Assembly: GCA_964415025.1 (NCBI GenBank)
Contig: CAYPXF010000005.1
Location: 1,484 to 65,483, forward strand
Reading direction: 5' to 3'
DNA: 64,000 nt
Source of the DNA: an uncultured Gammaproteobacteria bacterium
GTDB taxonomy: Bacteria; Patescibacteriota; Patescibacteriia; UBA10025; JAHIVO01
Position numbers and translations under genes: made by a program. How positions within the stretch are numbered: position 1 is the stretch's first letter; every line of letters starts with the position of its first letter. This document shows, piece by piece, positions 1 to 64,000 of the stretch. The notes beneath the pieces were generated by a model. It had not been told where the DNA came from. It saw nothing but the letters and a program-made list of their open reading frames with translations, and made no database searches.

Positions 1-119
1 AAGACCTGGTTGACTTGTCCTTTTGTCCAGCCAGCCTGCTCTAATCTTTTTTGGATTTCCGAACTAGACAGCCCCGCATGCCGAGCCTGTTCTAACCATT
101 GGTAAATGTCTTGTGCCAT
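1..119 (-). CDS. partial CDS: N-terminal ~39 codons of a hypothetical protein whose gene runs off the window start
   Basis: reverse-complement ATG at 117-119 opens a frame (MAQDIYQWLEQARHAGLSSSEIQKRLEQAGWTKGQVNQV...) that stays open to position 1; missing from the ORF track only because it is truncated. Confidence 0.3.
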   Translation of the reverse strand, partial: MAQDIYQWLEQARHAGLSSSEIQKRLEQAGWTKGQVNQV

Positions 120-215
120 AGAGTAGTTTTTATTTTTATTTATATTAATATTGTAGCACAAAAAAATACTTTTGTCAATTAATTATACTAACATAAAGCA
201 AATTTATTCTTTAGA

Positions 216-350
216 TTACACCTTTGTCAGGACGAGTACAATACTTCCTGCGACCACCAGTGCGCTGACAATCATGACTACAATGGCAGTTTTCGTAGAA
301 CTAGCTACCTTAGTCCTGGTTTGTGTTTCAAGTTGTGGTTGATGTGTCAT
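216..350 (-). CDS. possible 44-aa small protein with a C-terminal hydrophobic helix (MTHQPQLETQTRTKVASSTKTAIVVMIVSALVVAGSIVLVLTKV)
   Basis: ATG (revcomp) at 348-350 lies 3 nt downstream of the htpX stop; 44 codons then TAA; tail-anchored-like hydrophobic C-terminus; below the ORF-track length cutoff. Confidence 0.2.
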   Translation of the reverse strand: MTHQPQLETQTRTKVASSTKTAIVVMIVSALVVAGSIVLVLTKV

Positions 351-354
351 ATAT

Positions 355-1263
355 TTACTGTGCCATGGTTCGCAAAGCCGCAATACGTTCATCTATGGGC
401 GGGTGTGTCATAAATAATTTTGATAACCCCTTTTTCGCCTTACCGCCGAACGGGTTAGCTATATAGAGATGAGCCGACGCATTGTTTGCCTTGCGCATGG
501 GGGCAGTATTAGAAGTTTTTATTTTTTCCAGTGCGTTAGCCAATCCGTCTGGATACCGCGTCAGCAATACGCCCGAAGCATCAGCCAAGAATTCCCGTTT
601 ACGTGATACTGCCAGCTTAATCAGCTGGGCGATGATTGGCGCCAGAATAAGCAGTGCGAGGCCGACGATCATGAGTATCGCCTGCGCCTGACCGCCTTCG
701 CGAGAGCTGCGCCGGCTGCCGCCGAAAATTGATATCCGGAAAAACCAGTTAGAAAGCAGCGCCACAATCCCGACACAGATAATCACCAGTGTCATCAGAC
801 GGATATCATAGTTTTTGATATGTGATAACTCATGAGCAAGCACCCCTTCCAGCTCCTCATTTTCGAGTTTTTCAATGGCGCCGGTCGTTACGGCGATAGA
901 GGCGTGTTCTGGATCACGTCCGGTGGCAAAGGCGTTTATTGCTGGATCATTGATGATATGCACTTTTGGCATAGGTAATCCTGCGGTAATACCCAGATTT
1001 TCCACCATGCGGTATACGTAGGGATTGTCTTGTTTGGTGATTGGTTTGGCTCCGGCTGTCCACAGCGCAACTTTATCTCCAGAAAAATAGCCAAACAAAG
1101 ACATGCCAATGGCGATAATCAGCGCAATGACCAGTCCACCGTACCCGAATTCGGTTAATTGCCCGAATACCCAGCCCAAGAAGCCGATCAACACTATAAA
1201 CACCGCAATCAGGAAATATGATTTGCGTTTGTTGCTGCTGATTTGTGTGTACAGTGTGGCCAT
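355..1263 (-). CDS. htpX: M48-family zinc metalloprotease HtpX
   Basis: 302 aa; HEXXH zinc motif (HELSHI), multiple TM helices, C-terminal FLADASG block typical of HtpX. Confidence 0.9.
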   Translation of the reverse strand: MATLYTQISSNKRKSYFLIAVFIVLIGFLGWVFGQLTEFGYGGLVIALIIAIGMSLFGYFSGDKVALWTAGAKPITKQDNPYVYRMVENLGITAGLPMPKVHIINDPAINAFATGRDPEHASIAVTTGAIEKLENEELEGVLAHELSHIKNYDIRLMTLVIICVGIVALLSNWFFRISIFGGSRRSSREGGQAQAILMIVGLALLILAPIIAQLIKLAVSRKREFLADASGVLLTRYPDGLANALEKIKTSNTAPMRKANNASAHLYIANPFGGKAKKGLSKLFMTHPPIDERIAALRTMAQ

Positions 1264-1328
1264 ATTAAGCGATGTTAAAGGGCCGGCTTTGTTAAGCGGC
1301 CTAGTAGGATGCGTGTTTATGTCGGAGT

Positions 1329-1886
1329 CTAGAATTCAACTTTGACCGGTTCGCGTTCTGTTGCTTCTTCGATTTCGAAAAAGTCGTATTGCTTAAATCC
1401 GAGCATACCGGCAATCATGTTATTGGGGAAGACCTGGATCTTAGTATTGAAATCGCGTACATTACCGTTGTAAAATCGGCGGGCCGCCTGAATCTTATTC
1501 TCCGTATCAGTCAGCTCATCCTGGAGTTTGGCAAAATTTTCATTAGCTTTCAGATCAGGATAATTCTCGGCTACGGCAAACAAACTTTTCAAAGTATTGG
1601 ACAGGGCGTTTTCGGCCTGTTCTTGCTCTTTGACAGTTTGGGCGTTCATGGCGGCAGAACGTGCCTGGGTCACTTTTTCGAAAAGCTCGCGTTCGTGTTT
1701 AGCGTATCCCTTGACAGTGTTCACGAGATTTGGGATTAAATCATAGCGCCGTTTGAGCTGCACATCGATATCTGACCATGCTTCGTCAGTACGATTACGC
1801 AGCTTGATCAGGCTGTTATATACGCTGATGAACCATAACACTGCCATGACGATGAGGGCGATTACGATCCAAACGATTGTGGGCAT
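1329..1886 (-). CDS. lemA: LemA family membrane protein
   Basis: 185 aa; N-terminal TM helix then LemA signature ([33 protein letters not shown]...[10 protein letters not shown]). Confidence 0.85.
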
Positions 1887-1906
1887 ACTTGTTTTAGGTT
1901 AGTTAT

Positions 1907-2440
1907 TTATGGTGTTATTAGCACAGTGAGGGCTGATGCAGAGACTTCAAACGAGTCGCTCATATCCTCGTCAGATCTAACAATTACCCGATTGCCTGTT
2001 TTGATTTGTTCCGGCAAAATCTGTTCCTGTTCTGTGCTGTTTTGGCCCGGCGATGAAGGATTTGTCAAATCCCAGCGGGTCAGGATTGTAGCTGGCTTCA
2101 GTATAGCAGTAATAGTATCAGTATTCAAAGCAGCTGCGGTATGGTCATCGACACTGATTTGTACGTCGTTATCATTTATATTTGTAACTGTGCCATACCA
2201 ATTTTGGGTATTGGCGCCGAGAATATGTTGCGTTTGACTGACATCGATAACCGGGGCACTCCTCGGCTGGTTATCAGATTTGTTTTTTCCTATTGAAAAG
2301 GAAGCAATTGTTAATGTAATAATGATCAGTACCCCTAATGATATAAAAAAAACAATTTCAGCAGCGGGAATATGTATGTTAGCAGGGGATGGCTTTGGTT
2401 GTTCGGAGTCTATTTTTTGTTTTGTTTTGTTGTTTGACAT
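1907..2440 (-). CDS. hypothetical membrane-anchored protein
   Basis: 177 aa ORF on the same strand as and adjacent to lemA/htpX; single TM helix after a Lys/Pro-rich N-terminus; no recognisable domain. Confidence 0.55.
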   Translation of the reverse strand: MSNNKTKQKIDSEQPKPSPANIHIPAAEIVFFISLGVLIIITLTIASFSIGKNKSDNQPRSAPVIDVSQTQHILGANTQNWYGTVTNINDNDVQISVDDHTAAALNTDTITAILKPATILTRWDLTNPSSPGQNSTEQEQILPEQIKTGNRVIVRSDEDMSDSFEVSASALTVLITP

Positions 2441-2586
2441 AAAGGGGTAAAATGTGTTAAAATTAATGCACGTAAAAATTCTGTATTCAGTTTAATTATT
2501 GTAAGTTATCGGTTTTTTGTCAAATATTGTTTTTATCACTTTGGCATTAGGCAGGATTCAAAAAAATAAAATATTGGGGGAATTCC

Positions 2587-5421
2587 GTGTTCACAAACCG
2601 AAAACAATTTATAGGTATGTATAAATGGGCTTTTTTTAGCCTATTTTTTTGTCTGGTAATTATTGCTTTAGGCGTGCACCAAATCCATGCAAAAGTTATC
2701 GATCCAGAGGCGGCGCCACCAGAGAAAAATATGCCTGATTATATAAATATTGGCGGTGAGCATCAGGCTAAGCAGGGTGCCTTGCGATTGGGCAGTGATG
2801 CTGTGGGCGATCCGTATGAATACCAGCTCGAAGTAGTCGGTGAGGGCGGATTAATATCTAATACTAGCATAGAAAAAGACTTACGAGTTGAGTCAAATAC
2901 GGCCAGTGATCCGGCTCTGTATGTGGACGCAATCAATAATAAGGTATGTATAGGGGCATGTCTGGACCAATCAAATACCAGATTAGAAGTAAGCGGCAAT
3001 ACTCGGATAGACGCAGATCAATCTGAATATGGGATCAGGTCATATAGTGCTGGCCAAGCACTCTATGGCTGGGGCAGTACGTACGGTATCCAGGGGGTTA
3101 GCTCATCAGCTGACGGATATGGTATTTGGGCATCAAGTCCGCTAAGCACCGCGCTCGAAGGAGTAAATATTAATAATGCTTACAGCGGGGTGGCCGGATT
3201 TAGTACAGATGGCATCGGTATTTACGGCGCCAACACGAATTATCAGGGATTATGGGCCGGATATTTTGACGGACGAACTGAATCAACCAGGCAGGTCATT
3301 GGCCGTAAGTTTGTGCCTACCTCATATCCGCCGGCGATGGTGCAAAACACGTCAGGCCAGGTCGCTGGCTCGTATACGGTCAGCGGACGGCGGCTGGTCC
3401 ATGCCGATAGTTCTTTTGTCTGGACTAGTACGACCGCCGGATCGCTGTACAAAAGCAGAATCAGTGATATGCAGGATCAGTGGGAAGCAAGTCTCGGCGC
3501 TGAAACAACTGACGGGCTATATGACAGTAATAATTTTTGGGCAGTCATTCCTGCGAGCCAGGAGGTAAAAAAGATTAACGCTGATACCGGTATCGAGAGC
3601 TGTTCGTACACTGCCAGCAGTACTCCAACCGCCGTCACGTTTGACGGTAGCAGCTACTGGGTAGCTACTGATGAAGGACGGAGCGTAATCCAATTAGACA
3701 GCGATTGTAACGAAGTGCAGACAATTTTTATCGGCTATAATCTGACCGATATTATTTTTGATGGCACCTACTTATGGGCGGTATCAGATATCAGTGAGTA
3801 TATTATCAGCATAAATCCGTCTAATCCGTCCGGCAGCGAAGCCACTGCGTATGCGGGTATTAGTGGTAATAATCCTGGCAGGCTTTTGTTTGATAATTAT
3901 TATTTCTGGGTAATTAATCAGGATGATGATACTGTTACTGCGTTTTACCTGCGTGACGGCATGGCCAGGAAGTTTAATACCTATCAGACCGGCACCGGAC
4001 CAGCTGATCTGGTTTTTGATGGTATGCATGTATGGATTATGAACACGGATGGCCAGAGCGTATCCCGTTTACTCGCTGCTGATCCAACGCAAAAAAAAGA
4101 TATTCAACTGAATTTTGCACCGACCGGCATCGGATTTGACGGGACATATATCTGGATTTCAGGCGATAGCAGTATGGTGAAGCTGTATTCTGGAGTCGGG
4201 CATGGCACGATTGATGTTAGCAATGCTCTAGCCCTGCAAACAGCCACGGCCTCGATAATCCAGCGAGGTTACGCGGCTCTGACCGGATCTGCACGCGTCG
4301 GTGGGAATGCCTCATTTGCCGGTGATATAACTACCGCCGCTAACAGCTGGGGAACGGCGCAATCAGGAGATGTAATCATGAGTGATTATGGTGATACCTG
4401 GGCGCAGATGGGCAATCCCGGCATCAGTGAACGCTGGGTATTGTCATTTCTAGAGACTGATGACGGTACGATTTATGCCGGTACGTTTGATCAGGGAAAT
4501 GTGTATACCTATGATGCTGATACAGATACTTGGACTAATACCGGCGATTTAACCGGCGCAACCTATGTGTATGATCTTATCCAGACAGCAGACGGCACAA
4601 TATACGCCAGCACCGGCCAGAATGGTGATGTGTTTACCTATAATCCAGGCACAGATACGTGGACCAATACCGGAGAAATAACTGGCGCAGTCGATGCTAC
4701 CAGTTTATTACTGGGCCGCGACGGCGTACTCTATGTCGGAGTCGAACGTGCGGCAGGCACGGCACTGTTTTCATATAATCCCGGTACAGACATATGGACA
4801 GAGCGTGTGGCAATACCCGGGACAATACATTTATCCGATATGATCCAAGCTCGTGACAATATATTGTATATTGCCGCTCGTCCGTCAGATACGCCTGACC
4901 AAGGCGATGTTTACAAATACGACCCAGTCGCTGACACGCTGGTTAATTCCGGAAATTTGGCTGGAGCAACACGTGTCTATGATTTACTAGAAACAGCTGA
5001 CGGTACTATCTATGCGGCCACTCATCCAAATGCACAGGTCTTTGAGTACGACCGCTTTACCGACTCCTGGACAGGTTTAGCAGTGCTGCCGTGCGGAAAC
5101 GGGGTATGGTCGCTGCTGGAAACAAATGACGGTGCGCTGTATGCTGGCACAAACTGCAACGGGGACGTGTATGCCTATGACTTTATTAATGACCAATGGG
5201 ATATCGTGGGTTCAATGGGCAGTGCGACGCTGACAACGGCACTGTACGAGACAAGTGATCACCGGATCATGGCCGGTACTGCGTATGATACCGGCGTATT
5301 TCAGCTGACCATCACGCCGCTTTCGGCAGGCACGTACAGCTGTCCGGACGGTCATTTTGTTACTAGCATCACTACTAATAGCATAGACCAGGTTATCCGC
5401 GTTGATTGCCGGCCATTATAG
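2587..5421 (+). CDS. giant surface protein paralog A (944 aa): signal anchor, conserved N-terminal Gly-rich module, FDGTYLW-type beta-propeller, Kelch-like beta-propeller, C-terminal two-Cys module ending CRPL
   Basis: GTG start 7 nt after a GGGGGA RBS; N-terminal TM; six ~45-aa blades with [FY]DG.Y.W[VI]; six repeats DGTIYAGT...V[YF]TY[ND]..TDTWT; shares N- and C-terminal modules with the next two genes. Confidence 0.8.
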   Translation: MFTNRKQFIGMYKWAFFSLFFCLVIIALGVHQIHAKVIDPEAAPPEKNMPDYINIGGEHQAKQGALRLGSDAVGDPYEYQLEVVGEGGLISNTSIEKDLRVESNTASDPALYVDAINNKVCIGACLDQSNTRLEVSGNTRIDADQSEYGIRSYSAGQALYGWGSTYGIQGVSSSADGYGIWASSPLSTALEGVNINNAYSGVAGFSTDGIGIYGANTNYQGLWAGYFDGRTESTRQVIGRKFVPTSYPPAMVQNTSGQVAGSYTVSGRRLVHADSSFVWTSTTAGSLYKSRISDMQDQWEASLGAETTDGLYDSNNFWAVIPASQEVKKINADTGIESCSYTASSTPTAVTFDGSSYWVATDEGRSVIQLDSDCNEVQTIFIGYNLTDIIFDGTYLWAVSDISEYIISINPSNPSGSEATAYAGISGNNPGRLLFDNYYFWVINQDDDTVTAFYLRDGMARKFNTYQTGTGPADLVFDGMHVWIMNTDGQSVSRLLAADPTQKKDIQLNFAPTGIGFDGTYIWISGDSSMVKLYSGVGHGTIDVSNALALQTATASIIQRGYAALTGSARVGGNASFAGDITTAANSWGTAQSGDVIMSDYGDTWAQMGNPGISERWVLSFLETDDGTIYAGTFDQGNVYTYDADTDTWTNTGDLTGATYVYDLIQTADGTIYASTGQNGDVFTYNPGTDTWTNTGEITGAVDATSLLLGRDGVLYVGVERAAGTALFSYNPGTDIWTERVAIPGTIHLSDMIQARDNILYIAARPSDTPDQGDVYKYDPVADTLVNSGNLAGATRVYDLLETADGTIYAATHPNAQVFEYDRFTDSWTGLAVLPCGNGVWSLLETNDGALYAGTNCNGDVYAYDFINDQWDIVGSMGSATLTTALYETSDHRIMAGTAYDTGVFQLTITPLSAGTYSCPDGHFVTSITTNSIDQVIRVDCRPL

Positions 5422-5432
5422 ACTAAAGAATA

Positions 5433-8400
5433 ATGAAACATTTTGTCACATCGTATAATCGCAGAATATTATTACCAATAGGTTTGCTGGTTATTGTTTT
5501 AGCTCTGGTCGGAACCGTGAAGATAACTTATGCTGCCTGGGAAGAACCGCAGGCAGAACCGCCTGACGATAACATGTTTGCCCCGCTGGATGTGAGTGAT
5601 AATAACCAGGCTAAGCGCGGCCGCCTCCTGCTCGACCCGCTGTACAATCCGCTGGGCGCAATACCTGAAATTGATTATCCGCTCGAAGTCAGAGGTCCAC
5701 GCGACGTGTATATCAATAAACTCGAGATAGTAGCCGAAGGCGACCTTAGTGTCGATACAGATACGCTCGTGGTAGACGGTACTGGCCATATGGTCGGTAT
5801 GGGCACTGGCAGCCCGGACGAGCTGCTGGATATCCGCGGTTATGGCGCGACACTAGGCAGCGACAGCCAACTAATCAGCGGCAATGCGCTGGTAGTGACT
5901 GATGTGGGCAAATACGGAGCGTATGGCCTGTCACAGGGAGACAGCATTGCTTCAGTGCTTGGTGAGAGTGATAGCGGTTCAGGCATCTACGGTCTGCACA
6001 CTGCTGGTGGTACAGGCATCATGGCGCAGAGCGAATCCGCGTCTGCGGTCCGGGGAACAGTGTCAGCAGCGGCAGGCAGTCCGGTCGCTGCTGGTATATA
6101 TGCCCAGGCGCAGGGGCTGGGCTCGTGGGCCGGGTATTTTGCCCAGCGTGTGTATGGCACGCAAGAAGTAGTCGGATCAACATTTTTACCGACTGCATTA
6201 CCCTATTCGAGTATTCCGTATTCAGTTGGCTGGAAAACGCAGGACATCGCCCAAAGCTATGTACCGGCTTTTAGTAGTATCGCTTTTGACGGACGGTATC
6301 TCTGGATAAATAATTATACAGCCTATTGGAGTCAGGCTCCATATATTCACAAAATCGATGCCTATACTGGCGAACAGGTAGAAGCATTTAAGGTTTCTGG
6401 TGCGGAACACGCCTATAATAGCCCGGGCATGGGGACTATGGACTATGCTGGCGGCTATATTTGGATGGCAAATCCGTATAAAGACAACGAAGGGATATAC
6501 CGTATTGACCCGCATAGCCAGGATTATGACACTACGCTGTACTCTGTCGGAACCCATGATGCTGATGGCGATGGTAATACTGATGACGGCGAAAGTGACG
6601 GTCCGTTTGATTTTATATATGATGATATTACCTATCCTGATAATACGTTTGTCTGGGTAGTCAGTGATTACGAGGACAATGCCGCTGCTTCTCGCTATTA
6701 TATTACCAGACTTCAGCCAGCGGCCGATGAATACGGTTTTTGCTCTGACCCATCACAGCTGACGCAGGCGGGCTGTACTGGAACATGGTATGATGACTTG
6801 AGCGAGCTTGATTTCAGTGGCGCGACTTGTCCGGTATGCGTTAATTGTACCGGCACGACTACTACCGAACCATGCAGTGTGCCTGGATATTATACTGAAG
6901 CAGAATGCACCAACCCTTCGGTCGGAGGCGCCTGGGATCCAGATGCAAATTTTGGTTATGCCGAGCTGCGCTATCCCAGCGGCATCACTTTTGACGGTAC
7001 AAAAATCTGGGTCAGCTTTGCTGGCGGCGGCGCGTATGCCAGCGGGCTGGTTTCATTTGACGCGGCCGATCCTGTTAATACCGCGACAACGCATTGTGCC
7101 GGACCAAATCGCAACTTGCAAACAATTGACTGGGGCAGCGGCATGCTATGGGCAGGGGATAAACAACGGGAAAACGAAGTTGTCAGATTATTTGCTATTG
7201 ATCCAGCCGCTGATCCGCTGTATCTGGGCATTGATGATTATGGCTCGTTTGGAAGTGAGTTGGGAAGCGGTACAATATCTATCCTGGCATATGATGAGAA
7301 GTCAGCAGGCGGGCCATATCTCTGGGTTATTAATCCTTTTCATTTCGCAAAATTTTCTATAAATCCGGTGACAAAGACTTTGGCCCCGGCACATGTGTAT
7401 AGCCTCTATAATAGCGGGTATAATTTTGCCTTTGCTGAAAATGAAGCCGGCGAACGGACTGTATGGACTACTCATGGGAACGTTGGCGGTATTATCGAAC
7501 ACTTAGTTGATACGAGCGTGGCGCTCCCCGGTAACAGCCCGTATGCTCCGTATTACCAACGTGCGTTTTTGCCCGTGGGGGCTAGTGTTGGAGGAATGGT
7601 TTTTGACAGTACCTATATTTGGACAGCAGATCGTAATACTAACAAATTAAGTAAATTTAACATTGCTGACGGAAGCAAAATGGGTGATTATGACGCCGGA
7701 TGGTATCCGCTCGGCATAGTGTATGACGGCCGCTATATTTGGACAGTAAATAGTGATGAATATGGCTATAAACCAAACACAAACGATCTGACCAAATTTG
7801 ATCCAGTGAATGGTGAAATCGTAGACGAGTATAAAATCACAAATTATAACGGAGAAATGGACATAGCGCGCGGTGGATATATTGATATGCGTTTTGACGG
7901 ACAATATATATGGATTACCTTTCCGGACAGTGATGAAATTGCCGTATTTGATCCTGATACCATCGATACCTCCGGTGTAACTTTTTATGATGATACAGAC
8001 CATGGTATTGATAATCCGTACCGTCTCGTGTATGACGGGGAGTCTATGTGGGTATCGCATATTGATAATAAGATTTCGCGCGTTCAATCGGACGGAACTA
8101 ATGCGTTTACCAGGACATTTGATATAATTGACGGCGGTGTAGCTTATAATATTAGCGCGCTGGAATTTGACGGCACTTATCTTTGGATCGGCACTAAATT
8201 TATGGACACGCAAGGACGGAGTGTGTATAAATATGACCCAGCAGGAGATGTAATTGTTGATGAATTTACTGTATATAATGATTCGGGCATATGTTTAGCT
8301 GGTGAGCGGCAGTATCAGTATTGCCGCAGTGATGCTGACTGTCCTAGCAGTACATGCGACGCAAAAGGCTCTCGGGTAACCGATATATTATTTGATGGTA

Positions 8401-9305
8401 CGCATGTGTGGATTAAGCATGGGGGTAGGAATGATGATGCCGGTAGTATTGAGTGTAATGATGGCATAGACAATGACGGGGTAGGACATTGCGATATCTC
8501 GCCGTACGCGGTATGTACGAGCGACGCGGAATGTACTCCTGGTACCTGTGACTTCACTGATCAGGATGATGACCGTGGCGGCTGGTGTGAAAACACTTTT
8601 GATTTACATGAAGGATCGCGGTGCAATGATGATCAGGATAATGACCAGGATGGTACATGCGATCATGATGGGTGCAATGGATTGCCGGCAGATCTTGATT
8701 GTACTGATGAATTTTCTGATGCCGAGGGCAATCCTGAATGCAGCGACGGCTGGGATAATAACGGCGACGGACTGTGCGACTATGACGGCGCTGTCGGCGC
8801 TCCCGGGTGCAGCGGTAAGCCAGATCCGGGCTGTTCGAGCGCGAGTGATGCTAGCGAGGCAATACCTTCGACGCATTCAGCGCATTTAACGCGCATAATA
8901 CCGGCGACTGGAGCAGTGGTTGAGAGTCTGTATTATGATCGCTATACCCAAGTTTCAAATCATTTAGTATATGATGGCAGCAAAATCTGGATCGGAGATG
9001 GTAGTACCACGAGCCGTGAAACAGTGCATAGTTATTATGCCGGCACTGGACTGCGGACTGATTTGTCAGATACTGTCGTGCGGCAGGGCAGTTTTCCGGG
9101 CACGGCACAGATCGGACTGGCCAGCTACCATGGCTCACTGACTGTGGATACTGCCCTGGAGGTAATCGGCGATCTGGTCGTGACTACCAATATTTGGGGC
9201 GGTACTGCTGACGATGTGAAGGCGTTTGGCACGGCCTGTGATGACGGCCAGTTTATAAAAGGGATTGACACCACCAGCGGCCAATCCCAATGCCGACCAT
9301 TATAA
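5433..9305 (+). CDS. giant surface protein paralog B (1290 aa): same N-terminal module, FDG.Y.W beta-propeller repeats, Ca-binding Cys/Asp (TSP3-like) repeat region, C-terminal two-Cys module ending QCRPL
   Basis: starts 12 nt after paralog A stop; N-terminal TM; motifs NMFAPLDV..QAKRGRLLLDP, GIYG/GIYA repeats, SWAGYF; CNDGIDNDGVGHCD...CSDGWDNNGDGLCDYDG repeats; C-terminal NIWGGTADDV...C..GQFIKGI...QCRPL. Confidence 0.8.
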   Translation: MKHFVTSYNRRILLPIGLLVIVLALVGTVKITYAAWEEPQAEPPDDNMFAPLDVSDNNQAKRGRLLLDPLYNPLGAIPEIDYPLEVRGPRDVYINKLEIVAEGDLSVDTDTLVVDGTGHMVGMGTGSPDELLDIRGYGATLGSDSQLISGNALVVTDVGKYGAYGLSQGDSIASVLGESDSGSGIYGLHTAGGTGIMAQSESASAVRGTVSAAAGSPVAAGIYAQAQGLGSWAGYFAQRVYGTQEVVGSTFLPTALPYSSIPYSVGWKTQDIAQSYVPAFSSIAFDGRYLWINNYTAYWSQAPYIHKIDAYTGEQVEAFKVSGAEHAYNSPGMGTMDYAGGYIWMANPYKDNEGIYRIDPHSQDYDTTLYSVGTHDADGDGNTDDGESDGPFDFIYDDITYPDNTFVWVVSDYEDNAAASRYYITRLQPAADEYGFCSDPSQLTQAGCTGTWYDDLSELDFSGATCPVCVNCTGTTTTEPCSVPGYYTEAECTNPSVGGAWDPDANFGYAELRYPSGITFDGTKIWVSFAGGGAYASGLVSFDAADPVNTATTHCAGPNRNLQTIDWGSGMLWAGDKQRENEVVRLFAIDPAADPLYLGIDDYGSFGSELGSGTISILAYDEKSAGGPYLWVINPFHFAKFSINPVTKTLAPAHVYSLYNSGYNFAFAENEAGERTVWTTHGNVGGIIEHLVDTSVALPGNSPYAPYYQRAFLPVGASVGGMVFDSTYIWTADRNTNKLSKFNIADGSKMGDYDAGWYPLGIVYDGRYIWTVNSDEYGYKPNTNDLTKFDPVNGEIVDEYKITNYNGEMDIARGGYIDMRFDGQYIWITFPDSDEIAVFDPDTIDTSGVTFYDDTDHGIDNPYRLVYDGESMWVSHIDNKISRVQSDGTNAFTRTFDIIDGGVAYNISALEFDGTYLWIGTKFMDTQGRSVYKYDPAGDVIVDEFTVYNDSGICLAGERQYQYCRSDADCPSSTCDAKGSRVTDILFDGTHVWIKHGGRNDDAGSIECNDGIDNDGVGHCDISPYAVCTSDAECTPGTCDFTDQDDDRGGWCENTFDLHEGSRCNDDQDNDQDGTCDHDGCNGLPADLDCTDEFSDAEGNPECSDGWDNNGDGLCDYDGAVGAPGCSGKPDPGCSSASDASEAIPSTHSAHLTRIIPATGAVVESLYYDRYTQVSNHLVYDGSKIWIGDGSTTSRETVHSYYAGTGLRTDLSDTVVRQGSFPGTAQIGLASYHGSLTVDTALEVIGDLVVTTNIWGGTADDVKAFGTACDDGQFIKGIDTTSGQSQCRPL

Positions 9306-9311
9306 TCTCTT

Positions 9312-11795
9312 ATGTTTCACCATACTAAACAATCACACTATATCATCGCCGGCATCACGGTAATTATCGGCGTGGCGTGTGTTATTATTCCGCAGGCGGT
9401 ACAGGCAGTGTGGCTTGAGCCTGACAGCACGCCGACTAATGAGCAGTTTGACGCGCCGATCACGGCCGGATCGGAGAACCAGACCAAGAAAGGATATATA
9501 GAGCTGGATCCTGATTATTCACCGACCGATGAAACATCGTTTAGTTTTGGACCGGAGCGGCCACTCCATGTGCATGGAGAGGGCGCGCGGTTTGATGTGC
9601 CGACCACATATAGTGATATCCTGACCGTGGATACGGACACACTATATGCCAACGCAATTTACGACTGGGTCAGTATTGGCACCACGGCTATGCGGGATGA
9701 TTATTTGTTTGCCGTCGAGGGCGGCACTGTCCAGATCGGTACTAACGACGAGTCAGTGGCCGGACGCGGGCTAAGCGCCTACAGCAGTGATAGTGTGGGT
9801 ATTTATGCTGATGCCGGCGGCACAGGGACAGCAGGCGTGTATGGCTTGCGTTTACTCGGCAATGGCTTGGGCGTGCGGGGTACGAGCCAGACCGGTGTGG
9901 GCGTGCGCGGCGAAAGCCCGGACGGGTACGGCATCTATGCCGAGACCGCTTCGGCTACTAATGCGGCAGTGTACGGCGAGAACGCTCTGGGCGGCTGGGC
10001 TGGATATTTTGACGGACGATTAGGCAGTGATGCGGACATAGCCGGCGCGCAGTTTTTGAGCACCAAACTTGGCAGTTCGCTCATACCGCAGACATCGGGC
10101 TACAAGGTCGGTACGTACCAAATATCTGACGGGCCGGTATCAGGCGGTATTGCAGATTTAGTGTTTGACGGTACGTATTTATGGGCTACGAATAAATATG
10201 GCACAATCGATGATGAACATGACCGGAATCTTTTCAAAATGCGAGCGTCTGATGGAGAGTTGGTGCAATCATATTATATCGACGAATGGCCTCACCGCAT
10301 GGCGTATGACGGACGCTATTTATGGCTAGGTTATTATCACGGCAACGCGCTCTTCAAGGTCGACCCCCAAACCGGGGAAAAAATGGCAGATTGTTCAACA
10401 GTGCCTTCGCCACGGGATCCGCTGATGTATTGGGGCACGTCTGAATCGCCCGGATTGGCGACTAGTGTTGAGGATGGGGACGTGTATATTTGGACGGCGA
10501 ATGACCGCGGCGGCGATGTGACGAAATTTGATCAAGGCTGTAATCTAGTGGGAGTATATCCGGCCGGTACTACTGGGGAGGGTAATTATGAAAATCGTCT
10601 CAATAGCGATGGCGAACGGTTAAGCGTAAGCAATGCCATCTATGCTGATGAGTATATATGGGTACTCACACCAAATATCTGCCGGGAGGCAGGCGCGACT
10701 CCATCTACAAATCCCTTTATATCAGCATCGGCCATACGGTATTGCAGCGATGACACGCACTGTCCAGCAGGAGATGGCTATGACGGCTGCATAGATCAGC
10801 CTACCCAGCTGGTTAAAATGGATGCCACAACCGGAGTTGTCCTGGACAGCTACGATATCGGCATGACTCATCCAGCACAGATAGTGTTTGACGGCGTATA
10901 TTTATGGATAGCAAATGCCACAGCCCCGGCCAGCCAAACATATATTGCTAAAGTGCGCGCTTCTGACGGTCAGTGGATGGGGTATATTGATGTGCCGAGC
11001 CCGGTGACTGATTTAGTCTTCGACGGCACGTATATCTGGGCATCTGGTAATGGTAATCCCACAGGATCGATGTATCGAATTCCGGCATCTGAAACCGATT
11101 TTAGTAGTCCTGATATCTCCACCTATACTAATACACTCTTGACCGGTTGGTGGGATGGCGATTTAGTGTTTGATGGTACCTATATCTGGCATTTATCACA
11201 GTGTGCAGAAGATCCAAGTGGTCCAGGTTGTTATTCAAATTGTGACGAGTATCCTCCAGGCAGCGGGAATACTAATTGCCCGTTGTCAGTTACTAAGCAT
11301 TTTAGCGGTGCCGGGCCGGGCACTGTAGATACTGGTAGCAGTGTCGTACTGCGCCAGCGCACAGGGGTATGTATGGATCTGTCTCAACCAACGATAGAAA
11401 GTATTTATACAGAGATAGAGTGTGTTTATGATTCGCACTGCCCCAACTCATGGCCCTGCAGCACTCAATATTCTAGTCAGTCCGGCAATATGAATATCAC
11501 TGGCGGCCTGGTTGCCCAGATCGACCATTGCGAGAGCGATGGCACACACTACTACAGCCGTGCTTGTGACGAGGACGCTGACTGCGATGGCCTGACCAAC
11601 GGGCAATGCGTCGGCGGCGGCGGCCGCGTGGGCACTGACGTAAAGGCAGACAATAATGTCTGGGGCGGCACTGATGACGTACAGGCACTGAACGCCGCCG
11701 GCGACACGGCCGTGTGCGCCGCCGGGCAATTTGCCAAGGGACTTACTATTGACAGTAATGGCAAAATTACCCAAATGATTTGCCGGGAATTATAA
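9312..11795 (+). CDS. giant surface protein paralog C (827 aa): same N-terminal module, FDG[TV]Y[LI]W beta-propeller, Cys-rich C-terminal region ending ICREL
   Basis: starts 6 nt after paralog B stop; signal peptide ...AVQA/VW; motifs FDAPITAGSENQTKKGYIELDPD, GIYA/GVYG/GVRG repeats, GWAGYFDGR; C-terminal NVWGGTDDV...C.AGQFAKG...ICREL. Confidence 0.8.
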   Translation: MFHHTKQSHYIIAGITVIIGVACVIIPQAVQAVWLEPDSTPTNEQFDAPITAGSENQTKKGYIELDPDYSPTDETSFSFGPERPLHVHGEGARFDVPTTYSDILTVDTDTLYANAIYDWVSIGTTAMRDDYLFAVEGGTVQIGTNDESVAGRGLSAYSSDSVGIYADAGGTGTAGVYGLRLLGNGLGVRGTSQTGVGVRGESPDGYGIYAETASATNAAVYGENALGGWAGYFDGRLGSDADIAGAQFLSTKLGSSLIPQTSGYKVGTYQISDGPVSGGIADLVFDGTYLWATNKYGTIDDEHDRNLFKMRASDGELVQSYYIDEWPHRMAYDGRYLWLGYYHGNALFKVDPQTGEKMADCSTVPSPRDPLMYWGTSESPGLATSVEDGDVYIWTANDRGGDVTKFDQGCNLVGVYPAGTTGEGNYENRLNSDGERLSVSNAIYADEYIWVLTPNICREAGATPSTNPFISASAIRYCSDDTHCPAGDGYDGCIDQPTQLVKMDATTGVVLDSYDIGMTHPAQIVFDGVYLWIANATAPASQTYIAKVRASDGQWMGYIDVPSPVTDLVFDGTYIWASGNGNPTGSMYRIPASETDFSSPDISTYTNTLLTGWWDGDLVFDGTYIWHLSQCAEDPSGPGCYSNCDEYPPGSGNTNCPLSVTKHFSGAGPGTVDTGSSVVLRQRTGVCMDLSQPTIESIYTEIECVYDSHCPNSWPCSTQYSSQSGNMNITGGLVAQIDHCESDGTHYYSRACDEDADCDGLTNGQCVGGGGRVGTDVKADNNVWGGTDDVQALNAAGDTAVCAAGQFAKGLTIDSNGKITQMICREL

Positions 11796-11800
11796 TTTCC

Positions 11801-14800
11801 ATGGACCAATCAATACGACACAATAATACTTTTTCTAAAATTGTTTTCGCATTATTAAGCATTGCCAGCCTAATAGTGGTTATCGGCCTGCTCTATATTG
11901 TCATGGCCGGTCAGACGCAGGACGCGACTGAAACAGATCCGGAAACAGTACTGGATCCTGCCCTGGCCCAGGAGGTGCGCAATTATGAAATCGTGGACAA
12001 TGGCGACGGTACGCATTCAGCATTGTACGGTGTGGGGCCGATCCAGTATTTGACAAACAATCCGGGCGAGTACGCGGCTATTGATTCGACTATTGTCGAG
12101 TCAGCGCGCGAGGGCGTGGCCTATGAAAATACTACTAATGTTATCAACACCTTTTTCGGCAGTGATGTCACTGATCCGAACTTTATTTCCTACCAAATAC
12201 CGGGTGAGCGCGGCGTCGGTTTTACGTTTCCTGATGCCCAGCAGTCTGCCTGGGCCGTAGCAGAAAATGTAGCCACCTATCCGGAGCTGTATCCGGGCAT
12301 GGACGCGCGGTATACTATCCAAAACGATGTCATGCTGGAGGAATTGATAGTAGACAATAAGGAAGACGCCAGTAATTTTCACCGGCTTGACCAACAGGTC
12401 ACTCTGCATGACGTGTATTTCCGCGAGCAGGATGACGGCTCAATCACGTTCCATGATGCTGATACCAGGCACGCCGTGTTCGTCATACCCCGGCCGGTGC
12501 TGTATGAAGACGGCGATACATTGCGCCAGAACGCGAACTACGGACTGCATTTTGAGATATCGCGAACAGACACTGACACGTATTTAATTTCGAAAGTTAT
12601 TGACGACGGAGGGAAAGAGTGGCTCGAAAAAGCTGACTACCCTATAATTATAGATAATACGTATATTGGTGGATTTAATGCGGCTGTTGGCTCGACTAAG
12701 CGGTATAAGAGAATCGGCGGCGCGAGCTGGTCCTGGAGTATCATGATGGATTCTGGTATATATGGGTACCCTTTTATTACTACAGGAAAATACACAAACG
12801 GCTGTTCATTAGGAAACAGTAGTTGTATACAACATGAATATCATGGACATTATACTTTTCATACGTATGACGTAGGTGCGCCCTATACCCAGGATCAGGT
12901 CGTGGGGGCTCGGTTCCAGGTGTCTATGGTAAGGAGTGATGACGATGGCGAGTATCTCGCTCCGGTGAATGTATATTCTGGGGCAAACGCATGGGATCCA
13001 AATAAATCATTTAGTGAATCTTTTACTGCGGCGGAAATTGAAGACCGCTGGAATGCACTCACCAGCATGCATCAGGAAGTAGATATAGATACTGCCGGAC
13101 TGCCAACCTATACTAATCGCGGGATGTGCTATCCTGGCAGTTCTCCGGAGCAGTGTCGGCGGGTAGTGGACATAGACCTAAATTCTATTGGTATGACCAG
13201 CAGTCAGGATCATACTCAGATAATGTTGGATGCACCATCAGCCTCGTACCTTAATTGTGGGGGGTCAAGCTGTAATGATTTTCATGGAGTTATTAGCTGG
13301 CGGCCAGTATCATCTACTGATATGCCGTATCCTAAGCTGGAGGTGATTTACTATCCTGATCCGACGATCCGTGTGGACCCCATGGCTATTCCTGAGGGTG
13401 AGAAGAAAATGGAAATTCAGATAGATGATGATTTTACGGATGATAGTAGCTACAAATTGGAGCGCTCATTTGACGGGTCAGGCGGACCGTGGACCGAGGT
13501 GTGCAGTAATATTGCTACCGGCGCGAGCGGGACGTGCCAGTCAGGCATCACCTATGACTGTACCGGCATTACCGAGGCAGGCACGTCCGGATACTGTACC
13601 GTGACGGACGATATCAGCGTGTCAGGCGGCGGACCGCGGTATTCTGACAAGCATACCTGGTACCGAGCACGAGTGGTGGGAACATCAGGCTATGTATCTG
13701 ACTATAGCCCGGTGGCGCATGATTATACGTTTGCTTATCCCTATCCAGAGGCTCCGCCAAATTCTGACAGCAGCGAAAGCTGGGATAAAATTAAAATTTG
13801 GGCACCTGGGAGCGGTAATGAATACTCAAACCAGGGTTCATTCTTAACTATTGACCCAGAGCCGACAAAGTATTGCATGGCGACATATACTCCCTCTATG
13901 CTTGGGTGGTACAATCCTCCAACAAACGATTGGCGGTATCATCATCATTCATCAGCAGCGTATTCTGATGTTTGGAACGAATATTCAGAAGGCACATATG
14001 ATGGACGTGATTATATTAATAACAATGACGGCGATAATCTTGCCTGCAAAACAATGGCTCAGTGGATATACTTTGGCGGGTATCCTTATTATAGCATTGG
14101 CGAAGTAGAGGATAGTTATCGTTTACGGCCAAATACATATTATGCTTTTTCCTTTTTATCGCAAAATACCCGTGATGGCACTGTAAATTCCCCTATTGTT
14201 ATGCCGGAGTATGCGCAAACCAGGGCGCGGGTACCGTCTAAACCAATCCAGAATAATGGCATAACAACGCAAAACGCACTGGGATTGGCGCTCGACAGCA
14301 CGCCACAGTATGCCCCGACAGAGTACGTGAATGACCCTAATGGCAATACGACATATGCTATGTATGTCGAGGAACTTAACAGGTATTTTAACTCTGATAC
14401 TGGTACACTGTCATCGTCTGCCGTATGGCGGCGTGAATCTGACTGGGGCGGAGCAGGCGGTATTGCGTACGGTGGTTTTGCTCCGGGGACTTGCTACAGT
14501 ATCAAAGCAAAATCACGCAATGGTGCAAGTATAGAGGGGGAAACACCAGCCCGGATTTGGTCAGATACTGGCCAATACTGTACCAAAATGGCCGTACCTT
14601 CGTTATCCGTGGCTTGCCAATACACTGACGCGGATGACGACTATAATTGCGATATCACCCTGGATGCCAACGGTAATCCAGCCGGCACAGAATACAAGTT
14701 CGAATACTGTTTGCCGGAGAGCGGGAGTAATTGTTCTGCCGGATCTGGTGACTGGCAGGAAATACTCATAGGAGGCAAGGAGTGGAATTCGTATAACCAC

Positions 14801-17800
14801 GGCGATAGTATTAATGTATCTGAAAATACACCTGGATATTCATTTCTGAATTGTGAAGATGCCAACATGAAACAAATGTTCCGTGGCTATGCCAGACGGA
14901 ATAGTTCGTCACCAAGCACTGACCCATCTCCTGCTGCGGAAGACACATTGCCGCCATGCCAGCCGTGGAGTTTAGGCCATGCTAATAATCCTCAATATAG
15001 CAAAATCCAATGGCAATGGTGGGCACCGATTGCCGCTGATTATACTGGTAATCCTGTACATCACTATAATGTGTATGAACCTACATATCTAGCACGCCAT
15101 TGTGACGCGGGTAATGCGAGCGATCTGTACTGTGATAATCCGTTTGATGTGCAAATAGATGATTCGTGCTCCGGGCCGTTTTGCTTATTCTCGTATACCC
15201 AGGAGCAATACCAGCGTATACCAAAGTTTGACAATAACACCCAGTACAGTACGAAGGTGCGCGCGGCAGACAGCCGGGGGCGCTCAGGCAGGCCTTCGGC
15301 AGAAGCATGGGCCTACACTGCTATTGAAACACCGACCGGTATTACCTTTGATGACGTACAGACTGATACGATCGCGCTTAATGGCGACGGGACGTTCAGT
15401 AATTTTTCGATCGGATCGACTGGACTGCAGTTTCAGGAAACCACGTCTCATAACGGCGGCGGTGCTGACAGCGGCGAACTTGGTTTTACGCCGTCCGGGT
15501 GGCTGTCTAACGGCCAAAGCACAACTGACAAAGGACTGGACCAAAATACGAAATACTGCTACCAGGTGCGGGCCCGCAATGCCGAGGGGCACCTGTCGGG
15601 GCCGGGAGATATTACCGGTTTTGTGCCGGCTAGTGCGGAATGCCGGTATACGCTGGCAGGGACGCCGAACATGCCTATCCTGGAGCGTATTGACGGCGAA
15701 ACAATTAATATTACGGTACGTGATACTGATGATAATCCGCACGGCTCGCCAACTGATAATGGCGGAGAGACTCAATATGCCCTGTGTATCACAAAATTCG
15801 ATGATGATAATGTGGTAGAATTCGAAAAATACGTCCGGCCGGACGGGACGATAGATTACGCCGGCGTTGACTGCGCATCTGGAAACGGTACTGGCTATTG
15901 GCAGTCATACGACGGCTGGGGCAATACGGCCGGAGTGACTATCGGTAGTCTAGAAGCGTCCGCCCGGTATGATTTTAAATTCAAGGCGCGCAACGGCGAC
16001 CATATAGAAAACGGCGCTGACAGTTCTGGCTGTACTGCTAATGAGACCTGCATTGAAACAACGTTTGGCCCGGAAGCGACACTGTTCCTGGTGAAGAATA
16101 ACGTAGTCGGCTGGGCCTGGTCGTCTAATAGCGGCTGGATATCGCTGAACTGCCTGAACCAATTTTACGCGGGCGACCAGTACAGCTGTGACAGCGCTGA
16201 TGACTGGGGGCTGAATACTGATTTTGTCGAGGGACGGGACGTGAATCCGATCGAGGGCTATGCCTGGTCTGCGTCCGGACGCGCCATAGACAAAGTATGG
16301 ACAGGCAGCAATATATTAGTAGACTATGCCCTACCGAGCCGCGTACAGCACAGTGCGCGTGCCGGCTCTTTTATCTGGGCTACGGCCGGTGATGCCTTGT
16401 TGCGCATTGACGCGGCCAGTGGCGTGGAATACACGTGCGTCGGCAGTGCCGAGCTGTCTAATGACTGGGAACGCTGTACTTTTGGTGATGATTTGCGCGA
16501 TATAGTCTATGATGGCACCTACCTGTGGGTCAGCTCGTATAATGACAGCATTATCTACCAGGTCAATCCGGTCGACGGCACTGTTGCCGCGGTCGACAGC
16601 GGTTCGATACAGCTCCAGGGGCTGACTACTACACCGCAGGGCATAACATATGACGGTACCTACCTGTGGGTGACTGATCCGACCAATGACCGCGTGCTAC
16701 AGGTCGATCCAGCGGCCGGCAGTGAGGTAGATCAAATTGATGTCGGGGACCAGCCTCAGTATCCGTATTATGACGGTAAATACATATGGGTGGCCAACGC
16801 CGGTGAGACACACAGCGGCCAGGTTTCGCGGATTAGTGTTGCGGATAACACGGTGACATCGATCGATCTTAGCAATGATAACGCGTATGATATTAGTTCA
16901 GATAACGAACATATTTGGATCAGTCATGCGAATACGGAGGTGATAACTATTATTTCTCCGGATGGTTCTGATCAAGCTACTATTAATACCGATGGAGCCG
17001 ATTCCCGTGGTATAGCCTATGCTGATGGCTATATATGGGCGGCTGATCAGGACGCAGATACGATATACCAGATCGATATAGTAAGCAGGGATGTGGTCGC
17101 CGAGCATGAGGTCGGCGGGAATTATGATCCACTGCATATGAGTATTGATGACGCATATATCTGGGCCAGTACGGACGACGGTGAGGTCGGCGGACAGTAT
17201 ATAGCGCTGCAGCGGCTCGAAACCGGTGTATCACCGGATAAGGTCGGCCTGGGCTGGCTGACATACTCGCGCGGCGTCTGCTCTGATAACGCGCAAAAAC
17301 CATGCGACCCTGACCGTAATACCTGCGGCGGTACAGCTACCTGTGAGCCAGCAGCCGGACTGCCGCCAGACAGTACGGCCTATGGCTACTGCTATACAGA
17401 CGGCACGCCAGATGAACGGTACGGATTATGCTCTGTCAATACGGGTGCTGTCTGTACCGACAGCATTGCCTGCCCTGATCCAGAGGAGACGTGTATTTAT
17501 CACACATGCCAGACCGGTGATACCTGTCCGGATTATGGTAGCGGAACAGAGGTATGTGTGGCTATGGCAACCACGAATTTTGACGGGTTAACACGCGAAG
17601 TACGGGGCTATGGCCGCTCGCTGACCATGGCGCAGCGCGGCGCGGCGCTCGGCTTCGATGACTGGGGCTGGATCAGTATGGACGGCACGTATACAGACGA
17701 AGCCGATGCAGTGGCGCGCTACGGCGTTACCGCCACTGACGTGGATTCACAGCTGTTTCTGGGCGATCCTGACGTCAATCCAGACGACGTCATCCTGTAC

Positions 17801-20800
17801 AGCCTATTTGGCTGGGGCTGGAATGCGGAGGTGTCTGATTTTGGGCCGGTATCAACCTGGTTAAATCCGCTTAATGTCAGCAATACGAAAAAAGTAAACC
17901 ATAGTGCCGGTTGGCCGGTTACTGAATCCAGTATTGCCATCGACAGTACTGGTAATCCTCATATTGCCTGGTCACAGTTCAATGAAAATTCTGGATTTAA
18001 TGATATATACCATGTGCGACTGATCGGCGGGCAATGGCAAATGATGGATGGCTCCGTATACCAGCCTGGCGTTAGTGAACCGATTGTGAGTACAGTCACT
18101 AATTCTGGGATGCCGTCTTTAGCGGTCGACAGCAGTAATATTCCGCATCTGGTATGGCAAGAGCAGGAAGGGACCGAGGCTGATATCAGCGGTGGAGAAT
18201 TACAATACTCTACGTGGAACAGCGAAACAAACACCTGGACTGCTATGCAGCAGATAGAAACATCCGGACCCAGCTGTGGCGGCGCTTCACTTGTCATAGA
18301 TGAAGCAAACCGTCCGCATGTAGCATACCGTGTCCATTCGTATGATGATTCTGAAATTTATTATCGTTATTTTAATGGCAGTGACTGGGTAACAGCGAGC
18401 GGTGATACTGGCACAACAGACATAAATGTTAGTAACACGGGATCGCCACATTCGTACCAGCCGCGCTTGGTTTTAAGTGATGAAACAACACAGCGGCCAC
18501 ATATAGTATGGAGAGAACAGGTCGGCGCCGAATATCACATTTATTACCGGCATTGGGACGGCAATGACTGGGTAACAGCGAGCGGTAATACTGGTGATAC
18601 TGACGTATCGGTTAATGGAGACCTTGGCACGGTGTTAGGCATATCGATTGAGGGCGCAAATCCAGACATAGTCCTGTATGCTGATAACCGTCCTGGTATT
18701 ATATGGCGGGATCCGGGCATGGTGCTGTACCGCCAGTGGAATGGCAGTGCCTGGGTAGACGCTAATCCTGACGACGGGGATACTGATGATGATATATGGA
18801 TAAATATTCATGAGGGCAGTGATGTGGAGCACTTGGCGCATTCAGGTAAAACACCGCGGGTTGCTATAGATAGTGATGATCAGCCGCATGTGGTATGGGG
18901 CGATTATCCGTCAGGCGGCGACAGTAGCGGTGATATCAGATACCGCTGGTGGAATGCAAGCGCCGAGGCGGGCAATGGCGCTTGGGTTACCTCGTCCGGA
19001 GATTATACTGTCAGCGGGTCTCATTTTGATGATGATTCGCTGACTATCCATGAATCGCCAAATATAGGCTCGACACTGCCGGATTTTACCATGGATGCTT
19101 TAGGCAACCCTCATGTAATATGGCAAGATGTCCGGTATAAGCTGAATGATGACGCAGCAGAATGTGCGGCAAATGGTGATATTAATTGTATCTGTTCGAG
19201 CCATGCTGATTGCGGCGATCCTGATTATCCGTTTTGCATGACACGAAGTCCGGATAAATACTGCGGTGCTGCTGATGTTAAATACGCTGGCTGGCTGCCC
19301 GGTCGAGTACGCTCGGGTATTGGCTGGGTAGAGTTTATGCCGGTCGGCGCGCTAATCGGCGTGCCCTGGGTACAGACCCTGTACAGCGATATCTATGCCC
19401 AGGAAAATATCGGCCTGGCACCGCCGCCGCGCGGCACGGGTACGTACACGGCCACGTATTTGATCCTGGCCAACGGTGATATCCAGGGTATTCCCAGCTA
19501 TTATACCAGCTCGCAGACTGGCGAGCCGACCAGCGGGTATTATGAACCGGGTCTGGAATCCTTGATCGAGGACGCAGGGTATCCGGTCGGCCGCGACGCG
19601 CTGTCCCAGATCGATGTTGATAATTTGATTGCCGCAAACGATGAGAATAATGCGTACGGCAATCTGGTGCATAATTATGATAATTCCGGCTCGAGCAGTG
19701 TTAATATCAGCCCAGACTTGACTAGCGGACCGCTAAACGGGGAGGTATTCTATTTCCATGATGCAGACAATGGCCTGTATCAAGTCAACGATATTATCCG
19801 CTTTAACAAAGGCGAAAGCCAGATTAACCAGACAGCCGGACACGGTTTAGTAATAATAGACGGCGATCTGGAGATTAATAGCCCAATATATTATGAAAAG
19901 CGGTGTAACGGACTTGCCGGCGAGACAATATGCACGACTAATAACGAGTGTGACAGCGGCGAAGTATGCCGTGCTGTCGAGCTGGATGATGTCAGTGAAA
20001 TGCCGTCAGTAGCCTTTATCGTCCGCGGTAATATTTATGTAAATTCCCAGGTCAATGAACTGGCCGGCGTGTATGTGGCTCTGGATCCTGATACGACTGA
20101 TGAGGTGGATAAAGGTATTATCTACACGAGTCGCAAAGCGCCAATAACACAAACAATCATTGCGAGCGAAGACGATACATCAGTAGACAGTGCGTATACG
20201 AATAGCTCAAGTGCGGACACAGTTTCGTTTGGTCAAAACAGTAGCATTGCCCAGCGCGGGTTCCTGCGCTGGCAGCTCAATGTTCCTGCTGGCGCAGAGA
20301 TACGCAACGCCTACCTGCGCCTGTACGGCGACGGTAATGGTAATGCTACGGATTTCCGGGCCCGTATCTATTTATTAGATACTGCCAACGCTGAACAAGT
20401 ATCGAATGACTTTACCGCTAATCCTAACCAAAGTTTGTTTGACGCTGATACATCGAACAGCGTCAGCTATGATATCAATGAAGATACCTGGGATACTGGC
20501 GGCTGGAATACCAGTCCGGATATTTCCGCGCTGGTGCAGAAATTCGTGAATGAGCCGACGTATGAATCAGGTAATTATATCGGTATAGAATTACGTGAAG
20601 AGGCCGGCGTCGACGGCTGGCGCGGTTTTGAGGCGTATGATGCGGTTGCTGCAAACTATGCTGAATTAGTGGTCGAATATTCGCCGCGGCGGACAGTGTA
20701 CTCTTTAGCAGATATAGACGGTGATGACGCACCGGATGAGCAGAGCGATTACGCGGCCTGGGGCACTGGTTCGGGCACATGTGATCAAAATGATGATGAT

Positions 20801-21490
20801 ACTACCCGGGGGCCTTGTGTATATAACCCATTAATAAATAGGTTTGGATTTGGCTCATACAGTTTGACAACTGATGCGAGCCGGATATTTTTCCACTTTG
20901 GTCCGTATGATTCGGACTATAGCACCATACCTGAACAGGCAGAAATTCTGGAATCTCATGTTGTCGTGAGCCCGTATTCAGGTGGAGATGCCGGATTCCA
21001 GGCGCGGCAGGGTTTGCTAGACTCGGCCATAGCCGATTTTGCGGGCTTTACTGATAATCCGTATGAATTGACGATGTCACCGGAAGTATCTGAAATCGCT
21101 GAAGAAATAACAGATTCATGGGACAGTTTGAGCATCTTTTCATTTGCTGACACCAGCCGGCTGATCCAGGCCTGGGTAGATTTAGAAGACTATACCGCCG
21201 GTGATGATATTGGCATCAGACTGCGCAAAGGCAGAAATGAGCAGATCTATGAAAATGAAGCCAGCAGGACTATACAGACCGGGCAGTCACGGCTCGAAGT
21301 CGACTATCTGACCCCGTTGCGTGTGTCAGGATTGTTCGTGGCGCGCGGCTATAGCTTTGACCGGAAGTATACTAAGGACCTTGCTGCCAGTGAGCAGATC
21401 TTGTATGATGGGAGAGTAGTGGCCAATACGCCGCCCGGCTTGTCAGACTTTACACGGGCGCTTCCGGTATACGCGCGAGTAACACCGTAA
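11801..21490 (+). CDS. giant membrane-anchored mosaic surface protein (~3229 aa): FN3-like domains, FDG/YDGTYLW beta-propeller, seven tandem ~45-aa PH[IV].W repeats, C-terminal triplicated DNRLRE-like/carbohydrate-binding-like domains
   Basis: single 9.7-kb ORF; ATG at 11801 is 6 nt after paralog C stop (the ORF track opens it at an overlapping TTG at 11780); N-terminal TM (IVFALLSIASLIVVIGLLYIVMAG); many Cys-rich and Asp-rich segments. Confidence 0.8.
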   Translation: MDQSIRHNNTFSKIVFALLSIASLIVVIGLLYIVMAGQTQDATETDPETVLDPALAQEVRNYEIVDNGDGTHSALYGVGPIQYLTNNPGEYAAIDSTIVESAREGVAYENTTNVINTFFGSDVTDPNFISYQIPGERGVGFTFPDAQQSAWAVAENVATYPELYPGMDARYTIQNDVMLEELIVDNKEDASNFHRLDQQVTLHDVYFREQDDGSITFHDADTRHAVFVIPRPVLYEDGDTLRQNANYGLHFEISRTDTDTYLISKVIDDGGKEWLEKADYPIIIDNTYIGGFNAAVGSTKRYKRIGGASWSWSIMMDSGIYGYPFITTGKYTNGCSLGNSSCIQHEYHGHYTFHTYDVGAPYTQDQVVGARFQVSMVRSDDDGEYLAPVNVYSGANAWDPNKSFSESFTAAEIEDRWNALTSMHQEVDIDTAGLPTYTNRGMCYPGSSPEQCRRVVDIDLNSIGMTSSQDHTQIMLDAPSASYLNCGGSSCNDFHGVISWRPVSSTDMPYPKLEVIYYPDPTIRVDPMAIPEGEKKMEIQIDDDFTDDSSYKLERSFDGSGGPWTEVCSNIATGASGTCQSGITYDCTGITEAGTSGYCTVTDDISVSGGGPRYSDKHTWYRARVVGTSGYVSDYSPVAHDYTFAYPYPEAPPNSDSSESWDKIKIWAPGSGNEYSNQGSFLTIDPEPTKYCMATYTPSMLGWYNPPTNDWRYHHHSSAAYSDVWNEYSEGTYDGRDYINNNDGDNLACKTMAQWIYFGGYPYYSIGEVEDSYRLRPNTYYAFSFLSQNTRDGTVNSPIVMPEYAQTRARVPSKPIQNNGITTQNALGLALDSTPQYAPTEYVNDPNGNTTYAMYVEELNRYFNSDTGTLSSSAVWRRESDWGGAGGIAYGGFAPGTCYSIKAKSRNGASIEGETPARIWSDTGQYCTKMAVPSLSVACQYTDADDDYNCDITLDANGNPAGTEYKFEYCLPESGSNCSAGSGDWQEILIGGKEWNSYNHGDSINVSENTPGYSFLNCEDANMKQMFRGYARRNSSSPSTDPSPAAEDTLPPCQPWSLGHANNPQYSKIQWQWWAPIAADYTGNPVHHYNVYEPTYLARHCDAGNASDLYCDNPFDVQIDDSCSGPFCLFSYTQEQYQRIPKFDNNTQYSTKVRAADSRGRSGRPSAEAWAYTAIETPTGITFDDVQTDTIALNGDGTFSNFSIGSTGLQFQETTSHNGGGADSGELGFTPSGWLSNGQSTTDKGLDQNTKYCYQVRARNAEGHLSGPGDITGFVPASAECRYTLAGTPNMPILERIDGETINITVRDTDDNPHGSPTDNGGETQYALCITKFDDDNVVEFEKYVRPDGTIDYAGVDCASGNGTGYWQSYDGWGNTAGVTIGSLEASARYDFKFKARNGDHIENGADSSGCTANETCIETTFGPEATLFLVKNNVVGWAWSSNSGWISLNCLNQFYAGDQYSCDSADDWGLNTDFVEGRDVNPIEGYAWSASGRAIDKVWTGSNILVDYALPSRVQHSARAGSFIWATAGDALLRIDAASGVEYTCVGSAELSNDWERCTFGDDLRDIVYDGTYLWVSSYNDSIIYQVNPVDGTVAAVDSGSIQLQGLTTTPQGITYDGTYLWVTDPTNDRVLQVDPAAGSEVDQIDVGDQPQYPYYDGKYIWVANAGETHSGQVSRISVADNTVTSIDLSNDNAYDISSDNEHIWISHANTEVITIISPDGSDQATINTDGADSRGIAYADGYIWAADQDADTIYQIDIVSRDVVAEHEVGGNYDPLHMSIDDAYIWASTDDGEVGGQYIALQRLETGVSPDKVGLGWLTYSRGVCSDNAQKPCDPDRNTCGGTATCEPAAGLPPDSTAYGYCYTDGTPDERYGLCSVNTGAVCTDSIACPDPEETCIYHTCQTGDTCPDYGSGTEVCVAMATTNFDGLTREVRGYGRSLTMAQRGAALGFDDWGWISMDGTYTDEADAVARYGVTATDVDSQLFLGDPDVNPDDVILYSLFGWGWNAEVSDFGPVSTWLNPLNVSNTKKVNHSAGWPVTESSIAIDSTGNPHIAWSQFNENSGFNDIYHVRLIGGQWQMMDGSVYQPGVSEPIVSTVTNSGMPSLAVDSSNIPHLVWQEQEGTEADISGGELQYSTWNSETNTWTAMQQIETSGPSCGGASLVIDEANRPHVAYRVHSYDDSEIYYRYFNGSDWVTASGDTGTTDINVSNTGSPHSYQPRLVLSDETTQRPHIVWREQVGAEYHIYYRHWDGNDWVTASGNTGDTDVSVNGDLGTVLGISIEGANPDIVLYADNRPGIIWRDPGMVLYRQWNGSAWVDANPDDGDTDDDIWINIHEGSDVEHLAHSGKTPRVAIDSDDQPHVVWGDYPSGGDSSGDIRYRWWNASAEAGNGAWVTSSGDYTVSGSHFDDDSLTIHESPNIGSTLPDFTMDALGNPHVIWQDVRYKLNDDAAECAANGDINCICSSHADCGDPDYPFCMTRSPDKYCGAADVKYAGWLPGRVRSGIGWVEFMPVGALIGVPWVQTLYSDIYAQENIGLAPPPRGTGTYTATYLILANGDIQGIPSYYTSSQTGEPTSGYYEPGLESLIEDAGYPVGRDALSQIDVDNLIAANDENNAYGNLVHNYDNSGSSSVNISPDLTSGPLNGEVFYFHDADNGLYQVNDIIRFNKGESQINQTAGHGLVIIDGDLEINSPIYYEKRCNGLAGETICTTNNECDSGEVCRAVELDDVSEMPSVAFIVRGNIYVNSQVNELAGVYVALDPDTTDEVDKGIIYTSRKAPITQTIIASEDDTSVDSAYTNSSSADTVSFGQNSSIAQRGFLRWQLNVPAGAEIRNAYLRLYGDGNGNATDFRARIYLLDTANAEQVSNDFTANPNQSLFDADTSNSVSYDINEDTWDTGGWNTSPDISALVQKFVNEPTYESGNYIGIELREEAGVDGWRGFEAYDAVAANYAELVVEYSPRRTVYSLADIDGDDAPDEQSDYAAWGTGSGTCDQNDDDTTRGPCVYNPLINRFGFGSYSLTTDASRIFFHFGPYDSDYSTIPEQAEILESHVVVSPYSGGDAGFQARQGLLDSAIADFAGFTDNPYELTMSPEVSEIAEEITDSWDSLSIFSFADTSRLIQAWVDLEDYTAGDDIGIRLRKGRNEQIYENEASRTIQTGQSRLEVDYLTPLRVSGLFVARGYSFDRKYTKDLAASEQILYDGRVVANTPPGLSDFTRALPVYARVTP

Positions 21491-21656
21491 GACGGAAATC
21501 CTAAACTCTAAATCCGAAACAAGCACAAATTTATAAATTACGAATCAAAAACTGTTTTAAGTATTAGGATTTAGCAATTTCCACCAAAGGAGGATCAGCC
21601 TGTGGCTGAAGAATTTGTTTCGTGCTCCGAGATTAGAATTTCGATATTAAAACGTT

Positions 21657-22811
21657 ATGGCAAAACCAACAAGTTATCTGGGTGTTGATCTAGGAGGATC
21701 CAGCCTAAAAATCGTCGAGCTCAAAAGCGTCAATAACAGACCGCAGCTGGTTACCTATGGTCTGATAGACGAGACATATAATATTATCAAGGATGACAGC
21801 GCGTCAGCCCGCGCCGAAGTAGCCCGGCATTTGAAAGAGCTGACGAAGAGTTCGCGTGTTTCGACTGATAAAGTGGTTTCAGCATTACCGAGCTATAGCG
21901 TCTTCAGCTCTATCATCAGCCTGCCGGCCATGAGCAAAAAAGAGTTGATATCAGCAGTGCGCTGGGAAGCCAAGAAATTCGTGCCTATTCCACTCGAAGA
22001 AATGATCCTGGATTGGGAAGTGCTGGAACAGGGAGAATCAGCGGAAGACACGCGCGGAGAACAAGCCGCCGAAGACGCGCACGATGACGAAGCAGAGGAA
22101 AAAGCCGCAGAAGAAGATTCAGACAAAGATCAAAAAAAGAAAAAACCATCAATGTCATCCGGTGACAAGAAATCGATAAAAGTGTTACTAACTGCCGCAC
22201 CAAAAAATTTAGTAAACCGCTATGTTGAGGTGTTTAAGCAAGTAGACCTCCAGCTGGTCGGATTAGAGACTGAATCGTTTGCCCTGGAGCGATGCCTAAT
22301 AGGCAATGATTCTTCTCCTATCATGATTATTGATATCGGCAACAACGCTACAAGTATTATAATATTCAGCGGCGGTGTTCCAATTCTGAATCGCAGTATT
22401 GATGTTGGAGGTGCCAGTATTTCTAATAAGCTCGTAGAAGTAATGGGGCTAAACCAGGAGCAGGCAGAGCAATATAAACGTGATATGGGCACTAGCATGG
22501 CCGGTCAAAAAATCAGCGATTTACCACAGCCTGTTGCCCATGTTGTTAATTCAGTGATTAATGAAATCCGCTATATATTGAATATTTATCAAAACCAAAA
22601 CCGCCAGCATATTAAAAAAATTATTTTAACCGGCGGGTCGGCATTTTTAGCTAACCTTACAGAAAATATAGAAGATGTGTTTAATATAAAGTCATTTGTC
22701 GGTGATCCATGGGCCAGGGTAGTGCATCCAGTGGAAATTGACGGATTGCTAAAGGGCCTAGGACCGAGAATGTCTGTCAGTATTGGCCTAGCCATGAGAG
22801 AAATCAGCTAA
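21657..22811 (+). CDS. pilM: type IV pilus assembly ATPase-fold protein PilM
   Basis: 384 aa; N-terminus MAKPTSYLGVDLGGSSLKIVEL (actin-like PilM/FtsA fold) with an acidic low-complexity insertion. Confidence 0.8.
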   Translation: MAKPTSYLGVDLGGSSLKIVELKSVNNRPQLVTYGLIDETYNIIKDDSASARAEVARHLKELTKSSRVSTDKVVSALPSYSVFSSIISLPAMSKKELISAVRWEAKKFVPIPLEEMILDWEVLEQGESAEDTRGEQAAEDAHDDEAEEKAAEEDSDKDQKKKKPSMSSGDKKSIKVLLTAAPKNLVNRYVEVFKQVDLQLVGLETESFALERCLIGNDSSPIMIIDIGNNATSIIIFSGGVPILNRSIDVGGASISNKLVEVMGLNQEQAEQYKRDMGTSMAGQKISDLPQPVAHVVNSVINEIRYILNIYQNQNRQHIKKIILTGGSAFLANLTENIEDVFNIKSFVGDPWARVVHPVEIDGLLKGLGPRMSVSIGLAMREIS

Positions 22812-22846
22812 ATATTGACAAAATAGTAAATATATACCATAAAAAG

Positions 22847-22870
22847 AGTTTGCATGCGCAAACTTTTTTT
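22847..22870 (+). terminator. rho-independent terminator after pilM
   Basis: AGTTTGC-atgc-GCAAACT hairpin followed by TTTTTTT. Confidence 0.6.
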
Positions 22871-22915
22871 AGTTTACGAATACAATTAAAGTAAGGATAA
22901 AAAACTTAAAAAACC

Positions 22916-22944
22916 TTGACTTTGGCTAAAAAATATGCTAAAAT
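22916..22944 (+). promoter_or_regulatory. sigma70-like promoter for the pilN operon (TTGACT-17 nt-TAAAAT)
   Basis: near-consensus -35/-10 hexamers with 17-nt spacer, 160 nt upstream of the pilN ATG. Confidence 0.55.
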
Positions 22945-23046
22945 ATAGATATATTGCTCAAATATTGGCATAATGCTTGGCATATGTATGACCAAGGATT
23001 GTACTATATATAAAACAAAAATTATCCCGAATTAGCTAAAAATCAC

Positions 23047-23062
23047 CACAAATATATTTGTG
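23047..23062. promoter_or_regulatory. perfect 16-bp palindrome CACAAATATATTTGTG in the pilN 5' UTR (candidate operator)
   Basis: exact dyad symmetry 42 nt upstream of the pilN start. Confidence 0.35.
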
Positions 23063-23103
23063 ATTAATCAAATATAATTCGTGGAAAAAACAAAAATTAG
23101 GTT

Positions 23104-24975
23104 ATGTCAATTAACCTGCTTCCTGAACAGGAAAAATCAAAAATAAAACCTACCAATAAGGCGTCAGTTACCCAAATAGAGATGACCGGACCGCGCCAAG
23201 GAGGAAACAAAAAACCGGCTGCTAAAGAGTCAGGTGTTTTGACATTTTTTAAACAGGCGTTTACTAAGCCAGGTGCACCGCAAACGGATGAAAAAAAGTT
23301 TCCGGAAAAAAAGGTCAGGATTATGGAACGTCCTGCCAAAAAAGCGGCCCATAAGCCAGAAACACAAAAGCAACCAGAACAAAATAAAAAGGTAGTCTAT
23401 ATTAAGCCGAGCGACGAAGGCATGCAGGCAGATAAAAGCAAAGGCATACTGGAAAAAGTATTAGACTTTTTCCGGAGTTTGTTTTCCGCAGGGACACCCC
23501 GCAATCAGCCTGCTGAGAAATCAGCCGCAGTCCCGGAGCCAAAAGAGGAATTCCCAACATATAAACCAATCACAACCAAACAAGTATCTGACAGCAATCA
23601 TGTCGATACTTCACAAGATAAGATAATCGAAGTAACAACTTCATATCAATCTGACGATGAGCAGGCAGCCAAGCCGGCGGCAGTTCCAGCTGACGTGCGC
23701 GAGGAAATGCCAGGCGCGCAACCGATAGTACGGCCGACGCGCACAAGCACACCAGCGCAGCCGATCCAGCAGCCGGAGGATAAGCATGAAAAAGAAACAA
23801 TAGAATTAGAGCGTACCGACCAGCCAGTTCCACGGGACAGACAATACACCGATCAGCAATCCAAAACCGTAGCAGAAAAAAAACCTGACACAGACAGACA
23901 AAACGCACTGATACGCTGGCTGCAGGGCGTGCTGCAGACTATTAAGAATCTATTTACCCGGGAGAAAAAGCCGGTGTCCTCCCCACCGCCGACAGAGCGA
24001 GGACGGGAAGCTGATAGCGACCAGCTGCCGAAGATCAGCCTAGAAAAAAGCACTGAAAATATTCACATTCCCGAAGCAGCCGATCGGAAAACAGCCTTAG
24101 ATGATTTACCGCCCCCTCCATCGCCTCCTGCAGAGGATACATCAGAGGCGGCAGCCGCAACACCTGCCGCGGAACTACAAAAAAAATCAGTACCCGACGA
24201 CATCGATCCGTCACCGGCTCCTGTTTTAGAAAGCGAAATAGATGCCGCGCCCCAGCCGACTGAGCTATCACGGCCTGCGGCGAGTATAAAACCCGGGAAG
24301 CACCCGCCGAAAAAAGAAAAAAAAGACAATGAGATAGCAATGACCAGTCCCCAGGAGCAGGAAGTGAAGCCAGCACTGCAGTGGGAGGTTAATCTCATCC
24401 CCGAGGATGCGGTCGAGGTGCGCATACCGGTGAGCCGTTATTTATATCTGGCGCTGGTCGGTATTGTCTGCGCCGGGCTGGTATTCGGCGGGTGGATAGC
24501 CGCCAACTGGTATTACAACAACATCACCACTGATATCAGTGAAGTTAATACACAGATTTCATCAGTAGAAATTCAGATAAATCAAAAAAAGAACGTTGTT
24601 GAACAGGTCCAGTACATAAACCAGCAGGCAGAACATGTCGCCAGCCTGATAGACGAACACGTGTACTGGTCGCCGTTGTTTACAAAAATCGAAAGCTATG
24701 TTGCGCCAGAGGTGTATTTCACCAGCATGAACGCCGATGTTAATGGCGTGGTTACCCTGACTGCTGTCGGTGAAAATTATGAGGCCGCTGTCAAACAGCT
24801 CTATGTGCTGGAACGCGCTGCTGACTTTGTCCAGCAGGCCAGTGTCGAGAATATATCCTTTGTCAGCGAGGGCGCTGCTATGGATACAGAAACGCAAGCA
24901 TCGGTTATTGTCGACCGTCCCGTCAATTTTTCGATCAAGCTAACAGTCGATCCGTTACTTTTTTCCCATCAATAA
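23104..24975 (+). CDS. pilN: PilN-like pilus assembly protein with ~430-aa Pro/Lys/Glu-rich disordered insertion
   Basis: 623 aa; N-terminal MSINLLPEQEK (the conserved PilN INLLP PilM-binding motif); long low-complexity region; single TM (YLYLALVGIVCAGLVFGGWIAANWYY); ~170-aa C-terminal periplasmic domain. Confidence 0.7.
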   Translation: MSINLLPEQEKSKIKPTNKASVTQIEMTGPRQGGNKKPAAKESGVLTFFKQAFTKPGAPQTDEKKFPEKKVRIMERPAKKAAHKPETQKQPEQNKKVVYIKPSDEGMQADKSKGILEKVLDFFRSLFSAGTPRNQPAEKSAAVPEPKEEFPTYKPITTKQVSDSNHVDTSQDKIIEVTTSYQSDDEQAAKPAAVPADVREEMPGAQPIVRPTRTSTPAQPIQQPEDKHEKETIELERTDQPVPRDRQYTDQQSKTVAEKKPDTDRQNALIRWLQGVLQTIKNLFTREKKPVSSPPPTERGREADSDQLPKISLEKSTENIHIPEAADRKTALDDLPPPPSPPAEDTSEAAAATPAAELQKKSVPDDIDPSPAPVLESEIDAAPQPTELSRPAASIKPGKHPPKKEKKDNEIAMTSPQEQEVKPALQWEVNLIPEDAVEVRIPVSRYLYLALVGIVCAGLVFGGWIAANWYYNNITTDISEVNTQISSVEIQINQKKNVVEQVQYINQQAEHVASLIDEHVYWSPLFTKIESYVAPEVYFTSMNADVNGVVTLTAVGENYEAAVKQLYVLERAADFVQQASVENISFVSEGAAMDTETQASVIVDRPVNFSIKLTVDPLLFSHQ

Positions 24976-24976
24976 T

Positions 24977-25561
24977 ATGAAATTCGCTTCCGTAAAAACA
25001 AGCATTTCACTGTTCTTCAATAAATACTTTATTGCGGTATTGATTGGCGTCGGGATATTAGTCCTGGCCGCTGGGTATTTTATCTTTATCAGTGGGATCA
25101 TGGCAGATATCCAGCAGGCCGGCTCAAGCGATTTGGAGGGGCGGCATCAGGTCTTGAACGCCAAACAGCGGACACTGCGCAAGCTCGAATCTCTGGAACA
25201 GCGGCATAAGCAGGTGACCGCGGCAGAAGTGGAACGCCTGGAAAAATTTCTCCCCATGGAAGACGATATTCCGCTGGTGATGATAGAGATAAAGGAATTT
25301 ATCGAACAAAATGATCTAACAGTCGCCTCGCTCGAAAGCGGTCCGCTGATCACCGGCAGCGACAGCGTAGCGGCCGAGGCGGATCAGGGCATCCAGGCGC
25401 TGAATATTACGGTTGCTATCAGCGGCATTGACAGCTATGTCAAGCTAAAAGATTTTCTGGATCAGATGAGCACGACGCTGCCGATCCTGGAGCTGAAGTC
25501 ATTAGCATATGTTCCGGGTACTGATACCTACAGCCTCAACCTGACAACCTATTACCAATAA
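24977..25561 (+). CDS. pilO: PilO-like pilus assembly protein
   Basis: 194 aa; N-terminal TM, coiled-coil, then alpha/beta domain; positioned after pilN. Confidence 0.6.
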   Translation: MKFASVKTSISLFFNKYFIAVLIGVGILVLAAGYFIFISGIMADIQQAGSSDLEGRHQVLNAKQRTLRKLESLEQRHKQVTAAEVERLEKFLPMEDDIPLVMIEIKEFIEQNDLTVASLESGPLITGSDSVAAEADQGIQALNITVAISGIDSYVKLKDFLDQMSTTLPILELKSLAYVPGTDTYSLNLTTYYQ

Positions 25562-25568
25562 GCGCAGT

Positions 25569-26735
25569 ATGGCCACAATAGATAAAAACAAAAAATTCTC
25601 CAAACGAACCATTATACTATTGGCAGTGTTCAGCGTTCTCCTGGTCGGCGGCGGATATTATGCGTATACGGTACTGTTTGCCGCTGGTGATACGGAGGAT
25701 TTATTATTGTCAGACGGAGCAATAGTAGCGGAACAACGCGTGGTCGTGCCAGAGTTTGAAGGGGACTTACTGACCAATAAGCAGTTTTTACAGTTTCAGA
25801 AAAAAACACCGTCCCAGTTCAGCGAACAGCTGGATGTCACTGTCAGGCCAGCAGACGCTGTAACCGCGCCAGGCGTTATCACGGTGCATAATTCTGGATA
25901 TGGCGATGCGCTCTTTGTTTCATGGACTGCTCCGGCAACAGCGGCTGACGCATATATCGTCTACCGTTCCCAAAACGCTAACGGCGGCTATGCTCCGCGT
26001 GCCATGGTCACCGGAGAGGAAACGGGATATGTAGACACGGCAGTCCAGCCAGGCAATACGTATTACTATACAGTCCGGTCAGTGCGCTCTGAAGAAATGA
26101 ATCGAGTCAGCGGCGTCACCAGCGCATCATCACCGCAAACAGGCATTCAGGTATCTGCCAATCAGGATGAGGCCGCGCGAATCAGCGTTGATGATTCGCC
26201 AGAGATTGATGCCCGGGTAGTACTGCGGCTGCGCGATGGACAAGAAAAACTGGTGGCAGTGATGACAGAAGGTCAGCGGACTGCCTATGACACTGGCGGG
26301 CAAACGTCAGACTCGTATACGGTTATTTTCTATTCTATGTTTTCCATGTCACAGGCGGCTGCCAGTGCCAGCCAGACGGTTACGGATACTGTCTTGCCAG
26401 ATCCGCCGACTGATATCCGGGTGGCAGTGGATGAGGCGGGCGAAAGCGTGCTCATAACATGGCGCAATCCAGACAGCCCGGACTTTAGTTATATTCGTAT
26501 CTACCGCTCTACGGCAAAAGGGTCGCTCGGTACGCTGATCAATCCGGAATCGTATAATTTCATCGGATTGTACGACCGGGAAAACGATTACTATTATTAC
26601 CAGGATACAAATGTTGAGCAGAACGTGGTTTACTATTATACTGTAACCAGTGTTGATAAGGCGGGTAACCAATCCAGCACCGATCTGCTGACAGTGCCGT
26701 ACCGCGCTAATCCGTTTGAACCAATTGTTTTTTAG
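25569..26735 (+). CDS. membrane-anchored protein with two fibronectin type III-like domains (T4P-associated, PilP/PilQ position)
   Basis: 388 aa; N-terminal TM; two FN3-like segments (…WTAPATAADAYIVYRS…YYYTVRSV and …ITWRNPDSPDFSYIRIYRS…YYYTVTSVDKAGNQS). Confidence 0.6.
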   Translation: MATIDKNKKFSKRTIILLAVFSVLLVGGGYYAYTVLFAAGDTEDLLLSDGAIVAEQRVVVPEFEGDLLTNKQFLQFQKKTPSQFSEQLDVTVRPADAVTAPGVITVHNSGYGDALFVSWTAPATAADAYIVYRSQNANGGYAPRAMVTGEETGYVDTAVQPGNTYYYTVRSVRSEEMNRVSGVTSASSPQTGIQVSANQDEAARISVDDSPEIDARVVLRLRDGQEKLVAVMTEGQRTAYDTGGQTSDSYTVIFYSMFSMSQAAASASQTVTDTVLPDPPTDIRVAVDEAGESVLITWRNPDSPDFSYIRIYRSTAKGSLGTLINPESYNFIGLYDRENDYYYYQDTNVEQNVVYYYTVTSVDKAGNQSSTDLLTVPYRANPFEPIVF

Positions 26736-26741
26736 GGTACT

Positions 26742-28493
26742 ATGGAGCAAACACAACAACAAAAAAAACAATCAGCCATCCAGGTACTAATCGAGGAGGG
26801 GTTAGTGCCGACTGACCGCCTCGCCGAGATGAAAAAGCAGGCCAAGGACGAAGGAGAGCTGCTCGATCTTTTGAGTCGAAAAGGGATTGTTTCAGAGGAA
26901 GATATTACCAAGGCAAAAAGCAAAGTTCTGGGAGTTCCCTATATTGATTTATTTGGCAAATCTATTTCCCAGTCAGTGCTGCATATTATTCCCCGTGAGC
27001 TGGCGGATAATTATCATATTGTCGCTTTTGACAAGCAGGGCGATGAGGTGTCGGTAGCGATGGTTGATCCGGCTGATTTTAAGGCTATCGAAGCCTTGGA
27101 ATTCCTGGCCCGCGAAAATAATCTGAAAATAAAATACTATATTGTATCCATGAACGGCTTCCGTGAAGCGCATAAACAATACGCTACGCTGGGAGCAGAA
27201 GTAGAGGAAGCTCTTGCCAGTACTGAAAAGGAAGGCAAATCAGAGCTAGAGGAAATGTTATCCTCTGATAAGTCAGGCGAGGAAACGGTCAAGAGCGCTC
27301 CAGTATCAAAGATGGTTTCAGTCATCCTTAAACATGCTGTCGAGGGAGGCGCGTCGGATATTCATATCGAACCGGTGGAGAATGAAACCAGGGTGCGGTA
27401 TCGTGTCGACGGTGTACTGCACACCTCGCTGGTGTTGCCGCGCTATGTCCACTCATCAATTGTCGCCCGTATTAAGGTTATTTCAGATCTCAAGCTGGAT
27501 GAGACGCGTGTGCCGCAGGACGGGCGTTTCCGTACCGAGTGGGAAGGGCGTATTATCGATTACCGTGTTTCCACCCTGCCGCTGTTTAATAATGAAAAAG
27601 TGGTGATGCGTATTCTCGATCGCGCCGCGGTTGTTCTGGATCTAGAAAAACTTGGATTTGAGGGCGAGCATCTGGATGTCATGCGCGCATCGGTGAAGAA
27701 AACGGTCGGCATGATCCTGCTCACCGGTCCGACCGGATCTGGCAAATCCACCACCTTGTCCGCATTACTGACTATATTAAATAATGAAGAAACAAACATT
27801 ATCACTCTGGAAGATCCGGTCGAGTATTATATAGACGGCGTGAATCAGTCACAGATAAATACTGATGTCGGCCTCACCTTTGCTGCTGGTCTGCGCTCCA
27901 TCCTGCGTCAGGATCCTGATATTATCATGGTCGGTGAGATCCGTGATAATGAAACTGCCGAGCTGGCGGTACATGCCGCGCTGACCGGGCATTTGGTCTT
28001 GTCCACGCTCCATACTAACGACTCGTTTGGCGCTATACCCCGTATGATTGATATGAATATCGAACCGTTCCTGATTACCGCGGCGCTGAACACGGTGGTA
28101 GCCCAGCGGCTGGTCAGGCGACTCTGTCCGTACTGCCAAAAAGAAGCAAAGCTGCCAGAAGACCTCCAGCAATTCCTCGATAAGCAAATAAATCAAATCC
28201 CGCCAGAAATTATGGTCAAACGTTTTGGCAAGGAAAATCCAGAGCTGAAATTTTATGAAGCCGAGGGCTGTACTAAGTGTGAGAATACGGGCTACAAAGG
28301 ACGGGTGCTGATTGATGAAATATTAGAAGTAGACGAAGAGCTGAAAAACGTAGTGGTCACCAATCCGACTATTGATGCCATCCGCGAGACCGCTAAACGC
28401 CAGAATATGATTGCCATGGCCCAGGACGGCATTCTCAAGGCGCTGGACCGTAAAACGTCATTATCAGAAGTTCTCCGCGTGACCCAAGAATAA
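26742..28493 (+). CDS. pilB: type IV pilus extension ATPase PilB (GspE family)
   Basis: 583 aa; T2SSE_N-like N-terminus, Walker A LTGPTGSGKSTT, tetracysteine motif CPYC...CTKC. Confidence 0.9.
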   Translation: MEQTQQQKKQSAIQVLIEEGLVPTDRLAEMKKQAKDEGELLDLLSRKGIVSEEDITKAKSKVLGVPYIDLFGKSISQSVLHIIPRELADNYHIVAFDKQGDEVSVAMVDPADFKAIEALEFLARENNLKIKYYIVSMNGFREAHKQYATLGAEVEEALASTEKEGKSELEEMLSSDKSGEETVKSAPVSKMVSVILKHAVEGGASDIHIEPVENETRVRYRVDGVLHTSLVLPRYVHSSIVARIKVISDLKLDETRVPQDGRFRTEWEGRIIDYRVSTLPLFNNEKVVMRILDRAAVVLDLEKLGFEGEHLDVMRASVKKTVGMILLTGPTGSGKSTTLSALLTILNNEETNIITLEDPVEYYIDGVNQSQINTDVGLTFAAGLRSILRQDPDIIMVGEIRDNETAELAVHAALTGHLVLSTLHTNDSFGAIPRMIDMNIEPFLITAALNTVVAQRLVRRLCPYCQKEAKLPEDLQQFLDKQINQIPPEIMVKRFGKENPELKFYEAEGCTKCENTGYKGRVLIDEILEVDEELKNVVVTNPTIDAIRETAKRQNMIAMAQDGILKALDRKTSLSEVLRVTQE

Positions 28494-28511
28494 TTAATAT
28501 AATGGCACTCT

Positions 28512-28901
28512 ATGAATAAACAGAAGCAAACAACGAAAATACTGGTCGTCGAGGATGATAAATTTCTCGCCGGTATGTATAACACAAAGCTGGATCTCGA
28601 AGGGTTTTCCGTCATCGTGGCTAATGACGGCGAAGAAGGATTACGACTGGCTGAATCTGAAAATCCGACGATTATCCTGCTCGACATCATTTTACCGAAA
28701 ATGAGCGGGTTTGATGTGCTCAAATCGCTCAAAAAAAACGAGCAAACAAAAAAGATTCCCGTGATTTTACTGACAAACCTAGGCCAGCGCGATGACGTGA
28801 ATAAAGGGCTTGAGCTGGGCGCTGAAGATTACCTGATCAAAGCGCATTTCATGCCGTCTGAAGTTGTCGAAAAAATAAAAAAACTGGCGGGCAAAAAATA
28901 G
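28512..28901 (+). CDS. stand-alone response-regulator receiver (CheY-like REC) protein embedded between pilB and pilC
   Basis: 129 aa; KILVVEDDKFLAGMY...LLDIILPKMSGFDVL...LLTNLGQRDDV...GAEDYLIKA; no output domain. Confidence 0.8.
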   Translation: MNKQKQTTKILVVEDDKFLAGMYNTKLDLEGFSVIVANDGEEGLRLAESENPTIILLDIILPKMSGFDVLKSLKKNEQTKKIPVILLTNLGQRDDVNKGLELGAEDYLIKAHFMPSEVVEKIKKLAGKK

Positions 28902-28939
28902 TCTGCTAAAAACAAAGCAAATAAAAATTATACATAACC

Positions 28940-30145
28940 ATGGCCGAGTTTTTATACAAAGCACGAAACCAAGCTGGCAATGAAGTCAGCGGTGTTGTCA
29001 TGGCGCCGTCCGAAAATGTCGCCTATGGCATGCTGCGCGATAAAAACTTGTTTATTGTTTCGCTGAAGGAGAAAAAAACACTTGATATTCTGAAGGGGCT
29101 GAAGCTTTCCGGCGGCGTGAAGGCAAAAGACGTGGTAATATTTTCCCGGCAGCTGTCAGTGATGATGTCGTCTGACGTGCCGATTGTCCGGGCCCTGCGG
29201 GTGCTGATGCACCAGACTGATAATAAATACCTTAGCGAAGCGCTCGGCGACATAGCGGATGAAGTGGACGGCGGCGCCAAACTGTCCCAGGCCATGAAAA
29301 AATACCCAAAAATATTCAGTAATTTTTTCGTGCAAATGGTCCGGTCAGCGGAAACCACCGGACGTTTGGACGAAATTCTGGAGTATTTGGCAGACCAGGC
29401 GGAAAAAGACTATGACACGAGCAGCAAAGCGCGCGGTGCCATGATTTACCCGGCCTTTATCATCAGTGCCCTGGCGCTGGTCGGCGCGCTGATGATGATG
29501 TTTGTACTACCGCAGATTACCACGATTTTGACTGACAGCAACGTGGAATTGCCGATTACCACTCGGATTTTCATCGGCATCAGTGATATGCTGCGGGGGT
29601 ATTGGTGGGCCATACTGCTGGTTATCGGCGGACTATTATTTGGTTATCGCGCGGTAGTTAAAACTGCTGGCGGCCGCCGGTTTGTTGATATTGTGAAAAT
29701 CAGGATGCCGATATTCGGCCCGATATTTAATAAAACGTATTTGACGCGGTTCTCGCGTTCTTTATCCACCCTGCTTGCATCCGGTGTGACCCTGACGCGG
29801 TCGCTGGATATTGTGGCGGATGTTGTCGGCAATACGTTATATAGAGAAATTACCCAGCAAACCATAAAAGAGGTAGAGGCTGGCCGGTCGATCACCACTG
29901 TCTTTGTCCGGCAAAAGGAAGTACCACTCATGCTGGCGCAAATGATGAGCGTGGGGGAGCAGTCTGGTCAGCTGGATAAAATACTGGAAAAAATAGCTGA
30001 TTTTTACACGCGCGAGCTGGATAATTCTCTGCGTAATCTAACCACTCTGATCGAGCCGATCATCATGGTGGTGATGGGCGTGGCTGTCGGCTTCCTCGTG
30101 TCGGCAATTATTTTACCGATGTATAATTTATCTAATGCTATATAA
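28940..30145 (+). CDS. pilC: type IV pilus platform protein PilC (GspF family)
   Basis: 401 aa; two GspF repeats, three TM segments. Confidence 0.85.
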   Translation: MAEFLYKARNQAGNEVSGVVMAPSENVAYGMLRDKNLFIVSLKEKKTLDILKGLKLSGGVKAKDVVIFSRQLSVMMSSDVPIVRALRVLMHQTDNKYLSEALGDIADEVDGGAKLSQAMKKYPKIFSNFFVQMVRSAETTGRLDEILEYLADQAEKDYDTSSKARGAMIYPAFIISALALVGALMMMFVLPQITTILTDSNVELPITTRIFIGISDMLRGYWWAILLVIGGLLFGYRAVVKTAGGRRFVDIVKIRMPIFGPIFNKTYLTRFSRSLSTLLASGVTLTRSLDIVADVVGNTLYREITQQTIKEVEAGRSITTVFVRQKEVPLMLAQMMSVGEQSGQLDKILEKIADFYTRELDNSLRNLTTLIEPIIMVVMGVAVGFLVSAIILPMYNLSNAI

Positions 30146-30173
30146 AAACCGAGGCACGAGCGCGTATTTTACT

Positions 30174-30202
30174 TTGACATTTTGCTAAAAATATGATATT
30201 AT
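30174..30202 (+). promoter_or_regulatory. sigma70-like promoter for pilA (TTGACA-17 nt-TATTAT)
   Basis: consensus -35 and good -10 with 17-nt spacer, ~180 nt upstream of pilA. Confidence 0.55.
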
Positions 30203-30290
30203 ATACATACATCATTGCTCTTTTACGCTCATTTATCCTAATTATTAATCCAGCGCCAGCGTACTGTCCAGTACGGAAATAATAAATAGG

Positions 30291-30314
30291 CACGGATCAG
30301 TTACCGGATCCGTG
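30291..30314 (+). promoter_or_regulatory. 8-bp-stem hairpin (CACGGATC...GATCCGTG) in the pilA 5' UTR, preceded by a 14-bp palindrome GTACTGtcCAGTAC at 30261-30274
   Basis: perfect inverted repeats seen directly; ~70 nt upstream of the pilA ATG. Confidence 0.35.
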
Positions 30315-30384
30315 ATCTGTGAATATATTATTATTTCTTTTCACGGCAACGTTTTCGTTGGAATATTTGGAAGGGGGTGAATTC

Positions 30385-30837
30385 ATGAAACGAAAAGGTT
30401 TTACACTCATTGAATTATTGGTTGTTATTGCCATTATCGGTATTTTGGCCACGATTGGTCTGGTCGCCCTGAACGGTGCCCGGGAAAAAGCTCGTGATGC
30501 CACCAGAAAATCTGACCTCGGTCAGATTCGTACTGGTTTAGTATTGTATTCTGATGATTATGGCAGCACCTATCCAAATACCAGCGGCGTAGCTTCTACT
30601 GCATTAAGCGCATTGGCGCCTACATATATCACTCGTGTTCCGGACGATCCACAAAGCCCAACTCGTGATTATTATTACGCATCATGTGGTAGCGGCATAG
30701 CATCACCATTTTATGTGTTGTATGCTCAATTAGAATCACCAGAGGCTAGCGGCCATTATTATTGGATAATGGGTGATGGTACTTCAGACGATGATTACAC
30801 AACTGGTGTACCAAGTTGTACTTCAACACCAGATTAG
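30385..30837 (+). CDS. pilA: major type IV pilin (class III signal peptide, C-terminal disulfide loop)
   Basis: ATG at 30385 after AGGGGG RBS; MKRKG/FTLIELLVVIAIIGILATIGL prepilin leader and N-methylation site with Glu5; C-terminal Cys pair; the ORF track start at 30319 is probably too early. Confidence 0.85.
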   Translation: MKRKGFTLIELLVVIAIIGILATIGLVALNGAREKARDATRKSDLGQIRTGLVLYSDDYGSTYPNTSGVASTALSALAPTYITRVPDDPQSPTRDYYYASCGSGIASPFYVLYAQLESPEASGHYYWIMGDGTSDDDYTTGVPSCTSTPD

Positions 30838-30855
30838 TAGATAATACTAATATAC

Positions 30856-30890
30856 AAAAGCGCTTCTTGTTGTAGGGGCGCTTTTTGTTT
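30856..30890 (+). terminator. rho-independent terminator after pilA
   Basis: AAAAGCGC...GCGCTTTTT hairpin plus T-run. Confidence 0.55.
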
Positions 30891-30938
30891 TATATATAGT
30901 TCGCAGTAAAGGATAATGGGTGGTATTTTGTAGTATGA

Positions 30939-31053
30939 CTTACGCGGTTAAACTTTCAATTGTACCGAACGAGGGGAGCCCAGGCGAAAGCCTGCATAGG
31001 CTATCTTGTTATCAGTACACGCTTTCGCGTGGTCTCCAAGCGGACCGCGTAAG
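30939..31053. ncRNA. candidate structured RNA / cis-regulatory leader (~115 nt) between pilA and the glycosyltransferase gene
   Basis: perfect 10-bp long-range helix CTTACGCGGT (30939-30948) / ACCGCGTAAG (31044-31053) enclosing hairpins AGCC-CAGGC-GAAA-GCCTG-GGCT (GNRA loop) and CACGC-TTTC-GCGTG; family not identified. Confidence 0.4.
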
Positions 31054-31182
31054 CCGTGTGTTGTCTTGAGTATTTCTATTTTAGAAACAAACAACTGTGT
31101 AGGAGAACGGTTTTGATTATCAAAAAAAACAATAACCTCCTTCTCATTGCTCGAAGGCGACTTCTTTTGTTATAATAAAAAT

Positions 31183-32169
31183 ATGATTGACACATCCATC
31201 ATCATCCTTAACTGGAATGGTCGCGAGCATTTGGAGACGTGCTTACAATCCGTGTTATCGCAGTCGTATAAACAATTCCGCGTGATTGTAGTAGATAATG
31301 GTTCTGATGATGGGTCTGTTGATTTTGTGAAAAAAAACTATCCTGATATTGAAATTATAATAAATAATAAAAACCTGGGATTTGCCGAGGGGAATAATAT
31401 TGGCATCAGAAGGGTGCTGAAGGATAAAAATATTCGATTTATTGCCACACTGAATAATGATACAGAAGTTAAAGTTGATTGGTTAGAAGCGTTAATTACG
31501 TTAATCAAGACTGACGATAACATTGGGGCAGTATCAAGTAAAATGCTATGGTTTGATAAGCGCGATGTGATAGATTCTACCGGTGATTATTTCTTACCGA
31601 GAACGCTGAAAGTGGTCACCCGCGGGTATAAGGAAAAAGACACCGGCCAATATGACAGGGAAGAGGAATGTTTGGCGGCCCGGGCCGGAGCGGCGCTGTA
31701 CCGGCGGGACATGCTGGAGGATATCCGGCTGGGGACTGATTTTTTTGACAAGAAGTTTTTCGCGTATATCGAGGATATAGACCTGTCCATCCGAGCCCGA
31801 TTGCGCGGCTGGAAAATCATGTACGCGCCGCACGCCGTGGTCTACCATAAGGTAGCGGCCACGACCAAACGGATTTCCTACGTGTTCCGCCGTTACCAGT
31901 CAGGCCGCAACCGGATATTTGCCGCAATTAAGAATTATCCAATTCACTGGTGGCCATTTGTATGGCGCGGACGGGAGTCGGTGGACAGCGATTACCGATT
32001 AGGTACTGGAGAAAATCTGAAATTATATTTAAAAATAGTAGGTTCTCTCATAGTAAACATGCCGCGCTTGCTGATCCAGCGGAATATTATCCAGGAGCGG
32101 AAAACTATTACCTATCAGGAGATGAAAAAATGGCGGGAGCAGTTAGTTGTCCACCGTAAACAGGACTGA
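31183..32169 (+). CDS. family 2 glycosyltransferase
   Basis: IILNWNGREHLETCLQSVLSQSY...FRVIVVDNGSDDGS GT-A fold signature; start at 31183 preferred over the ORF-track 31147. Confidence 0.75.
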   Translation: MIDTSIIILNWNGREHLETCLQSVLSQSYKQFRVIVVDNGSDDGSVDFVKKNYPDIEIIINNKNLGFAEGNNIGIRRVLKDKNIRFIATLNNDTEVKVDWLEALITLIKTDDNIGAVSSKMLWFDKRDVIDSTGDYFLPRTLKVVTRGYKEKDTGQYDREEECLAARAGAALYRRDMLEDIRLGTDFFDKKFFAYIEDIDLSIRARLRGWKIMYAPHAVVYHKVAATTKRISYVFRRYQSGRNRIFAAIKNYPIHWWPFVWRGRESVDSDYRLGTGENLKLYLKIVGSLIVNMPRLLIQRNIIQERKTITYQEMKKWREQLVVHRKQD

Positions 32170-32240
32170 ATAGTCTTTTTTTGCTTTTGGTTGGTGTCTG
32201 TACAGTGGAGAAGACTATTTTTTTTTGCTATACTATTTGT

Positions 32241-34229
32241 ATGATTCTCGACCGGATTTCCGAACAAATAAATTCGTTTCGCCGCAATGTAATCGTGGGA
32301 ATTTTTTTATTTTTAGTCGTGTTTAGCTCACTTTTTTCCGGTGAATGGAATAACTGGGTCGTGAGCGTCCTGCTCATCCTGTCGTTCCCGCTGGTGTTTT
32401 TCATGATCATGGTCATCCGGGACGCGGCGCATAAACCGATACTTCGGTTTTCAGCCAGGTCACCGCTACTATATCTCATACTTTTCCTGCTGGTGGCTGT
32501 CATCAGCGGATTGTTTTTTTCTAGTGCTCCGCTGGCCAGTTTGCACCAGGCCAGCCAGTTGATGGGCTATGCTATTATTTTTCTGGTGGCCGGATTAATA
32601 CTGCGTGATTTTGGCCGGATCAAATTCATGAGCTGGATTATATTCAGTACCGGTGTACTGGCTGCGGTTATTAATATCATTCTGTTTGCCACAGATCCTA
32701 CAGTCCGGGCCGGCGGATTACTGCTCAATGCCAATGCCCTGGGCAGTTATGTATTGTTTAGCCTAGGACTCGGCATTACCCTGCTTCTCAAACCAACGCA
32801 AAAAAAAACAAAAGTACTTGTACTTGGAGGGACCGGCCTTATCGGATTAAGTTTTTTGCTCACGTTTTCCTATACTGGCTGGGTTAGTTTTATCCTGCCG
32901 CTCTTGATATATGCTTTTGCTTTTAAAACACAGCTTTTTCAGAGAAAAAAGGTTATCAGTTTTATTCTGGTGGTTATCACCGTTGTTGCCGCGGCGATTG
33001 GATTCCGCTATATGAGTACTGGTAATTTCAGCCAGGCCGTGCAGCTGCATAAAACAATCACTGCTGAAGCAGCGCAAACAAGTTTTTCCCAGCGATGGAA
33101 TTTTGTTATTTCATCTGGCGAAATATTTCTGGATAATCCGGTTATTGGGACGGGGCTGAATACATTCCAAAATATTTATCCGCAATACGCGCATACGCTG
33201 ATAGAACAGCCGCGGTACGCGCATAACTACTATTTGCAAACCGCGGCCGAGCTCGGGATATTCGGTTTCGCGGCTTTTACCGGGTTTGTGGTCCTGCTGC
33301 TACGGACCAGCTACCGGGTTATGAAAAGGGCTTTCCCAGATCCAGAAAAGCGGTATTATCTTACCGGGCTCGGATTAGGGCTGCTGGCTTCATGTATTCA
33401 CGCGGCGGTGGATTTTGGCTGGCGGTTTCCCGGTGTTTTTATCCTATTTTGGTTAATTGGCGGCATGTTCTGGGGACAGTCACTGCCGGTAGTATCGAGT
33501 GACCAGGCCAAGCCAAAGCGCAGTACGGTTAAAAATATCGCGACCGGCCTATTGCTGTTGATTGGTTTGGCGCTGTTAGTACGAGGCGTCACGTTATTTA
33601 TGAGTCAGGCGTATTTTGATAAAGGTCAGCGTGCAGCAGATCGTGATGAGCGGATAACAGCTCTGGCCGCTTATGAACAGGCGATACTGTTCAATCCATT
33701 GTCTGATACTGTCCGGGCCTATGCTGACATGGTTATTAACCAGCCGCCGCTTGATACTGCTGAACGACAAAATGCGTACACACAGGCAGAGACGTATTTA
33801 TTAGAATTCCGCAGCCGTAATACGATTGATTATTTTATTCCGTCGTCACTCGGCAGACTTCATATCGTGCTGGATGAGTATGATGATGCCGCGGCCTATT
33901 ACCAGGAGGCGATTTCCCTGGATCCGGTATTTCATCCCCGTTTTTACTATGACCTGGCGTTTATTTATTTTCAGCAAGGGGAGTATGAGAAAGTTTTCAG
34001 TACTACCTCTGGGATTATAGATACGTACGAAGGTATTGCCCGGACTTCAAATCCAAATCTGCCCCGGGATCTGGCTTTTCTCCACGCCCTCCGGGCTGAA
34101 GCTCATCTGGAACAGGGCGATACACAGGCCGCCATCGCGGAGTATATGAACGCGCTGGAACGCGAACCAGAATTTAGTATAGCTATCGAGGCATTAGCCG
34201 AACTGACTGGTGAATCAGGCAGTGAGTAG
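32241..34229 (+). CDS. O-antigen ligase (Wzy_C) domain membrane protein with C-terminal TPR repeats; candidate pilin O-oligosaccharyltransferase (PglL/TfpO-like)
   Basis: ~12 TM helices; Wzy_C motif YAHNYYLQTAAELGIFGF; C-terminal TPR-like repeats; sits directly downstream of pilA and the GT2 gene; ATG at 32241 preferred. Confidence 0.65.
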   Translation: MILDRISEQINSFRRNVIVGIFLFLVVFSSLFSGEWNNWVVSVLLILSFPLVFFMIMVIRDAAHKPILRFSARSPLLYLILFLLVAVISGLFFSSAPLASLHQASQLMGYAIIFLVAGLILRDFGRIKFMSWIIFSTGVLAAVINIILFATDPTVRAGGLLLNANALGSYVLFSLGLGITLLLKPTQKKTKVLVLGGTGLIGLSFLLTFSYTGWVSFILPLLIYAFAFKTQLFQRKKVISFILVVITVVAAAIGFRYMSTGNFSQAVQLHKTITAEAAQTSFSQRWNFVISSGEIFLDNPVIGTGLNTFQNIYPQYAHTLIEQPRYAHNYYLQTAAELGIFGFAAFTGFVVLLLRTSYRVMKRAFPDPEKRYYLTGLGLGLLASCIHAAVDFGWRFPGVFILFWLIGGMFWGQSLPVVSSDQAKPKRSTVKNIATGLLLLIGLALLVRGVTLFMSQAYFDKGQRAADRDERITALAAYEQAILFNPLSDTVRAYADMVINQPPLDTAERQNAYTQAETYLLEFRSRNTIDYFIPSSLGRLHIVLDEYDDAAAYYQEAISLDPVFHPRFYYDLAFIYFQQGEYEKVFSTTSGIIDTYEGIARTSNPNLPRDLAFLHALRAEAHLEQGDTQAAIAEYMNALEREPEFSIAIEALAELTGESGSE

Positions 34230-34278
34230 CCTACTATGTCAGCCTGTGATACAATAGTATTGAGTATATATTGAGGAT

Positions 34279-34761
34279 ATGAAACGAGGTTTTACATTAG
34301 TTGAACTGCTTATCACTATTTCCATCATTGGCATTTTGGCCGTACTGGGATTAGTGAGCCTGCAGGGTGCCCGTGCTTCGGCCAGGGATTCGCGCCGCAT
34401 TTCTGATCTGGCGCAGCTACGGCTCGGCTTAATGCTGTACTATGATGACCACCAACAATTTCCCATGCCGGTAGCCAACGGCCATGACGGACCAGACACC
34501 AGCGTCAGTACCACGACCGGAACAATTTTTTCGGATACTGACAATCCCCTGTATCCCAGGTATTTGAGCGCTCCGTTTGTAGATCCAAATAATAATGGCG
34601 CAACCGGCCACTATTATTACTATGATACTAACCAAAATACCGGGCATAATAATTATGTCTTGTGTTTTCATAAAGAAGGAGATGATCAACGATGGTTTTA
34701 TTTTTATTCTACCGGGATTTACGGCGAAGGGGATGCGTGCCCCACATTACCCGGCAGCTAA
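34279..34761 (+). CDS. type IV pilin paralog
   Basis: MKRG/FTLVELLITISIIGILAVLGL class III leader with Glu5; 160 aa. Confidence 0.8.
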   Translation: MKRGFTLVELLITISIIGILAVLGLVSLQGARASARDSRRISDLAQLRLGLMLYYDDHQQFPMPVANGHDGPDTSVSTTTGTIFSDTDNPLYPRYLSAPFVDPNNNGATGHYYYYDTNQNTGHNNYVLCFHKEGDDQRWFYFYSTGIYGEGDACPTLPGS

Positions 34762-34775
34762 TATAGCGCACACCT

Positions 34776-35195
34776 ATGTTTAAATCAGAACACGGCTTAT
34801 CGCTAATCCAAATCCTCATCCTGGTGGCTGTGTTTGGTTTACTGATCGGCGGCGGGTTTTTATTGCTTAATAATGAAAAAGCCAAGACCAGGGATGCTAA
34901 GCGGCTATCTGATATTACCAGAATTCAGGCCGCGTTTGAATTTCTGTACAATCAAACAGCCAGTTATACCGCGGCCGCGCAGGACGGGTGCGATCAAGCC
35001 GGTATGCTGGCAAGCCAATGTAATTTAAGCGCATATATCCCGGCCATCAGGCAGTTCCGTGATCCGGGCAAGTATCAGTATGTAGTCACTACGGTGCCGG
35101 GCGATGATGCCTATGCCGTCACCTTTCAGCTGGAAAAGGAATACTATAATCTGACGGCAGGCCAGCACGTGCTGACCCAGGACGGGATACAGTAA
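34776..35195 (+). CDS. pilin-like protein with non-canonical leader (Gln at +5)
   Basis: MFKSEHG/LSLIQILILVAVFGLLIGGG; prepilin-like hydrophobic N-terminus lacking Glu5; C-terminal Cys pair. Confidence 0.55.
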   Translation: MFKSEHGLSLIQILILVAVFGLLIGGGFLLLNNEKAKTRDAKRLSDITRIQAAFEFLYNQTASYTAAAQDGCDQAGMLASQCNLSAYIPAIRQFRDPGKYQYVVTTVPGDDAYAVTFQLEKEYYNLTAGQHVLTQDGIQ

Positions 35196-35331
35196 GAGGG
35201 CTTTAGTTGTTGGTTTTTTGGTGTTAGTTATCTTATTCGTTTTTGGTTGTTAGCATTGGACTGGAATGATCAGGATATGAGCCTCTCAACATGTTCCCAA
35301 ACAGGGTGTTTTTTGGTATACTAGAGGGACT

Positions 35332-36084
35332 ATGATAGGTTTTTTGGTGTTTGTTTTTGGACTGGTCATCGGCAGTTTTCTAAACGCGGTGATTTATCGT
35401 ATTCATGCCCGGGTCAGTTTTCTCCGCGGGCACTCGTTTTGTCCGGGCTGCCGTCATGACCTGCATGCGGCAGATTTGATACCGGTGTTCAGCTTCCTCT
35501 GGCAGCGCGGTAAGTGCCGATACTGCCACCAGCCTATTTCCTGGCAATACCCGCTCGTAGAAACAGCGACCGCGCTGATATTTTTTATGCTTTACGTGCA
35601 GTTTGGTTTGAGCGCGCAGTTTTTCGTGTATCTGGTTTATGCGGGATTTTTGATAGTTTTGTTTGTGTATGACCTGCGGTATTATCTCATTCCTGATCGG
35701 GTTTCCCTGCCGGGTATTATCGTCGCCTTTATCCTGTCATATTTTATCCTGGATATCGGCATTTTTAGCCTGATGGCCGGTACGCTGATCGGCGGCGGGT
35801 TTTTCCTGCTGCAATACGCGGTTTCCCGGGGCAGATGGATCGGCGGCGGCGACATCAGGCTGGGCGCGCTTATGGGCATGATGCTGGGCTGGCCGCAGGT
35901 AGTCGCTGCCCTGTTTATCGCGTATGTGACCGGTTCGATCGTGGGTATTTTTCTGATTGTATTGCGACAGAAAAAATGGCAGAGCCAGGTGCCGTTTGGC
36001 ACTTTTTTAACCGGGGCTACTGTGGTTACGTTTTTTTTCGGACCGCAGATAATTGATTTTTACCGGGATTTATTTTTGTTATGA
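35332..36084 (+). CDS. pilD: prepilin peptidase PilD (A24 family)
   Basis: N-terminal tetracysteine motif CPGC...CRYC; multiple TM helices; conserved Asp-containing loops. Confidence 0.85.
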   Translation: MIGFLVFVFGLVIGSFLNAVIYRIHARVSFLRGHSFCPGCRHDLHAADLIPVFSFLWQRGKCRYCHQPISWQYPLVETATALIFFMLYVQFGLSAQFFVYLVYAGFLIVLFVYDLRYYLIPDRVSLPGIIVAFILSYFILDIGIFSLMAGTLIGGGFFLLQYAVSRGRWIGGGDIRLGALMGMMLGWPQVVAALFIAYVTGSIVGIFLIVLRQKKWQSQVPFGTFLTGATVVTFFFGPQIIDFYRDLFLL

Positions 36085-36767
36085 AATACCGAACCGGATT
36101 TACCCTAACCGAACTGCTCATCTCTATCAGCATATTATCCCTGCTGACGATCATTATCATGGCAAACTTCCAGCACGGCCGGCGGGTGCAGGAATTGCGC
36201 CGGGCCGGCACCGAGCTGTCTCAGAATTTCCGGCTGGCCCAGAGCTATACTATCGGCGGCAATAGCGTTAATTTTTGCGATGTAAACAGCGATGATGATG
36301 CGTACCATCCGTGTATCAATGATGCAGCATGTGATGCAGGCAATGGCGAGTGTATTAATTCAGTGCCGCCAGGCGGGTATGGCATCCATCTCGGCTCTCC
36401 GTCAAGTTATAAATTATTCGGCGATACAGTCGACGATAATATATATGACACTGATCAGACTGATTACCTTGTCTTGGATAAATATTATACTGACCAGGGA
36501 ATTTCCTTTGTCCAATACAAATTAGGCGATGAAGCCGCGGTCGTGCCATCAGCCAGTGAATACCTAGATATAGTTTTTGAGCCGCCGGTAGGCACGATTA
36601 CCTTTTATCACAATGGCATCGAAGCAACCGACACTAGCACTGGACAGCTTATCAATGTAGCGCGCATATTAGTCGCCAGCAGTTTTGTGGATGAGCAATG
36701 CCGGACAATTACTATTAACAGGGTCTCTGGCCAGGTCAGCGAAGATCAGAGCGCCTGCAGTCTATAA
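36081..36767 (+). CDS. minor pilin (FimT/PilE-like)
   Basis: ATGA start/stop overlap with pilD; MKYRTG/FTLTELLISISILSLL leader. Confidence 0.75.
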   Translation: MKYRTGFTLTELLISISILSLLTIIIMANFQHGRRVQELRRAGTELSQNFRLAQSYTIGGNSVNFCDVNSDDDAYHPCINDAACDAGNGECINSVPPGGYGIHLGSPSSYKLFGDTVDDNIYDTDQTDYLVLDKYYTDQGISFVQYKLGDEAAVVPSASEYLDIVFEPPVGTITFYHNGIEATDTSTGQLINVARILVASSFVDEQCRTITINRVSGQVSEDQSACSL

Positions 36768-36770
36768 CGT

Positions 36771-37385
36771 ATGCGTATATATAAAGATAACCGAGGACAA
36801 AGTTTAGTGGAGCTGTTAGTCGCCCTGTTTATTTTAATTGTTGCCATCACCGCTACCATTGTTTTGATCGTGACCAGTATCAATGCCGGCCGGGACAGCC
36901 GCGACAAACTGGTCGGTACTAATCTGGCCCGCGAAGCGCTGGAAATAGTGCGCAATATCCGTGACAGCAATTGGACTGATCCGACTGCTGCTGACTGGCA
37001 CGAAGGGCTGACCGGCGGTAACACGGCCGTGCCGATTATCGATGGTGCGAGTGCATTCAGTCTTGATTTTACGGTAAGTGATTTTACCGATACCACGTGG
37101 ACCAGACTGCGGGAAACAGGCGGAGCGTTTGTACAGGATAGTGCTGATACCGGGAATTCCAGGTATTACCGCATGCTGTATATTAATCCAATCTGCCGGG
37201 ACGCGGCTGGTGATGACAATATTGCCACTGATTTGGATAATACTGATGCCTGCGGTAATGGGGTTCATACTGGCTATCCCCAGGAAGTTGGTCTGCGCGT
37301 CATAGCTGAAGTGCGGTATCCCAGCGCTGATTCTGATAAAAAAGTGCAGCTCGAGGAGCGGCTGTATGATTGGCAAGTTTTATAA
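36771..37385 (+). CDS. minor pilin (PilV-like)
   Basis: MRIYKDNRGQ/SLVELLVALFILIVAIT prepilin leader. Confidence 0.7.
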   Translation: MRIYKDNRGQSLVELLVALFILIVAITATIVLIVTSINAGRDSRDKLVGTNLAREALEIVRNIRDSNWTDPTAADWHEGLTGGNTAVPIIDGASAFSLDFTVSDFTDTTWTRLRETGGAFVQDSADTGNSRYYRMLYINPICRDAAGDDNIATDLDNTDACGNGVHTGYPQEVGLRVIAEVRYPSADSDKKVQLEERLYDWQVL

Positions 37386-37450
37386 ACAATTACCAATTTT
37401 CAATCAACAATTTCCAAGTAAGCCCCAATTTCTAATGTTCTAATACTCAA

Positions 37451-38182
37451 ATGAATTTTTCTAGGAATAATAAAGGATTTACCTTGATCGAGATGCTGAT
37501 CGCGCTGTCGATTTTTATTCTGGTCATGCTGGCCGGAGTCAATGTCTACTTCGTCATCAGCACGGCCCAGCACCGGACCGTGGCCCTGCAAAAAGTGCAG
37601 GATGACGTGCGGTATTTGTACGAGGCCATGGCCCAGGAAATCAGGCTCGGCACTATCAATTATACTTTTTACGATACAGAGAACATCAGCCTGCATCCGA
37701 ACATAAGCGGCGATGGAATAACTTCAATACTAGCACTCCAGGACCAGTTACATGTGCCGGTGTATTACCGTTTGCAGGGGACAGCGGTGCAATACTGCCG
37801 GGTAGACGATAGCGCTAGTATTGACTGTGATCTGACTGATCATGACCAGTGGCAAAATGTGACGCCCTCCGGGGTCGAGGTTACGAGCCTGGGATTTTTC
37901 ATCACCCCAAGTGCTGATCCGTTTGTTAATGCCGGAGAAGCGGTTGATTGTTCGAGCGGAGGACAAGCTGATTGCGATGTCTCATACCGCTGCGATGCCG
38001 GCGCAACCAACACTTGCTTATACTACAGTGACGGAAATAATTTTCAACCAAAAGTACAGATGCAGCTGACGGCCCGGGCGCTTGATAGCCGCATACCAGA
38101 GGAATCGCGCACGCTTCATTTCCAGACAATGGTTTCATCCAGAATTTTTCAGGGCCAAATCCAAAACAATAATTATGAGTAA
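37451..38182 (+). CDS. minor pilin (PilW-like)
   Basis: MNFSRNNKG/FTLIEMLIALSIFILVML prepilin leader. Confidence 0.75.
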   Translation: MNFSRNNKGFTLIEMLIALSIFILVMLAGVNVYFVISTAQHRTVALQKVQDDVRYLYEAMAQEIRLGTINYTFYDTENISLHPNISGDGITSILALQDQLHVPVYYRLQGTAVQYCRVDDSASIDCDLTDHDQWQNVTPSGVEVTSLGFFITPSADPFVNAGEAVDCSSGGQADCDVSYRCDAGATNTCLYYSDGNNFQPKVQMQLTARALDSRIPEESRTLHFQTMVSSRIFQGQIQNNNYE

Positions 38183-39533
38183 ACATTATTCACAACGCGG
38201 TTCTGTCTTATTGTATTCACTGCTGGTGATTACACTGCTGACGGCTATTGCCATCACCGTATCTATTATCGTGGTTAATGAGATCAAGCTAAGCGCGGCC
38301 TCGGCTAATGCAACCATGGCGTATTATGCGGCCGAGTCAGGCATAGAGCGCGGATTATATGAAGTAAAAATAAACCGTGACAGTGCCGCTCTTACATCGA
38401 CACTGAATACGATTCAGGGCTTCACCGCTGACCATGATTTTGTTAATAATGCTGATTATGCCAACGATCAGTCTGATCAAGAAAGCTCCTCCATCACTAA
38501 CGAGTTTATCGTCCATAATAACTATACCCAGGCTGATTATTATGATGTCGATGATCCGTTGGATACGACGCTGCCAGATAATACGATAGTCAAATCAATC
38601 GAAATAAAAAATGGCGATACTACAAACCCTGATTCCAGCTCGTGGGCAGAAGTATCCTGGACTGCCTGGGATGATTCGGGCACATTACTGGCGTCAGACA
38701 GAGCCAGAAAAATTATCGGACCAAGCGATCTGGAAGATCCGGGCTGGACAATAAATGATTTGGATGTTTTCGACGGTGATCCGGTTGGTTACCGCATCCG
38801 TATCCGGGCCCTATTTGGCGACCTTTCATCACTTACCGTAGTGCCGTATGACACGTTTGGTTCGCAGATAACTGACCAGCTGCCATCTCACATCCGCATC
38901 AAGTCAGTGGGTGAGCGTAATAACTTTAAGCAGTCGTTGACCGCCACGGTGCCGTGGAAAGTGCCGCTGTTTGGTTTGTATGACTATGTGCTGTTCAGCG
39001 AAGGGGAAATTATGAAGACAATTATCTTGAGCCAGCCGGTGTATAGTTCTGGAACCATCGGGGTAGAGGAGGATAATACAACGGCTGGTTTATGTACAAA
39101 CTGTGCCGGCGGTAGCTCATGTGCAGATGAAGGATGGCTGGCCACATCATGCAGTCTTACTGCCTCATGCACGATCCAGGCGGCGCCTAACCCATCGTAT
39201 TGTTCGCTACCGAGCGCTGTAGATTCATTCACATTGCCGATTCCTGATGAAGTATCGGCCGGACCAGAGTTTTATATCAGTCTGCGGGAAAAGGCTACTT
39301 CTGGTACAAGTCTGGAACTAAATATCAGTGATCCGATAGAGGGTGATCTGGGTTTGGTGCACGATATTCCGGCGGACAGTGATTGGCAGACGTGCACGAT
39401 TGCCGAGTCATTCCCCTTGAGCGGGGAAACAGGACGGAGTATCATGTTCAGCAACAGGAGCGCAAATAATATAGACATTGACTGGTACCAGATCAGCTCG
39501 TATAAGATATTTGATGACTGTGAGGGAAGTTAG
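38175..39533 (+). CDS. PilX-like minor pilin / pilus tip protein
   Basis: ATG at 38175 overlaps the previous stop (ATGA); MSKHYSQRGSVLLYSLLVITLLTAIAIT...AYYAAESGIE matches the PilX N-terminal domain; the ORF-track start at 38082 would overlap the upstream gene. Confidence 0.7.
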   Translation: MSKHYSQRGSVLLYSLLVITLLTAIAITVSIIVVNEIKLSAASANATMAYYAAESGIERGLYEVKINRDSAALTSTLNTIQGFTADHDFVNNADYANDQSDQESSSITNEFIVHNNYTQADYYDVDDPLDTTLPDNTIVKSIEIKNGDTTNPDSSSWAEVSWTAWDDSGTLLASDRARKIIGPSDLEDPGWTINDLDVFDGDPVGYRIRIRALFGDLSSLTVVPYDTFGSQITDQLPSHIRIKSVGERNNFKQSLTATVPWKVPLFGLYDYVLFSEGEIMKTIILSQPVYSSGTIGVEEDNTTAGLCTNCAGGSSCADEGWLATSCSLTASCTIQAAPNPSYCSLPSAVDSFTLPIPDEVSAGPEFYISLREKATSGTSLELNISDPIEGDLGLVHDIPADSDWQTCTIAESFPLSGETGRSIMFSNRSANNIDIDWYQISSYKIFDDCEGS

Positions 39534-39703
39534 TTTGGTTGTTGGTTGTTTGATGCTGGTTTTAGAATAAAGAAGAGTGTTTTGGATGTGAGGGGTGAGT
39601 CGGGATGCGTGTTGTAAGAGGTGTGATTACTCGTCACTAACCTCCAAACTCACTGCTCACTTCGGAAGCTTACACCACACTTCCCGCGTATGAAATATTA
39701 GCT

Positions 39704-41719
39704 ATGAACAAACAGGCAGCAAAATTACGGATAAAAAAACTGCGTGAGGAAATCAACCATCACCGCTATCTTTACCATGTCCTGGATCAGCAGGAAATTT
39801 CAGACGCGGCGCTGGATTCGCTCAAACACGAGCTGGATGAATTGGAAAAAAAATATCCTGATTTGATTACGGATGATTCACCGACCCAGCGTGTGGGCGG
39901 GGTAGCCCTGGATAAGTTTACTAAAGTAGAACATAGCACTCCGATGCTGTCGCTGAATGATGTGTTTTCATTTGATGGGCTAAAAGAATGGGAAGAGCGT
40001 AACCAAAAGCTTATACCGGAGAATATACAGCTGGATTATTACGCGGAAATAAAAATGGACGGACTGGCTGTAGCGCTGCTATACCGCGATGGCATGCTGG
40101 TGCAGGGCGCGACCAGGGGGGACGGGAAAATCGGAGAGGACATAACCCAAAATTTGCGTACGGTGGAAGCAATTCCGTTAGGCCTACGGCTAGAAAAACT
40201 GCCATCCGCTATTCAGAAAAAGGCTGCCGGTGAGATAGAAGTGCGCGGTGAAGTATACATGACTAAGAAGGTATTTGACCGGGTGAATAAAGAGCAGGAA
40301 AAGCAAGGCCTGCAGACATTTGCTAATCCGCGCAACGCGGCCGCCGGTTCAGTGCGCCAGCTGGACCCAAAGATTACTGCGGCACGTACCCTAAGTTTCG
40401 TCGCGTATGACCTGATGACAGATCTCGGACAGCAGACCCATGAGCAGGCGCACGAGATTGTCCAGCAGCTCGGCTTCCGGTCAAACAAACATAACCAGCA
40501 TTGCCAGGACATTACCGCGGTTGAAGCGTATCATAAGAAAGTAGGCAAAATCAGGGAACGATTTGCCTATTGGACCGACGGCATCGTGGTCAATGTCAAT
40601 AATCTGGAGACATTTAAACGGCTGGGCGTGGTAGGCAAAGCGCCGCGCGGTTCACTTGCCTATAAATACCCGGCCGAGCAGGCTACGACCGTAGTCGAGG
40701 ATATCCAGGTGCAGGTCGGCCGGACCGGCGCGCTGACGCCGGTAGCCCATCTCAAGCCGGTCCAGGTCGCCGGTACCACCGTGTCGCGGGCGACGCTGCA
40801 TAATATGGACGAAATAGGGCGGCTGGACGTGCGCATCCGCGATACGGTCATTATCCAAAAAGCCGGCGATATTATTCCAGACATCGTGGAAGTATTGTCC
40901 AATATGCGCACCGGACGTGAGAAAAAATTCCGCATGCCGAAGCAATGCCCGATATGCAATTCGCCGGTTGAACAGCGACCTGGTGAAGTAGCGCATTACT
41001 GCATAAACAAGCAGTGTTACGCCATACAAATTGAGCTGCTGGAGCATTTTATTTCCCGGAAAGGGTTTGACATCGACGGCCTGGGCCCGAAAATTCTGGA
41101 ACAACTATGGCAGGCTGATTTAGTTAAGTCTCCGGCTGACCTGTTTGTACTGCGCGAGGCGGATGTTGAGCCGCTAGAGCGGTTTGCAGAGAAATCATCG
41201 GAAAACCTGATTGCCTCAATACAGTCTTCAAAAAAAATAACACTGCCCCGTTTTATTTACGCGTTGGGCATCAGGCATGTGGGCGAGGAAACGGCTATTG
41301 TGCTGGCGCGTCATTTTGGTGTCCTGAAAAAATTGATGACAGCAGATTTGGAGGAGCTCACCGCACTGCACGACATCGGCGAGGTGGTGGCCCACAGTAT
41401 TTATGAGTATTTCCAGGATACGGGCAATCAAAAACTTATTAAAAAACTCCTGGAACAAGGAATCGATATCCAGCTGATGCAGCAGAAAGCGACTACTAAA
41501 TTATCAGGCAAATCGATCGTGATTACCGGTACGCTGGAAACGCTGTCGCGTGAAGAAGCAAAACAAAAAATCAGACAAGCCGGGGGTAAATGGGCGTCAT
41601 CTGTTTCAAAAAACACTGATTACGTCGTGGTGGGAAACAATCCCGGCACAAAAGCCGACAAAACAAAAAAAATTGGCGTTACCATGCTTACCGAGGCAGA
41701 TTTTTTGAAGCTTTTATAA
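39704..41719 (+). CDS. ligA: NAD-dependent DNA ligase
   Basis: 671 aa; adenylation motif KMDGLAV, OB fold, Zn-finger CPICNSPV...C, HhH and BRCT domains. Confidence 0.95.
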   Translation: MNKQAAKLRIKKLREEINHHRYLYHVLDQQEISDAALDSLKHELDELEKKYPDLITDDSPTQRVGGVALDKFTKVEHSTPMLSLNDVFSFDGLKEWEERNQKLIPENIQLDYYAEIKMDGLAVALLYRDGMLVQGATRGDGKIGEDITQNLRTVEAIPLGLRLEKLPSAIQKKAAGEIEVRGEVYMTKKVFDRVNKEQEKQGLQTFANPRNAAAGSVRQLDPKITAARTLSFVAYDLMTDLGQQTHEQAHEIVQQLGFRSNKHNQHCQDITAVEAYHKKVGKIRERFAYWTDGIVVNVNNLETFKRLGVVGKAPRGSLAYKYPAEQATTVVEDIQVQVGRTGALTPVAHLKPVQVAGTTVSRATLHNMDEIGRLDVRIRDTVIIQKAGDIIPDIVEVLSNMRTGREKKFRMPKQCPICNSPVEQRPGEVAHYCINKQCYAIQIELLEHFISRKGFDIDGLGPKILEQLWQADLVKSPADLFVLREADVEPLERFAEKSSENLIASIQSSKKITLPRFIYALGIRHVGEETAIVLARHFGVLKKLMTADLEELTALHDIGEVVAHSIYEYFQDTGNQKLIKKLLEQGIDIQLMQQKATTKLSGKSIVITGTLETLSREEAKQKIRQAGGKWASSVSKNTDYVVVGNNPGTKADKTKKIGVTMLTEADFLKLL

Positions 41720-41738
41720 TTATTGGTATACTGATTGT

Positions 41739-42041
41739 ATGGCTATTACCAAAACCGAAGTCGAAAAGCTCGCGCGGCTAGCGCGCATTAATCTAACACC
41801 AGAAGAAAAAGAGAAATTTAGCGAACAAATTTCTTCCATTTTAGAATATGTCAAACAGATCCAGGAGGTAGATACATCTGCTGTTCAGAATACGGTTAAC
41901 CAGCAGGCGTCTAAAAATGTATGGCGAGAGGATACGGTCGAGCCCTGCCAAAATGTGCGGGACAACATTGACCAGTTCCCGGAAAAGGTCGGCAGCCTGA
42001 ATAAGGTACCGTCGGTTTTTGAGAGAAATAAAAAGACCTAA
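41739..42041 (+). CDS. gatC: Asp/Glu-tRNA amidotransferase subunit C
   Basis: 100 aa; N-terminus MAITKTEVEKLARLARINLTPEEKEKF. Confidence 0.85.
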   Translation: MAITKTEVEKLARLARINLTPEEKEKFSEQISSILEYVKQIQEVDTSAVQNTVNQQASKNVWREDTVEPCQNVRDNIDQFPEKVGSLNKVPSVFERNKKT

Positions 42042-42052
42042 ATATTTTAAAA

Positions 42053-43513
42053 ATGGATATTACCACGCTGACAATTGAACAAGCGCGTCAGGGATTGGCT
42101 GATAAGCAGTTTTCCTCGGCTGAATTAACCGAAGCGTATTTGGCCGCCATAGAAAAAGTAAACCCCCAGGTGGAAGCATTTTTATCTATTCATACAGACC
42201 AGGCCCGTGATCAGGCCAGGGCAGCCGATAAACAGATCCAGGCCGGCCAGGCCGGACCGCTGACCGGTATTCCGCTGGCGATAAAAGACAATATTACAAT
42301 ACAGGGTACCACTGCCACGGCCGGTGCCAGCACCCTTTCGAACTATACCGCTACCTATGATGCCACAGTAATACAAAACCTACGCGAGTGCGGGGCAGTA
42401 TTCCTGGGAAAAACAAACCTGGATGAATTTGCCATGGGATCATCCACAGAAAATTCGACCCTGGCTACCACGAAAAACCCGTGGGATTTAGGTCGCGTAC
42501 CGGGCGGATCATCCGGCGGATCTGCAGCAGCAGTGGCTGCCCGGTTATGTGCCGGCGCACTCGGGTCTGACACAGGCGGCTCTATCCGCCAGCCGGCGTC
42601 ATTTTGCGGAACCGTCGGCCTGAAGCCGACCTATGGACGTGTGTCTCGACACGGACTCATCGCCATGTCATCTTCATTGGATCAAATCGGTCCGCTGACT
42701 GCTACGGTTCAGGATGCCGCATATATACTAGAAGCAATTGCTGGGCAGGATAGCAATGACAGTACCACCGTACCACACATGCCGCCCGGCATTAATGCGG
42801 ACCAGGATATCAAAGGGATGACAATAGGTGTACCGCGGGAATATTTTATAGAGGGTATGGATCATGAAGTGCGCCAGCTGGTAGAGCAAGCCATCAACAA
42901 ACTCAAAGAGCTCGGAGCAGAAATTCAGGAAGTATCATTACCGCTTACTAAGTATGCCCTGGCCGTATACCAGGTCATGATGACGGCAGAGGTATCGTCA
43001 AATTTGGCCCGGTATGATGGCATACGATACGGCCAACGCGAGCCGGCAGACACGTTATATGAGGTATATGCGCGGTCGCGAGCAGCTGGTTTTGGCGCTG
43101 AAACCAAACGGCGTATCATGCTGGGTACGTACGCGCTTTCGTCCGGCCACTATGACCAGTATTACCAACAAACACAGAAGTTACGCGTGCTTATCCGGAG
43201 CGAATTTGCTGATATATTTAAAAAAGTGGATTGCCTGGTCACGCCGACTGCGCCAACGGTAGCTTTTGCCCTCGGAGAAAAGTACGAAGACCCACTGACC
43301 ATGTATCTCTCGGATATTTATACGGTACCGGCAAATATAGGCGATATTTGCGCGCTCTCACTGCCGTGCGGCTTTGATGAAAGGATGCCGGTCGGCCTCC
43401 AGCTCATGGCCCAGCCGTTTGATGAGGCCACGCTTTTCCGTGTTGGTAATGCGTATGAGCGCGTCACTGACTGGCATCGGCGCGTGCCGCCAATCATTGA
43501 CATTGGCAGCTAG
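42053..43513 (+). CDS. gatA: Asp/Glu-tRNA amidotransferase subunit A (amidase)
   Basis: 486 aa; amidase signature GGSSGGSAAAVAA...GSDTGGSIRQPA. Confidence 0.95.
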   Translation: MDITTLTIEQARQGLADKQFSSAELTEAYLAAIEKVNPQVEAFLSIHTDQARDQARAADKQIQAGQAGPLTGIPLAIKDNITIQGTTATAGASTLSNYTATYDATVIQNLRECGAVFLGKTNLDEFAMGSSTENSTLATTKNPWDLGRVPGGSSGGSAAAVAARLCAGALGSDTGGSIRQPASFCGTVGLKPTYGRVSRHGLIAMSSSLDQIGPLTATVQDAAYILEAIAGQDSNDSTTVPHMPPGINADQDIKGMTIGVPREYFIEGMDHEVRQLVEQAINKLKELGAEIQEVSLPLTKYALAVYQVMMTAEVSSNLARYDGIRYGQREPADTLYEVYARSRAAGFGAETKRRIMLGTYALSSGHYDQYYQQTQKLRVLIRSEFADIFKKVDCLVTPTAPTVAFALGEKYEDPLTMYLSDIYTVPANIGDICALSLPCGFDERMPVGLQLMAQPFDEATLFRVGNAYERVTDWHRRVPPIIDIGS

Positions 43514-43547
43514 TCTCGGTATACTATACATACACTAACAATTTACA

Positions 43548-43982
43548 GTGCAGTTTATGGCAGAGGAAAAAGAGCAAAAGAACAAAAAATACGATACTAA
43601 GATATTGCTGATTGAGGACGATAAAATGCTGGCTGATATGTATATTACCAAGTTTTCAAAAGAAGGCATGGAGGTTATCCGAGCCGAAGACGGTGCCCAG
43701 GGTCTGGAAATAGCTAAAAAAGAAAAACCTGACTTAATTCTGCTTGATATTATCATGCCCAAGCTTGATGGTTTTGCCGTACTGCGTGAACTGCGCAAAG
43801 ATTCGGATATAGGCAAAACACACGTACTCCTGCTGACAAACCTCGGCCAATCAGAGGATGTAGAAAAGGGCCAGGAGCTGGGAGCAGACGATTACTTTAT
43901 CAAGGCTAACCATACGCCGGCCGAAATCGTGGAAAAGGTAAAATACCTCCTCTCGAAAAAAGAAAAAGAAGAAAATTCATAA
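43548..43982 (+). CDS. stand-alone REC-domain response regulator (paralog of the one at 28512)
   Basis: 144 aa; KILLIEDDKMLADMY...LLDIIMPKLDGFAVL...LLTNLGQSEDV. Confidence 0.8.
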   Translation: MQFMAEEKEQKNKKYDTKILLIEDDKMLADMYITKFSKEGMEVIRAEDGAQGLEIAKKEKPDLILLDIIMPKLDGFAVLRELRKDSDIGKTHVLLLTNLGQSEDVEKGQELGADDYFIKANHTPAEIVEKVKYLLSKKEKEENS

Positions 43983-43987
43983 AACAT

Positions 43988-44587
43988 ATGTCACATCAAG
44001 ATCCACGGCTGGAAAAAACAGTCGTTTTATTAAAACCCGACACCGTTAAAAGGGGACTTATCGGAGAAATCATCGGCCGATTCGAAAAAGCTGGCTTCAA
44101 GATGGCAGCTCTCAAAATGGTCTGGGTGCAGGCGGACATTGTCGCCAAGCATTATCCGGATAATAAAGAGTATTTGACTACAGTTGGCGAGAAGACACTT
44201 AAAACATACGAAGAGTACGGCCGTGATGCTAATGAGGAATTAGGCACGAGAGATCCTTATGAGATAGGCAAGAAAGTACGTGAGTGGAATATGACATTTT
44301 TGAGCTCGGGTCCGGTGGTGGCAATATTGCTCCAGGGCACACACGCAGTAGATGCAGTGCGTATGATGGTGGGCAATACGTTGCCGCGGTTTGCCGAGGC
44401 AGGTACAATCCGCGGTGACTTTTCGCTGGACTCCCCGATTTTAGCTAATCAGCAAAAACGGACGGTTAAAAACATGATACATGCCTCCGGAACGATCGAG
44501 GAAGCTGAATTTGAAGAACAACTGTGGTTCCGCACAAATGAAATCCATGACTATAAACGGGCAGATGAAGACGTGATGTTTGAATAG
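43988..44587 (+). CDS. ndk: nucleoside diphosphate kinase
   Basis: 199 aa; LEKTVVLLKPDTVKRGLIGEIIGRFEKAGFKMAALKM; the NDK fold carries an insertion. Confidence 0.85.
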   Translation: MSHQDPRLEKTVVLLKPDTVKRGLIGEIIGRFEKAGFKMAALKMVWVQADIVAKHYPDNKEYLTTVGEKTLKTYEEYGRDANEELGTRDPYEIGKKVREWNMTFLSSGPVVAILLQGTHAVDAVRMMVGNTLPRFAEAGTIRGDFSLDSPILANQQKRTVKNMIHASGTIEEAEFEEQLWFRTNEIHDYKRADEDVMFE

Positions 44588-44635
44588 ATTTTGAAAACTT
44601 CTTTTTGAAAAAGTAGTTTTTGAATTTTAATTAAT

Positions 44636-44663
44636 TTGACAAACTTTTAGCAACTGGTATACT
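44636..44663 (+). promoter_or_regulatory. sigma70-like promoter (TTGACA-16 nt-TATACT)
   Basis: consensus -35 and good -10 directly upstream of a small ORF. Confidence 0.5.
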
Positions 44664-44675
44664 ACTGAATAATAC

Positions 44676-44801
44676 ATGTGGAAAAAATATTACATGCAAA
44701 TACATAAACCTACAATAGATAATACAAATTACACGCTCATCGGCGCGGCGCTTATTATTGGCATTATTATTCTCGCTAGCGGCTTGATGGTCAGCCTGTA
44801 A
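44676..44801 (+). CDS. possible 41-aa small membrane peptide (MWKKYYMQIHKPTIDNTNYTLIGAALIIGIIILASGLMVSL)
   Basis: own promoter and terminator; one C-terminal TM helix; alternative ATG at 44694; below the ORF-track cutoff. Confidence 0.3.
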   Translation: MWKKYYMQIHKPTIDNTNYTLIGAALIIGIIILASGLMVSL

Positions 44802-44828
44802 TTATTTATACATACGCACTGTTACAGA

Positions 44829-44853
44829 CTAGCCATCAAGCGGCTAGTTTTTT
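44829..44853 (+). terminator. rho-independent terminator
   Basis: CTAGCC-atcaagc-GGCTAG hairpin followed by TTTTTT. Confidence 0.6.
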
Positions 44854-44920
44854 CGATATAGATTTATACAGAAACAAACCACCAAAATATTTCGCACCTT
44901 ACAACAAAGGAAGGGACTAT

Positions 44921-45145
44921 ATGGGCACGCATCCTACTGGGATTCGTCAGCTTATCGAAGCCATGGCGCAAAAGCCATCCCTGTGCCATCAGGCACCGCG
45001 TGAGATGATCATTACTGATGAATGTATCGGCGTCCGTTGCTCGCAATGCCGGGACGACTATTTACTGGTCAGAGATCCCGTATCGAAAAAGTACGGGCTT
45101 CAAGTGAAAAATGCTAATAAAAAAGAATCACCAAAAAGTTTTTAG
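44921..45145 (+). CDS. small Cys-containing protein (possible zinc ribbon), 74 aa
   Basis: AAGGAAGGG RBS; C..C..CSQC pattern. Confidence 0.45.
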   Translation: MGTHPTGIRQLIEAMAQKPSLCHQAPREMIITDECIGVRCSQCRDDYLLVRDPVSKKYGLQVKNANKKESPKSF

Positions 45146-45158
45146 GGAGGAAGTCACT

Positions 45159-45335
45159 ATGCAGGTACGGCCAGAAGATCAAAGATCCAAAAAAGATACG
45201 ATCAGGGACCAGAGTAACAACTGTCCCAAGTGCGGACGTTTGCTGGATATCCGACCGGCGCATGACGCCATGCTGCCAAACGGACTGGAACAGTACTGCG
45301 CTTCACGTATATGTGGTTATTACCGTAGAATATAG
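45159..45335 (+). CDS. small zinc-ribbon-like protein, 58 aa
   Basis: AGGGAGG RBS 8 nt upstream of ATG 45159; CPKC...C.SRIC. Confidence 0.45.
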   Translation: MQVRPEDQRSKKDTIRDQSNNCPKCGRLLDIRPAHDAMLPNGLEQYCASRICGYYRRI

Positions 45336-45370
45336 TGGTATTCAGGGATGAATCAGAGCAAGGATGCTCA

Positions 45371-45406
45371 ATCCCCCCTGCTTAAAACAGCAGGGGGATT
45401 TTTTTC
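45371..45406 (+). terminator. rho-independent terminator
   Basis: ATCCCCCCTGC...GCAGGGGGAT hairpin plus TTTTTTT. Confidence 0.65.
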
Positions 45407-45505
45407 GAATATATGCTGGATATCTCAAAACAGGCAAGCGTTCGATAATCTTCCGCACGTAGCCCGCTCGTTCCGAGCGAACCGCTTCGTACTGTATGAC
45501 ATCAA

Positions 45506-45579
45506 TCGGGGTGGCGGGACTTGAACCCGCGACCTCACGCACCCCATGCGTACGCGCTAGCCAACTGCGCTACACCCCG
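45506..45579 (-). tRNA. tRNA-Pro (anticodon GGG), 74 nt, no encoded CCA
   Basis: revcomp folds as acceptor CGGGGTG/CACCCCG, D arm GCGC-AGTTGGCTA-GCGC, anticodon stem TACGC/GCGTG with loop AUGGGGU (GGG at 34-36, G37), T arm GCGGG-TTCAAGT-CCCGC. Confidence 0.85.
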
Positions 45580-45676
45580 GTTGGTTCCACAAGTCAATAA
45601 GCGCCTATCCCTCCGTATAACTATATGATAGTATCCTGTATTATACGTCGCTTTTGTATAAATGCAAATATTCAGC

Positions 45677-45713
45677 TAAAAAAATCCCCACTGTTAAATA
45701 TAACAGTGGGGAG
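45677..45713 (-). terminator. rho-independent terminator for the minus-strand gene at 45729-46328
   Basis: perfect 11-bp stem CCCCACTGTTA/TAACAGTGGGG with the T-run on the minus strand. Confidence 0.65.
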
Positions 45714-45728
45714 TGATGCATAATATTA

Positions 45729-46328
45729 TTATCTGAATGTGGGCACTGCCTGGGGCAGTGTTTTTATTATCTGCCGGGCAAACGGCTGCAGGTTTACCGG
45801 CAATTGACGGGAAAATCGGCTCGTGTCGGAAATTCTTGCATTGGTAATAAGAGCTGTTTTGCTTGTGCGAACAGCCATCAAGTACTGTACATCAGTGGTC
45901 GGTGATGTGCGCGGCGGCAGAATCTGGAATTCTTTGATTTTCATGAAGTTTGTTCCCTGCACTGAAACCAACAGGTGGCTGGGGGGATTGATCGGTGTTC
46001 CGTTTTCTATAGCCGGTATGGGTGTGGATTGGAATCGCAGGCAAAAATTCTGACCAGACAGATCAATCGGCATGATTGGCTCGAGCGCATTGCCATCCTG
46101 CCGTAGCAGTAATAGTTTGCGGCCGTGCACTGACCGTGCGTCGATAGCAAAAGCTATTTGTCGCGGCGGGCCAGCGCCGTTAATCGGAGCTGAGAACGTG
46201 AAGATAATCTCGTCGCCTTTTTTTTTCAATTCCTGCGGTGAAATAATTACCTGTCGGGATCCAGGCTCGTCCGTTTCGCCTGGTTGTTCATCAGAAAATA
46301 ATATAGCTCGAGAGGTAAGCTGCATCAA
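45729..46328 (-). CDS. hypothetical protein (199 aa)
   Basis: long ORF with its own downstream terminator; no recognisable motif. Confidence 0.5.
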   Translation of the reverse strand: MMQLTSRAILFSDEQPGETDEPGSRQVIISPQELKKKGDEIIFTFSAPINGAGPPRQIAFAIDARSVHGRKLLLLRQDGNALEPIMPIDLSGQNFCLRFQSTPIPAIENGTPINPPSHLLVSVQGTNFMKIKEFQILPPRTSPTTDVQYLMAVRTSKTALITNARISDTSRFSRQLPVNLQPFARQIIKTLPQAVPTFR

Positions 46329-46517
46329 AATGACCCTCCTTGGCGATCCTTCGCCAGTTGTGTGTTTGTATAAAGATCTCGAGGCGTGCTTGTCTTTATT
46401 GTACAGACATAGTAGCGATTATGTCAAAGTTCTGAAAAACTATACTGTATAACATGGTTATTTCATGAAGTCAAGGTAGTGTATTGCTAAAACCGTATTT
46501 TCACGCTATAAAGAGTA

Positions 46518-46590
46518 CATGGCTGATGATATTATTTTGGTTAATGCACAAGATAAACAAATTGGCACGGGTGAAAAAATGCCGGTGCTT
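46518..46590 (+). pseudogene. degenerate duplicate of the 5' end of idi (about 90% nt identity to 57992-58064; 1-nt insertion causes a frameshift)
   Basis: ATGGCTGATGATATTATTTTGGTTAATGCACAAGATAAACAAAATTGGCACGGGTGAAAAAATGCCGGTGC aligns with the intact idi start; identity stops exactly where a TTAGG array begins. Confidence 0.7.
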
Positions 46591-46596
46591 AAGTGA

Positions 46597-46630
46597 TTAG
46601 GTTTTAGGTGTTAAGAGGTTAGGTTTTCAG
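46597..46630 (+). repeat. TTAGGnn(n) degenerate heptamer/octamer tandem array, copy a
   Basis: gaTTAGGttTTAGGtgTTAAGaggTTAGGtt. Confidence 0.7.
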
Positions 46631-46664
46631 ACTAATAAAACCATTGAAATAGCGTCTAAATCTA

Positions 46665-46694
46665 CTGGAAAAATGGGGTGGTTTGGGGTATAAT
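46665..46694 (+). promoter_or_regulatory. repeated promoter module copy 1 (CTGGAA-18 nt-TATAAT within GGAAAAATGGGGTGGTTTGGGGTATAATA)
   Basis: near-identical 30-bp block also at 49469-49498; each lies ~30 nt upstream of a gene start. Confidence 0.5.
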
Positions 46695-46721
46695 AAGAAC
46701 ATAGATTAATAAAATAACACC

Positions 46722-47912
46722 ATGCAACAATTATTAAGAAGCATCCAGGAAATTGAAAAACTGGGCAACTATCCTTGTATCGATACCATTGAAGGTTCGC
46801 TGGGACCGAAGGTAAAAATTGACGGTGAAGATTATTATTTATTTTCTTCAAATGGGTATTTGGGGTTTTCAACTCATCCACAATGTAAAACCGCCGCAAT
46901 TAACGCGATAGAAAAGTATGGCACGGGTTCTGGTGCTTCGCGTGTTGTTTCGGGAACATATGATATACACACTAAACTTGAAGATGAGATAGCCAATTTC
47001 AAAGAAAAAGAGTCGGCCATGGTTTTGACCAGCGGATATTCGGCCAACGTAAGTCTGATACCAGTATTGGCAAACAGTTTTTCAATATTTAGCAAGAAGC
47101 CAGATTTTAAAACGATGATCTTTAGCGATGAATACAATCATGCGAGTATTATTGATGGTGTTAAATTGTCTGGATCGGCTGTTACAATATATCCGCATAA
47201 AGACATGAAGTTCTTAGAAGAAATGTTACAAAAGTATGATAGCTACCGGAAGCTCATTATTACGGATAGTATTTTTAGTATGGATGGGGACATAGCGCCT
47301 TTAGACAGAATAGTTGAACTGAAAAAAAAATATAATGCGATGCTATTAATAGATGAAGCGCACGCTACTGGCGTCATTGGTAAATACGGAAAGGGAGTTG
47401 CAAACTTTCTTAACGTGACTAAAGACGTGGATATCATAATGGGAACTTTCAGTAAGGCTTTTGGCTCTATTGGAGCATATATTGCCAGTAGTTGTGAAAT
47501 TATTAAATTACTAAAAGTTGCGGTAAGAGGGTATGTTTTTTCAACTGCACTCCCCCCCCCTGATCTGGCCGTTAGCCGAGAGTCTATAAAAATTTTGAAA
47601 GATAGTCCAGGTCTGGGCGATGAGCTTCAGAAAAAATCTACTTACCTTAGAGATTCTCTAAACAAAATAGGATTTTCGACACTTGGTAGCCAAACGCAAA
47701 TAATTCCTATTTTAATCGGAGACATTATGATAGCTTTGAAATTTCAAACTGAATTGAGGAAACGAAAAATTATCGCACCCTGCATCCAATGGCCAGCCGT
47801 ACCAAGGGATAAAAGTCGTATTAGATTCTCTGTCATGCTGACTCACTCAAAAGAGGATATAGAATACCTAATAAATTCATGCCAGAAGATTAAAAAAGAC
47901 CTACAAATATAA
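46722..47912 (+). CDS. PLP-dependent alpha-oxoamine synthase (BioF/Kbl/serine palmitoyltransferase family)
   Basis: 396 aa class II aminotransferase; PLP-lysine motif GTFSKAFGSIGAYIAS; family motifs DEAHATGVIG, SGYSANV. Confidence 0.8.
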   Translation: MQQLLRSIQEIEKLGNYPCIDTIEGSLGPKVKIDGEDYYLFSSNGYLGFSTHPQCKTAAINAIEKYGTGSGASRVVSGTYDIHTKLEDEIANFKEKESAMVLTSGYSANVSLIPVLANSFSIFSKKPDFKTMIFSDEYNHASIIDGVKLSGSAVTIYPHKDMKFLEEMLQKYDSYRKLIITDSIFSMDGDIAPLDRIVELKKKYNAMLLIDEAHATGVIGKYGKGVANFLNVTKDVDIIMGTFSKAFGSIGAYIASSCEIIKLLKVAVRGYVFSTALPPPDLAVSRESIKILKDSPGLGDELQKKSTYLRDSLNKIGFSTLGSQTQIIPILIGDIMIALKFQTELRKRKIIAPCIQWPAVPRDKSRIRFSVMLTHSKEDIEYLINSCQKIKKDLQI

Positions 47913-47927
47913 GAACCATTCAATATT

Positions 47928-49394
47928 ATGCTTGGCATCGCATTGTTATTAATCGGTATTGCTGAAATACTACTCAGCATTTTTGTATTAAAAAAGGGTT
48001 ATCAAAAAATTACTAATCTGTTATTCTTTTTCTTTGCTTTCATTACGGGTGTCTGGGTGATATCTAATTATTTAATTGGTGTTACCGAAAATATTTTCTG
48101 GCTAAAAATGGCTTACGCTCTTGGCGCGTTAATATATTCAGCCAGTTTTATTTGGTTATTAAATTTTTTATACCCAAAAATAAAAAAAACGTGGCTCTGG
48201 CTTATATTCATTATAGCTATTATCTTTTCAATTTTATCATTAACTGATGAGTTAATAATTAAAAAGGCAACAAAATTTTATTTTGGTGGTTTCGAGGGTG
48301 AATTCGGTATTTTATTTACACCCTATCTGATTTTTGCGGCATTAATGACGGTTTTAAATATTTGGTTTGTAGTCCGCGGGACTAAAATAAATATTGGCCA
48401 GAAAAAGCTACAGTTGAAATATATTACTATAGGTTTTGTAACCTTTGGGCTGGGCGCATCCTTGGCTTCATTTATTATCCCCAGCCTTGGCTATAAAGAA
48501 TTTATTCCTCTTGATTCAATATTTTCATTACCATTACTACTAGCAATTAGCTATGCCATTATTAAATATAGGTTTTTAGACATCCGCTTCATCCTCCGCA
48601 AATCCTTCATCTATGTTGGTCTTGCCGTATTCGTCTTCTTCGCCTACTACTTCGCCCTATGGCTGGATAATACTTTGTTTGGCGGGTCATACAGCATTGG
48701 CGGGTATCTTTCGGCCATTGCCATCGCCCCCCTTTTTCTCCTGGGGTTTGGCTATGTGAGCCGTTGGCTCAAGCATATCGCCAACAAATACTTTTTCACC
48801 GGTCTGTATGATTATCAGGAAGTATTAGAAACCTTCGCCAAGAGAATATCCCAGACCATTGAGCTGGATGAGGCGGTGAATGTAGTAGTAGAAACCATCC
48901 AGGGTGCCATGCGGGTAGATAACATAGCCATTGCCTTGTCAGATCCATCACATAAGATGCCCTTCCTTCTTCACAGAGTCATCGGTTTTAATAAGGAGGA
49001 ATTGGAAAATATCTGTGACCGCCAGACATTCTGCTCCTACCTCCAATCAGCCAAAAAACCAATTGTCATAGACGAACTTTTATCTGCCTCAGAAACAAAA
49101 GATAATCCCCACCTTATAAAAGACGCTAAATATCTCAAAGACCTGGGCGTGGCATTAATCCTACCCTTGGTGGTCCAAGATAATGTTAACAGCGTCTGTA
49201 TTGTAGGCAGGAAAATAACCAAAGAAGCCTATACCAAAGAAGACATTGATCTATTAACCACTCTTTCCAACCAAGCCTCGGTGGCCATTGAAAACGCCCG
49301 TCTGTATCAAGAAGTGCAGGATTTCAACCAGAACCTCCAGCAAAAAGTGGAAGACCAGACTAGGGACATCAAAGAGGCTTGTTTAGTATATTAG
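47928..49394 (+). CDS. truncated sensor histidine-kinase paralog: 6-TM sensor + GAF domain, no HisKA/HATPase
   Basis: 488 aa; the last ~265 aa are identical to residues ~225-490 of the full kinase at 51019; the ORF stops with the TAG of the first TTAGG repeat. Confidence 0.7.
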   Translation: MLGIALLLIGIAEILLSIFVLKKGYQKITNLLFFFFAFITGVWVISNYLIGVTENIFWLKMAYALGALIYSASFIWLLNFLYPKIKKTWLWLIFIIAIIFSILSLTDELIIKKATKFYFGGFEGEFGILFTPYLIFAALMTVLNIWFVVRGTKINIGQKKLQLKYITIGFVTFGLGASLASFIIPSLGYKEFIPLDSIFSLPLLLAISYAIIKYRFLDIRFILRKSFIYVGLAVFVFFAYYFALWLDNTLFGGSYSIGGYLSAIAIAPLFLLGFGYVSRWLKHIANKYFFTGLYDYQEVLETFAKRISQTIELDEAVNVVVETIQGAMRVDNIAIALSDPSHKMPFLLHRVIGFNKEELENICDRQTFCSYLQSAKKPIVIDELLSASETKDNPHLIKDAKYLKDLGVALILPLVVQDNVNSVCIVGRKITKEAYTKEDIDLLTTLSNQASVAIENARLYQEVQDFNQNLQQKVEDQTRDIKEACLVY

Positions 49395-49445
49395 GATATT
49401 AGGTTTTTGTGGTTAGTGTGCTTGGAAGTTAGTTGGTAGGTAAAC
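49391..49445 (+). repeat. TTAGGnn(n) tandem array, copy b
   Basis: aTTAGGataTTAGGtttttgtggTTAGtgtgcTTGGaagTTAGttggTAGGtaaa. Confidence 0.7.
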
Positions 49446-49468
49446 TAGTGAAATATAGCCTAATTATA

Positions 49469-49498
49469 TTGGAAAAATGGGGTTGCTTGGGGTATAAT
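49469..49498 (+). promoter_or_regulatory. repeated promoter module copy 2 (TTGGAA-18 nt-TATAAT)
   Basis: GGAAAAATGGGGTTGCTTGGGGTATAATA. Confidence 0.5.
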
Positions 49499-49525
49499 AG
49501 GGGTACTATAGAATAAATCAACGTT

Positions 49526-50353
49526 ATGTTTAAAGATTACTATATTAAACAATTAAGAATAAGAGGAAATGGAAAGTATAAATTGTTTGTACTGGAAAGC
49601 TTTAATGAATCAAAGAAACTATACAATATCCGAAATTTTATTTTACAAAATATTGATCAAATAATTAATGAGGGTTGGGGGAAATTTAGTAAAGATTTTA
49701 TTAGAAAACATATTATTTTTGCCAAGCGATTACTGGTATTAAGAAATGGGGAAAAAATTATAGCTATTGCCGCAGCTAGTGAAAAAAAAATCATTAATAA
49801 GGCTATGCTTTATTTAGAATTTACTGTAGTTCACCCCAACTTTAGGGGATTTAATCTTCTTTCTAAATTAAACTATATTTTGATTAGAGATGCTTTTCTA
49901 GGTAATTTATTTGTTAAGGGGGGGGGATTAAGTCTAGAAGTAATAACAATTACGCCCAATATGAGAGTGCTGGCGACTTTAGCAAAGGTCGCTAGTTTTA
50001 TTTACCCGAACCCTTTTGAGGCAGATGATAACGGTCGAATCTCGCAGGCAGATGATACAACATATAAAATTGCACAGGAAATTATTACGACGAGTGATGA
50101 TCCGAGTAGGCAAATTGAACGAGAGGGCCTAGTTCTTAAAGGTTCGTACAGAAATACCCCATGGCTTATACACGATCAGCCCCTACGACATTATAACGAA
50201 AATATAAATTTATTTTGTAAAAAATATATTGAATATGATAAAAGGAGCGATAAAGAATTCATTATTAGAGCAATAATTACTCCTAAAAGTTTTTTAAAAT
50301 TATTTTATAAGGTTTTCAAAAGACGCTTGTCTAATGGTAATGGGGAAAAATAA
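49526..50353 (+). CDS. hypothetical protein, possibly a GNAT-fold acyltransferase
   Basis: 275 aa; weak GNAT motif-A-like block VVHPNFRGFNLLSKL. Confidence 0.4.
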   Translation: MFKDYYIKQLRIRGNGKYKLFVLESFNESKKLYNIRNFILQNIDQIINEGWGKFSKDFIRKHIIFAKRLLVLRNGEKIIAIAAASEKKIINKAMLYLEFTVVHPNFRGFNLLSKLNYILIRDAFLGNLFVKGGGLSLEVITITPNMRVLATLAKVASFIYPNPFEADDNGRISQADDTTYKIAQEIITTSDDPSRQIEREGLVLKGSYRNTPWLIHDQPLRHYNENINLFCKKYIEYDKRSDKEFIIRAIITPKSFLKLFYKVFKRRLSNGNGEK

Positions 50354-50367
50354 TACTACGCTAAACT

Positions 50368-51009
50368 ATGAATAAAAAAAATTCTATAGAAAAAATAAGT
50401 GAGCAACAATTTGACAAGTGGGCGGTTAAATATGAAAAAGGTGTTTGGAATAAATATTTTACAAAAAGCATAAAACATGCAGTGCAATTAGCGAACATTC
50501 AAAAAACATCCAAGGTACTTGATTTGGGCTGTGGCACAGGCAAATTGAGTATTTTGTTAACAGAAAATCCATTTATAGAGCAGATAATTGGAATGGATAT
50601 TTCACAAAATATGATAAGGCAGGCAAAGTACAAACAGAAATATTTTAGACTTGGTGATAAAGTAAATTTTATGGTTGGAAATTCAAATAATCTTAATTTT
50701 GATAATGGCTACTTTGATTATGTATTCTGTCTTAATTCATTTCATCATTATCCCAGTCAAAGCAAAGTACTGGAAGAGGTTTTTAGAGTAATGAAAAGTG
50801 GAGGTCGGTTTATACTCCTGGATCCTTTTAGGGATAATATTTTACGAAAAACGTGGGCCGTGGCTTTAAAGAAAATTTTCAATGAAGATTACGCAGATTA
50901 CCAGACAAAGTCTGCTATTCAAGAAATGTTATTAAATTGTGGATTTCATAATTTACACCAAGAAACTTATTTATACTTTACATTGTTTACTATATCTGAA
51001 AAAAATTAA
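50368..51009 (+). CDS. class I SAM-dependent methyltransferase
   Basis: motif I VLDLGCGTGKLS; motif post-I GMDIS; Rossmann-fold spacing. Confidence 0.8.
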   Translation: MNKKNSIEKISEQQFDKWAVKYEKGVWNKYFTKSIKHAVQLANIQKTSKVLDLGCGTGKLSILLTENPFIEQIIGMDISQNMIRQAKYKQKYFRLGDKVNFMVGNSNNLNFDNGYFDYVFCLNSFHHYPSQSKVLEEVFRVMKSGGRFILLDPFRDNILRKTWAVALKKIFNEDYADYQTKSAIQEMLLNCGFHNLHQETYLYFTLFTISEKN

Positions 51010-51018
51010 AATAAGCTT

Positions 51019-53262
51019 ATGGATATCTCTATTTTAATATTAGTCAGCGTCACTAATTTGACACTTGGTTATTTAACGATTCATCAAGGCATTAAAAAGA
51101 AAATAAATCTTATTTTTTTTCTCCTTACATTATTTATTATCCAGTGGTCGGTTTTTAATTATTTTGGCGATTATTTTGCCGAGGTCAGTATAAATGAAAA
51201 AGTTTCAACAATTTATACCAGACTAACATATTTAGCCAGCTCGATTATTGCTGGTCTTTTCTTTGTTTTTGTTATTTTTTTTCCACGACAGCGGAAAAAA
51301 CTTTCAAAGATGCTTACATCAGGATTAATAATTGCTAGCATTGTTGTTATTACATTATCATTCACCACCCACATGGTAGAAAAAGTTAACGTTGTTGACA
51401 GTCAAGTAAATGTTAGTACGGGGTCTTTATTTTTTATATTTATTATCTATTTCGCCGTATTAATGGTTTCTTCTTTTGTTATTCTTATCAGAAAATATAT
51501 TTTATCCGAGGGAATAGAAAAAATACAAATCCGCTATTTTTTCTTAGGAACGTTTTTAGCAACATTGTTTGCGTCAATAACTAATATTTTTATCCCTCTC
51601 TTGACAGGCAGTTTTCAGGCATCGCGATTTGGACCGTATTTCACATTATTTTTCGTTGCCTTCACCGCCTACGCCATCATCAAACACCGCTTTCTCGACA
51701 TCCGCTTCATCCTTCGCAAATCCTTCATCTACGTAGGATTGGCAGTTTTCGTCTCCTTCGCCTACTACTTCGCCCTATGGCTGGATAATACTTTGTTTGG
51801 CGGGTCATACAGCATTGGCGGGTATCTTTCGGCCATTGCCATCGCCCCCCTTTTTCTCCTGGGGTTTGGCTATGTGAGCCGTTGGCTCAAGCATATCGCC
51901 AACAAATACTTTTTCACCGGTCTGTATGATTATCAGGAAGTATTAGAAACCTTCGCCAAGAGAATATCCCAGACCATTGAGCTGGATGAGGCGGTGAATG
52001 TAGTAGTAGAAACCATCCAGGGTGCCATGCGGGTAGATAACATAGCCATTGCCTTGTCAGATCCATCACATAAGATGCCCTTCCTTCTTCACAGAGTCAT
52101 CGGTTTTAATAAGGAGGAATTGGAAAATATCTGTGACCGCCAGACATTCTGCTCCTACCTCCAATCAGCCAAAAAACCAATTGTCATAGACGAACTTTTA
52201 TCTGCCTCAGAAACAAAAGATAATCCCCACCTTATAAAAGACGCTAAATATCTCAAAGACCTGGGCGTGGCATTAATCCTACCCTTGGTGGTCCAAGATA
52301 ATGTTAACAGCGTCTGTATTGTAGGCAGGAAAATAACCAAAGAAGCCTATACCAAAGAAGACATTGATCTATTAACCACTCTTTCCAACCAAGCCTCGGT
52401 GGCCATTGAAAACGCCCGTCTGTATCAAGAAGTGCAGGATTTCAACCAGAACCTCCAGCAAAAAGTGGAAGACCAAACCAGGGACATCAAAGAGGCCAAC
52501 AAACGACTGGAAAAACTCCTGCAGATCCGTTCGGAATTTCTGGATATTGCCAGCCATCAATTAAGAACTCCTGTCTCCATGATCCGCGGGGTATTGTCCA
52601 TGATTAGGGAAGGGGATCTGGAAAAATTACCTAAAGCCAAACAGAAAAAATTTATTGAAAATGCTTGGGAAAAAGGGGCCAAGCTGGATACCATTATCAA
52701 CGACATCCTGGCCGCTTCGGAATTGGACACCCAGAAATTTCAGGTAGAGAAAGACACCCCGGCTATTCAGTTGGAAGACGTGGTTGATCAAGTGGTCAAA
52801 GAATCCCAGATGGAAGCGGAGCAGAGGAAGATAGAATTAAAATGGTACAAACCTAAAACCATTCTTCCCAAAATTCAAGGACATACCAAATTTTTAAATG
52901 AGGCCATTTCCAATCTGGTTAGTAATGCCTTGAAATATACCCCTTCAACTGAGATGGTAAAAGAGGCCAGAACTCAGCGTAAACAAAAAGGCGTGGTAGA
53001 AGTAGAGGTTGAGCAAAAGGATAATAATGTTGTGGTCAAAGTTAAAGATAACGGCATCGGCATTCCCAAAGATGAAATAAAAAATCTGTTCGACAAGTTC
53101 GCTCGTGCCTCCAATGCCACGGCCATGTATACGGACGGCTCGGGTCTCGGACTATTCATCGTTAAAGAGATCGTTGAAGGGCACAAAGGAAAAGTCTGGG
53201 TGGAGAGTGAGGAGGGTAAGGGGTCAACATTTTATGTTAGTTTGCCGGTGGCGAATGATTAG
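51019..53262 (+). CDS. sensor histidine kinase (7-TM sensor, GAF, HisKA, HATPase_c)
   Basis: 747 aa; H-box SHQLRTPVS, N-box NLVSNALKYT, G-boxes DNGIGIP and GSGLGL; the stop TAG is part of a TTAGG repeat. Confidence 0.9.
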   Translation: MDISILILVSVTNLTLGYLTIHQGIKKKINLIFFLLTLFIIQWSVFNYFGDYFAEVSINEKVSTIYTRLTYLASSIIAGLFFVFVIFFPRQRKKLSKMLTSGLIIASIVVITLSFTTHMVEKVNVVDSQVNVSTGSLFFIFIIYFAVLMVSSFVILIRKYILSEGIEKIQIRYFFLGTFLATLFASITNIFIPLLTGSFQASRFGPYFTLFFVAFTAYAIIKHRFLDIRFILRKSFIYVGLAVFVSFAYYFALWLDNTLFGGSYSIGGYLSAIAIAPLFLLGFGYVSRWLKHIANKYFFTGLYDYQEVLETFAKRISQTIELDEAVNVVVETIQGAMRVDNIAIALSDPSHKMPFLLHRVIGFNKEELENICDRQTFCSYLQSAKKPIVIDELLSASETKDNPHLIKDAKYLKDLGVALILPLVVQDNVNSVCIVGRKITKEAYTKEDIDLLTTLSNQASVAIENARLYQEVQDFNQNLQQKVEDQTRDIKEANKRLEKLLQIRSEFLDIASHQLRTPVSMIRGVLSMIREGDLEKLPKAKQKKFIENAWEKGAKLDTIINDILAASELDTQKFQVEKDTPAIQLEDVVDQVVKESQMEAEQRKIELKWYKPKTILPKIQGHTKFLNEAISNLVSNALKYTPSTEMVKEARTQRKQKGVVEVEVEQKDNNVVVKVKDNGIGIPKDEIKNLFDKFARASNATAMYTDGSGLGLFIVKEIVEGHKGKVWVESEEGKGSTFYVSLPVAND

Positions 53263-53315
53263 GCAGTTAGGTCTTAGTAATTTGGTAATAGGTTCAGAAA
53301 TTTGAAATTAGGTAT
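53259..53315 (+). repeat. TTAGGnn(n) tandem array, copy c
   Basis: gaTTAGGcagTTAGGtcTTAGtaatttggtaaTAGGttcagaaatttgaaaTTAGGta. Confidence 0.7.
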
Positions 53316-53360
53316 TACTAAAATAAAAAATAAATAAAAATACTAAATTATTATGAATTT

Positions 53361-53507
53361 ATGGCTTTAATTAAAAAAGATTCAAAAACACTGGTTGATT
53401 ATATCAAAACTGAGATTGAACAGGCAGTAAGTAATGAAATCAAGCCTCTGTGTCAAGATATTAATGCGCATCAGAGCTCGGTGGATAAATATATTAAACA
53501 AACATAG
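53361..53507 (+). CDS. possible 48-aa small protein
   Basis: ATG-to-TAG ORF in an otherwise gene-free 260-nt gap; no RBS; below the ORF-track cutoff. Confidence 0.2.
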   Translation: MALIKKDSKTLVDYIKTEIEQAVSNEIKPLCQDINAHQSSVDKYIKQT

Positions 53508-53580
53508 GATTGGCATCAAGAGTTTATTGTTAGTAAAGGCATAGCCACTGAAAAAAAACTCTAACCATAAAATTTCAACA

Positions 53581-53985
53581 ATGAAATTGAATAAAAAATC
53601 ATCTGATAAATTATGGGGTGAAACAGGCCCCTATTCACAAGTCAATCTTATCATGCAAGAAAGAATTCTTGATGATAAGGTAAGTCGCGTTTTCGCTATA
53701 GTTGAGGTGGAAATAAATCCATTGACTTTTGAAATTATCAAACAAAACAGGAAGGCGGACATTTTTAAAAATGACATAAAGATTCAACAATTGCTTGACA
53801 CCGCGGAATATAGAGGCATTGCCTTTGGTTATGTATCGTCAGCTTATGAAAAACAGTTAACTGGCCCAGAGATTATGAAAGAAGCGGAAAAGAGCCTTGA
53901 TTATACACGGAAAACCGTTATTAAGATGCATAAATTTGTGATGGATTTGTTGGATGTAGACAACAAAAAGCAAAAAGATAGATAG
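53581..53985 (+). CDS. hypothetical protein (134 aa)
   Basis: ORF only. Confidence 0.5.
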   Translation: MKLNKKSSDKLWGETGPYSQVNLIMQERILDDKVSRVFAIVEVEINPLTFEIIKQNRKADIFKNDIKIQQLLDTAEYRGIAFGYVSSAYEKQLTGPEIMKEAEKSLDYTRKTVIKMHKFVMDLLDVDNKKQKDR

Positions 53986-54002
53986 AATTAACTAACGATC
54001 AT

Positions 54003-54060
54003 AACCTATTAACCTAAAACCTACCCCCTATAACCTAATCGCCTAATCCCTAAAACCTAA
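54003..54060 (-). repeat. TTAGGnn(n) tandem array, copy d (inverted, reads CCTAA on plus), abutting the start codon of the REC gene
   Basis: aaCCTAttaaCCTAAaaCCTAcccCCTAtaaCCTAAtcgCCTAAtcCCTAAaaCCTAATG. Confidence 0.7.
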
Positions 54061-54437
54061 TGACTACAAAACCTAAAATACTTTTAATCGAAGACGATTC
54101 GGATCAAATATTTCTCTACCAAAGCAAATTTGAAATTGAGGGATTTGATTTTATTTCCAGTCGGGATGGTGATGCAGGCATTACCAAGGCCAAATCAGAA
54201 AAACCCGATTGCATCCTGTTGGACTTGGTGTTGATTAATGAAAGCGGAATTGAAGTGTTAGAAAAAATAAAAAAAGACCAAAATATTAAACATATACCGG
54301 TTATTATTCTCACCAATTTGGTGCAAAAAGATAACGAGCAAAAAGCTATAGAGTTAGGAGCCGCTGATTTTCTTATCAAAACAAATATGATGCCGTCGGA
54401 TGTGGTGAAGAGAGTTAGGAAGTTGTTAAAAATATAG
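54060..54437 (+). CDS. stand-alone REC-domain response regulator
   Basis: 125 aa; KILLIEDDSDQIFLY...LLDLVLINESGIEVL...ILTNLVQKDN. Confidence 0.8.
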   Translation: MTTKPKILLIEDDSDQIFLYQSKFEIEGFDFISSRDGDAGITKAKSEKPDCILLDLVLINESGIEVLEKIKKDQNIKHIPVIILTNLVQKDNEQKAIELGAADFLIKTNMMPSDVVKRVRKLLKI

Positions 54438-54566
54438 TTAAGGTAGCTTGTTATTAAGCTATGATTTTTTGTATGATTAAATTTATATTTGAAGTGTTTG
54501 ACATTATTATATTAATAATGTATAATGGAAGTAAGATAAAGTATTACTTCCATCAAATATATCTTT

Positions 54567-55139
54567 ATGGATAGTTTAATAACTATATTATATAGGTCTA
54601 GTAAGACTATTTTGACTAATAAGGATATTGCTTTGATGTGGGGAGAAACCCATCAAGGTAATCTTAAATCTAAAATTGCCTATTATGTTAAACGTGGATT
54701 TTTAATCCGTCTAACGAGAGGTGTATTTGCCAAGGATAAAAATTATAATCCAAAAGAATTAGCCACCAGCATATATACCCCTTCATATATTAGTTTTGAA
54801 ACCGTACTTCGGGAATCGGGAAATATTTTTCAACATTATGATACAATTTTTGTGGCTGGTCCGTGGCCACTGTCAAAAAAAATTAATAAATATGCTTTCA
54901 CATTCAGACGATTAAAAGACAGTGTATTATATAACGCCGCCGGGATTAAAAATGAAAATAATTACAGCATGGCAACCCCAGAGCGAGCTTTTTTGGATAT
55001 GATTTATTTATTCCCAAGATATTATTTTGATAATCTGGCGATGATTGATTGGCAAAAGTGCTTTGAACTGGTAAATATTTATGGTAACCAGCAGTTGACC
55101 AAACGGCTGGTAAAATATCAGCAACAATATGTTAAATAA
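54567..55139 (+). CDS. AbiEi-family antitoxin/transcriptional regulator (type IV TA / abortive infection)
   Basis: 190 aa; wHTH-like N-terminus; YISFETVLRESGNI and ERAFLDMIYL blocks typical of AbiEi; 11-nt overlap with the downstream gene. Confidence 0.7.
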   Translation: MDSLITILYRSSKTILTNKDIALMWGETHQGNLKSKIAYYVKRGFLIRLTRGVFAKDKNYNPKELATSIYTPSYISFETVLRESGNIFQHYDTIFVAGPWPLSKKINKYAFTFRRLKDSVLYNAAGIKNENNYSMATPERAFLDMIYLFPRYYFDNLAMIDWQKCFELVNIYGNQQLTKRLVKYQQQYVK

Positions 55140-55857
55140 AAATAAACACCAGTTAATTATGGGGCAGATTTTAAGGGACATTTATGCCGATGTTTCAATT
55201 TCTTCATTGTTAGGTTTAAAAGGTGATACCGGTGCATATTTTTTCTACAGCCTTTCTAGATTTTCGGTTGATTTAGATTTTGATTTGTTTTTTACTAACG
55301 AATCAACACAAAAGTTAATGTTTGAAAAAATCAAAAACATAACAAAGAAGTATGGTAAAATTAAAAATAGCTACATCAAAAGAAATACTATCTTTTCACT
55401 TCTTTCATACGGTGATACCGATCATAATATAAAAATAGAAATAAATACCAGAATGTTAATGCCAGACATCAGGCAATACTACGAGATGAAGGAATATTTG
55501 GGAATTTCTATGTTAGTCGGCAAAAAGGATTATATGTTTGCCAGCAAATTAGTCGCCTTAACAAATTGCCGTACCACAGCGATGCGTGATATTTACGATA
55601 TTTGGTATTTCGCCAAAAATAATTGGGATATCAGCGAGGAGGTAATTTTGACGAGAATCAAGAAGACCATTCCCGAGCATTTGGGCGACTGTATTTCGGT
55701 AATCGAAAAAATAAAAGACAATGAAATTTTACAAGGTCTGGGTGAACTTTTGAATGATAAAGAAAAGATATGGGTAAAAAAGAATTTGAGAAAAGATGTA
55801 ATATTTCATCTTAAAAATTATCAAACTGTATTAGCCCACCGCTCTGGCAATGAATGA
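55129..55857 (+). CDS. AbiEii/AbiGii-family nucleotidyltransferase toxin
   Basis: 242 aa; NTase-fold motif LKGDTGAYFFYSLSRFSVDLDFD (GS..D.D); TA-style overlap with the upstream gene. Confidence 0.7.
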   Translation: MLNKNKHQLIMGQILRDIYADVSISSLLGLKGDTGAYFFYSLSRFSVDLDFDLFFTNESTQKLMFEKIKNITKKYGKIKNSYIKRNTIFSLLSYGDTDHNIKIEINTRMLMPDIRQYYEMKEYLGISMLVGKKDYMFASKLVALTNCRTTAMRDIYDIWYFAKNNWDISEEVILTRIKKTIPEHLGDCISVIEKIKDNEILQGLGELLNDKEKIWVKKNLRKDVIFHLKNYQTVLAHRSGNE

Positions 55858-55964
55858 AAAAATGCATTATAATAAAATAGCTATGAAAAAAATACTACTT
55901 TCCTTTCGGCAAGCTTAGGGTCAGTATACGGGGCAAGAGGTGGCGTTAAAAAACTATTAAGATT

Positions 55965-56348
55965 ATGAATAACAAAGCGAACAAAAAAACCATTCTGTTG
56001 ATTGAAGACGACCAAGATCAAATACTACTCTACCAGGCTAAATTTGAGCTGGAAGGATATGCATTTATCTCTGCGGAAAATGGTCAAAAAGGACTTGAAC
56101 TGGCCACCAAGGAAAAACCCAACCTCATATTGATTGACTTATTGATGGCCGGCATGGGTGGTATTGAAGTATTGGAGAAACTGAAAGACAATCCGGAAAC
56201 AAAGAACATCCCCGCGGTCATCGTCACCAACTTAGACAAGCAGGATTTAGCCAAAAAAGCTATGGCTTTGGGCGCCCAGGATTTCATCGTCAAATCCAGC
56301 GTACCACTGAGGGAAATGATGTCTCGGATAAAAGAGTTTCTGAAATAG
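55965..56348 (+). CDS. stand-alone REC-domain response regulator
   Basis: 127 aa; TILLIEDDQDQILLY...LIDLLMAGMGGIEVL...IVTNLDKQD. Confidence 0.8.
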   Translation: MNNKANKKTILLIEDDQDQILLYQAKFELEGYAFISAENGQKGLELATKEKPNLILIDLLMAGMGGIEVLEKLKDNPETKNIPAVIVTNLDKQDLAKKAMALGAQDFIVKSSVPLREMMSRIKEFLK

Positions 56349-56364
56349 CTTTAATTAATATATA

Positions 56365-56392
56365 AAAAAGCTCGCCATCCGGCGAGTTTTTT
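56365..56392. terminator. bidirectional rho-independent terminator between convergent genes
   Basis: AAAAAG-CTCGCC-atcc-GGCGAG-TTTTTT. Confidence 0.7.
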
Positions 56393-56414
56393 GATTCCTG
56401 TAATTCTTATTTGT

Positions 56415-56825
56415 TTATTTCTTCGTTTTGTACTTTTTTATTAATCCCTCCATAATTTCCACCAGCTTTTCCGGTGTAGTCGTATATTTAACGATAAACG
56501 TATCAGCATGTAGCTGCTCGGCTTTGGTTTTGTATTCAGCGCTATCCCAGTTGGTGAGGATCATGACCGGCACCGGTTTGTAGTCTTTTTTCTTGCGGAA
56601 ATACTCCAGGATCATCCAGCATTCTGAATCGGGCAGTACTACGTCCAGGATTAACGCTTTAGGGTGCTCGTTCCGCAAGGCCAGCACGGCGGAAATTGCT
56701 GTCCGGGCCATGATCGGGGTGTATCCTTCAATAACGAATTTCTGCCGGAACATTTCTGACAGAAATTTATCATCTTCCACGAAGAGGATTTTGCCCTTGT
56801 TCGGTTTTTTACCTTTTTTTGGCAT
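56415..56825 (-). CDS. stand-alone REC-domain response regulator
   Basis: 136 aa; KILFVEDDKFLSEMF...ILDVVLPDSECWMIL...ILTNWDSAEY. Confidence 0.8.
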   Translation of the reverse strand: MPKKGKKPNKGKILFVEDDKFLSEMFRQKFVIEGYTPIMARTAISAVLALRNEHPKALILDVVLPDSECWMILEYFRKKKDYKPVPVMILTNWDSAEYKTKAEQLHADTFIVKYTTTPEKLVEIMEGLIKKYKTKK

Positions 56826-56830
56826 GTGGT

Positions 56831-57166
56831 TTATTTACTGAGTATTTTCTGCAGGTACCTGTATATAATTTTACCATGCGGACTGCGTTTATTCAATCGC
56901 TTGAGAAACAGCTTGGCTTCTTTTTTCTTGGCAATATCTGGAATGGTACCCAGTTTCAGAAGTCCGTCGAAAACAAAGATTTTGTAAATTTCTTCCTCGG
57001 ATAATCCGAGTATCCTGAACGCTTTAATGGCTGTTTTTTCCGATGGCTGACGCTGTTCTTTTTCGATACGAAACAGCGAGATGCGGTTAATGCCGAGCTT
57101 TTTGGAAAGCTCCATAACGCCCATCCCTTGTTCGGTGCGTAGTATTTTTATCAGTTCGCCAAGCAT
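56831..57166 (-). CDS. XRE-family helix-turn-helix transcriptional regulator
   Basis: 111 aa; ILRTEQGMGVMELSKKLGINRISLFRIE HTH_3 pattern; 5 nt upstream of the REC gene on the same strand. Confidence 0.75.
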   Translation of the reverse strand: MLGELIKILRTEQGMGVMELSKKLGINRISLFRIEKEQRQPSEKTAIKAFRILGLSEEEIYKIFVFDGLLKLGTIPDIAKKKEAKLFLKRLNKRSPHGKIIYRYLQKILSK

Positions 57167-57231
57167 AGTTGTATAGACAGTATATCATTTGGCGTGTCCT
57201 CTGGCGAGAGGGTGGGGTGTGGATAAGTTGC

Positions 57232-57262
57232 CTTGACAGGCAACATGGGGTGATATAAAGTA
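57232..57262 (+). promoter_or_regulatory. promoter with extended -10 (TTGACA ... TGaTATAAA) inside a GTTGCC/GGCAAC inverted repeat
   Basis: seen directly in the divergent intergenic region upstream of 57295. Confidence 0.4.
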
Positions 57263-57294
57263 GTTGGTTATATATGTTACCTAAATAGGCAACT

Positions 57295-57894
57295 ATGGAT
57301 ATAGGTCAATACAATCTTCAGCAAAAAAGGGTTTCCCCAGAAGGACTGTTTGCACGCATATCTCGGGAAATGCAGGTGAAAATAAATTGCTGTAAACTAT
57401 GCTTTTTAATGCAGGATGCAAATTCGACTAATTTTATTACTGTCTATACAAAAACCCACGATCGCCTCATCATAACTAAAAAAGAAATTGAGGCCTTAGA
57501 ACAGGAGTCAAGGGAAACAGTTATTATGTATCCCTTGCAGTTATTGCGCAAGAATAAGTCTGGTAAATGGTATTTTATGAATAAAACATACTGGAGCATT
57601 AAACTTAAAAAAATATTCGCCATACTGCCAATTTACGATGACAATACAATAATTTGCCTAGTTGTTTTTTTAGATCAAAATATTAAGAGTAAATTAATTA
57701 GTAACTATTCTTATATCACGCTATTGCGAAGAGAAATAACATACTGCATAAAAGCAATTATGCTTTATAACCGTTCCATTGCAAGAATCGTAGAAACAAG
57801 AGCTGGCATTAAACAAAATCCGTCATATCGAACAAACTATTTTATTAAAAAACAAGATTTAGTCCTGATTGTAGATAAAATAAGATTTTGGTAA
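57295..57894 (+). CDS. hypothetical protein (199 aa)
   Basis: ORF only; divergent from the XRE-REC operon. Confidence 0.5.
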   Translation: MDIGQYNLQQKRVSPEGLFARISREMQVKINCCKLCFLMQDANSTNFITVYTKTHDRLIITKKEIEALEQESRETVIMYPLQLLRKNKSGKWYFMNKTYWSIKLKKIFAILPIYDDNTIICLVVFLDQNIKSKLISNYSYITLLRREITYCIKAIMLYNRSIARIVETRAGIKQNPSYRTNYFIKKQDLVLIVDKIRFW

Positions 57895-57991
57895 TATTAT
57901 ATTTAAGTAGACCCATCTTGCTTCGAATGTTAGATTGACTACTGTCTATATATTATAGGAATATAAATTATTTTAACATTACTTATTAATT

Positions 57992-58501
57992 ATGCCCGAT
58001 GATATTATTTTGGTTAATGCACAAGATGAACAAATCGGTACGGGTGAAAAAATGCCGGTGCATGAGCAAGGGTTGCTGCACCGCGCCTTTTCAGTGCTTA
58101 TTTTTAATAGCAATGGAGAGCTGCTGCTCCAGCAGCGGGCTAAAAGCAAGTACCATTGCGGTGGACTGTGGACCAATACAGTCTGCAGCCATCCCCGGTC
58201 GGGGGAGAGCATACTAGAGGCTGCCCACCGCCGGCTGCAGGAGGAAATGGGTTTTAACTGTGTCCTGCGGGAAACAGACAAGTTTACGTACCGCGCCGAG
58301 TTTGACAACGGCCTGATCGAGCATGAGATAGATCATGTGGTTACCGGCCTTTTTGACGGGAATCCGGAGATTAATCCAGACGAGGCTGATGCCTATCGGT
58401 GGATATCATTGCCAGACCTGCGGCATGACATGAAAACCAGTCCGGAAAAGTATACCCCGTGGTTTATAAAAATTATCGGCGAACGTTTATTCATTCGTTA
58501 G
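57992..58501 (+). CDS. idi: isopentenyl-diphosphate delta-isomerase type 1 (NUDIX fold)
   Basis: 169 aa; LHRAFSVLIFNSNGELLLQQRA...WTNTVCSHP...E.E type-1 IDI signature. Confidence 0.85.
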   Translation: MPDDIILVNAQDEQIGTGEKMPVHEQGLLHRAFSVLIFNSNGELLLQQRAKSKYHCGGLWTNTVCSHPRSGESILEAAHRRLQEEMGFNCVLRETDKFTYRAEFDNGLIEHEIDHVVTGLFDGNPEINPDEADAYRWISLPDLRHDMKTSPEKYTPWFIKIIGERLFIR

Positions 58502-58553
58502 GAGCCAATTTTGTTATTAGGACTTAATGCCCGTTTTTACAGTAAGACCTGTT

Positions 58554-58582
58554 TTGACCTATACTTTTATACAGAGTATACT
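58554..58582 (+). promoter_or_regulatory. sigma70-like promoter (TTGACC-17 nt-TATACT), probably giving a leaderless transcript for the copper cluster
   Basis: -10 ends 11 nt before ATG 58594. Confidence 0.5.
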
Positions 58583-58593
58583 AGAATTTGCCT

Positions 58594-58902
58594 ATGCGTT
58601 TAACCACATTAGTAACTATTGCAAGCTTTTTAGCCATTACCGGACTGGCAGTGTTGATATTTCACTATGCCATGCCGTCGGGTATGTCCATGAGCGAGGA
58701 ACAGTGCCTGATGCATTGCTTGTCTGCAGGTGATATACAAATACTGGCCACTTCAGTGATAACTGCTTTTGCCCTGCTGCTGGGCGTGATGCTGGCATAT
58801 GATAGTGGCTATGTTTTTCGTTTCCTGTCCCCTGTAGCAGTCAAACAGAAAATATTTCATCCGCCGCCCAGTATCATCGGCAGTACGGTGCTGCTAGAAT
58901 AA
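58594..58902 (+). CDS. small membrane protein (102 aa) heading the copper cluster
   Basis: two TM helices; Met/His/Cys residues; ATG at 58594 preferred over the TTG at 58588 used by the ORF track. Confidence 0.5.
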   Translation: MRLTTLVTIASFLAITGLAVLIFHYAMPSGMSMSEEQCLMHCLSAGDIQILATSVITAFALLLGVMLAYDSGYVFRFLSPVAVKQKIFHPPPSIIGSTVLLE

Positions 58903-58951
58903 AATAATTTCTTTAGTACGATAGTTAATCATTAAGTATCGCTTTTTTGCT

Positions 58952-59434
58952 ATGAATAGATCTAAGAAAATTACGTCGTATGTGATAAGCGCAGTCATAC
59001 TGAGTGGAGTCTTGTTTTGGGGCGTTACGGCATTATCTGGCAGTGAACTGGAAAGCATCACGACAGAAACGAAAAAAGTAACACTGTATAAATCGCCGAC
59101 TTGCGGCTGCTGTGTCAGTCACGCGGCGTATTTGCGACGAAATGGATTTGAGGTAGAGATAGTCAAGACAGAAGATATGGACGCGATCAAAGAGCAGTAC
59201 AATATTCCATCGCGATCCCAAAGCTGTCATACCACAGTTACGGGAGACTATGTAGTGGAGGGGCATGTTCCAATTGAAGCAATTGACAAGCTGCTGACCG
59301 AACAGCCGGACATTGACGGCATTGCTCTGCCAGATATGCCTTCGGGTTCGCCTGGTATGCCGGGACCGCAGACAGAGCCGTTTGTCGTGCAGGCACTGTC
59401 AGACGGTCAGATTTCAACATTTACAGAACTCTAA
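58952..59434 (+). CDS. DUF411 (CopG-like) periplasmic metal-binding protein
   Basis: signal anchor; YKSPTCGCCVSHAAYLRRNGFEV...SCHTTVTGDYVVEGHVP...GIALPDMPSGSPGMPGP matches the DUF411 signature. Confidence 0.8.
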   Translation: MNRSKKITSYVISAVILSGVLFWGVTALSGSELESITTETKKVTLYKSPTCGCCVSHAAYLRRNGFEVEIVKTEDMDAIKEQYNIPSRSQSCHTTVTGDYVVEGHVPIEAIDKLLTEQPDIDGIALPDMPSGSPGMPGPQTEPFVVQALSDGQISTFTEL

Positions 59435-59438
59435 ACCT

Positions 59439-59939
59439 ATGAAAAATCACACACCGCTTAAATATTTTCTCGTCGGATTTGCCGCCTTGCTCGGCGGAGC
59501 AGTACTGGCTGTAAGTTTCGCCGCACCAGCTACGTTTGTGCATTTAAATCCGTCACATGACCATATGGACCATATGGCTATGCACCGTGAGGATTTTCTG
59601 GACCAGCGCAATGCCATGCACATGGCTATGATTGATGCGGGTGAGTATGCTTGTTGTCTGGAAAAGCCCTGCACCTACTGCATAGAAAAAACCCCGGGGC
59701 ACGGTGAAGGAGCTACCTGTGATTGTTTGGCTGATGTGGTCCAGGGCAGGCATCCGTGCGGTGAATGTATAGGTGAAATCCTGGAGGGACACGGTAATCC
59801 GTATTTGTCACAGTATTTTGCCGCTTCAATTGCCGAGGAAGTGGGCGAGGAACATATTGATACGATACAGCAGATTATTGATGCAAAGTATCCCGCAGAC
59901 GGCTGTGAAACAGAGGAATTCTGTGAACTCGATATCTAA
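59439..59939 (+). CDS. secreted His/Met/Cys-rich putative metal-binding protein
   Basis: ATG at 59439 (4 nt after the upstream stop); signal peptide; HDHMDHMAMH...MHMAM motifs plus a CCLEKPCTYC...CDC...CGEC Cys cluster. Confidence 0.6.
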   Translation: MKNHTPLKYFLVGFAALLGGAVLAVSFAAPATFVHLNPSHDHMDHMAMHREDFLDQRNAMHMAMIDAGEYACCLEKPCTYCIEKTPGHGEGATCDCLADVVQGRHPCGECIGEILEGHGNPYLSQYFAASIAEEVGEEHIDTIQQIIDAKYPADGCETEEFCELDI

Positions 59940-59996
59940 TACATATGATCTGGCGTACGCCAGAAAGAAAAGTAATACAAAGTAACACATAACTTT

Positions 59997-60791
59997 ATGG
60001 AAGAGCAAAAAAATAAACAACCAACGTTATTCGAGACACTAGGTCCGCAAAAAACATTCTGGCTCGGTGTTATCGCCACTGTTTTAGTGGCCGGGACTAT
60101 TGGATTTATCGTGATGCTAGTTGGGGGCGAGAGTACCGCATCTACAGCCAACACGAATAAAACATTTGCCGGTGCCGGTAATACGAATACGGCTGTTAAT
60201 AAAGCTCCGGCCCCGACGGCCCAGCCGTCTCAAGACATAGAGGTAAATCCGGTAACCGGAGAAGACCATATCAAAGGTGATTTGGATACAGCTGAAGTAG
60301 TTGTGGTTGAATTCTCTGATACGGAATGTCCGTTTTGCAAGCGCTTCCACTCTACCATGCAGCAAGTGGTGGACGAATACGGTGACCAGGTTGCCTGGGT
60401 CTACCGCCACTTTCCACTTGATCAGCTGCACAGCAAGGCGCGCAATGAAGCAATAGCCACAGAATGTGCTGCCGAGCTAGGAAGTAATAAAGGATTTTGG
60501 GCATTCCTGGACAGGCTGATGGAAATTACGCCGTCCAACGACGGGCTCCAGGCCAGCCAATTGCCGGAAATTGCGGAGTATGCCGGACTGGACGTAACTG
60601 CATTTGAGACCTGTCTGGAGAGTGAGCGCTACGCTGACAAGGTTCAGGATGATGAACAGGACGCAGCCACTGCCGGCGGACGCGGCACGCCGTATTCAGT
60701 AGCTATTTCTAAGGACGGCCAGACAGTGCCGATTAATGGCGCGCAGCCGTTTGCCTCGGTTAAGGCGACGATTGACAGCTTACTGCAATAA
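59997..60791 (+). CDS. DsbA-like thioredoxin-fold thiol:disulfide oxidoreductase (membrane-anchored)
   Basis: N-terminal TM; CPFC active site in VVVEFSDTECPFCKRFH. Confidence 0.8.
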   Translation: MEEQKNKQPTLFETLGPQKTFWLGVIATVLVAGTIGFIVMLVGGESTASTANTNKTFAGAGNTNTAVNKAPAPTAQPSQDIEVNPVTGEDHIKGDLDTAEVVVVEFSDTECPFCKRFHSTMQQVVDEYGDQVAWVYRHFPLDQLHSKARNEAIATECAAELGSNKGFWAFLDRLMEITPSNDGLQASQLPEIAEYAGLDVTAFETCLESERYADKVQDDEQDAATAGGRGTPYSVAISKDGQTVPINGAQPFASVKATIDSLLQ

Positions 60792-60802
60792 TCAGTAGCT
60801 GA

Positions 60803-60836
60803 CCTGCGGCGGCAGTTGGGGCCGCCGCAGGTTTAT
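60803..60836 (+). terminator. strong GC hairpin (11-bp stem) plus TTTAT between the dsbA-like gene and the ATPase gene; terminator or attenuator
   Basis: CCTGCGGCGGC-agttggg-GCCGCCGCAGG-TTTAT. Confidence 0.5.
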
Positions 60837-60852
60837 GATAGGATAATAGGGC

Positions 60853-62826
60853 ATGGACAATCACAACCACAGCCATAACCATAGCGATCATCATGCCCAC
60901 ATGATCCGGGATTTTCGCCGGCGTTTTTGGGTTTCCCTGGTTTTAACCGTGTCCATACTGGTATTAGCACCGCTGATCCAGGAGTGGTTAGGTATTCAGG
61001 AAACACTGGCATTCACGGGCGACAGCTATGTACTGTTTGTGCTATCCTCGGTTGTTTTTTTCTACGGCGGCTGGCCATTCCTTAATGGGTTGTATGATGA
61101 GCTGAAGAAAAAACAGCCCGGCATGATGACGCTGATCGGCGTAGCCATAACAGTCGCCTATGTATATAGCACGGCGGTAGTCTTTGGCCTGTCGGGCAAG
61201 ACGTTTTTTTGGGAGCTGGCCACCTTAATCGTAGTTATGCTGCTCGGCCACTGGATAGAAATGCGATCAGTCATGGGTGCCTCAAAAGCGCTTGAAGAAT
61301 TAGCCAAACTATTGCCCAATACCGCCCATAAACTACAGGGCGACGGTTCAACCAAAGACGTACCAATTGAGGAGCTTAACAAGGACGATAAGGTTATCAT
61401 CAAACCAGGCGAAAAAATACCAGCTGACGGTATTATTACCGAAGGCAGTACGTCAGTCAATGAAGCTATGATCACAGGTGAATCCAAACCTGTTGCCAAA
61501 GAAAAAGAAAATGAGGTTATCGGCGGTTCTGTGAACCAGGACGGCTCTATCACTGTCCAAGTAAAGAAAACAGGCAAAGATTCATATTTATCCCAAGTAG
61601 TAGAAATGGTTAAGTCAGCCCAGGCCGGTAAATCCCAGACCCAGAACCTGGCCAACCGAGCCGCTTTTTGGCTGACTATTGTTGCCCTAGGCAGCGGTAT
61701 TATTACCTGGTTGGTGTGGTACCTGGTCGTCGGCCGCGAATTTGTGTTTGCCCTGGAGCGGACGGTTACGGTCATGGTCATTGCCTGTCCGCACGCGCTG
61801 GGTCTGGCAATACCGCTCGTCGTGGCCGTATCCACTTCTTTATCCGCTAAAAATGGACTGCTGATACGTAACCGCAGCCAGTTTGAGCAGGCGCGGGATA
61901 TCCAGGCTGTGATGTTTGATAAGACCGGCACTCTGACCAAAGGTACGTTTGAGGTAACGGATATTATTACTTTTACCGACATAGATAGGGACGACCTATT
62001 ATCCCTGGCCAGCGCGGTCGAATCACGGTCCGAGCATACCATAGCCCGGGCTATTGCTCAGGCAGGCGATTTGGACAAGCAGGTATCAGATTTTCAGGCT
62101 ATTCCAGGGAAAGGAGTGCAAGGTACGGTTGGTGATAAAGAGATTAAAATTGTCAGCCCAGGTTATTTGGAGGAAAATGATATTTCGATTGACAGTAATG
62201 ATGCTGATGATGCATTACAACAAGGAAAAACAGTGGTCTATGTTTTAATTGATGACAAACCGCAGGGCGCAATTGCCCTGGCAGACGCGGTACGTGAAGA
62301 ATCCAAACAAGCAGTGAAAAAACTCAACGACCTCGGCCTGAAAGTAATGATGATCACGGGCGATAATAAGCAGGTAGCAGAAAACGTAGCCGGGGAGCTG
62401 GGAATTGACGAGTATTTTGCTGAAGTCCTGCCGGATAAAAAGGCAGATAAGGTAAAAGAAGTCCAGTCGCGGGGTATAACCGTGGCTATGGTCGGAGACG
62501 GCGTTAATGACGCACCAGCATTAGCCCAGGCTGACGTAGGCATTGCTATTGGCGCCGGCACAGATGTGGCCGCCGAAACTGCGGACGTGGTACTTGTCAA
62601 AAACAACCCGCTGGACGTACTCAAGCTGGTCCGCTATGCCAAGGCTACGTATCGGAAAATGATCCAGAACCTGATCTGGGCCACGGGATACAATGTCATC
62701 GCCATTCCGCTGGCCGCCGGTGTCCTGGCCGGTATTGGCATCATATTAAATCCGGCCATTGGCGCTCTGCTTATGTCAGCGAGTACTGTAGTCGTGGCAG
62801 TCAACGCACGGCTGCTAAAAGTGTAG
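60853..62826 (+). CDS. copB: copper-translocating P1B-type ATPase (CopB-like, CPH motif, N-terminal His-rich tail)
   Basis: 657 aa; MDNHNHSHNHSDHHAHM His-rich tail; TM CPH motif; DKTGTLT phosphorylation site; GDGVNDAP. Confidence 0.85.
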   Translation: MDNHNHSHNHSDHHAHMIRDFRRRFWVSLVLTVSILVLAPLIQEWLGIQETLAFTGDSYVLFVLSSVVFFYGGWPFLNGLYDELKKKQPGMMTLIGVAITVAYVYSTAVVFGLSGKTFFWELATLIVVMLLGHWIEMRSVMGASKALEELAKLLPNTAHKLQGDGSTKDVPIEELNKDDKVIIKPGEKIPADGIITEGSTSVNEAMITGESKPVAKEKENEVIGGSVNQDGSITVQVKKTGKDSYLSQVVEMVKSAQAGKSQTQNLANRAAFWLTIVALGSGIITWLVWYLVVGREFVFALERTVTVMVIACPHALGLAIPLVVAVSTSLSAKNGLLIRNRSQFEQARDIQAVMFDKTGTLTKGTFEVTDIITFTDIDRDDLLSLASAVESRSEHTIARAIAQAGDLDKQVSDFQAIPGKGVQGTVGDKEIKIVSPGYLEENDISIDSNDADDALQQGKTVVYVLIDDKPQGAIALADAVREESKQAVKKLNDLGLKVMMITGDNKQVAENVAGELGIDEYFAEVLPDKKADKVKEVQSRGITVAMVGDGVNDAPALAQADVGIAIGAGTDVAAETADVVLVKNNPLDVLKLVRYAKATYRKMIQNLIWATGYNVIAIPLAAGVLAGIGIILNPAIGALLMSASTVVVAVNARLLKV

Positions 62827-62905
62827 TGAGCAAGTGGAGTTTAGCATATGGCATATAGCTTGATGCGCATGGCCAATAGTTCATTGTATATGATATTATT
62901 ATGGT

Positions 62906-63604
62906 ATGGCCCTGACAGACCTTAAAAAAGATTTGAAAAAAGCCGGCAATAAAAAGCAAGCCGCGGTTTTGTCGCGTTTTTTTAAGACTGGCAAAGGGGA
63001 GTACGGTGAAGGTGATGTTTTTCTCGGTATTAAGGTCCCAGTACAGAGAAGTATTGCTAAACAGTATCCTGATCTGCCGTTACGAGATATTGCCAAGCTG
63101 CTGAAAAGCAAAGTGCATGAAGAACGCCTGACAGCACTTTTTATTCTGGTACATCAGTTCAAACGGGCAGACGAGAAAAAGCGGAAACAAATATATAATC
63201 TCTATTTACAAAACGCCAAACAGGTCAATAATTGGGATCTGGTCGATTTATCCGCGCCAAATATTGTCGGGGAATATTTATTAGACAAGCCGCGGAAAAT
63301 TTTATATAAACTGGCCCGTTCGAAAAATCTGTGGGAGCGGCGGATCGCCATGCTGGCTACTTTTACGTTTATCCGCAATAATGATTACGCTGACACATTA
63401 AAACTTGCAGAACTGTTGCTGTATGACGAGCATGATTTGATGCATAAGTCGGTCGGCTGGATGCTGCGTGAAGTAGGCAAGCGTAACCAGCGGTTGCTCG
63501 AGGAATTTTTAGGCAGACACTATCAAATTATGCCGCGGACTATGCTGCGGTACGCCATCGAAAAATTTCCGGAGCATAAGCGTCAGCAGTATTTAAAAAA
63601 ATAA
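62906..63604 (+). CDS. DNA alkylation repair enzyme (AlkD/AlkC-like HEAT-repeat glycosylase family)
   Basis: 232 aa; resembles the DNA_alkylation family. Confidence 0.7.
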   Translation: MALTDLKKDLKKAGNKKQAAVLSRFFKTGKGEYGEGDVFLGIKVPVQRSIAKQYPDLPLRDIAKLLKSKVHEERLTALFILVHQFKRADEKKRKQIYNLYLQNAKQVNNWDLVDLSAPNIVGEYLLDKPRKILYKLARSKNLWERRIAMLATFTFIRNNDYADTLKLAELLLYDEHDLMHKSVGWMLREVGKRNQRLLEEFLGRHYQIMPRTMLRYAIEKFPEHKRQQYLKK

Positions 63605-63630
63605 ACCGCACAGTGTCTGTGCGGTTTTTT
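63603..63630. terminator. bidirectional rho-independent terminator
   Basis: ACCGCACAG-tgt-CTGTGCGGT flanked by A-run and T-run. Confidence 0.7.
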
Positions 63631-63633
63631 ACT

Positions 63634-63969
63634 TCAGGAAAGAGTATATTTCCCAAATTCAGTGGTGGGCATTGTTTTGATGAATTTTGCCAAATTTTCC
63701 TGACTGATAGCCGTCTGGCATTTATTTTTTATCATGGTCAGTTCGTAACTAGTGCTGACAACGGCTGTCAGTAGCCGGGATAACAACGTCGGCTCGGCGC
63801 GTTTTCTGGTACTGCGTACGAGGTAACACCGGATGCGTTGTTGCAGATCCGCGCATAATTGCTCAAGGCTAGCATTCTGCACGTCAGGAACGCTGATTGT
63901 TTTGCCCTGGCGGTTTGCCTCGGTATGGCACACGACCGCCAGCCACAGCACGTCTTTTTCCATTTTCAA
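63634..63969 (-). CDS. hypothetical protein (111 aa)
   Basis: ORF only. Confidence 0.4.
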   Translation of the reverse strand: MKMEKDVLWLAVVCHTEANRQGKTISVPDVQNASLEQLCADLQQRIRCYLVRSTRKRAEPTLLSRLLTAVVSTSYELTMIKNKCQTAISQENLAKFIKTMPTTEFGKYTLS

Positions 63970-64000
63970 GTGCTTTATCTTTTCACACGCGTCGTCGATA

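Follow-up and report, generated by a model that had tools for sequence, protein, structure and literature searches.

Ultrasmall Patescibacteria have few conserved surface machines, and type IV pili (T4P) are one of them; they serve host attachment and motility and, in Saccharibacteria, are essential. Monoderm, secretin-free systems include the T4aP-like pili of Clostridia and other Gram-positive bacteria and the ComG pili. Clostridial T4P loci normally include a canonical PilT. To our knowledge, ComG systems have no PilT and no PilM, PilN, or PilO, their ComGA is short, and a response regulator inserted after pilB occurs in neither Clostridial nor ComG systems. For Patescibacteria, prior knowledge comes almost wholly from one class, Saccharibacteria. 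In TM7x (Nanosynbacter lyticus), the T4P-1 locus has the order pilM-N-O-?-B-T-C-A-D, and T4P-2 is a pilus locus without a PilT of its own (PMC12206443). A PilT-less T4P locus is thus already known from Saccharibacteria. Here, we describe a locus that shows the machine in a Parcubacteria-type lineage.

A secretin-free pilus locus with a single ATPase

Profile searches of a 64-kb stretch of DNA (the window) revealed a T4P cluster of 17 co-directional genes, all on the + strand, at positions 21657-39533. As a sequence-only reading had proposed, this is a full T4P locus, with PilM, PilB, PilC, and PilD recognized by family models and the N_methyl prepilin motif present in five ORFs; two further ORFs are pilin-like by sequence, without an HMM match. 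Both a prepilin peptidase (A24) and several proteins with a class III (G/FTLxE) leader are therefore encoded in the locus. Gene calling revised the starts of the major pilin gene (30385), the Wzy_C protein gene (32241), and the last gene (38175). The Secretin family (PF00263; PilQ/GspD) had no match among the scanned ORFs of at least 120 aa in the window. Similarly, tblastn against the 64 kb, with Aquifex PilT, the window's own PilB, and two CPR proteins (one PilT-like and one canonical PilT) as queries, matched only the PilB region (26742-28493), with no second GspE/PilT-family ATPase. The same reading's report of a single GspE-family ATPase and of neither secretin nor PilT in the window thus stands.

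The named proteins among the best 120 PilB matches (55-79% identity) are all assigned to Patescibacteria, Kerfeldbacteria, Nomurabacteria, or plain "bacterium." As judged from sequence, the organism is a Patescibacterium, with Candidatus Kerfeldbacteria nearest. The envelope without an outer membrane that had been suggested fits these data, because the PilB relatives belong to Patescibacteria/Candidatus Kerfeldbacteria and the phylum is described as monoderm (PMC11665869). Since there would be no outer membrane to cross, the missing secretin is expected. The lack of both secretin and pilT within 64 kb is what the phylum leads one to expect, and by itself is unsurprising. In all, the locus is mostly as expected for Patescibacteria, with several details out of the ordinary.

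Alignment module, motor, and an in-operon response regulator

The cluster starts with pilM (21657..22811), encoding the actin-like cytoplasmic ring protein (PF11104, 2.4e-41; TIGR01175, 192.5 bits versus a cutoff of 133), in which sequence reading shows an acidic insert at residues ∼125-175. Between pilM and pilO lies a gene (23104..24975) for a 623-aa bitopic protein without any HMM match in profile searches, which we named PilN-like from its motifs, TM helix, and position. By sequence reading, it has two INLLP-type motifs (residues 3-7 and 429-433), putatively binding PilM, which are separated by ∼420 low-complexity residues and followed by the TM helix and an extracytoplasmic domain. The next product (24977..25561) is a PilO-like or GspM-like bitopic protein scoring 19.2 bits with PF04350, under the cutoff of 22, and 20.3 bits with GspM; its orthologues in two relatives' loci (L013 and L025) match PilO. 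The identities of PilN and PilO are hence putative, drawn from motifs, topology, position, and sub-threshold matches. Downstream, where diderm loci have pilP/pilQ, is a gene for a membrane-anchored protein with FN3-like modules (25569..26735). It is not a secretin; its Pfam matches are weak FN3-like ones, and fn3 matches are faint or weak in its orthologues as well. A single-sequence AF2 model of low confidence (pLDDT 36) displays an N-terminal helix followed by an all-beta portion.

The extension ATPase PilB (26742..28493) combines an MshEN N-terminal domain (PF05157, 3.5e-15) with T2SSE (PF00437, 3.8e-128, 428 bits). Its 550 bits with TIGR02538 are under the equivalog cutoff of 676 and establish membership at the family level only. 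Sequence reading finds its motifs canonical, i.e. Walker A, Asp box, Walker B, His box, and the zinc-binding cysteines (CxxC...CxxC). The platform protein PilC (28940..30145) has two T2SSF repeats (PF00482, 3.1e-62, 208 bits) and scores 341 bits with a Thermus-type PilC model. Assignment to the ComG class of competence pili was considered and rejected: the ComGA and ComGB models are sub-cutoff and cover PilB and PilC in part only, and PilM is present.

Directly 3' of pilB, a gene (28512..28901) encodes a receiver-only (CheY-like) response regulator (PF00072, 2.8e-23, 82.6 bits) with intact D15/D16, D58, T88, and K110. Orthologues occupy the same position in L003, L011, L012, L013, L014, and L016, with 38-73% identity (60-73% without L003), and among them D15, D16, D58, and K110 are invariant and T88 nearly so. 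Gene order suggests that this protein most likely tunes motor activity via a phosphorylation-dependent protein contact.

Pilins, glycosylation pair, and giant upstream protein

The probable major pilin (30385..30837; N_methyl, 1.7e-09) is a 150-aa protein with the N terminus MKRK-G/FTLIELL and a C-terminal Cys pair, and its sequence is nearly identical in L012. Upstream, on the + strand, is a sigma-70-like promoter match (30174..30202; 11/12 positions, extended -10), a consensus match only and the best in the locus. Just 3' of the gene, on the same strand, lies the strongest intrinsic-terminator-like hairpin of the locus (30856..30885; 12-bp stem and T run). The major pilin gene is thus flanked by promoter-like and terminator-like sites of its own. 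A second, GspG-like pilin (34279..34761; N_methyl, 6e-07) of 160 aa, starting with MKR-G/FTLVELL, is 40% identical to the first. It is followed by a 139-aa pilin-like protein (34776..35195) without an HMM match, which has an atypical leader (G/LSLIQ) and is missing Glu at +5, and which resembles pilins in its N-terminal helix and a KTRDAKRLSDI motif. Its orthologues measure 139 aa in L012 and L016 and 146 aa in L013.

The prepilin peptidase PilD (35332..36084; PF06750, 4e-32; PF01478, 4.6e-15) precedes minor pilins of 228 aa (36081..36767; N_methyl, 5.9e-06; weak ComGD/ComGE matches), 204 aa (36771..37385; N_methyl, 2.7e-04; weakly PilV-like, with 26 bits for TIGR02523, under its cutoff), and 243 aa (37451..38182; N_methyl, 2.4e-08). 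In the window as in relatives, the last gene, 3' of the minor pilins, encodes a large PilX-like protein (38175..39533, from gene calling) of 452 aa, with a hydrophobic N terminus (QRG/SVLLYSLLV) and a Cys-rich C terminus. It matched no family in profile searches and is a candidate tip or priming subunit.

Between the two GspG-type pilin genes lies a glycosylation pair. The first gene (31147..32169) encodes a family-2 glycosyltransferase (GT2; PF00535, 2.6e-25; otherwise generic GT2 matches) and the second (32241..34229) an O-antigen-ligase-like (Wzy_C) polytopic protein with C-terminal TPRs (PF04932, 3.8e-23). Wzy_C-family oligosaccharyltransferases encoded beside pilA, such as TfpO/PilO in P. 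aeruginosa and PglL in Neisseria, glycosylate pilin. The best NCBIfam match of the window protein is a sub-threshold one (53.6 bits) to TIGR03097, the exosortase-associated "putative O-glycosylation ligase," and no specific PglL or TfpO model was matched. Pilin genes also flank a Wzy_C gene in L012, L013, and L016. This protein is a candidate pilin O-oligosaccharyltransferase, and from gene order the pilins are probably O-glycosylated by it, with the adjacent GT2 contributing to the glycan.

Adjoining pilM on its upstream side, a gene on the + strand (11801..21490) encodes a giant membrane-anchored surface protein of ∼3229 aa with an N-terminal TM segment and weak fn3 and DUF6923 matches. Proteins of ∼1000-4400 aa (3900-4400 aa in the three closest) are encoded right upstream of pilM in L011, L012, L013, L014, and L016. 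The giant protein is conserved context and a possible adhesin, with a possible link to the pilus system.

Close relatives carry a PilT-family gene away from the pilus locus

Three close relatives (L012, L016, and L002; PilB 69-79% identical) share the PilT-less order where it was read, which in L002 was from PilN to mid-PilB only and in the other two the whole length. L012 and L016 have the same gene order as the window, giant protein, response regulator, and glycosylation pair included; L011 keeps this order up to the first pilin and then has a different glycosylation cassette. A PilB-RR-PilT-PilC order is found in the more distant L013 (ENA contig, 877 kb) and L014 (Candidatus Nomurabacteria CP060223.1), in which PilB is 58-64% identical to that of the window (L013 63%, L014 58%) and the response regulator 60-67%. 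L025 displays the order PilB-pilin-PilT-PilC. Core genes of L013 and L014 are all orthologous to those of the window, and their PilN has the second, N-terminal INLLP-type motif (INLLK in L014), but these loci differ by having a PilT-like gene inside the cluster. That of L013 (P0121) is motif-degenerate, with GSGR as Walker A and no His box. The double INLLP motif is also kept in L011, L012, and L016. By sequence, the clade conserves this two-motif PilN as well as the response regulator.

Each of the three close relatives with a PilT-less locus also has a PilT-family gene outside that locus, sharing with it a chromosome-sized contig or a MAG. P0218 is on CP181398.1 (1,309,938 bp), and the corresponding PilB (P0031) is likewise on a 1,309,938-bp contig; P0257 is on the 1,116,013-bp contig that also bears PilB P0022; and P0251 is on CAZJUO010000023.1, from the MAG whose PilB (L002) is 79% identical to that of the window. 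Where the surroundings of the distal gene were read, the order pth-pilT-pilM2-mfd-dprA-topA is kept, in L015, L017, and L020, and also in L023, which is truncated at the upstream end. With a distal PilT-family gene in three close relatives, the earlier conditional proposal of a genome-wide lack of PilT, with a pilus that only extends or a PilB of dual function, finds no support at the lineage level and, judging from these relatives, is probably wrong. Equally, the non-canonical PilT homologues of the relatives do not establish a conventional retraction motor.

PilT homologues with an altered catalytic signature

In the PilT homologues of this clade, neither His-box histidine is present; the Asp of the Asp box is also missing, as are the Gly and the Arg-Asp that flank the catalytic Glu. 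With the PilT family model, they score 326 bits, barely over the cutoff of 319, compared with 450 for a canonical CPR PilT. Both His-box histidines are missing in 167 of 168 CPR PilT-like relatives. The in-locus PilTs belong to the other degenerate type, in which Arg additionally replaces the Walker A Lys in 100 of 119 proteins. These motifs are conserved and needed for activity, and a His-box histidine contacts the gamma-phosphate (McCallum 2017; PMC5424180). The homologues may thus not work as retraction motors. The lineage might even have no retraction ATPase that works: its relocated PilT homologue would be a non-catalytic or weakly active adaptor, and the pilus would be extension-only, passively retracting, or retracted by PilB under the response regulator. 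These losses, the absence of PilT from the 64 kb, and the description of TM7x T4P-2 as PilT-less and possibly non-retractile (PMC12206443) would all fit. However, in the clade nearest to the window (n = 48), the Walker A Lys and the catalytic Glu are each retained in 42 proteins, both Asp-box Glu residues and the first Arg finger in all 48, and the second Arg finger in 42, the other six having Lys. Moreover, substitution of Arg for the Walker A Lys co-varies with an R-to-K exchange at Arg finger 2, a pattern that resembles re-wiring under continued selection more than a dead site. An extra canonical PilT in the relatives' genomes is also possible, as the search covers the best 120 matches listed. 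We regard a lineage without a working retraction ATPase, which is close to what the sequence-only reading had speculated, as unlikely.

More speculatively, and with still less confidence, pili of this Kerfeldbacteria-like branch could operate without a conventional retraction motor in a specific manner: the only PilT relative, moved out of the operon and its His box lost, would be paired with a second PilM, dock via the extra INLLP of the elongated PilN, and be regulatory or weakly active, gated by the receiver-only response regulator. If true, this would be a different way to switch a T4P between extension and retraction.

Proposed function of the locus

We consider it probable that the cluster is the main type IVa-like pilus locus of a Patescibacteria (CPR) bacterium near Candidatus Kerfeldbacteria, with no outer membrane and with the relatives' distal pilT expected here too. 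From family membership, PilD would cleave the prepilins, a PilB hexamer would act on PilC to polymerize the major pilin (30385-30837), the minor pilins and the PilX-like protein would form the priming complex, and PilM, PilN, and PilO would hold the motor at the membrane. A secretin would be unneeded in a cell without an outer membrane. PilT would have been lost from an ancestral pilB-RR-pilT-pilC order, and a PilT-family partner would be expected elsewhere in the genome, as in the nearest relatives, next to a second pilM in the neighborhood of mfd-dprA-topA.

That DNA uptake (competence), and not adhesion/motility, is the chief role of this pilus appears improbable. Competence machinery is enriched in Patescibacteria (PMC11665869), the distal pilT-pilM2 pair of the relatives is two genes from dprA, and the minor pilins weakly match ComGD/ComGE/ComGF. 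The system is nevertheless T4aP-like rather than ComG-like, with a full-length PilB including its N-terminal domain plus PilM/N/O, and profile searches found neither comEA nor comEC in the 64-kb window. In TM7x, T4P-2 deletions lower host binding, and T4P-1, which has PilT, appears to drive twitching (PMC12206443); surface interaction is also suggested by the glycosylation genes and by the conservation of a giant surface protein. DNA-uptake and adhesion/motility roles are mutually compatible. A T2SS-like pseudopilus exporting proteins such as the large upstream ones is highly improbable, for although the pilins match GspG models (43 bits), the PilO-like protein weakly matches GspM, and PilB scores on GspE models nearly equal those on PilB models, the GspG, GspE, and GspM scores are all under cutoffs, GspD, GspC, and GspL are absent from the window, PilM passes its own cutoff, and the same architecture in Saccharibacteria yields real pili seen by cryo-ET (PMC12206443).

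Comparison with known systems

Read as a type IVa-like pilus locus, the cluster resembles Clostridial and ComG pili in being secretin-free and of monoderm type, and ComG in that PilT is missing from the locus. With TfpO/PglL systems, it shares a Wzy_C-domain polytopic protein encoded right beside pilin genes, but the window protein bears C-terminal TPRs and matches no model specific for these enzymes. Cyanobacterial PixG/PixH, and PixE with PilB1/PilC, are likewise response regulators without DNA-binding output that contact the pilus motor (PMC11181946; bioRxiv 10.1101/2021.06.11.447907). The cyanobacterial regulators are in chemotaxis-like operons, some with PATAN domains, whereas the window encodes a bare receiver within the pilus operon.

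Compared by gene order, the cluster closely matches the TM7x loci, which belong to the same phylum-level group, are secretin-free, and share the order pilM-pilN-pilO-x-pilB-...-pilC-pilA-pilD-minor pilins. In T4P-1, pilB and pilC directly flank pilT and the listed genes include no response regulator, whereas in the window a receiver-only regulator occupies that position and pilT is missing. Relative to TM7x as described, the window also has the glycosylation pair between pilins, the ∼420-residue insert and second INLLP in PilN, the FN3 protein, and the giant upstream protein. The Parcubacteria-type version of the machine combines the same secretin-free backbone with an in-operon, conserved phospho-switch protein, glycosylation genes set between pilins, two predicted PilM-docking motifs in PilN, and a PilT relative that is relocated and altered in its catalytic signature. 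If this non-canonical PilT family is inactive or re-wired, it would bear on how pili retract without the standard motor.

Gene content of the pilus locus

The pilus locus consists of 17 tightly packed genes, all on the + strand, within 21657-39533. Family scans identify PilM (21657-22811 (+); PF11104, 2.4e-41; TIGR01175, 192 bits, cutoff 133), PilB with an MshEN N-terminal domain (PF00437, 3.8e-128), a receiver-only response regulator (RR; PF00072, 2.8e-23), PilC (PF00482, 3.1e-62), PilD (PF06750/PF01478), a GT2 glycosyltransferase, an O-antigen-ligase-like protein with Wzy_C and TPRs, and five ORFs with a prepilin N_methyl motif. Four more ORFs, with no HMM match above curated cutoff, were assigned by direct sequence reading. 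The gene after pilM encodes a 623-aa PilN-like protein that starts with MSINLLPEQ, the PilM-binding signature of PilN, followed by ∼420 low-complexity residues and a second copy of the motif (WEVNLIPED) ∼20 residues before a single TM helix. A 194-aa protein is PilO-like or GspM-like by sub-threshold scores. Besides these four, a 388-aa TM-anchored protein with FN3-like modules (weak FN3 matches) occupies the slot of pilP/pilQ in diderm loci; its single-sequence AlphaFold2 model has a mean pLDDT of 36, too low for use. Of the four, a 139-aa protein with an atypical leader reads as pilin-like, and the last gene, whose real start is at ∼38175, encodes a 452-aa protein with a PilX-like hydrophobic N terminus. 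The receiver residues of the RR (D15, D16, D58, T88, and K110) are intact in the window protein and its orthologues. As assessed by an Rfam scan, which returned only a tRNA-Pro, no RNA is tied to the locus. PilM carries a ∼50-residue insert at residues ∼125-175, strongly acidic and then lysine-rich. In the flanking DNA at 22-24 kb, GC is low and the AT skew strong because of the low-complexity PilN linker.

The gene for a 150-aa pilin (30385-30837) sits between the region's best promoter-like site (30174-30202) and its best terminator-like hairpin (30856-30885), and the pilin is nearly identical in a relative with a 73% identical PilB. This protein is taken to be the major pilin.

Secretin and PilT are absent from the window

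The sequence-only reading had reported a locus with a single GspE-family ATPase, and neither PilT nor a secretin in the window. Both parts are borne out. Among the window ORFs of at least 120 aa covered by the family scans, none matches a secretin family. Four proteins served as tblastn queries against the 64 kb, namely the PilT of Aquifex, two CPR proteins (one a canonical PilT and one PilT-like), and the PilB of the window. The sole region recovered was PilB itself, with no second GspE/PilT-family region. The same reading was also right that the lack of a secretin is consistent with an envelope without an outer membrane; it is expected, because the phylum Patescibacteria is described as monoderm (PMC11665869). 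Both absences are largely as the phylum predicts.

The locus belongs to a Patescibacterial clade

The exact window PilB occurs only in an unannotated 65,666-bp NCBI MAG contig and in the Logan assembly of SRR7048225, and the closest PilB among species-representative genomes is 79% identical (locus L002). Among the best 120 PilB relatives (55-79% identity), the named ones are all Patescibacteria group, Candidatus Kerfeldbacteria, Candidatus Nomurabacteria, or plain "bacterium." A Gammaproteobacterial origin is rejected, as the named close homologues are all Patescibacterial and synteny fits Kerfeldbacteria genomes. Two related loci, L002 (CAZJUO010000084.1) and L003 (CAZIOP010000001.1), are also titled "uncultured Gammaproteobacteria bacterium"; this looks like a mislabel, because the pilus locus of each is orthologous to its Patescibacteria/Kerfeldbacteria counterparts.

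The organization of the window is common to three relatives with 69-79% identical PilB, i.e. L011 (a JGI contig), L012 (Kerfeldbacteria), and L016. They share the order giant protein, PilM, long PilN, PilO, FN3 protein, PilB, RR, PilC, pilin, and glycosylation genes. In L012 and L016 the glycosylation genes are followed by pilins, PilD, and minor pilins; L011 keeps the order up to the first pilin and then has a different glycosylation cassette to the end of the locus.

pilT has left the cluster and lies elsewhere in relatives' genomes

None of the pilus loci of L011, L012, and L016 contains PilT. L013 (PilB 63% identical) and L014 (58%; Candidatus Nomurabacteria, CP060223.1) read PilB-RR-PilT-PilC, and L025, a more distant locus, reads PilB-pilin-PilT-PilC. 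In L025, the gene that separates pilB from pilT (130 aa) encodes a pilin fragment, not a cryptic receiver. In T4P-1, one of the two type IV pilus loci of the Saccharibacterium TM7x, the order is pilB1-pilT-pilC1 (PMC12206443). Together, these four gene orders indicate that an in-operon pilT is ancestral and was lost from the cluster in the window's subclade.

Distal PilT proteins were sought with the PilT of L013 and then with P0218 (a distal PilT) as queries, and the matches were paired with PilB relatives. P0218 lies on CP181398.1 (1,309,938 bp), and P0031, the PilB of L016, is likewise on a 1,309,938-bp contig; P0257 lies on the 1,116,013-bp contig that encodes the PilB P0022; and P0251 lies on CAZJUO010000023.1, from the MAG of L002, whose PilB (79%) is the nearest in the genome collection. 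Where read, the context of the distal gene is uniform, lytR-der-pth-pilT-pilM2-mfd-dprA-topA (L015, L017, and L020, with L023 cut at its upstream end). In all four, the PilT-like gene is directly followed by pilM2, a second pilM encoding 345-351 aa with ∼32% identity to the locus PilM. Phylogenetic bracketing makes it very probable that the genome of the window also bears a distal PilT-family gene. When PilT candidates were ranked against PilB distances by the mirror-tree approach, P0256 came first (r = 0.89), a hint that it might be the organism's own PilT. Two other candidates are ruled out: P0234 derives from other samples, and P0251 is that of the 79%-identity relative, which comes from the same sample as the window.

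Three PilB matches (P0054, P0068, and P0093) reach ∼1010 aa. In these proteins, from CPR relatives whose PilB is 57-59% identical, a full-length PilB is joined in tandem to another PilB-like ATPase core that bears Zn-finger cysteines of its own. They are PilB-PilB tandems rather than PilB-PilT fusions.

CPR PilT-like proteins are non-canonical

We aligned the 168 CPR PilT-like matches listed (P0121-P0289 series) to Aquifex PilT (2EWV). Both His-box histidines are missing in 167 of these 168; one group has R...N/S/D at the two positions, and the other has R...E. The Asp-box Asp is substituted, the Walker B Gly preceding the catalytic Glu is replaced by Ser, and the subsequent Arg-Asp is lost. 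Two degenerate types can be told apart. In the one to which the in-locus PilTs belong, the Walker A Lys has become Arg in 100 of 119. This change co-varies with Arg-to-Lys in the second Arg finger (100 Arg with 93 Lys, versus 42 Lys with 42 Arg in the other group). The other type, that of the relatives nearest to the window, keeps the Walker A Lys and the catalytic Glu (42/48 each), both Asp-box Glu and the first Arg finger (48/48), and the second Arg finger in 42/48, the other six having Lys. With the PilT/PilU model (cutoff 319), P0251 (distal; 326 bits) and P0121 (in-locus; 334 bits) barely pass, and the canonical CPR PilT P0240 scores 450. According to McCallum et al., these motifs are conserved throughout the family, a His-box histidine contacts the γ-phosphate, and mutating the motifs abolishes activity (PMC5424180). 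The CPR PilT-like proteins may be re-wired ATPases or pseudo-ATPases, and an additional canonical PilT may be encoded elsewhere in the relatives' genomes. This non-canonical PilT family and the operon-embedded RR merit follow-up.

Neighboring genes

Directly upstream of pilM, 11801-21490 (+) encodes a giant TM-anchored protein of 3229 aa. A giant protein precedes pilM throughout the clade, with 1648 aa in L013 and 3900-4400 aa in L011, L012, and L016; in L011 and L016, the giant-protein gene and pilM are separated by a gene for a 23S-rRNA-intervening-sequence protein (PF05635). Further upstream, 2587-11795 (+) encodes in tandem three paralogous secreted proteins of 944, 1290, and 827 aa, with no Pfam family save weak Kelch and Reg_prop matches on the first. 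Common to all three are an N-terminal signal with an EP...PP..N segment after it and the C-terminal ending C..GQF.KG......CR(P/E)L.

Four further receiver-only proteins are encoded at 43548-43982, 54060-54437, 55965-56348, and 56415-56825 (-), and the protein whose gene lies between gatA and ndk shares 57% identity with the RR of the pilus locus. A 7TM-GAF histidine kinase and a kinase-less GAF paralogue are encoded at 47928-49394 and 51019-53262. Most of these receiver/kinase genes lie within a low-GC stretch (46-58 kb, 32-39% GC), which also contains an AbiEii toxin gene.

Proposed mechanism

From family knowledge, PilD would process the pilins, PilB and PilC would polymerize the major pilin on a minor-pilin/PilX-like complex, and PilM would bind the N-terminal motif of PilN. 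It is speculative that the two INLLP motifs of PilN serve two PilM paralogues, one travelling with the distal PilT. Gene order suggests that the Wzy_C/TPR protein may O-glycosylate the pilins, in the manner of TfpO or PglL, which are encoded adjoining pilA. The position of the RR similarly suggests that it could control the motor through protein contact, for which cyanobacteria offer a precedent in CheY-like regulators that act on PilB1/PilC (PMC11181946).

Comparison with known systems

The defining parts of T2SS and of the ComG system were checked and are not those of this locus, which is therefore neither. The nearest counterparts in the literature are the two pili of the Saccharibacterium TM7x, which have the same backbone. 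One of them, T4P-2, has no PilT in its locus and is possibly non-retractile (PMC12206443), so that a PilT-less pilus locus is already known from Patescibacteria. The window locus is the same backbone with four variant features. The RR occupies the former pilT site, the locus includes a pilin glycosylation cassette, PilN is elongated with a double motif and accompanied by the FN3 protein, and the window's relatives have a relocated, non-canonical PilT partner.

Follow-up and report, generated by a model that had tools for sequence, protein, structure and literature searches.

Few surface machines of Patescibacteria are as well conserved as type IV pili, which are needed for the episymbiotic lifestyle (PMC11623550). 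The IA-IC cleft of PilM receives the N-terminus of PilN, a short cytoplasmic segment (PMC7613929, PMC4471445). Canonical PilN is about 190-225 aa long; some 30 aa of it form the cytoplasmic tail, which has a single motif (PMC7613929). The pilus locus in the window analysed here, a stretch of 64,000 nucleotides, encodes at the corresponding position a protein of 623 aa. What are its additional residues, and how could they act in the pilus machine? An initial annotation regarded the protein as PilN with a disordered insertion of about 430 aa between a single PilM-binding motif and the transmembrane (TM) helix. The genes concerned are as follows.

21657..22811, + strand: pilM, encoding the presumed binding partner (384 aa with a charged insert of ~46 aa)
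23104..24975, + strand: long-tailed PilN-class ORF, complete, with an ATG start (623 aa)
24977..25561, + strand: pilO-like gene (194 aa), at the same position in all related loci

The locus runs in the order pilM, 623-aa ORF, pilO-like gene, Ig/FN3-like gene, pilB, response regulator, pilC, pilins and pilD. The pilM product matched Pfam PilM_2 (2.4e-41), TIGR01175 (1e-56) and the PilM chains of PDB entries 3jc8 (3e-25) and 2ych (3e-24). The pilO-like gene, whose start codon lies one base past the stop codon of the 623-aa ORF, encodes a product with weak matches to Pfam PilO (1.5e-3) and NCBIfam GspM (3.6e-4). The 623-aa ORF therefore occupies the place of pilN in a pilus assembly locus, between pilM and a pilO-like gene, and this order was kept in the related loci L002, L003, L005, L006, L007 and L015. 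Only a single pilM was present per locus, here and in the relatives. An identical 623-aa protein also occurs in public assemblies.

The C-terminal part of the protein was analysed by hydropathy, structure prediction and profile searches, and it comprises three elements.

24439..24507, + strand: single TM helix (aa ~446-468), located by hydropathy and lying within the AlphaFold2 helix 443-517
24508..24654, + strand: extracytoplasmic long helix or coiled coil (aa 469-517), aligning with the PilN coiled coil of 3jc8
24670..24963, + strand: ferredoxin-like alpha-beta-beta-alpha-beta-beta domain (aa 523-620), AlphaFold2 pLDDT >90

The TM helix is the sole strongly hydrophobic segment of the protein (best 19-aa Kyte-Doolittle window at residue 449, 2.26), so that the product is bitopic, with the coiled coil and the ferredoxin-like domain following its one membrane passage. 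The AlphaFold2 model of the C-terminal part (pLDDT 88.5) consisted of a long helix (model residues 31-105) and the alpha-beta-beta-alpha-beta-beta fold, and its best Foldseek matches in the PDB were the periplasmic domains of EpsL, PulL and XcpY (GspL) and of PilO, with TM-scores on the target of 0.65-0.79. The best PDB profile match was PilN of M. xanthus (3jc8, 225 aa; E 0.006 and 0.0046). The protein had no Pfam PilN match at E<=0.1 and likewise did not reach the NCBIfam PilN thresholds; 29 of 100 relatives matched Pfam PilN (PF05137, IPR007813), the best at 5.1e-6. Sub-threshold matches to SdrG_C_C, Amuc_1101 and mycoplas_twoTM were set aside as noise. The PilN call of the initial annotation is thus borne out by the order of the genes, the INLLP motif, a single TM helix, the coiled coil and the GspL/PilO-type fold, and the 623-aa ORF supplies PilN to the type IV pilus machine of a Patescibacteria (Kerfeldbacteria-like) organism. 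The C-terminal third has the make-up of an ordinary PilN, with a VNLIP motif, TM helix, coiled coil and ferredoxin-like domain, the last of which presumably pairs with the downstream PilO.

A canonical-looking PilN of 211 aa would result if translation began at Met413, which is followed by TSPQ...WEVNLIPE, the upstream 412 codons being separate. Three close homologues are in fact called at only 206-231 aa by public gene callers. Nevertheless, we regard such an annotation artefact as highly improbable. The probability that the upstream 412 codons are open by chance is ~7e-9, and the other five frames hold 6-28 stops. The upstream frame of the short-called relatives runs to MAINLLP, or breaks only at a scaffold gap or contig end. 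Met413 is replaced by Leu in homologues P0002 and P0004, and a search for a conserved internal Met among the homologues returned none. Moreover, the N-terminal module INLLP...IEMTxP...FFKxxF is conserved family-wide at the protein level, across hundreds of relatives. A true start at an internal Met near the TM helix would have overturned the earlier view of this gene; M1 was instead the best-supported start, and the open frames and the conserved module indicate that PilN is translated with its long N-terminal region. The public short homologues are gene-call artefacts, and a short isoform may be made in addition to the full-length product.

Inspection of the cytoplasmic part for short linear motifs revealed two PilM-binding-type motifs, together with the islands and amphipathic helices described below.

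23110..23124, + strand: N-terminal INLLP motif (aa 3-7), the first PilM-binding-type motif, invariant in the four closest homologues
24382..24414, + strand: internal TM-proximal motif WEVNLIPEDAV (aa 427-437), with W427-P433 invariant in the closest homologues

The family consensus of the N-terminal motif is M-[PA]-[DE]-INLLP-[DE]-E-L-R-x-K. The internal motif, in the stretch WEVNLIPEDAVEV (aa 427-439) just N-terminal of the TM helix, was missed by the initial annotation. An INLLP-type motif thus occurs twice, at aa 3-7 and aa 429-433. The VNLIP core of the internal motif lies 17 aa ahead of the TM helix, which is the canonical PilN spacing and is found only for the internal motif; PilM could therefore still dock at the membrane. 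In the profile searches the internal motif aligned to residues 3-9 of M. xanthus PilN (3jc8) and, with the TM helix and coiled coil, to residues 3-85. The profiles of the two motifs aligned in register (hhalign probability 95.6 %, E 1.3e-8). No other element of the cytoplasmic part was conserved as strictly as VNLIP. The Pro of the internal motif was present in 115/115 members, compared with 77/115 for the N-terminal motif, where K, Q or G can replace it but never do so in the internal motif. Because its Pro is less strict, the N-terminal motif may be weaker or may have a different partner. When searched against the PDB, the N-terminal 60 aa alone gave no match and a 22-column profile of each motif gave chance matches only (PDK2 'MKEINLLPD' and HAUS8 'VNLVPED'); motifs of this type are too short to inform on their own. 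The AlphaFold2 monomer had low confidence at both motif regions. The tail is thus bracketed by two PilM-binding-type motifs and does not move a single motif away from the membrane, and the N-terminal motif would be an additional putative PilM site and not the sole one on a 430-aa tether.

A profile search found 4837 relatives of the 623-aa PilN. Both motifs were present in 115 of the 154 sequences inspected, and the distance between them varied from 109 to 573 aa (median 197; 426 in the present protein). The two-motif tail is thus common among the relatives and variable in length. PilN of Saccharibacteria is short (189 aa), with a single motif and the N-terminus MSEINLLH. A profile of the N-terminal module, when run against a set of 5.8 billion proteins, returned two short fragments only. 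Two motifs are the norm in this large Patescibacteria family, and not a peculiarity of the source genome.

The cytoplasmic tail comprises ~445 aa, instead of about 30 aa in canonical PilN, and ~438 aa lie between the N-terminal motif and the TM helix, as the initial annotation had reported in approximate terms. The strings that it quoted were all found, at aa 1-11 (MSINLLPEQEK), 146-155 (PKEEFPTYKP), 337-357 (PPPSPPAEDTSEAAAATPAAE) and 403-410 (KKEKKDNE). Residues 1-445 consist of 12.4 % P, 11.0 % K, 9.9 % E, 9.2 % A and 7.0 % Q. P, K, E and Q together made up 41 % of aa 8-428, compared with 17 % in 30 other ORFs of the window and a maximum of 28.5 % across 624 comparable background windows. 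The description of the tail as low-complexity holds for its biased composition, but not in the sense of repetitiveness (entropy 3.56 bits versus 3.69 bits in the background). The DNA was without tandem repeats, which rules out repeat expansion as an artefactual origin. Disorder was predicted both by the mean hydropathy of the tail (0.378, under the charge-hydropathy boundary of 0.415) and by AlphaFold2 modelling of full-length PilN from a 148-sequence alignment, in which pLDDT was mostly <55 at aa 1-430 and >90 at aa 443-620. No Pfam or NCBIfam domain was detected in the tail. Residues 72-425 were poorly conserved, with a similarity of 0.30 versus 0.61 for the C-terminal part.

Within this tail, five local elements stood out.

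23176..23193, + strand: conserved island IEMTGP (aa 25-30), with T/I/E/T/G/P columns invariant in the closest homologues
23230..23268, + strand: helix A, hydrophobic/basic, SGVLTFFKQAFTK (aa 43-55), a conserved island in the long subclade
23446..23487, + strand: amphipathic helix B, ILEKVLDFFRSLFS (aa 115-128), hydrophobic moment (muH) 0.67, reached by 0.6 % of shuffles
23890..23964, + strand: amphipathic helix C with a basic tail, TDRQNALIRWLQGVLQTIKNLFTRE (aa 263-287), AlphaFold2 helix 263-284, pLDDT 73-83
24331..24351, + strand: second 'x-M-T-x-P' island, EIAMTSP (aa 410-416), with T414 and P416 invariant in the closest homologues

The island [IF]E[LM]TxP was found in 90 of 116 family members versus about 6 in shuffles, and x-M-T-x-P was enriched ahead of the internal motif in the long subclade (16/29). 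Helix A has the family consensus gv..ffkrlF.kkkk, represented here by the conserved island GVLTFFKQAF; its muH of 0.43 was not significant alone. AlphaFold2 placed a helix at 115-127 in helix B. Helix C was the only confident AlphaFold2 element of the tail; its muH was 0.61-0.72, the value at aa 268-285 was reached by 0/2000 shuffles, and its W..L....IKNLF-RKKKP motif was found again in homologues. The muH range of helices B and C (0.61-0.72) matches that computed for the membrane-targeting helix of E. coli FtsA (0.62). Both helices combine a high muH and an aromatic/aliphatic face with K/R flanks, which makes them candidates for in-plane amphipathic anchors of the FtsA/MinD type, a functional class and not a homology family. 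Across the family, 55 amphipathic segments were observed compared with 20.9 +/- 5.3 in shuffles, and their number increased with tail length (Spearman 0.52, p 3e-9). Because strong amphipathic helices are scarce in short-tailed members (0.1 per protein at a strict threshold), membrane pinning may be relevant only to the long subclade. The family-conserved islands and the amphipathic W/F/K/R helices contradict the earlier picture of a plain low-complexity tether; the tail is not a plain disordered linker, and its helices resemble the membrane-targeting type of FtsA.

The nearest known system is canonical type IVa PilN, as in M. xanthus (3JC8), the T. thermophilus PilM-PilN peptide complex (2YCH) and P. 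aeruginosa PilM-PilN (5EOU). The present protein shares with it an INLLP-type motif ~17 aa before the TM helix, the coiled coil, the ferredoxin-like domain and a gene between pilM and pilO, and differs in its ~445-aa tail, N-terminal second motif, extra islands and amphipathic helices. GspL-type proteins of type II secretion (EpsL, PulL, XcpY) provided the best structural matches of the extracytoplasmic domain. In GspL the link from PilM to PilN is solved inside one polypeptide (PMC4471445) and the cytoplasmic part is a folded actin-like domain, whereas here PilM is a protein of its own and the cytoplasmic part contains short linear motifs. We rejected membership of GspL, as no Pfam or NCBIfam domain was recognised in the cytoplasmic part, which is predicted to be disordered. 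The FtsN-FtsA pair offers another likeness, in which a bitopic protein inserts an N-terminal cytoplasmic peptide into the IA-IC cleft of an actin-like ATPase; the corresponding docking here is putative. The membrane anchor of FtsA is a C-terminal amphipathic helix (PMC7613929, PMC4471445). It thus sits on the ATPase itself, whereas the helices described here, which are like it in muH and W/F/K/R character and for which we claim no sequence homology, are carried by the bitopic partner and number one to four. As an analogy only, the combination of a membrane anchor with a long, variable, disordered cytoplasmic linker ending in a binding element also recalls ZipA. The ZipA-type tether consists of a TM anchor, a charged P/Q-rich disordered linker and an element that binds a cytoskeletal protein. 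In ZipA this element is a folded FtsZ-binding domain at the end of the protein, and ZipA is not known to have a second membrane-proximal site or amphipathic helices. The fused PilM-PilN Amuc_1101 (NCBIfam NF045709) showed weak local similarity to the PilN-like part at aa 426-553 (E 0.0043); membership of that family was rejected (15.9 bits versus a cut-off of 650), and the 623-aa protein has no PilM domain.

With architecture, conservation, fold, gene context and predicted disorder established by these analyses, we favour, at slightly better than even confidence, the reading that the protein is a bivalent PilN on a membrane-hugging leash with a second PilM docking site; PilM binding, membrane association and stoichiometry are the parts that we infer. 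The TM-proximal motif would dock PilM to the membrane in the manner of canonical PilN. The amphipathic helices would tie the tail to the membrane's inner face, and the long leash bound there would present the N-terminal module as the second docking site. Each PilN would then be bivalent for PilM, and could take a second PilM or cross-link neighbouring PilM-PilN units. Against bivalency, only one PilN groove is known on PilM, and the two motifs could compete for it. Such competition on one PilM is the basis of a switch, with PilM toggling between a membrane-tight and a loosely tethered state and thereby regulating engagement of PilB or PilC. This alternative seems unlikely to us. The similarity of the two motifs in register (hhalign), the presence of one pilM per locus and the one known PilN-binding cleft (PMC7613929) are consistent with it, but the N-terminal motif is accompanied by the conserved IEMTxP and FFKxxF islands, which points to something more than mere competition.

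The initial annotation had in effect proposed a passive spacer, that is, an entropic tether or bristle that holds PilM far from the membrane and binds it through the N-terminal motif only. The predicted disorder, the biased composition, the widely varying length and the poor conservation of residues 72-425 would suit such a spacer. We nevertheless consider it quite improbable, given that VNLIP, at the canonical position, is the strictest cytoplasmic element and that amphipathic helices are enriched well over shuffles. It is also distinctly unlikely that the N-terminal module binds another actin-like ATPase (e.g. FtsA or MreB) or a pilus component, and so links or localises the pilus machine. 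The tolerance of K, Q or G for Pro in the N-terminal motif points in that direction, as does the finding that FtsA holds the N-terminal peptide of bitopic FtsN in an equivalent cleft (PMC7613929). However, the N-terminal motif corresponds in position and sequence to the canonical PilN N-terminus (compare MSEINLLH of Saccharibacteria), and the locus contained no candidate alternative partner such as another actin-like ATPase.

A bolder version of the bivalent reading, which we regard as unlikely, is that the two-motif, membrane-pinned tail forms a multivalent two-dimensional scaffold that clusters PilM protomers or links PilM to an FtsA-like protein. Such a scaffold could nucleate the pilus machine, or set its position, in ultrasmall Patescibacteria cells, which are not known to use secretin-driven outside-in assembly, and the tail could grow by duplication of amphipathic-helix modules, thus tuning reach and valency. 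If true, pilus assembly would have undergone a mechanistic innovation across the lineage, and the tail would be no decoration.

Two-motif PilN with helices of the membrane-binding type is conserved over thousands of sequences, and the PilM-PilN interface would therefore be organised differently in much of the phylum. We found no description of a two-motif PilN in the literature on PilN and Patescibacteria pili, and the family so far carries only the public label "hypothetical protein". Gene callers cut such genes short at Met codons inside the frame, and within the Pro-rich region they call spurious ORFs on the antisense strand; two-motif PilN is therefore under-represented in databases.

The ORF at 23104..24975 (+) begins with ATG and encodes 623 aa, and all strings quoted for it in the initial annotation were found. 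The gene order is pilM, the 623-aa ORF, a PilO/GspM-like gene that begins one base past the stop codon of this ORF, a gene for an Ig/FN3-like membrane protein, pilB, a response regulator, pilC, pilins, and a prepilin peptidase. pilM was assigned by Pfam PilM_2 (2.4e-41) and TIGR01175 (1e-56), and its product is clearly homologous to solved PilM structures (3jc8, 3e-25; 2ych, 3e-24; 5eox/5eou). The sole strongly hydrophobic segment of the 623-aa protein is at aa ~446-468. An AlphaFold2 model of aa 413-623 (pLDDT 88.5) consisted of one long helix followed by an alpha-beta-beta-alpha-beta-beta arrangement, and its top Foldseek matches in the PDB were the periplasmic domains of EpsL, PulL, XcpY, and PilO (target-normalised TM-score 0.65-0.79). 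EpsL, PulL, and XcpY are GspL proteins, which belong to type II secretion systems. The model falls in the fold class that has been described for PilN, PilO, GspL, and GspM (PMC4471445). The window protein matched no Pfam or NCBIfam PilN model, and PF05137 was matched by 29/100 relatives (best, 5.1e-6). By position, motif, topology, and fold, the protein is a divergent PilN, as the initial annotation had assigned it, and it lacks the short cytoplasmic tail expected of a PilN.

The tail (aa 1-445) is composed of P 12.4 %, K 11.0 %, E 9.9 %, A 9.2 %, and Q 7.0 %. In aa 8-428, P+K+E+Q reached 41 %, as compared with 17 % in 30 other ORFs of the window and a maximum of 28.5 % in 624 comparable background windows. 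Disorder of the long N-terminal region had been proposed, and both the charge-hydropathy criterion (0.378 against a boundary of 0.415) and AlphaFold2 with a 148-sequence alignment (pLDDT mostly <55 in aa 1-430 and >90 in aa 443-620) agreed with this proposal. The description of the region as low-complexity holds for its biased composition but not for repetitiveness: the sequence entropy was 3.56 versus 3.69 bits in the background, and Tandem Repeats Finder reported no tandem repeats.

The initial annotation described a single INLLP motif displaced from the membrane. This was not the case, because a second INLLP-type motif, WEVNLIPEDAVEV, had been missed at aa 427-439, 17 aa ahead of the TM helix. 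Among all PDB sequences, profiles built on the C-terminal 211 aa matched Myxococcus xanthus PilN best (3jc8; E 0.006 and 0.0046), with the internal motif, TM helix, and coiled coil aligned to residues 3-85 of that PilN. The internal motif occupies the canonical PilN position, and the tail is therefore bracketed by two motif copies.

When a seven-sequence profile was run exhaustively with HMMER against 1.84 billion cluster representatives, 4837 matches were returned at E<=1e-3, of which 457 reached E<=1e-30. We inspected 154 sequences, namely the 150 best matches and four proteins from earlier homologue searches (P0006, P0007, P0010, and P0011). Both motifs, defined as an N-terminal [IV]N[LF]L and an internal [VI]NL[ILVM]P 14-25 aa before the TM helix, were present in 115/154; many of the other 39 were fragments or had miscalled starts. 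The distance between the motifs was 109-573 aa (median 197) in the two-motif proteins, and the spacing of 426 aa in the window protein falls in the upper 13 %. Thus, the long region is shared by relatives and varies in length, which answers a question raised in the initial annotation. The consensus was M-[PA]-[DE]-INLLP-[DE]-E-L-R-x-K for the N-terminal motif and [LFW]-[DE]-VNL[IVL]P-E-[ED]-L for the internal one. Family members with names were Patescibacteria MAGs, and the label of one reads "Tfp pilus assembly protein PilN". In a Saccharibacteria relative, PilN is canonical (189 aa) and has only one motif, MSEINLLH; both architectures therefore occur within the phylum. The closest relative in the genome collection (CAZJUO010000084.1, 50 % identity) was deposited as 'uncultured Gammaproteobacteria bacterium'; because every other relative belongs to Patescibacteria, this 4.7-kb contig is probably mis-binned.

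The tail, in which a look for short linear motifs was suggested at the outset, has conserved islands. The first ~60 aa follow a family-wide consensus (INLLPdelr.KEkK......IemT.P.......gv..ffkrlF.kkkk), in which the island [IF]E[LM]TxP was found in 90/116 members versus about 6 in shuffles. In the long subclade, whose 21 full-length members measure 576-747 aa and all contain WEVNL[IV]P, aa 2-7, 25-29, 43-55, and 68-71 were conserved, and aa 72-425 were poorly alignable (similarity 0.30 versus 0.61 for the C-terminal part). The tail features of the window protein are as follows.

aa 24-30 (nt 23173-23193): the I-x-M-T-x-P island copy after the N-terminal motif, with IEMTGP at aa 25-30
aa 115-128: amphipathic helix in the variable part, muH 0.67
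aa 263-287: amphipathic helix in the variable part, muH 0.61-0.72
aa 410-416 (nt 24331-24351): EIAMTSP, the x-[LM]-T-[EQK]-P island copy ~15 aa before the internal motif

The second island was enriched in the long subclade only. The order along the tail is mirror-like (INLLP, IEMTGP, variable tail, IAMTSP, VNLIP, TM), for which we found no explanation. The helix at aa 263-287 was the only confident AlphaFold2 element of the tail (pLDDT 73-83), and relatives carry one to four copies of its motif, roughly [SA]-W-x-[KR]-F-x-x-W-[FL]-[KR]-[KR]-[LI]-F-x-[KR]-K-K-K-P. In the 735-aa relative P0026, aa ~258-430 hold three to four amphipathic-helix modules that are nearly identical (LWLSKFLQSFKNLFKREKK and similar). 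This implies duplication of the module and indicates that the tail grows by tandem duplication of helix-plus-linker units, recently so in P0026.

If the start were mis-annotated, the true start would be an internal Met near the TM helix. A word-index search with the full-length protein returned only three relatives (589-687 aa, 34-37 % identity), all with two motifs, and a profile of the C-terminal part retrieved three 'short' proteins of 206-231 aa. Judged from their upstream frames, the latter are artefacts of gene calling: the L003 frame extends to MAINLLP immediately 3' of pilM (576 aa), in L001 it is open as far as the contig end (>502 aa), and in L004 a scaffold gap is its only interruption. 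Spurious antisense ORFs were called within the Pro-rich region at L002 661-966 (-) and L003 4061-4372 (-). Public annotation also cuts the long PilN back to an internal Met in P0005-P0007, places the start too far upstream in P0003, and places it within the INLLP motif in P0131 and P0143. A 691-aa orthologue with the same gene order is encoded on the complete Candidatus Kerfeldbacteria chromosome CP181398.1. The chance that the 412 codons before Met413 stay open was P ~7e-9, the remaining five frames containing 6-28 stops. Two of the closest homologues have Leu in place of Met413, and no Met upstream of the internal motif was conserved in 133 relatives, which supports a start at M1. The pilM-pilN spacer (22812-23103; 290 bp) is AT-rich (GC ~26-35 %) and contains the following elements.

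22847-22870: GC-rich palindrome/hairpin and T-run
22916-22944: extended -10 promoter-like site, TTGACT-17-TAAAAT

The transcription unit that they delimit is plausible, and M1 is its first start codon, which is weak evidence for a start at M1. These elements suggest that pilN begins a unit of its own. A short isoform may be produced besides the full-length product.

PilM is an FtsA-like ATPase that is held at the membrane because its IA-IC cleft binds PilN's short cytoplasmic N-terminus, whereas FtsA attaches through its own C-terminal amphipathic helix instead (PMC7613929, PMC4471445). In the two-motif protein, the TM-proximal motif would provide canonical PilM docking, the amphipathic helices would hold the tail against the inner membrane surface, and the N-terminal module, at the end of a long leash, would give PilM a second place to dock. 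PilN could thereby be bivalent for PilM or bridge neighbouring PilM-PilN units. The tail might instead be a passive spacer, in keeping with its poorly alignable middle; against this reading, strong amphipathic segments numbered 55 in 115 proteins versus 20.9 +/- 5.3 in shuffles (maximum 38). They were more numerous in longer tails (Spearman 0.52, p 3e-9). The hydrophobic moments of the two window helices match the value computed for the E. coli FtsA membrane-targeting helix (0.62). In an hhalign comparison, the N-terminal and internal motif profiles were in register (probability 95.6 %, E 1.3e-8), and the motif Pro is invariant in the internal copy (115/115) and relaxed in the N-terminal copy (77/115). 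Beside these results stand two further readings, that the motifs compete for a single PilM groove and form a switch, and that the N-terminal module has a different partner. We infer that a bivalent PilN is the best-supported of the readings considered, and it is directly testable.

The closest family is canonical PilN, which has a tail of about 30 aa versus about 445 aa here and differs in motif number and in the absence of the added helices. GspL is the closest structural match of the outer domain, but its cytoplasmic domain is folded. FtsN-FtsA, the FtsA membrane-targeting helix, and ZipA-like tethers are functional analogies only. The searchable literature yielded no account of a PilN with two motifs. 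The two-motif PilN is a known component in modified form; it is conserved, widespread, and unannotated, and its mechanism can only be inferred.

The response regulator between pilB and pilC (28512-28901 +) is receiver-only and keeps this position in L002 and L006. The 388-aa ORF after pilO (25569-26735 +) has an N-terminal TM segment and weak Ig/FN3-like Pfam matches only. Counterparts of 299-317 aa follow pilO in L001, L002, L004, and L015 as well, and the ORF may encode a lineage-specific component of the alignment complex. Upstream, ORF 2587-5421 contains Kelch/Reg_prop repeats, and ORFs 5433-9305 and 9312-11795 (+; 1290 and 827 aa) had no Pfam match. They precede a giant 3236-aa ORF (11780-21490 +) with a TTG start and an N-terminal hydrophobic segment, directly upstream of pilM, whose last ~60 aa (…SGLFVARGYSFDRKYTKDLA…VYDGRVVANTPPGL…) are kept in the Kerfeldbacteria chromosome (L015 284-787). 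In all related loci (L003, L005, L006, and L007 among them), pilM is likewise preceded by large ORFs, which suggests that a giant surface protein is conserved and coupled to the pilus operon. The window PilM (21657-22811) carries at aa ~128-173 a highly charged ~46-aa insert, EQGESAEDTRGEQAAEDAHDDEAEEKAAEEDSDKDQKKKKPSMSSGDKK, without counterpart in M. xanthus PilM. Similar inserts are present in PilMs adjoining long-tailed PilNs in L003, L015, and L016, and the insert may co-vary with the PilN tail.

What the first reader, a model, noticed from the sequence alone, without database searches (positions are those of the whole stretch)
30385..34229. Probable pilin O-glycosylation module: pilA - GT2 - Wzy_C/TPR oligosaccharyltransferase
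The major pilin gene is followed by a family-2 glycosyltransferase and a ~660-aa polytopic protein with an O-antigen-ligase (Wzy_C) motif (YAHNYYLQTAAELGIFGF) plus C-terminal TPR repeats. PglL (Neisseria) and TfpO/PilO (Pseudomonas) pilin O-oligosaccharyltransferases are Wzy_C proteins encoded next to pilA. A second pilin gene follows immediately.
Basis: partly seen in the sequence, partly recalled or inferred. Interest (0 to 1): 0.65.

Follow-up and report, generated by a model that had tools for sequence, protein, structure and literature searches.

The report
Pilus-operon glycan transferase in ultrasmall bacteria
Inside the type IV pilus operon of an ultrasmall (Patescibacteria/CPR) bacterium, wedged between pilin genes, sits a membrane enzyme of the O-antigen-ligase superfamily with an outward-facing TPR domain, usually with a family-2 glycosyltransferase beside it; it most likely attaches sugars to the pilus subunits, an expected kind of system that has not been described in these bacteria.

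Summary
The genes are pilin (30385-30837), GT2 (31183-32169), a 662-aa Wzy_C+TPR protein (32241-34229), then a second pilin (34279-34761). They lie in a complete type IV pilus (T4P) operon of a Patescibacteria genome.

Evidence for a link to pili:
- Orthologues (28-47% identity) sit between pilin genes in about 26 distinct CPR loci, in several gene orders.
- A full-length homologue (hhalign E 6e-34) sits in the T4P operon of Bacillota.
- More distant Wzy_C proteins lie in ordinary polysaccharide clusters instead.

Evidence on the enzyme:
- The AlphaFold model (pLDDT 87) shows 13 TM helices. All invariant residues and the TPR domain face outward.
- The only solved relative is the WaaL ligase 7TPG (profile E 6e-11).
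- WaaL Arg265 and His313 are kept as R285 and H328. Arg191 is Tyr/Phe/Leu/Val in all CPR members examined, with a CPR-specific R256 nearby.
- PglL motifs are absent.

The GT2 is optional: present in about 13 loci and absent in about 11. It stays next to the Wzy_C gene, once in swapped order. A different GT2 is fused to Wzy_C-TPR in other CPR proteins.

Best reading (confidence about 0.6): a pilin O-oligosaccharyltransferase of a distinct, unnamed family. Acceptor, glycan and activity are inferred, not shown.

The parts
30174..30202 (+). sigma-70-like promoter upstream of the major pilin gene (TTGACA, 17 nt, TATTAT, with an extended -10 TG)
   Evidence: (11 of 12 matches). This is a consensus match only.
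30385..30837 (+). pilin1, the probable major type IV pilin (150 aa). It is the candidate acceptor.
   Evidence: N_methyl E 1.7e-9. The first ~55 mature residues are almost invariant across 13 orthologues, and the globular part is hypervariable with indels. It has its own promoter and terminator.
30856..30885 (+). intrinsic-terminator-like hairpin (12-bp stem followed by a T-run) directly after pilin1
31183..32169 (+). family-2 (GT-A) glycosyltransferase, 328 aa. It is soluble/cytoplasmic and is an optional partner of the Wzy_C gene.
   Evidence: PF00535 E 2.3e-25. Orthologues are 54-63% identical, with invariant D38, D93 and E197-D198-x-D200. It is present in ~13 and absent in ~11 related loci. 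In L035 it follows the Wzy_C gene instead of preceding it.
32241..33593 (+). Membrane domain of the Wzy_C/TPR protein (residues 1-451). It consists of a 12-TM WaaL-like core plus a 13th TM helix. The Wzy_C Pfam match is residues 200-346 (nt 32838-33278). The 81-residue outer loop 257-337 carries R285, G303, G305 and H328.
33594..34229 (+). Extracytoplasmic TPR-like domain of the same protein (residues 452-662; ten helices forming five hairpins), followed by the stop codon.
   Evidence: TPR Pfam hits at 537-655. Helices and pLDDT >90 in the AF2 model. The domain is conserved in the Bacillota homologue.
34279..34761 (+). pilin2 (160 aa), with C-terminus ...CPTLPGS. It is a candidate acceptor.
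   Evidence: N_methyl E 6e-7. Orthologues end in CPTLP followed by GS, GT, TT, AT or nothing.
34776..35195 (+). pilin3-like protein (139 aa) with a prepilin-like N-terminus but no Glu5. It lies downstream of the Wzy_C gene in both CPR clades, either immediately after it or after one intervening pilin gene.
   Evidence: No Pfam hit. The alignment of 16 orthologues shows a conserved C-terminus H-x-L-[ST]-x-x-G-I-[KRQ]. Synteny is shown.
35332..36084 (+). PilD prepilin peptidase (operon context)
   Evidence: A24_N_bact E 4e-32 and Peptidase_A24 E 4.6e-15
26742..30145 (+). PilB ATPase (26742-28493), single-domain response regulator (28512-28901) and PilC platform protein (28940-30145): operon context upstream
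36081..39533 (+). four minor pilin genes (36081-36767, 36771-37385, 37451-38182, 38175-39533): operon context downstream
   Evidence: N_methyl hits and a weak PilX_N hit. They are conserved in all close loci.

Best explanation
The 662-aa protein is a pilus-dedicated O-oligosaccharyltransferase of the WaaL/GT-C(B) superfamily.

Proposed mechanism:
1. A glycan is assembled on undecaprenyl pyrophosphate at the cytoplasmic face. The initiating enzyme and the flippase are encoded elsewhere. Where the neighbouring GT2 is present, it adds or alters a sugar.
2. The lipid-linked glycan is flipped to the outer face.
3. There the 12-TM core binds the diphosphate through R285, probably helped by the CPR-specific R256 and/or R156.
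4. H328 activates a Ser/Thr hydroxyl of a membrane-anchored prepilin or pilin.
5. The TPR domain, placed outside by the extra 13th TM helix, docks the pilin.
6. The glycosylated pilin is then assembled into the pilus.

Shown here: the fold, the topology, the conservation of outward-facing residues, and the conserved embedding among pilin genes.

Inferred: the donor, the acceptor (pilin1, pilin2 and/or pilin3), the role of the TPR domain and the role of the GT2.
For: Fold and family:
- Wzy_C scores 82 bits against a cutoff of 31.7.
- The AF2 model has pLDDT 87.4 and pTM 0.87.
- The only solved membrane match is WaaL 7TPG, with Foldseek E 5.7e-5 and TM 0.63. The TM-domain profile gives E 6e-11 over residues 56-411.

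Catalytic residues:
- R285 aligns with WaaL R265 (E. coli R288). H328 aligns with H313 (E. coli H338).
- Both are invariant down to homologues of 22-30% identity, as are R156, N163, N165, S210, G303, G305, D391, W394 and P397.

Topology:
- K/R-rich even-numbered loops are inside. All invariant residues and the TPR domain are outside.

Gene context:
- The gene is flanked by pilin genes in about 26 distinct CPR loci with three different layouts.
- The same holds in Bacillota (Ca. Formimonas warabiya and a Dehalobacterium-like contig). That protein is a full-length homologue, prob 99.9%, E 6e-34.
- Negative control: the more remote Wzy_C proteins P0032, P0034 and P0036 lie in GT4/Bac_transf/Wzz/flippase clusters, not in T4P operons.

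Coupling to the GT2:
- The GT2 stays adjacent to the Wzy_C gene even when the order is swapped (L035).
- GT2-Wzy_C-TPR fusion proteins exist in Patescibacteria (P0091, P0109).

Precedent:
- Pilin-adjacent Wzy_C O-OTases are known: TfpO, PglS, TfpM and many PglL homologues.
- describes the predicted Gram-positive S-layer O-OTase WsfB as carrying a C-terminal TPR motif.
Against: - No biochemical or mass-spectrometric evidence exists. Pilin as the acceptor rests on gene context only.
- The first Und-PP-binding Arg (CmWaaL R191, E. coli R215, PglL R224) is Tyr/Phe/Leu/Val in all Patescibacteria members examined. The compensation by R256 is a hypothesis.
- PglL-specific motifs are absent.
- No consistent acceptor sequon was found. 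A C-terminal Ser/Thr on pilin2 occurs in only about 5 of 15 orthologues.
- The 64-kb window holds no initiating phosphoglycosyltransferase, flippase or sugar-nucleotide genes, so a donor pathway is unverified.
- Within the close clade the whole neighbourhood, including LigA, is syntenic. Synteny there alone is therefore weak evidence. The argument rests on the divergent clades.
Confidence: 0.6

Rival explanations
1. It is a general protein O-oligosaccharyltransferase, like Neisseria PglL or Burkholderia PglL. It would modify many surface proteins, possibly including the giant surface proteins encoded upstream, with pilins as only one class of substrate.
For: PglL-type enzymes are often pilin-adjacent yet have a broad substrate range. 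Large putative surface proteins lie at 2587-21490 in the same window. The Wzy_C+TPR architecture is widespread: more than 100 full-length 50%-identity cluster representatives. Their gene contexts could not be checked.
Against: The PglL motifs are absent. The gene is embedded strictly between pilin genes, and next to PilD in Bacillota, which suggests a dedicated role.
Confidence: 0.15
2. It is a ligase or polymerase for a cell-surface glycopolymer (WaaL-, Wzy- or TuaE-like). It would attach or polymerise a polysaccharide on a lipid or cell-wall acceptor. Its place in the pilus operon would reflect co-regulation, or pilus-dependent polysaccharide export, rather than pilin modification.
For: Its only solved relative is a polysaccharide ligase. 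CAZy GT121 members occur in Gram-positives with unknown acceptors. A GT2 is adjacent. The GT2 gives weak NCBIfam hits to EPS and hormogonium-polysaccharide GT2s, far below cutoff.
Against: The window has no initiating transferase, flippase, chain-length regulator or export genes. Remote homologues that do sit in such clusters form a different group. The GT2 is dispensable in about 11 loci. An LPS acceptor is not expected in Patescibacteria (general knowledge).
Confidence: 0.13
3. It is a non-catalytic pilus assembly or stability factor. The TPR domain would act like the PilF/PilW/TadD scaffolds, and the polytopic domain would serve only as a membrane anchor.
For: TPR proteins are recurrent T4P assembly factors. 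The TPR domain gives weak hits to PilW and Tgl (E about 0.005-0.008, below cutoff). One canonical catalytic Arg is lost in all CPR members examined.
Against: About 15 outward-facing residues are invariant, including the acceptor-activating His and the second Arg, across 22-47% identity. The gene is accessory: the Saccharibacteria T4P study consulted never uses the terms 'O-antigen' or 'ligase'. The GT2 adjacency and the GT2 fusions point to glycan chemistry.
Confidence: 0.07

Closest known systems
TfpO (PilO) of Pseudomonas aeruginosa 1244 and Acinetobacter, and TfpM of Moraxellaceae (pilin-specific O-oligosaccharyltransferases)
   Same: Both are Wzy_C-superfamily polytopic enzymes encoded directly beside their cognate type IV pilin gene. 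In loci without the GT2, the gene here immediately follows pilin1. A catalytic His in the Wzy_C region is present in both: TfpM H286 and H328 here.
   Different: TfpO and TfpM are 420-460 aa, lack a TPR domain, come from Gram-negative Gammaproteobacteria and use the pilin's C-terminal Ser/Thr. This protein is 662 aa with a 13th TM helix and an outer TPR domain, comes from a Patescibacteria genome, and has no consistent C-terminal Ser/Thr on its pilins.
PglL/PglO (Neisseria) and PglS (Acinetobacter baylyi) O-oligosaccharyltransferases
   Same: The Wzy_C core is shared. Residues equivalent to PglL R298 and H349 are present, and the P-x-x-G-x-G spacing (PglL P313, G316, G318; P300, G303, G305 here) is kept. 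Many PglL homologues are pilin-adjacent. (review PMC2943079) describes PglL as having a C-terminal TPR motif.
   Different: The PglL_A motif (PF15864) is not detected in 10 members at E<=10. The equivalent of PglL R224 is not Arg. The phylum and envelope type differ.
WsfB of Paenibacillus alvei (and WsaB of Geobacillus), the predicted S-layer O-oligosaccharyltransferases of Gram-positive bacteria
   Same: Both are monoderm bacteria. WsfB has the same domain plan of Wzy_C plus a C-terminal TPR motif, which is proposed to mediate protein-protein contact with the acceptor.
   Different: WsfB lies in an S-layer glycan gene cluster and is assigned to the S-layer protein. This gene lies in a T4P operon between pilin genes. 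Sequence relatedness to WsfB was not tested.
WaaL O-antigen ligase (Cupriavidus metallidurans, PDB 7TPG; E. coli K-12 WaaL)
   Same: It is the only solved structure matching the membrane domain. The 12-TM core with a large outer loop is shared, as are the R265 and H313 equivalents.
   Different: WaaL has no 13th TM helix or TPR domain. Its acceptor is lipid A-core, which Patescibacteria are not expected to make. The R191 equivalent is missing here. The hhalign match to E. coli WaaL is weak (prob 15%).
WadA of Brucella and Mesorhizobium (bimodular GT25-GT121 O-antigen ligase)
   Same: It is a precedent for coupling a soluble glycosyltransferase physically to a WaaL-type ligase. Patescibacteria have analogous GT2-Wzy_C-TPR fusions (P0091, P0109). 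In this window the two are separate neighbouring genes.
   Different: The GT family differs (GT25 versus GT2). WadA acts on the LPS core. The fused GT2 is only 21% identical to the window's GT2.

Membership tests
WaaL/O-antigen-ligase superfamily (Pfam Wzy_C PF04932; CAZy GT121-like, GT-C(B) fold) | Wzy_C domain scoring above Pfam's gathering threshold | tested here: met
   82.3 bits against a cutoff of 31.7, E 4e-23. All 10 family members tested also score 65-84 bits.
WaaL/O-antigen-ligase superfamily (Pfam Wzy_C PF04932; CAZy GT121-like, GT-C(B) fold) | 12-TM core with a long extracytoplasmic loop, structurally similar to WaaL (7TPG) | tested here: met
   AF2 pLDDT 87.4. Foldseek against 7tpg_B gives E 5.7e-5 and TM(target) 0.63. 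The TM-domain profile hits only 7TPG in the PDB, E 6e-11. Topology is shown.
WaaL/O-antigen-ligase superfamily (Pfam Wzy_C PF04932; CAZy GT121-like, GT-C(B) fold) | second phosphate-binding Arg (CmWaaL R265, E. coli R288) and acceptor-activating His (CmWaaL H313, E. coli H338) | tested here: met
   R285 and H328 align to these residues in two independent alignments. Both are invariant in 28+18 sequences.
WaaL/O-antigen-ligase superfamily (Pfam Wzy_C PF04932; CAZy GT121-like, GT-C(B) fold) | first phosphate-binding Arg (CmWaaL R191, E. coli R215, PglL R224) | tested here: not met
   It aligns to Y211, which is Y, F, L or V in all Patescibacteria members examined. The Bacillota homologue keeps Arg in 'LTGSRGS'. 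A CPR-specific R256 at the outer end of TM9 may substitute; this was not tested.
Genuine WaaL (LPS O-antigen ligase) | lipid A-core acceptor and an LPS core or O-antigen gene context | tested here: not met
   No LPS or polysaccharide genes are in the 64-kb window. The gene lies in a T4P operon in all loci. The absence of LPS genes genome-wide could not be checked.
PglL-type O-oligosaccharyltransferase (Schulz et al. 2013) | PglL_A motif (Pfam PF15864) | tested here: not met
   No hit in 10 family members at E<=10. PF11846 is also absent from the listed hits.
PglL-type O-oligosaccharyltransferase (Schulz et al. 2013) | PglL_B motif (residues 171-201 of NMA0800, with Q178 and N180) | not testable with these tools
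   No public HMM is available in the libraries here. The family has an N163-x-N165 motif in the equivalent outer loop, but I recall similar N-x-N motifs in other Wzy_C proteins (not checked), so I do not count it as PglL-specific.
TfpO/TfpM pilin-specific O-oligosaccharyltransferases | gene immediately adjacent to the cognate pilin gene | tested here: met
   The gene is flanked by pilin genes in all loci. It lies directly after pilin1 where the GT2 is absent: L001, L004, L005, L043, L044.
TfpO/TfpM pilin-specific O-oligosaccharyltransferases | size of about 420-460 aa with no extra domains | tested here: not met
   The protein is 662 aa with a 13th TM helix and a TPR domain.
TfpO/TfpM pilin-specific O-oligosaccharyltransferases | acceptor is the C-terminal Ser/Thr of the pilin | tested here: inconclusive
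   Pilin2 ends in Ser here and in Ser/Thr in about 5 of 15 orthologues. Pilin1 ends in Asp here and its C-terminus is variable.
Any O-oligosaccharyltransferase | demonstrated en-bloc transfer of a lipid-linked glycan to protein Ser/Thr | not testable with these tools
   This needs bioconjugation assays or glycoproteomics. [quoted passage not shown]
WsfB-like Gram-positive O-OTase | Wzy_C plus a C-terminal TPR motif in a monoderm organism | tested here: met
   the feature is described
WsfB-like Gram-positive O-OTase | sequence homology to WsfB and location in an S-layer glycosylation cluster | not tested
The context here is a T4P operon, not an slg cluster.
Wzy-type polymerase of a Wzx/Wzy pathway | co-location with an initiating phosphoglycosyltransferase, a Wzx flippase and a Wzz co-polymerase | tested here: not met
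   None is present in the window. By contrast the remote homologues in L026-L028 do have them.
Glycosyltransferase family 2 (GT-A), for gene 31183-32169 | PF00535 domain above threshold and conserved acidic motifs | tested here: met
   89.9 bits against a cutoff of 23.3. D38, D93 and E197-D198-x-D200 are invariant in 11 orthologues. No NCBIfam equivalog reaches its cutoff, so the sugar and acceptor specificity are unknown.

The most novel reading that the evidence does not exclude
Wzy_C-TM13-TPR proteins embedded in T4P operons form an unnamed, fifth class of pilin-dedicated O-oligosaccharyltransferases. The class would be confined to monoderm lineages (Patescibacteria and Bacillota).

In this reading:
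- The extracytoplasmic TPR domain is the pilin-docking module.
- The CPR branch has moved the Und-PP-binding arginine from TM8 (position 211) to TM9 (R256).
- The exchangeable, sometimes fused, GT2 partner diversifies the glycan.

CPR pili, the organelles these episymbionts use to find and hold their hosts, would then be sugar-coated and variable in that coat.
Probability: 0.45. Interest if true: 0.6.

Novelty: new variant of a known kind. Interest (0 to 1): 0.45.

Why it matters
Type IV pili are among the few conserved surface machines of Patescibacteria. In cultivated Saccharibacteria they drive host attachment and motility. There, pilin glycosylation has only been guessed from a sequence predictor, and no enzyme has been named.

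A dedicated transferase inside the pilus operon would give a concrete, testable route to glycosylated CPR pili. Such glycans could affect host recognition, phage evasion and antigenic variation.

It would also extend pilin O-glycosylation from Gram-negative Proteobacteria to monoderm phyla. It would provide a new, TPR-bearing O-OTase scaffold for glycoengineering.

The apparent relocation of a diphosphate-binding arginine is a small but testable structure-function question for the WaaL superfamily.

Tried and rejected
1. Full-length sequence search against the PDB returned only TPR proteins. It had to be repeated with a TM-domain profile.
3. PglL_A and Wzy_C_2 motifs were searched at E<=10 in 10 members and not found. 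PglL membership was rejected.
4. hhalign against E. coli WaaL is weak (prob 15%). It was used only because its catalytic-residue alignment agrees with the stronger CmWaaL alignment.
5. I looked for an initiating transferase, a flippase and sugar-nucleotide genes across the whole window. None was found, so the donor pathway is unresolved.
6. I looked for a conserved acceptor sequon. The C-terminal Ser/Thr on pilin2 is inconsistent. There is a conserved Ser in G-x-G-x-S near the pilin1 C-terminus and a conserved [ST] six residues from the pilin3 C-terminus. These are suggestive only.
I ran no further search on it.
8. Rfam and tRNA scans found nothing relevant in the 345-bp pilin1-GT2 spacer.
9. 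Reference sequences of TfpO, PglL, PglS, TfpM and WsfB could not be obtained; no supplements are held. Direct phylogenetic placement was therefore not possible.
10. Five literature searches found no description of an O-antigen-ligase-like gene in CPR or Gram-positive T4P operons. The library is incomplete, so this is not proof of absence.
11. P0058, which is 30% identical to the Bacillota protein, sits in a mobile-element context without T4P genes. The T4P link therefore does not hold for every Wzy_C-TPR protein.

Full report
**What is there**

- A 150-aa prepilin, 30385-30837 (N_methyl E 1.7e-9).
- A 328-aa family-2 glycosyltransferase, 31183-32169 (PF00535 E 2.3e-25).
- A 662-aa polytopic protein, 32241-34229. 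Its Wzy_C domain spans residues 200-346 (E 4e-23, 82 bits against a cutoff of 31.7). C-terminal TPR repeats span 537-655.

A second prepilin follows at 34279-34761. A third pilin-like gene without Glu5 follows at 34776-35195.

The module is the centre of a complete type IV pilus operon:
- PilM 21657-22811, then PilN/O-like genes.
- PilB, a single-domain response regulator, and PilC.
- The module itself.
- PilD 35332-36084 and four minor pilins.
- LigA.

Pilin1 has a near-consensus promoter (30174-30202) and a 12-bp-stem terminator-like hairpin (30856-30885). This is the usual arrangement for a highly expressed major pilin.

Named homologues are all from Patescibacteria, and one is from a Candidatus Kerfeldbacteria chromosome.

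**Is the arrangement more than chance?**

The database search, the GTDB genome scan and the JGI metagenome scan together gave about 26 distinct loci with orthologues of the 662-aa protein at 28-47% identity. I mapped every locus with the window's proteins as BLASTP queries. Wherever a flank exists, the gene is flanked by pilin genes.

In the close clade (34-47% identity) the whole neighbourhood is collinear, including LigA and, where called, GatC. That synteny alone says little about function. Three other observations carry the argument:

1. A second Patescibacteria clade (28-30% identity; L020-L023, L038, L041) has a different operon. It has an extra PilT-like ATPase, no GT2 and other minor pilins. 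It still places the gene between pilin genes.
2. A 25%-identical protein lies in the T4P operon of Bacillota, between PilD and three pilin genes. The organisms are a Dehalobacterium-like contig and the complete genome of Ca. Formimonas warabiya. It is homologous over its full length, TPR domain included (hhalign prob 99.9%, E 6e-34, 608 columns).
3. As a negative control, the next more remote Wzy_C proteins (P0032, P0034, P0036) lie in ordinary polysaccharide clusters. Those clusters hold GT4s, Bac_transf, Wzz and a flippase, with no pilus genes.

The link is not universal. P0058 is in a mobile-element context.

**The enzyme**

An AlphaFold2 model built on 28 homologues is confident (pLDDT 87.4, pTM 0.87). 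It shows 13 transmembrane helices followed by ten helices that form a TPR-like solenoid.

Topology follows from the positive-inside rule. K/R-rich loops alternate cleanly, which places the N-terminus inside. The short loops 1-2, 3-4, 5-6, 7-8 and 11-12, the 81-residue loop 9-10 and the whole TPR domain fall outside.

Every family-invariant residue of the membrane domain lies on those outer loops or at their membrane boundary: E35, W39, S94, R156, N163, N165, S210, R285, G303, G305, H328, N329, E337, D391, W394 and P397. Most persist in the 22-30% identical T4P-linked homologues.

The only solved structure that matches the membrane domain is the WaaL O-antigen ligase 7TPG. Foldseek gives E 5.7e-5 and TM 0.63. 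A profile of the TM domain finds it alone in the PDB, at E 6e-11 over residues 56-411.

In that alignment:
- R285 matches WaaL R265, which binds an Und-PP phosphate.
- H328 matches H313, the proposed acceptor-activating base.
- An independent but weak hhalign against E. coli WaaL gives the same pairing with R288 and H338. These correspond to R298 and H349 in Neisseria PglL.

The third canonical residue, WaaL R191 (E. coli R215, PglL R224), aligns to Y211. That position is Tyr, Phe, Leu or Val in every Patescibacteria member examined. The Bacillota homologue keeps the canonical S-R-G.

Conversely, R256 at the outer end of the neighbouring helix TM9 is near-invariant in Patescibacteria and absent in Bacillota. 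I read this as a possible relocation of the phosphate-binding arginine. That is an inference and is untested.

**The GT2**

Its orthologues are 54-63% identical, which is better conserved than the Wzy_C protein. The acidic motifs D38, D93 and E197-D198-x-D200 are invariant. No NCBIfam equivalog reaches its cutoff, so the specificity is unknown.

The gene is facultative. It is present in about 13 loci and absent in about 11, including all of the second clade and Bacillota.

When present it is always next to the Wzy_C gene. In L035 it follows that gene instead of preceding it.

Other Patescibacteria encode single polypeptides of GT2 + Wzy_C + TPR (P0091, 988 aa; P0109, 962 aa). The GT2 sits at the N-terminus, which is the cytoplasmic side in the topology above. 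That GT2 is only 21% identical to the one here. The fusion therefore supports a general coupling of a cytoplasmic GT2 step to this ligase type. It does not support orthology.

**Mechanism proposed**

1. An Und-PP-linked glycan is built in the cytoplasm. The initiating transferase and flippase are not in this window. The GT2 adds or changes a sugar where it is present.
2. The glycan is flipped to the outer face.
3. The Wzy_C core transfers it en bloc to a Ser/Thr of a membrane-anchored pilin before assembly. The outer TPR domain holds the pilin.

Which pilin is modified is open:
- Pilin1 has a conserved Ser in a G-x-G-x-S motif near its variable C-terminus.
- Pilin2 ends in Ser here, but in Ser/Thr in only about 5 of 15 orthologues.
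- Pilin3 has a conserved Ser/Thr six residues from its C-terminus.

I put this explanation at about 0.6.

Rivals:
- A general O-OTase (0.15).
- A surface-glycopolymer ligase or polymerase co-regulated with pili (0.13).
- A non-catalytic TPR scaffold (0.07).

**Comparison with known systems**

It works like the pilin-adjacent O-oligosaccharyltransferases TfpO, TfpM, PglS and many PglL homologues. In domain plan it resembles the predicted Gram-positive S-layer O-OTase WsfB, which also combines Wzy_C with a C-terminal TPR motif.

It is not a member of the PglL family as defined, because the PglL_A motif is absent in 10 members at E<=10. It does not fit TfpO or TfpM in size or in the C-terminal sequon.

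A genuine WaaL role is not supported by context, and Patescibacteria are not expected to have LPS (general knowledge).

Five literature searches found no description of such a gene in CPR or Gram-positive pilus operons. The Saccharibacteria T4P study only predicts pilin O-glycosylation with a web predictor and names no enzyme.

The architecture itself is common. There are 1636 cluster representatives at E<=1e-30 and more than 100 full-length ones among the best 150.

**Verdict**

The T4P-linked, outward-facing, WaaL-superfamily glycosyltransferase is well supported. Pilin as acceptor, the donor and the GT2's role are inferred.

I class it as a new variant of a known kind, and the prediction is unsurprising to a specialist. 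It matters mainly because it gives a testable handle on pilus glycosylation in CPR bacteria and other monoderms.

Interest 0.45.

Noticed in passing
window 2587-21490 (+): Four consecutive very large ORFs (944, 1290, 827 and 3236 aa) lie directly upstream of pilM. Pfam hits are sparse: Kelch/Reg_prop repeats, fn3 and DUF6923. They are probably giant surface or adhesin proteins and could be further glycosylation substrates.
   Followed up: partly
window 28512-28901 (+): A single-domain response regulator sits between pilB and pilC. It is conserved at 64-76% identity in every Patescibacteria locus mapped, including the divergent clade. This suggests a built-in regulator of pilus extension.
   Followed up: partly
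window 34776-35195 (+): The pilin3-like protein has a prepilin-type hydrophobic N-terminus but no Glu5 (G|LSLIQ) and no Pfam hit. It lies downstream of the Wzy_C gene in both CPR clades, immediately after it or after one pilin gene. Its C-terminus is highly conserved: H-x-L-[ST]-x-x-G-I-[KRQ].
   Followed up: partly
residues 211 and 256 of the protein encoded at window 32241-34229: The canonical WaaL/PglL arginine in the 'S-R-G' motif at the start of TM8 is Tyr/Phe/Leu/Val in all Patescibacteria members examined but is retained in the Bacillota homologue. An arginine at the outer end of TM9 (G-[FV]-R-Y) shows the opposite pattern. This may be a relocation of a catalytic residue.
   Followed up: partly
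P0091 (988 aa) and P0109 (962 aa); also P0133, P0170, P0181, P0193, P0201; P0178 and P0188: Patescibacteria encode GT2-Wzy_C-TPR fusion proteins. Other relatives carry two Wzy_C domains in tandem plus TPR. Two are FolD-Wzy_C polypeptides, which may be fused gene calls. Their gene contexts could not be examined.
   Followed up: partly
L029 (CP017634.1, Ca. Formimonas warabiya) 2075-16307; L006: Bacillota T4P operons (PilB-PilT-PilC-2 pilins-PilD-Wzy_C/TPR-pilins-PilX-like-PilMNO) contain a full-length homologue of the CPR protein. The five literature searches run did not find this described.
   Followed up: yes
L007 7225-7809 (+): In one relative an IS200-like Y1 transposase gene (PF01797 E 1.5e-11) is inserted between the GT2 and the Wzy_C gene.
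   Followed up: yes
L035 7001-10150: In this relative the order is pilin1, Wzy_C/TPR, GT2, pilin2, so the GT2 lies after the ligase. The operon also carries a PilT-like ATPase that the window lacks.
   Followed up: yes
window 46700-57900: This is a low-GC stretch (GC 0.31-0.38, against about 0.48 elsewhere). It holds an aminotransferase, two GAF proteins, a methyltransferase, a 7TM-GAF histidine kinase, several single-domain response regulators and an AbiEii-type toxin. A tRNA-Pro lies just upstream at 45506-45579. It may be an acquired island.
   Followed up: no
window 30838-31182: The spacer between pilin1 and the GT2 is 345 bp here but only about 65 bp in L002. Apart from the terminator hairpin it gives no Rfam match.
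   Followed up: partly
window 58952-62826 (+): A DUF411/glutaredoxin-like protein, a DsbA-like thioredoxin-fold protein and a P-type ATPase lie together. A DsbA-like oxidase would be relevant to the conserved Cys pairs in the pilins.
   Followed up: no
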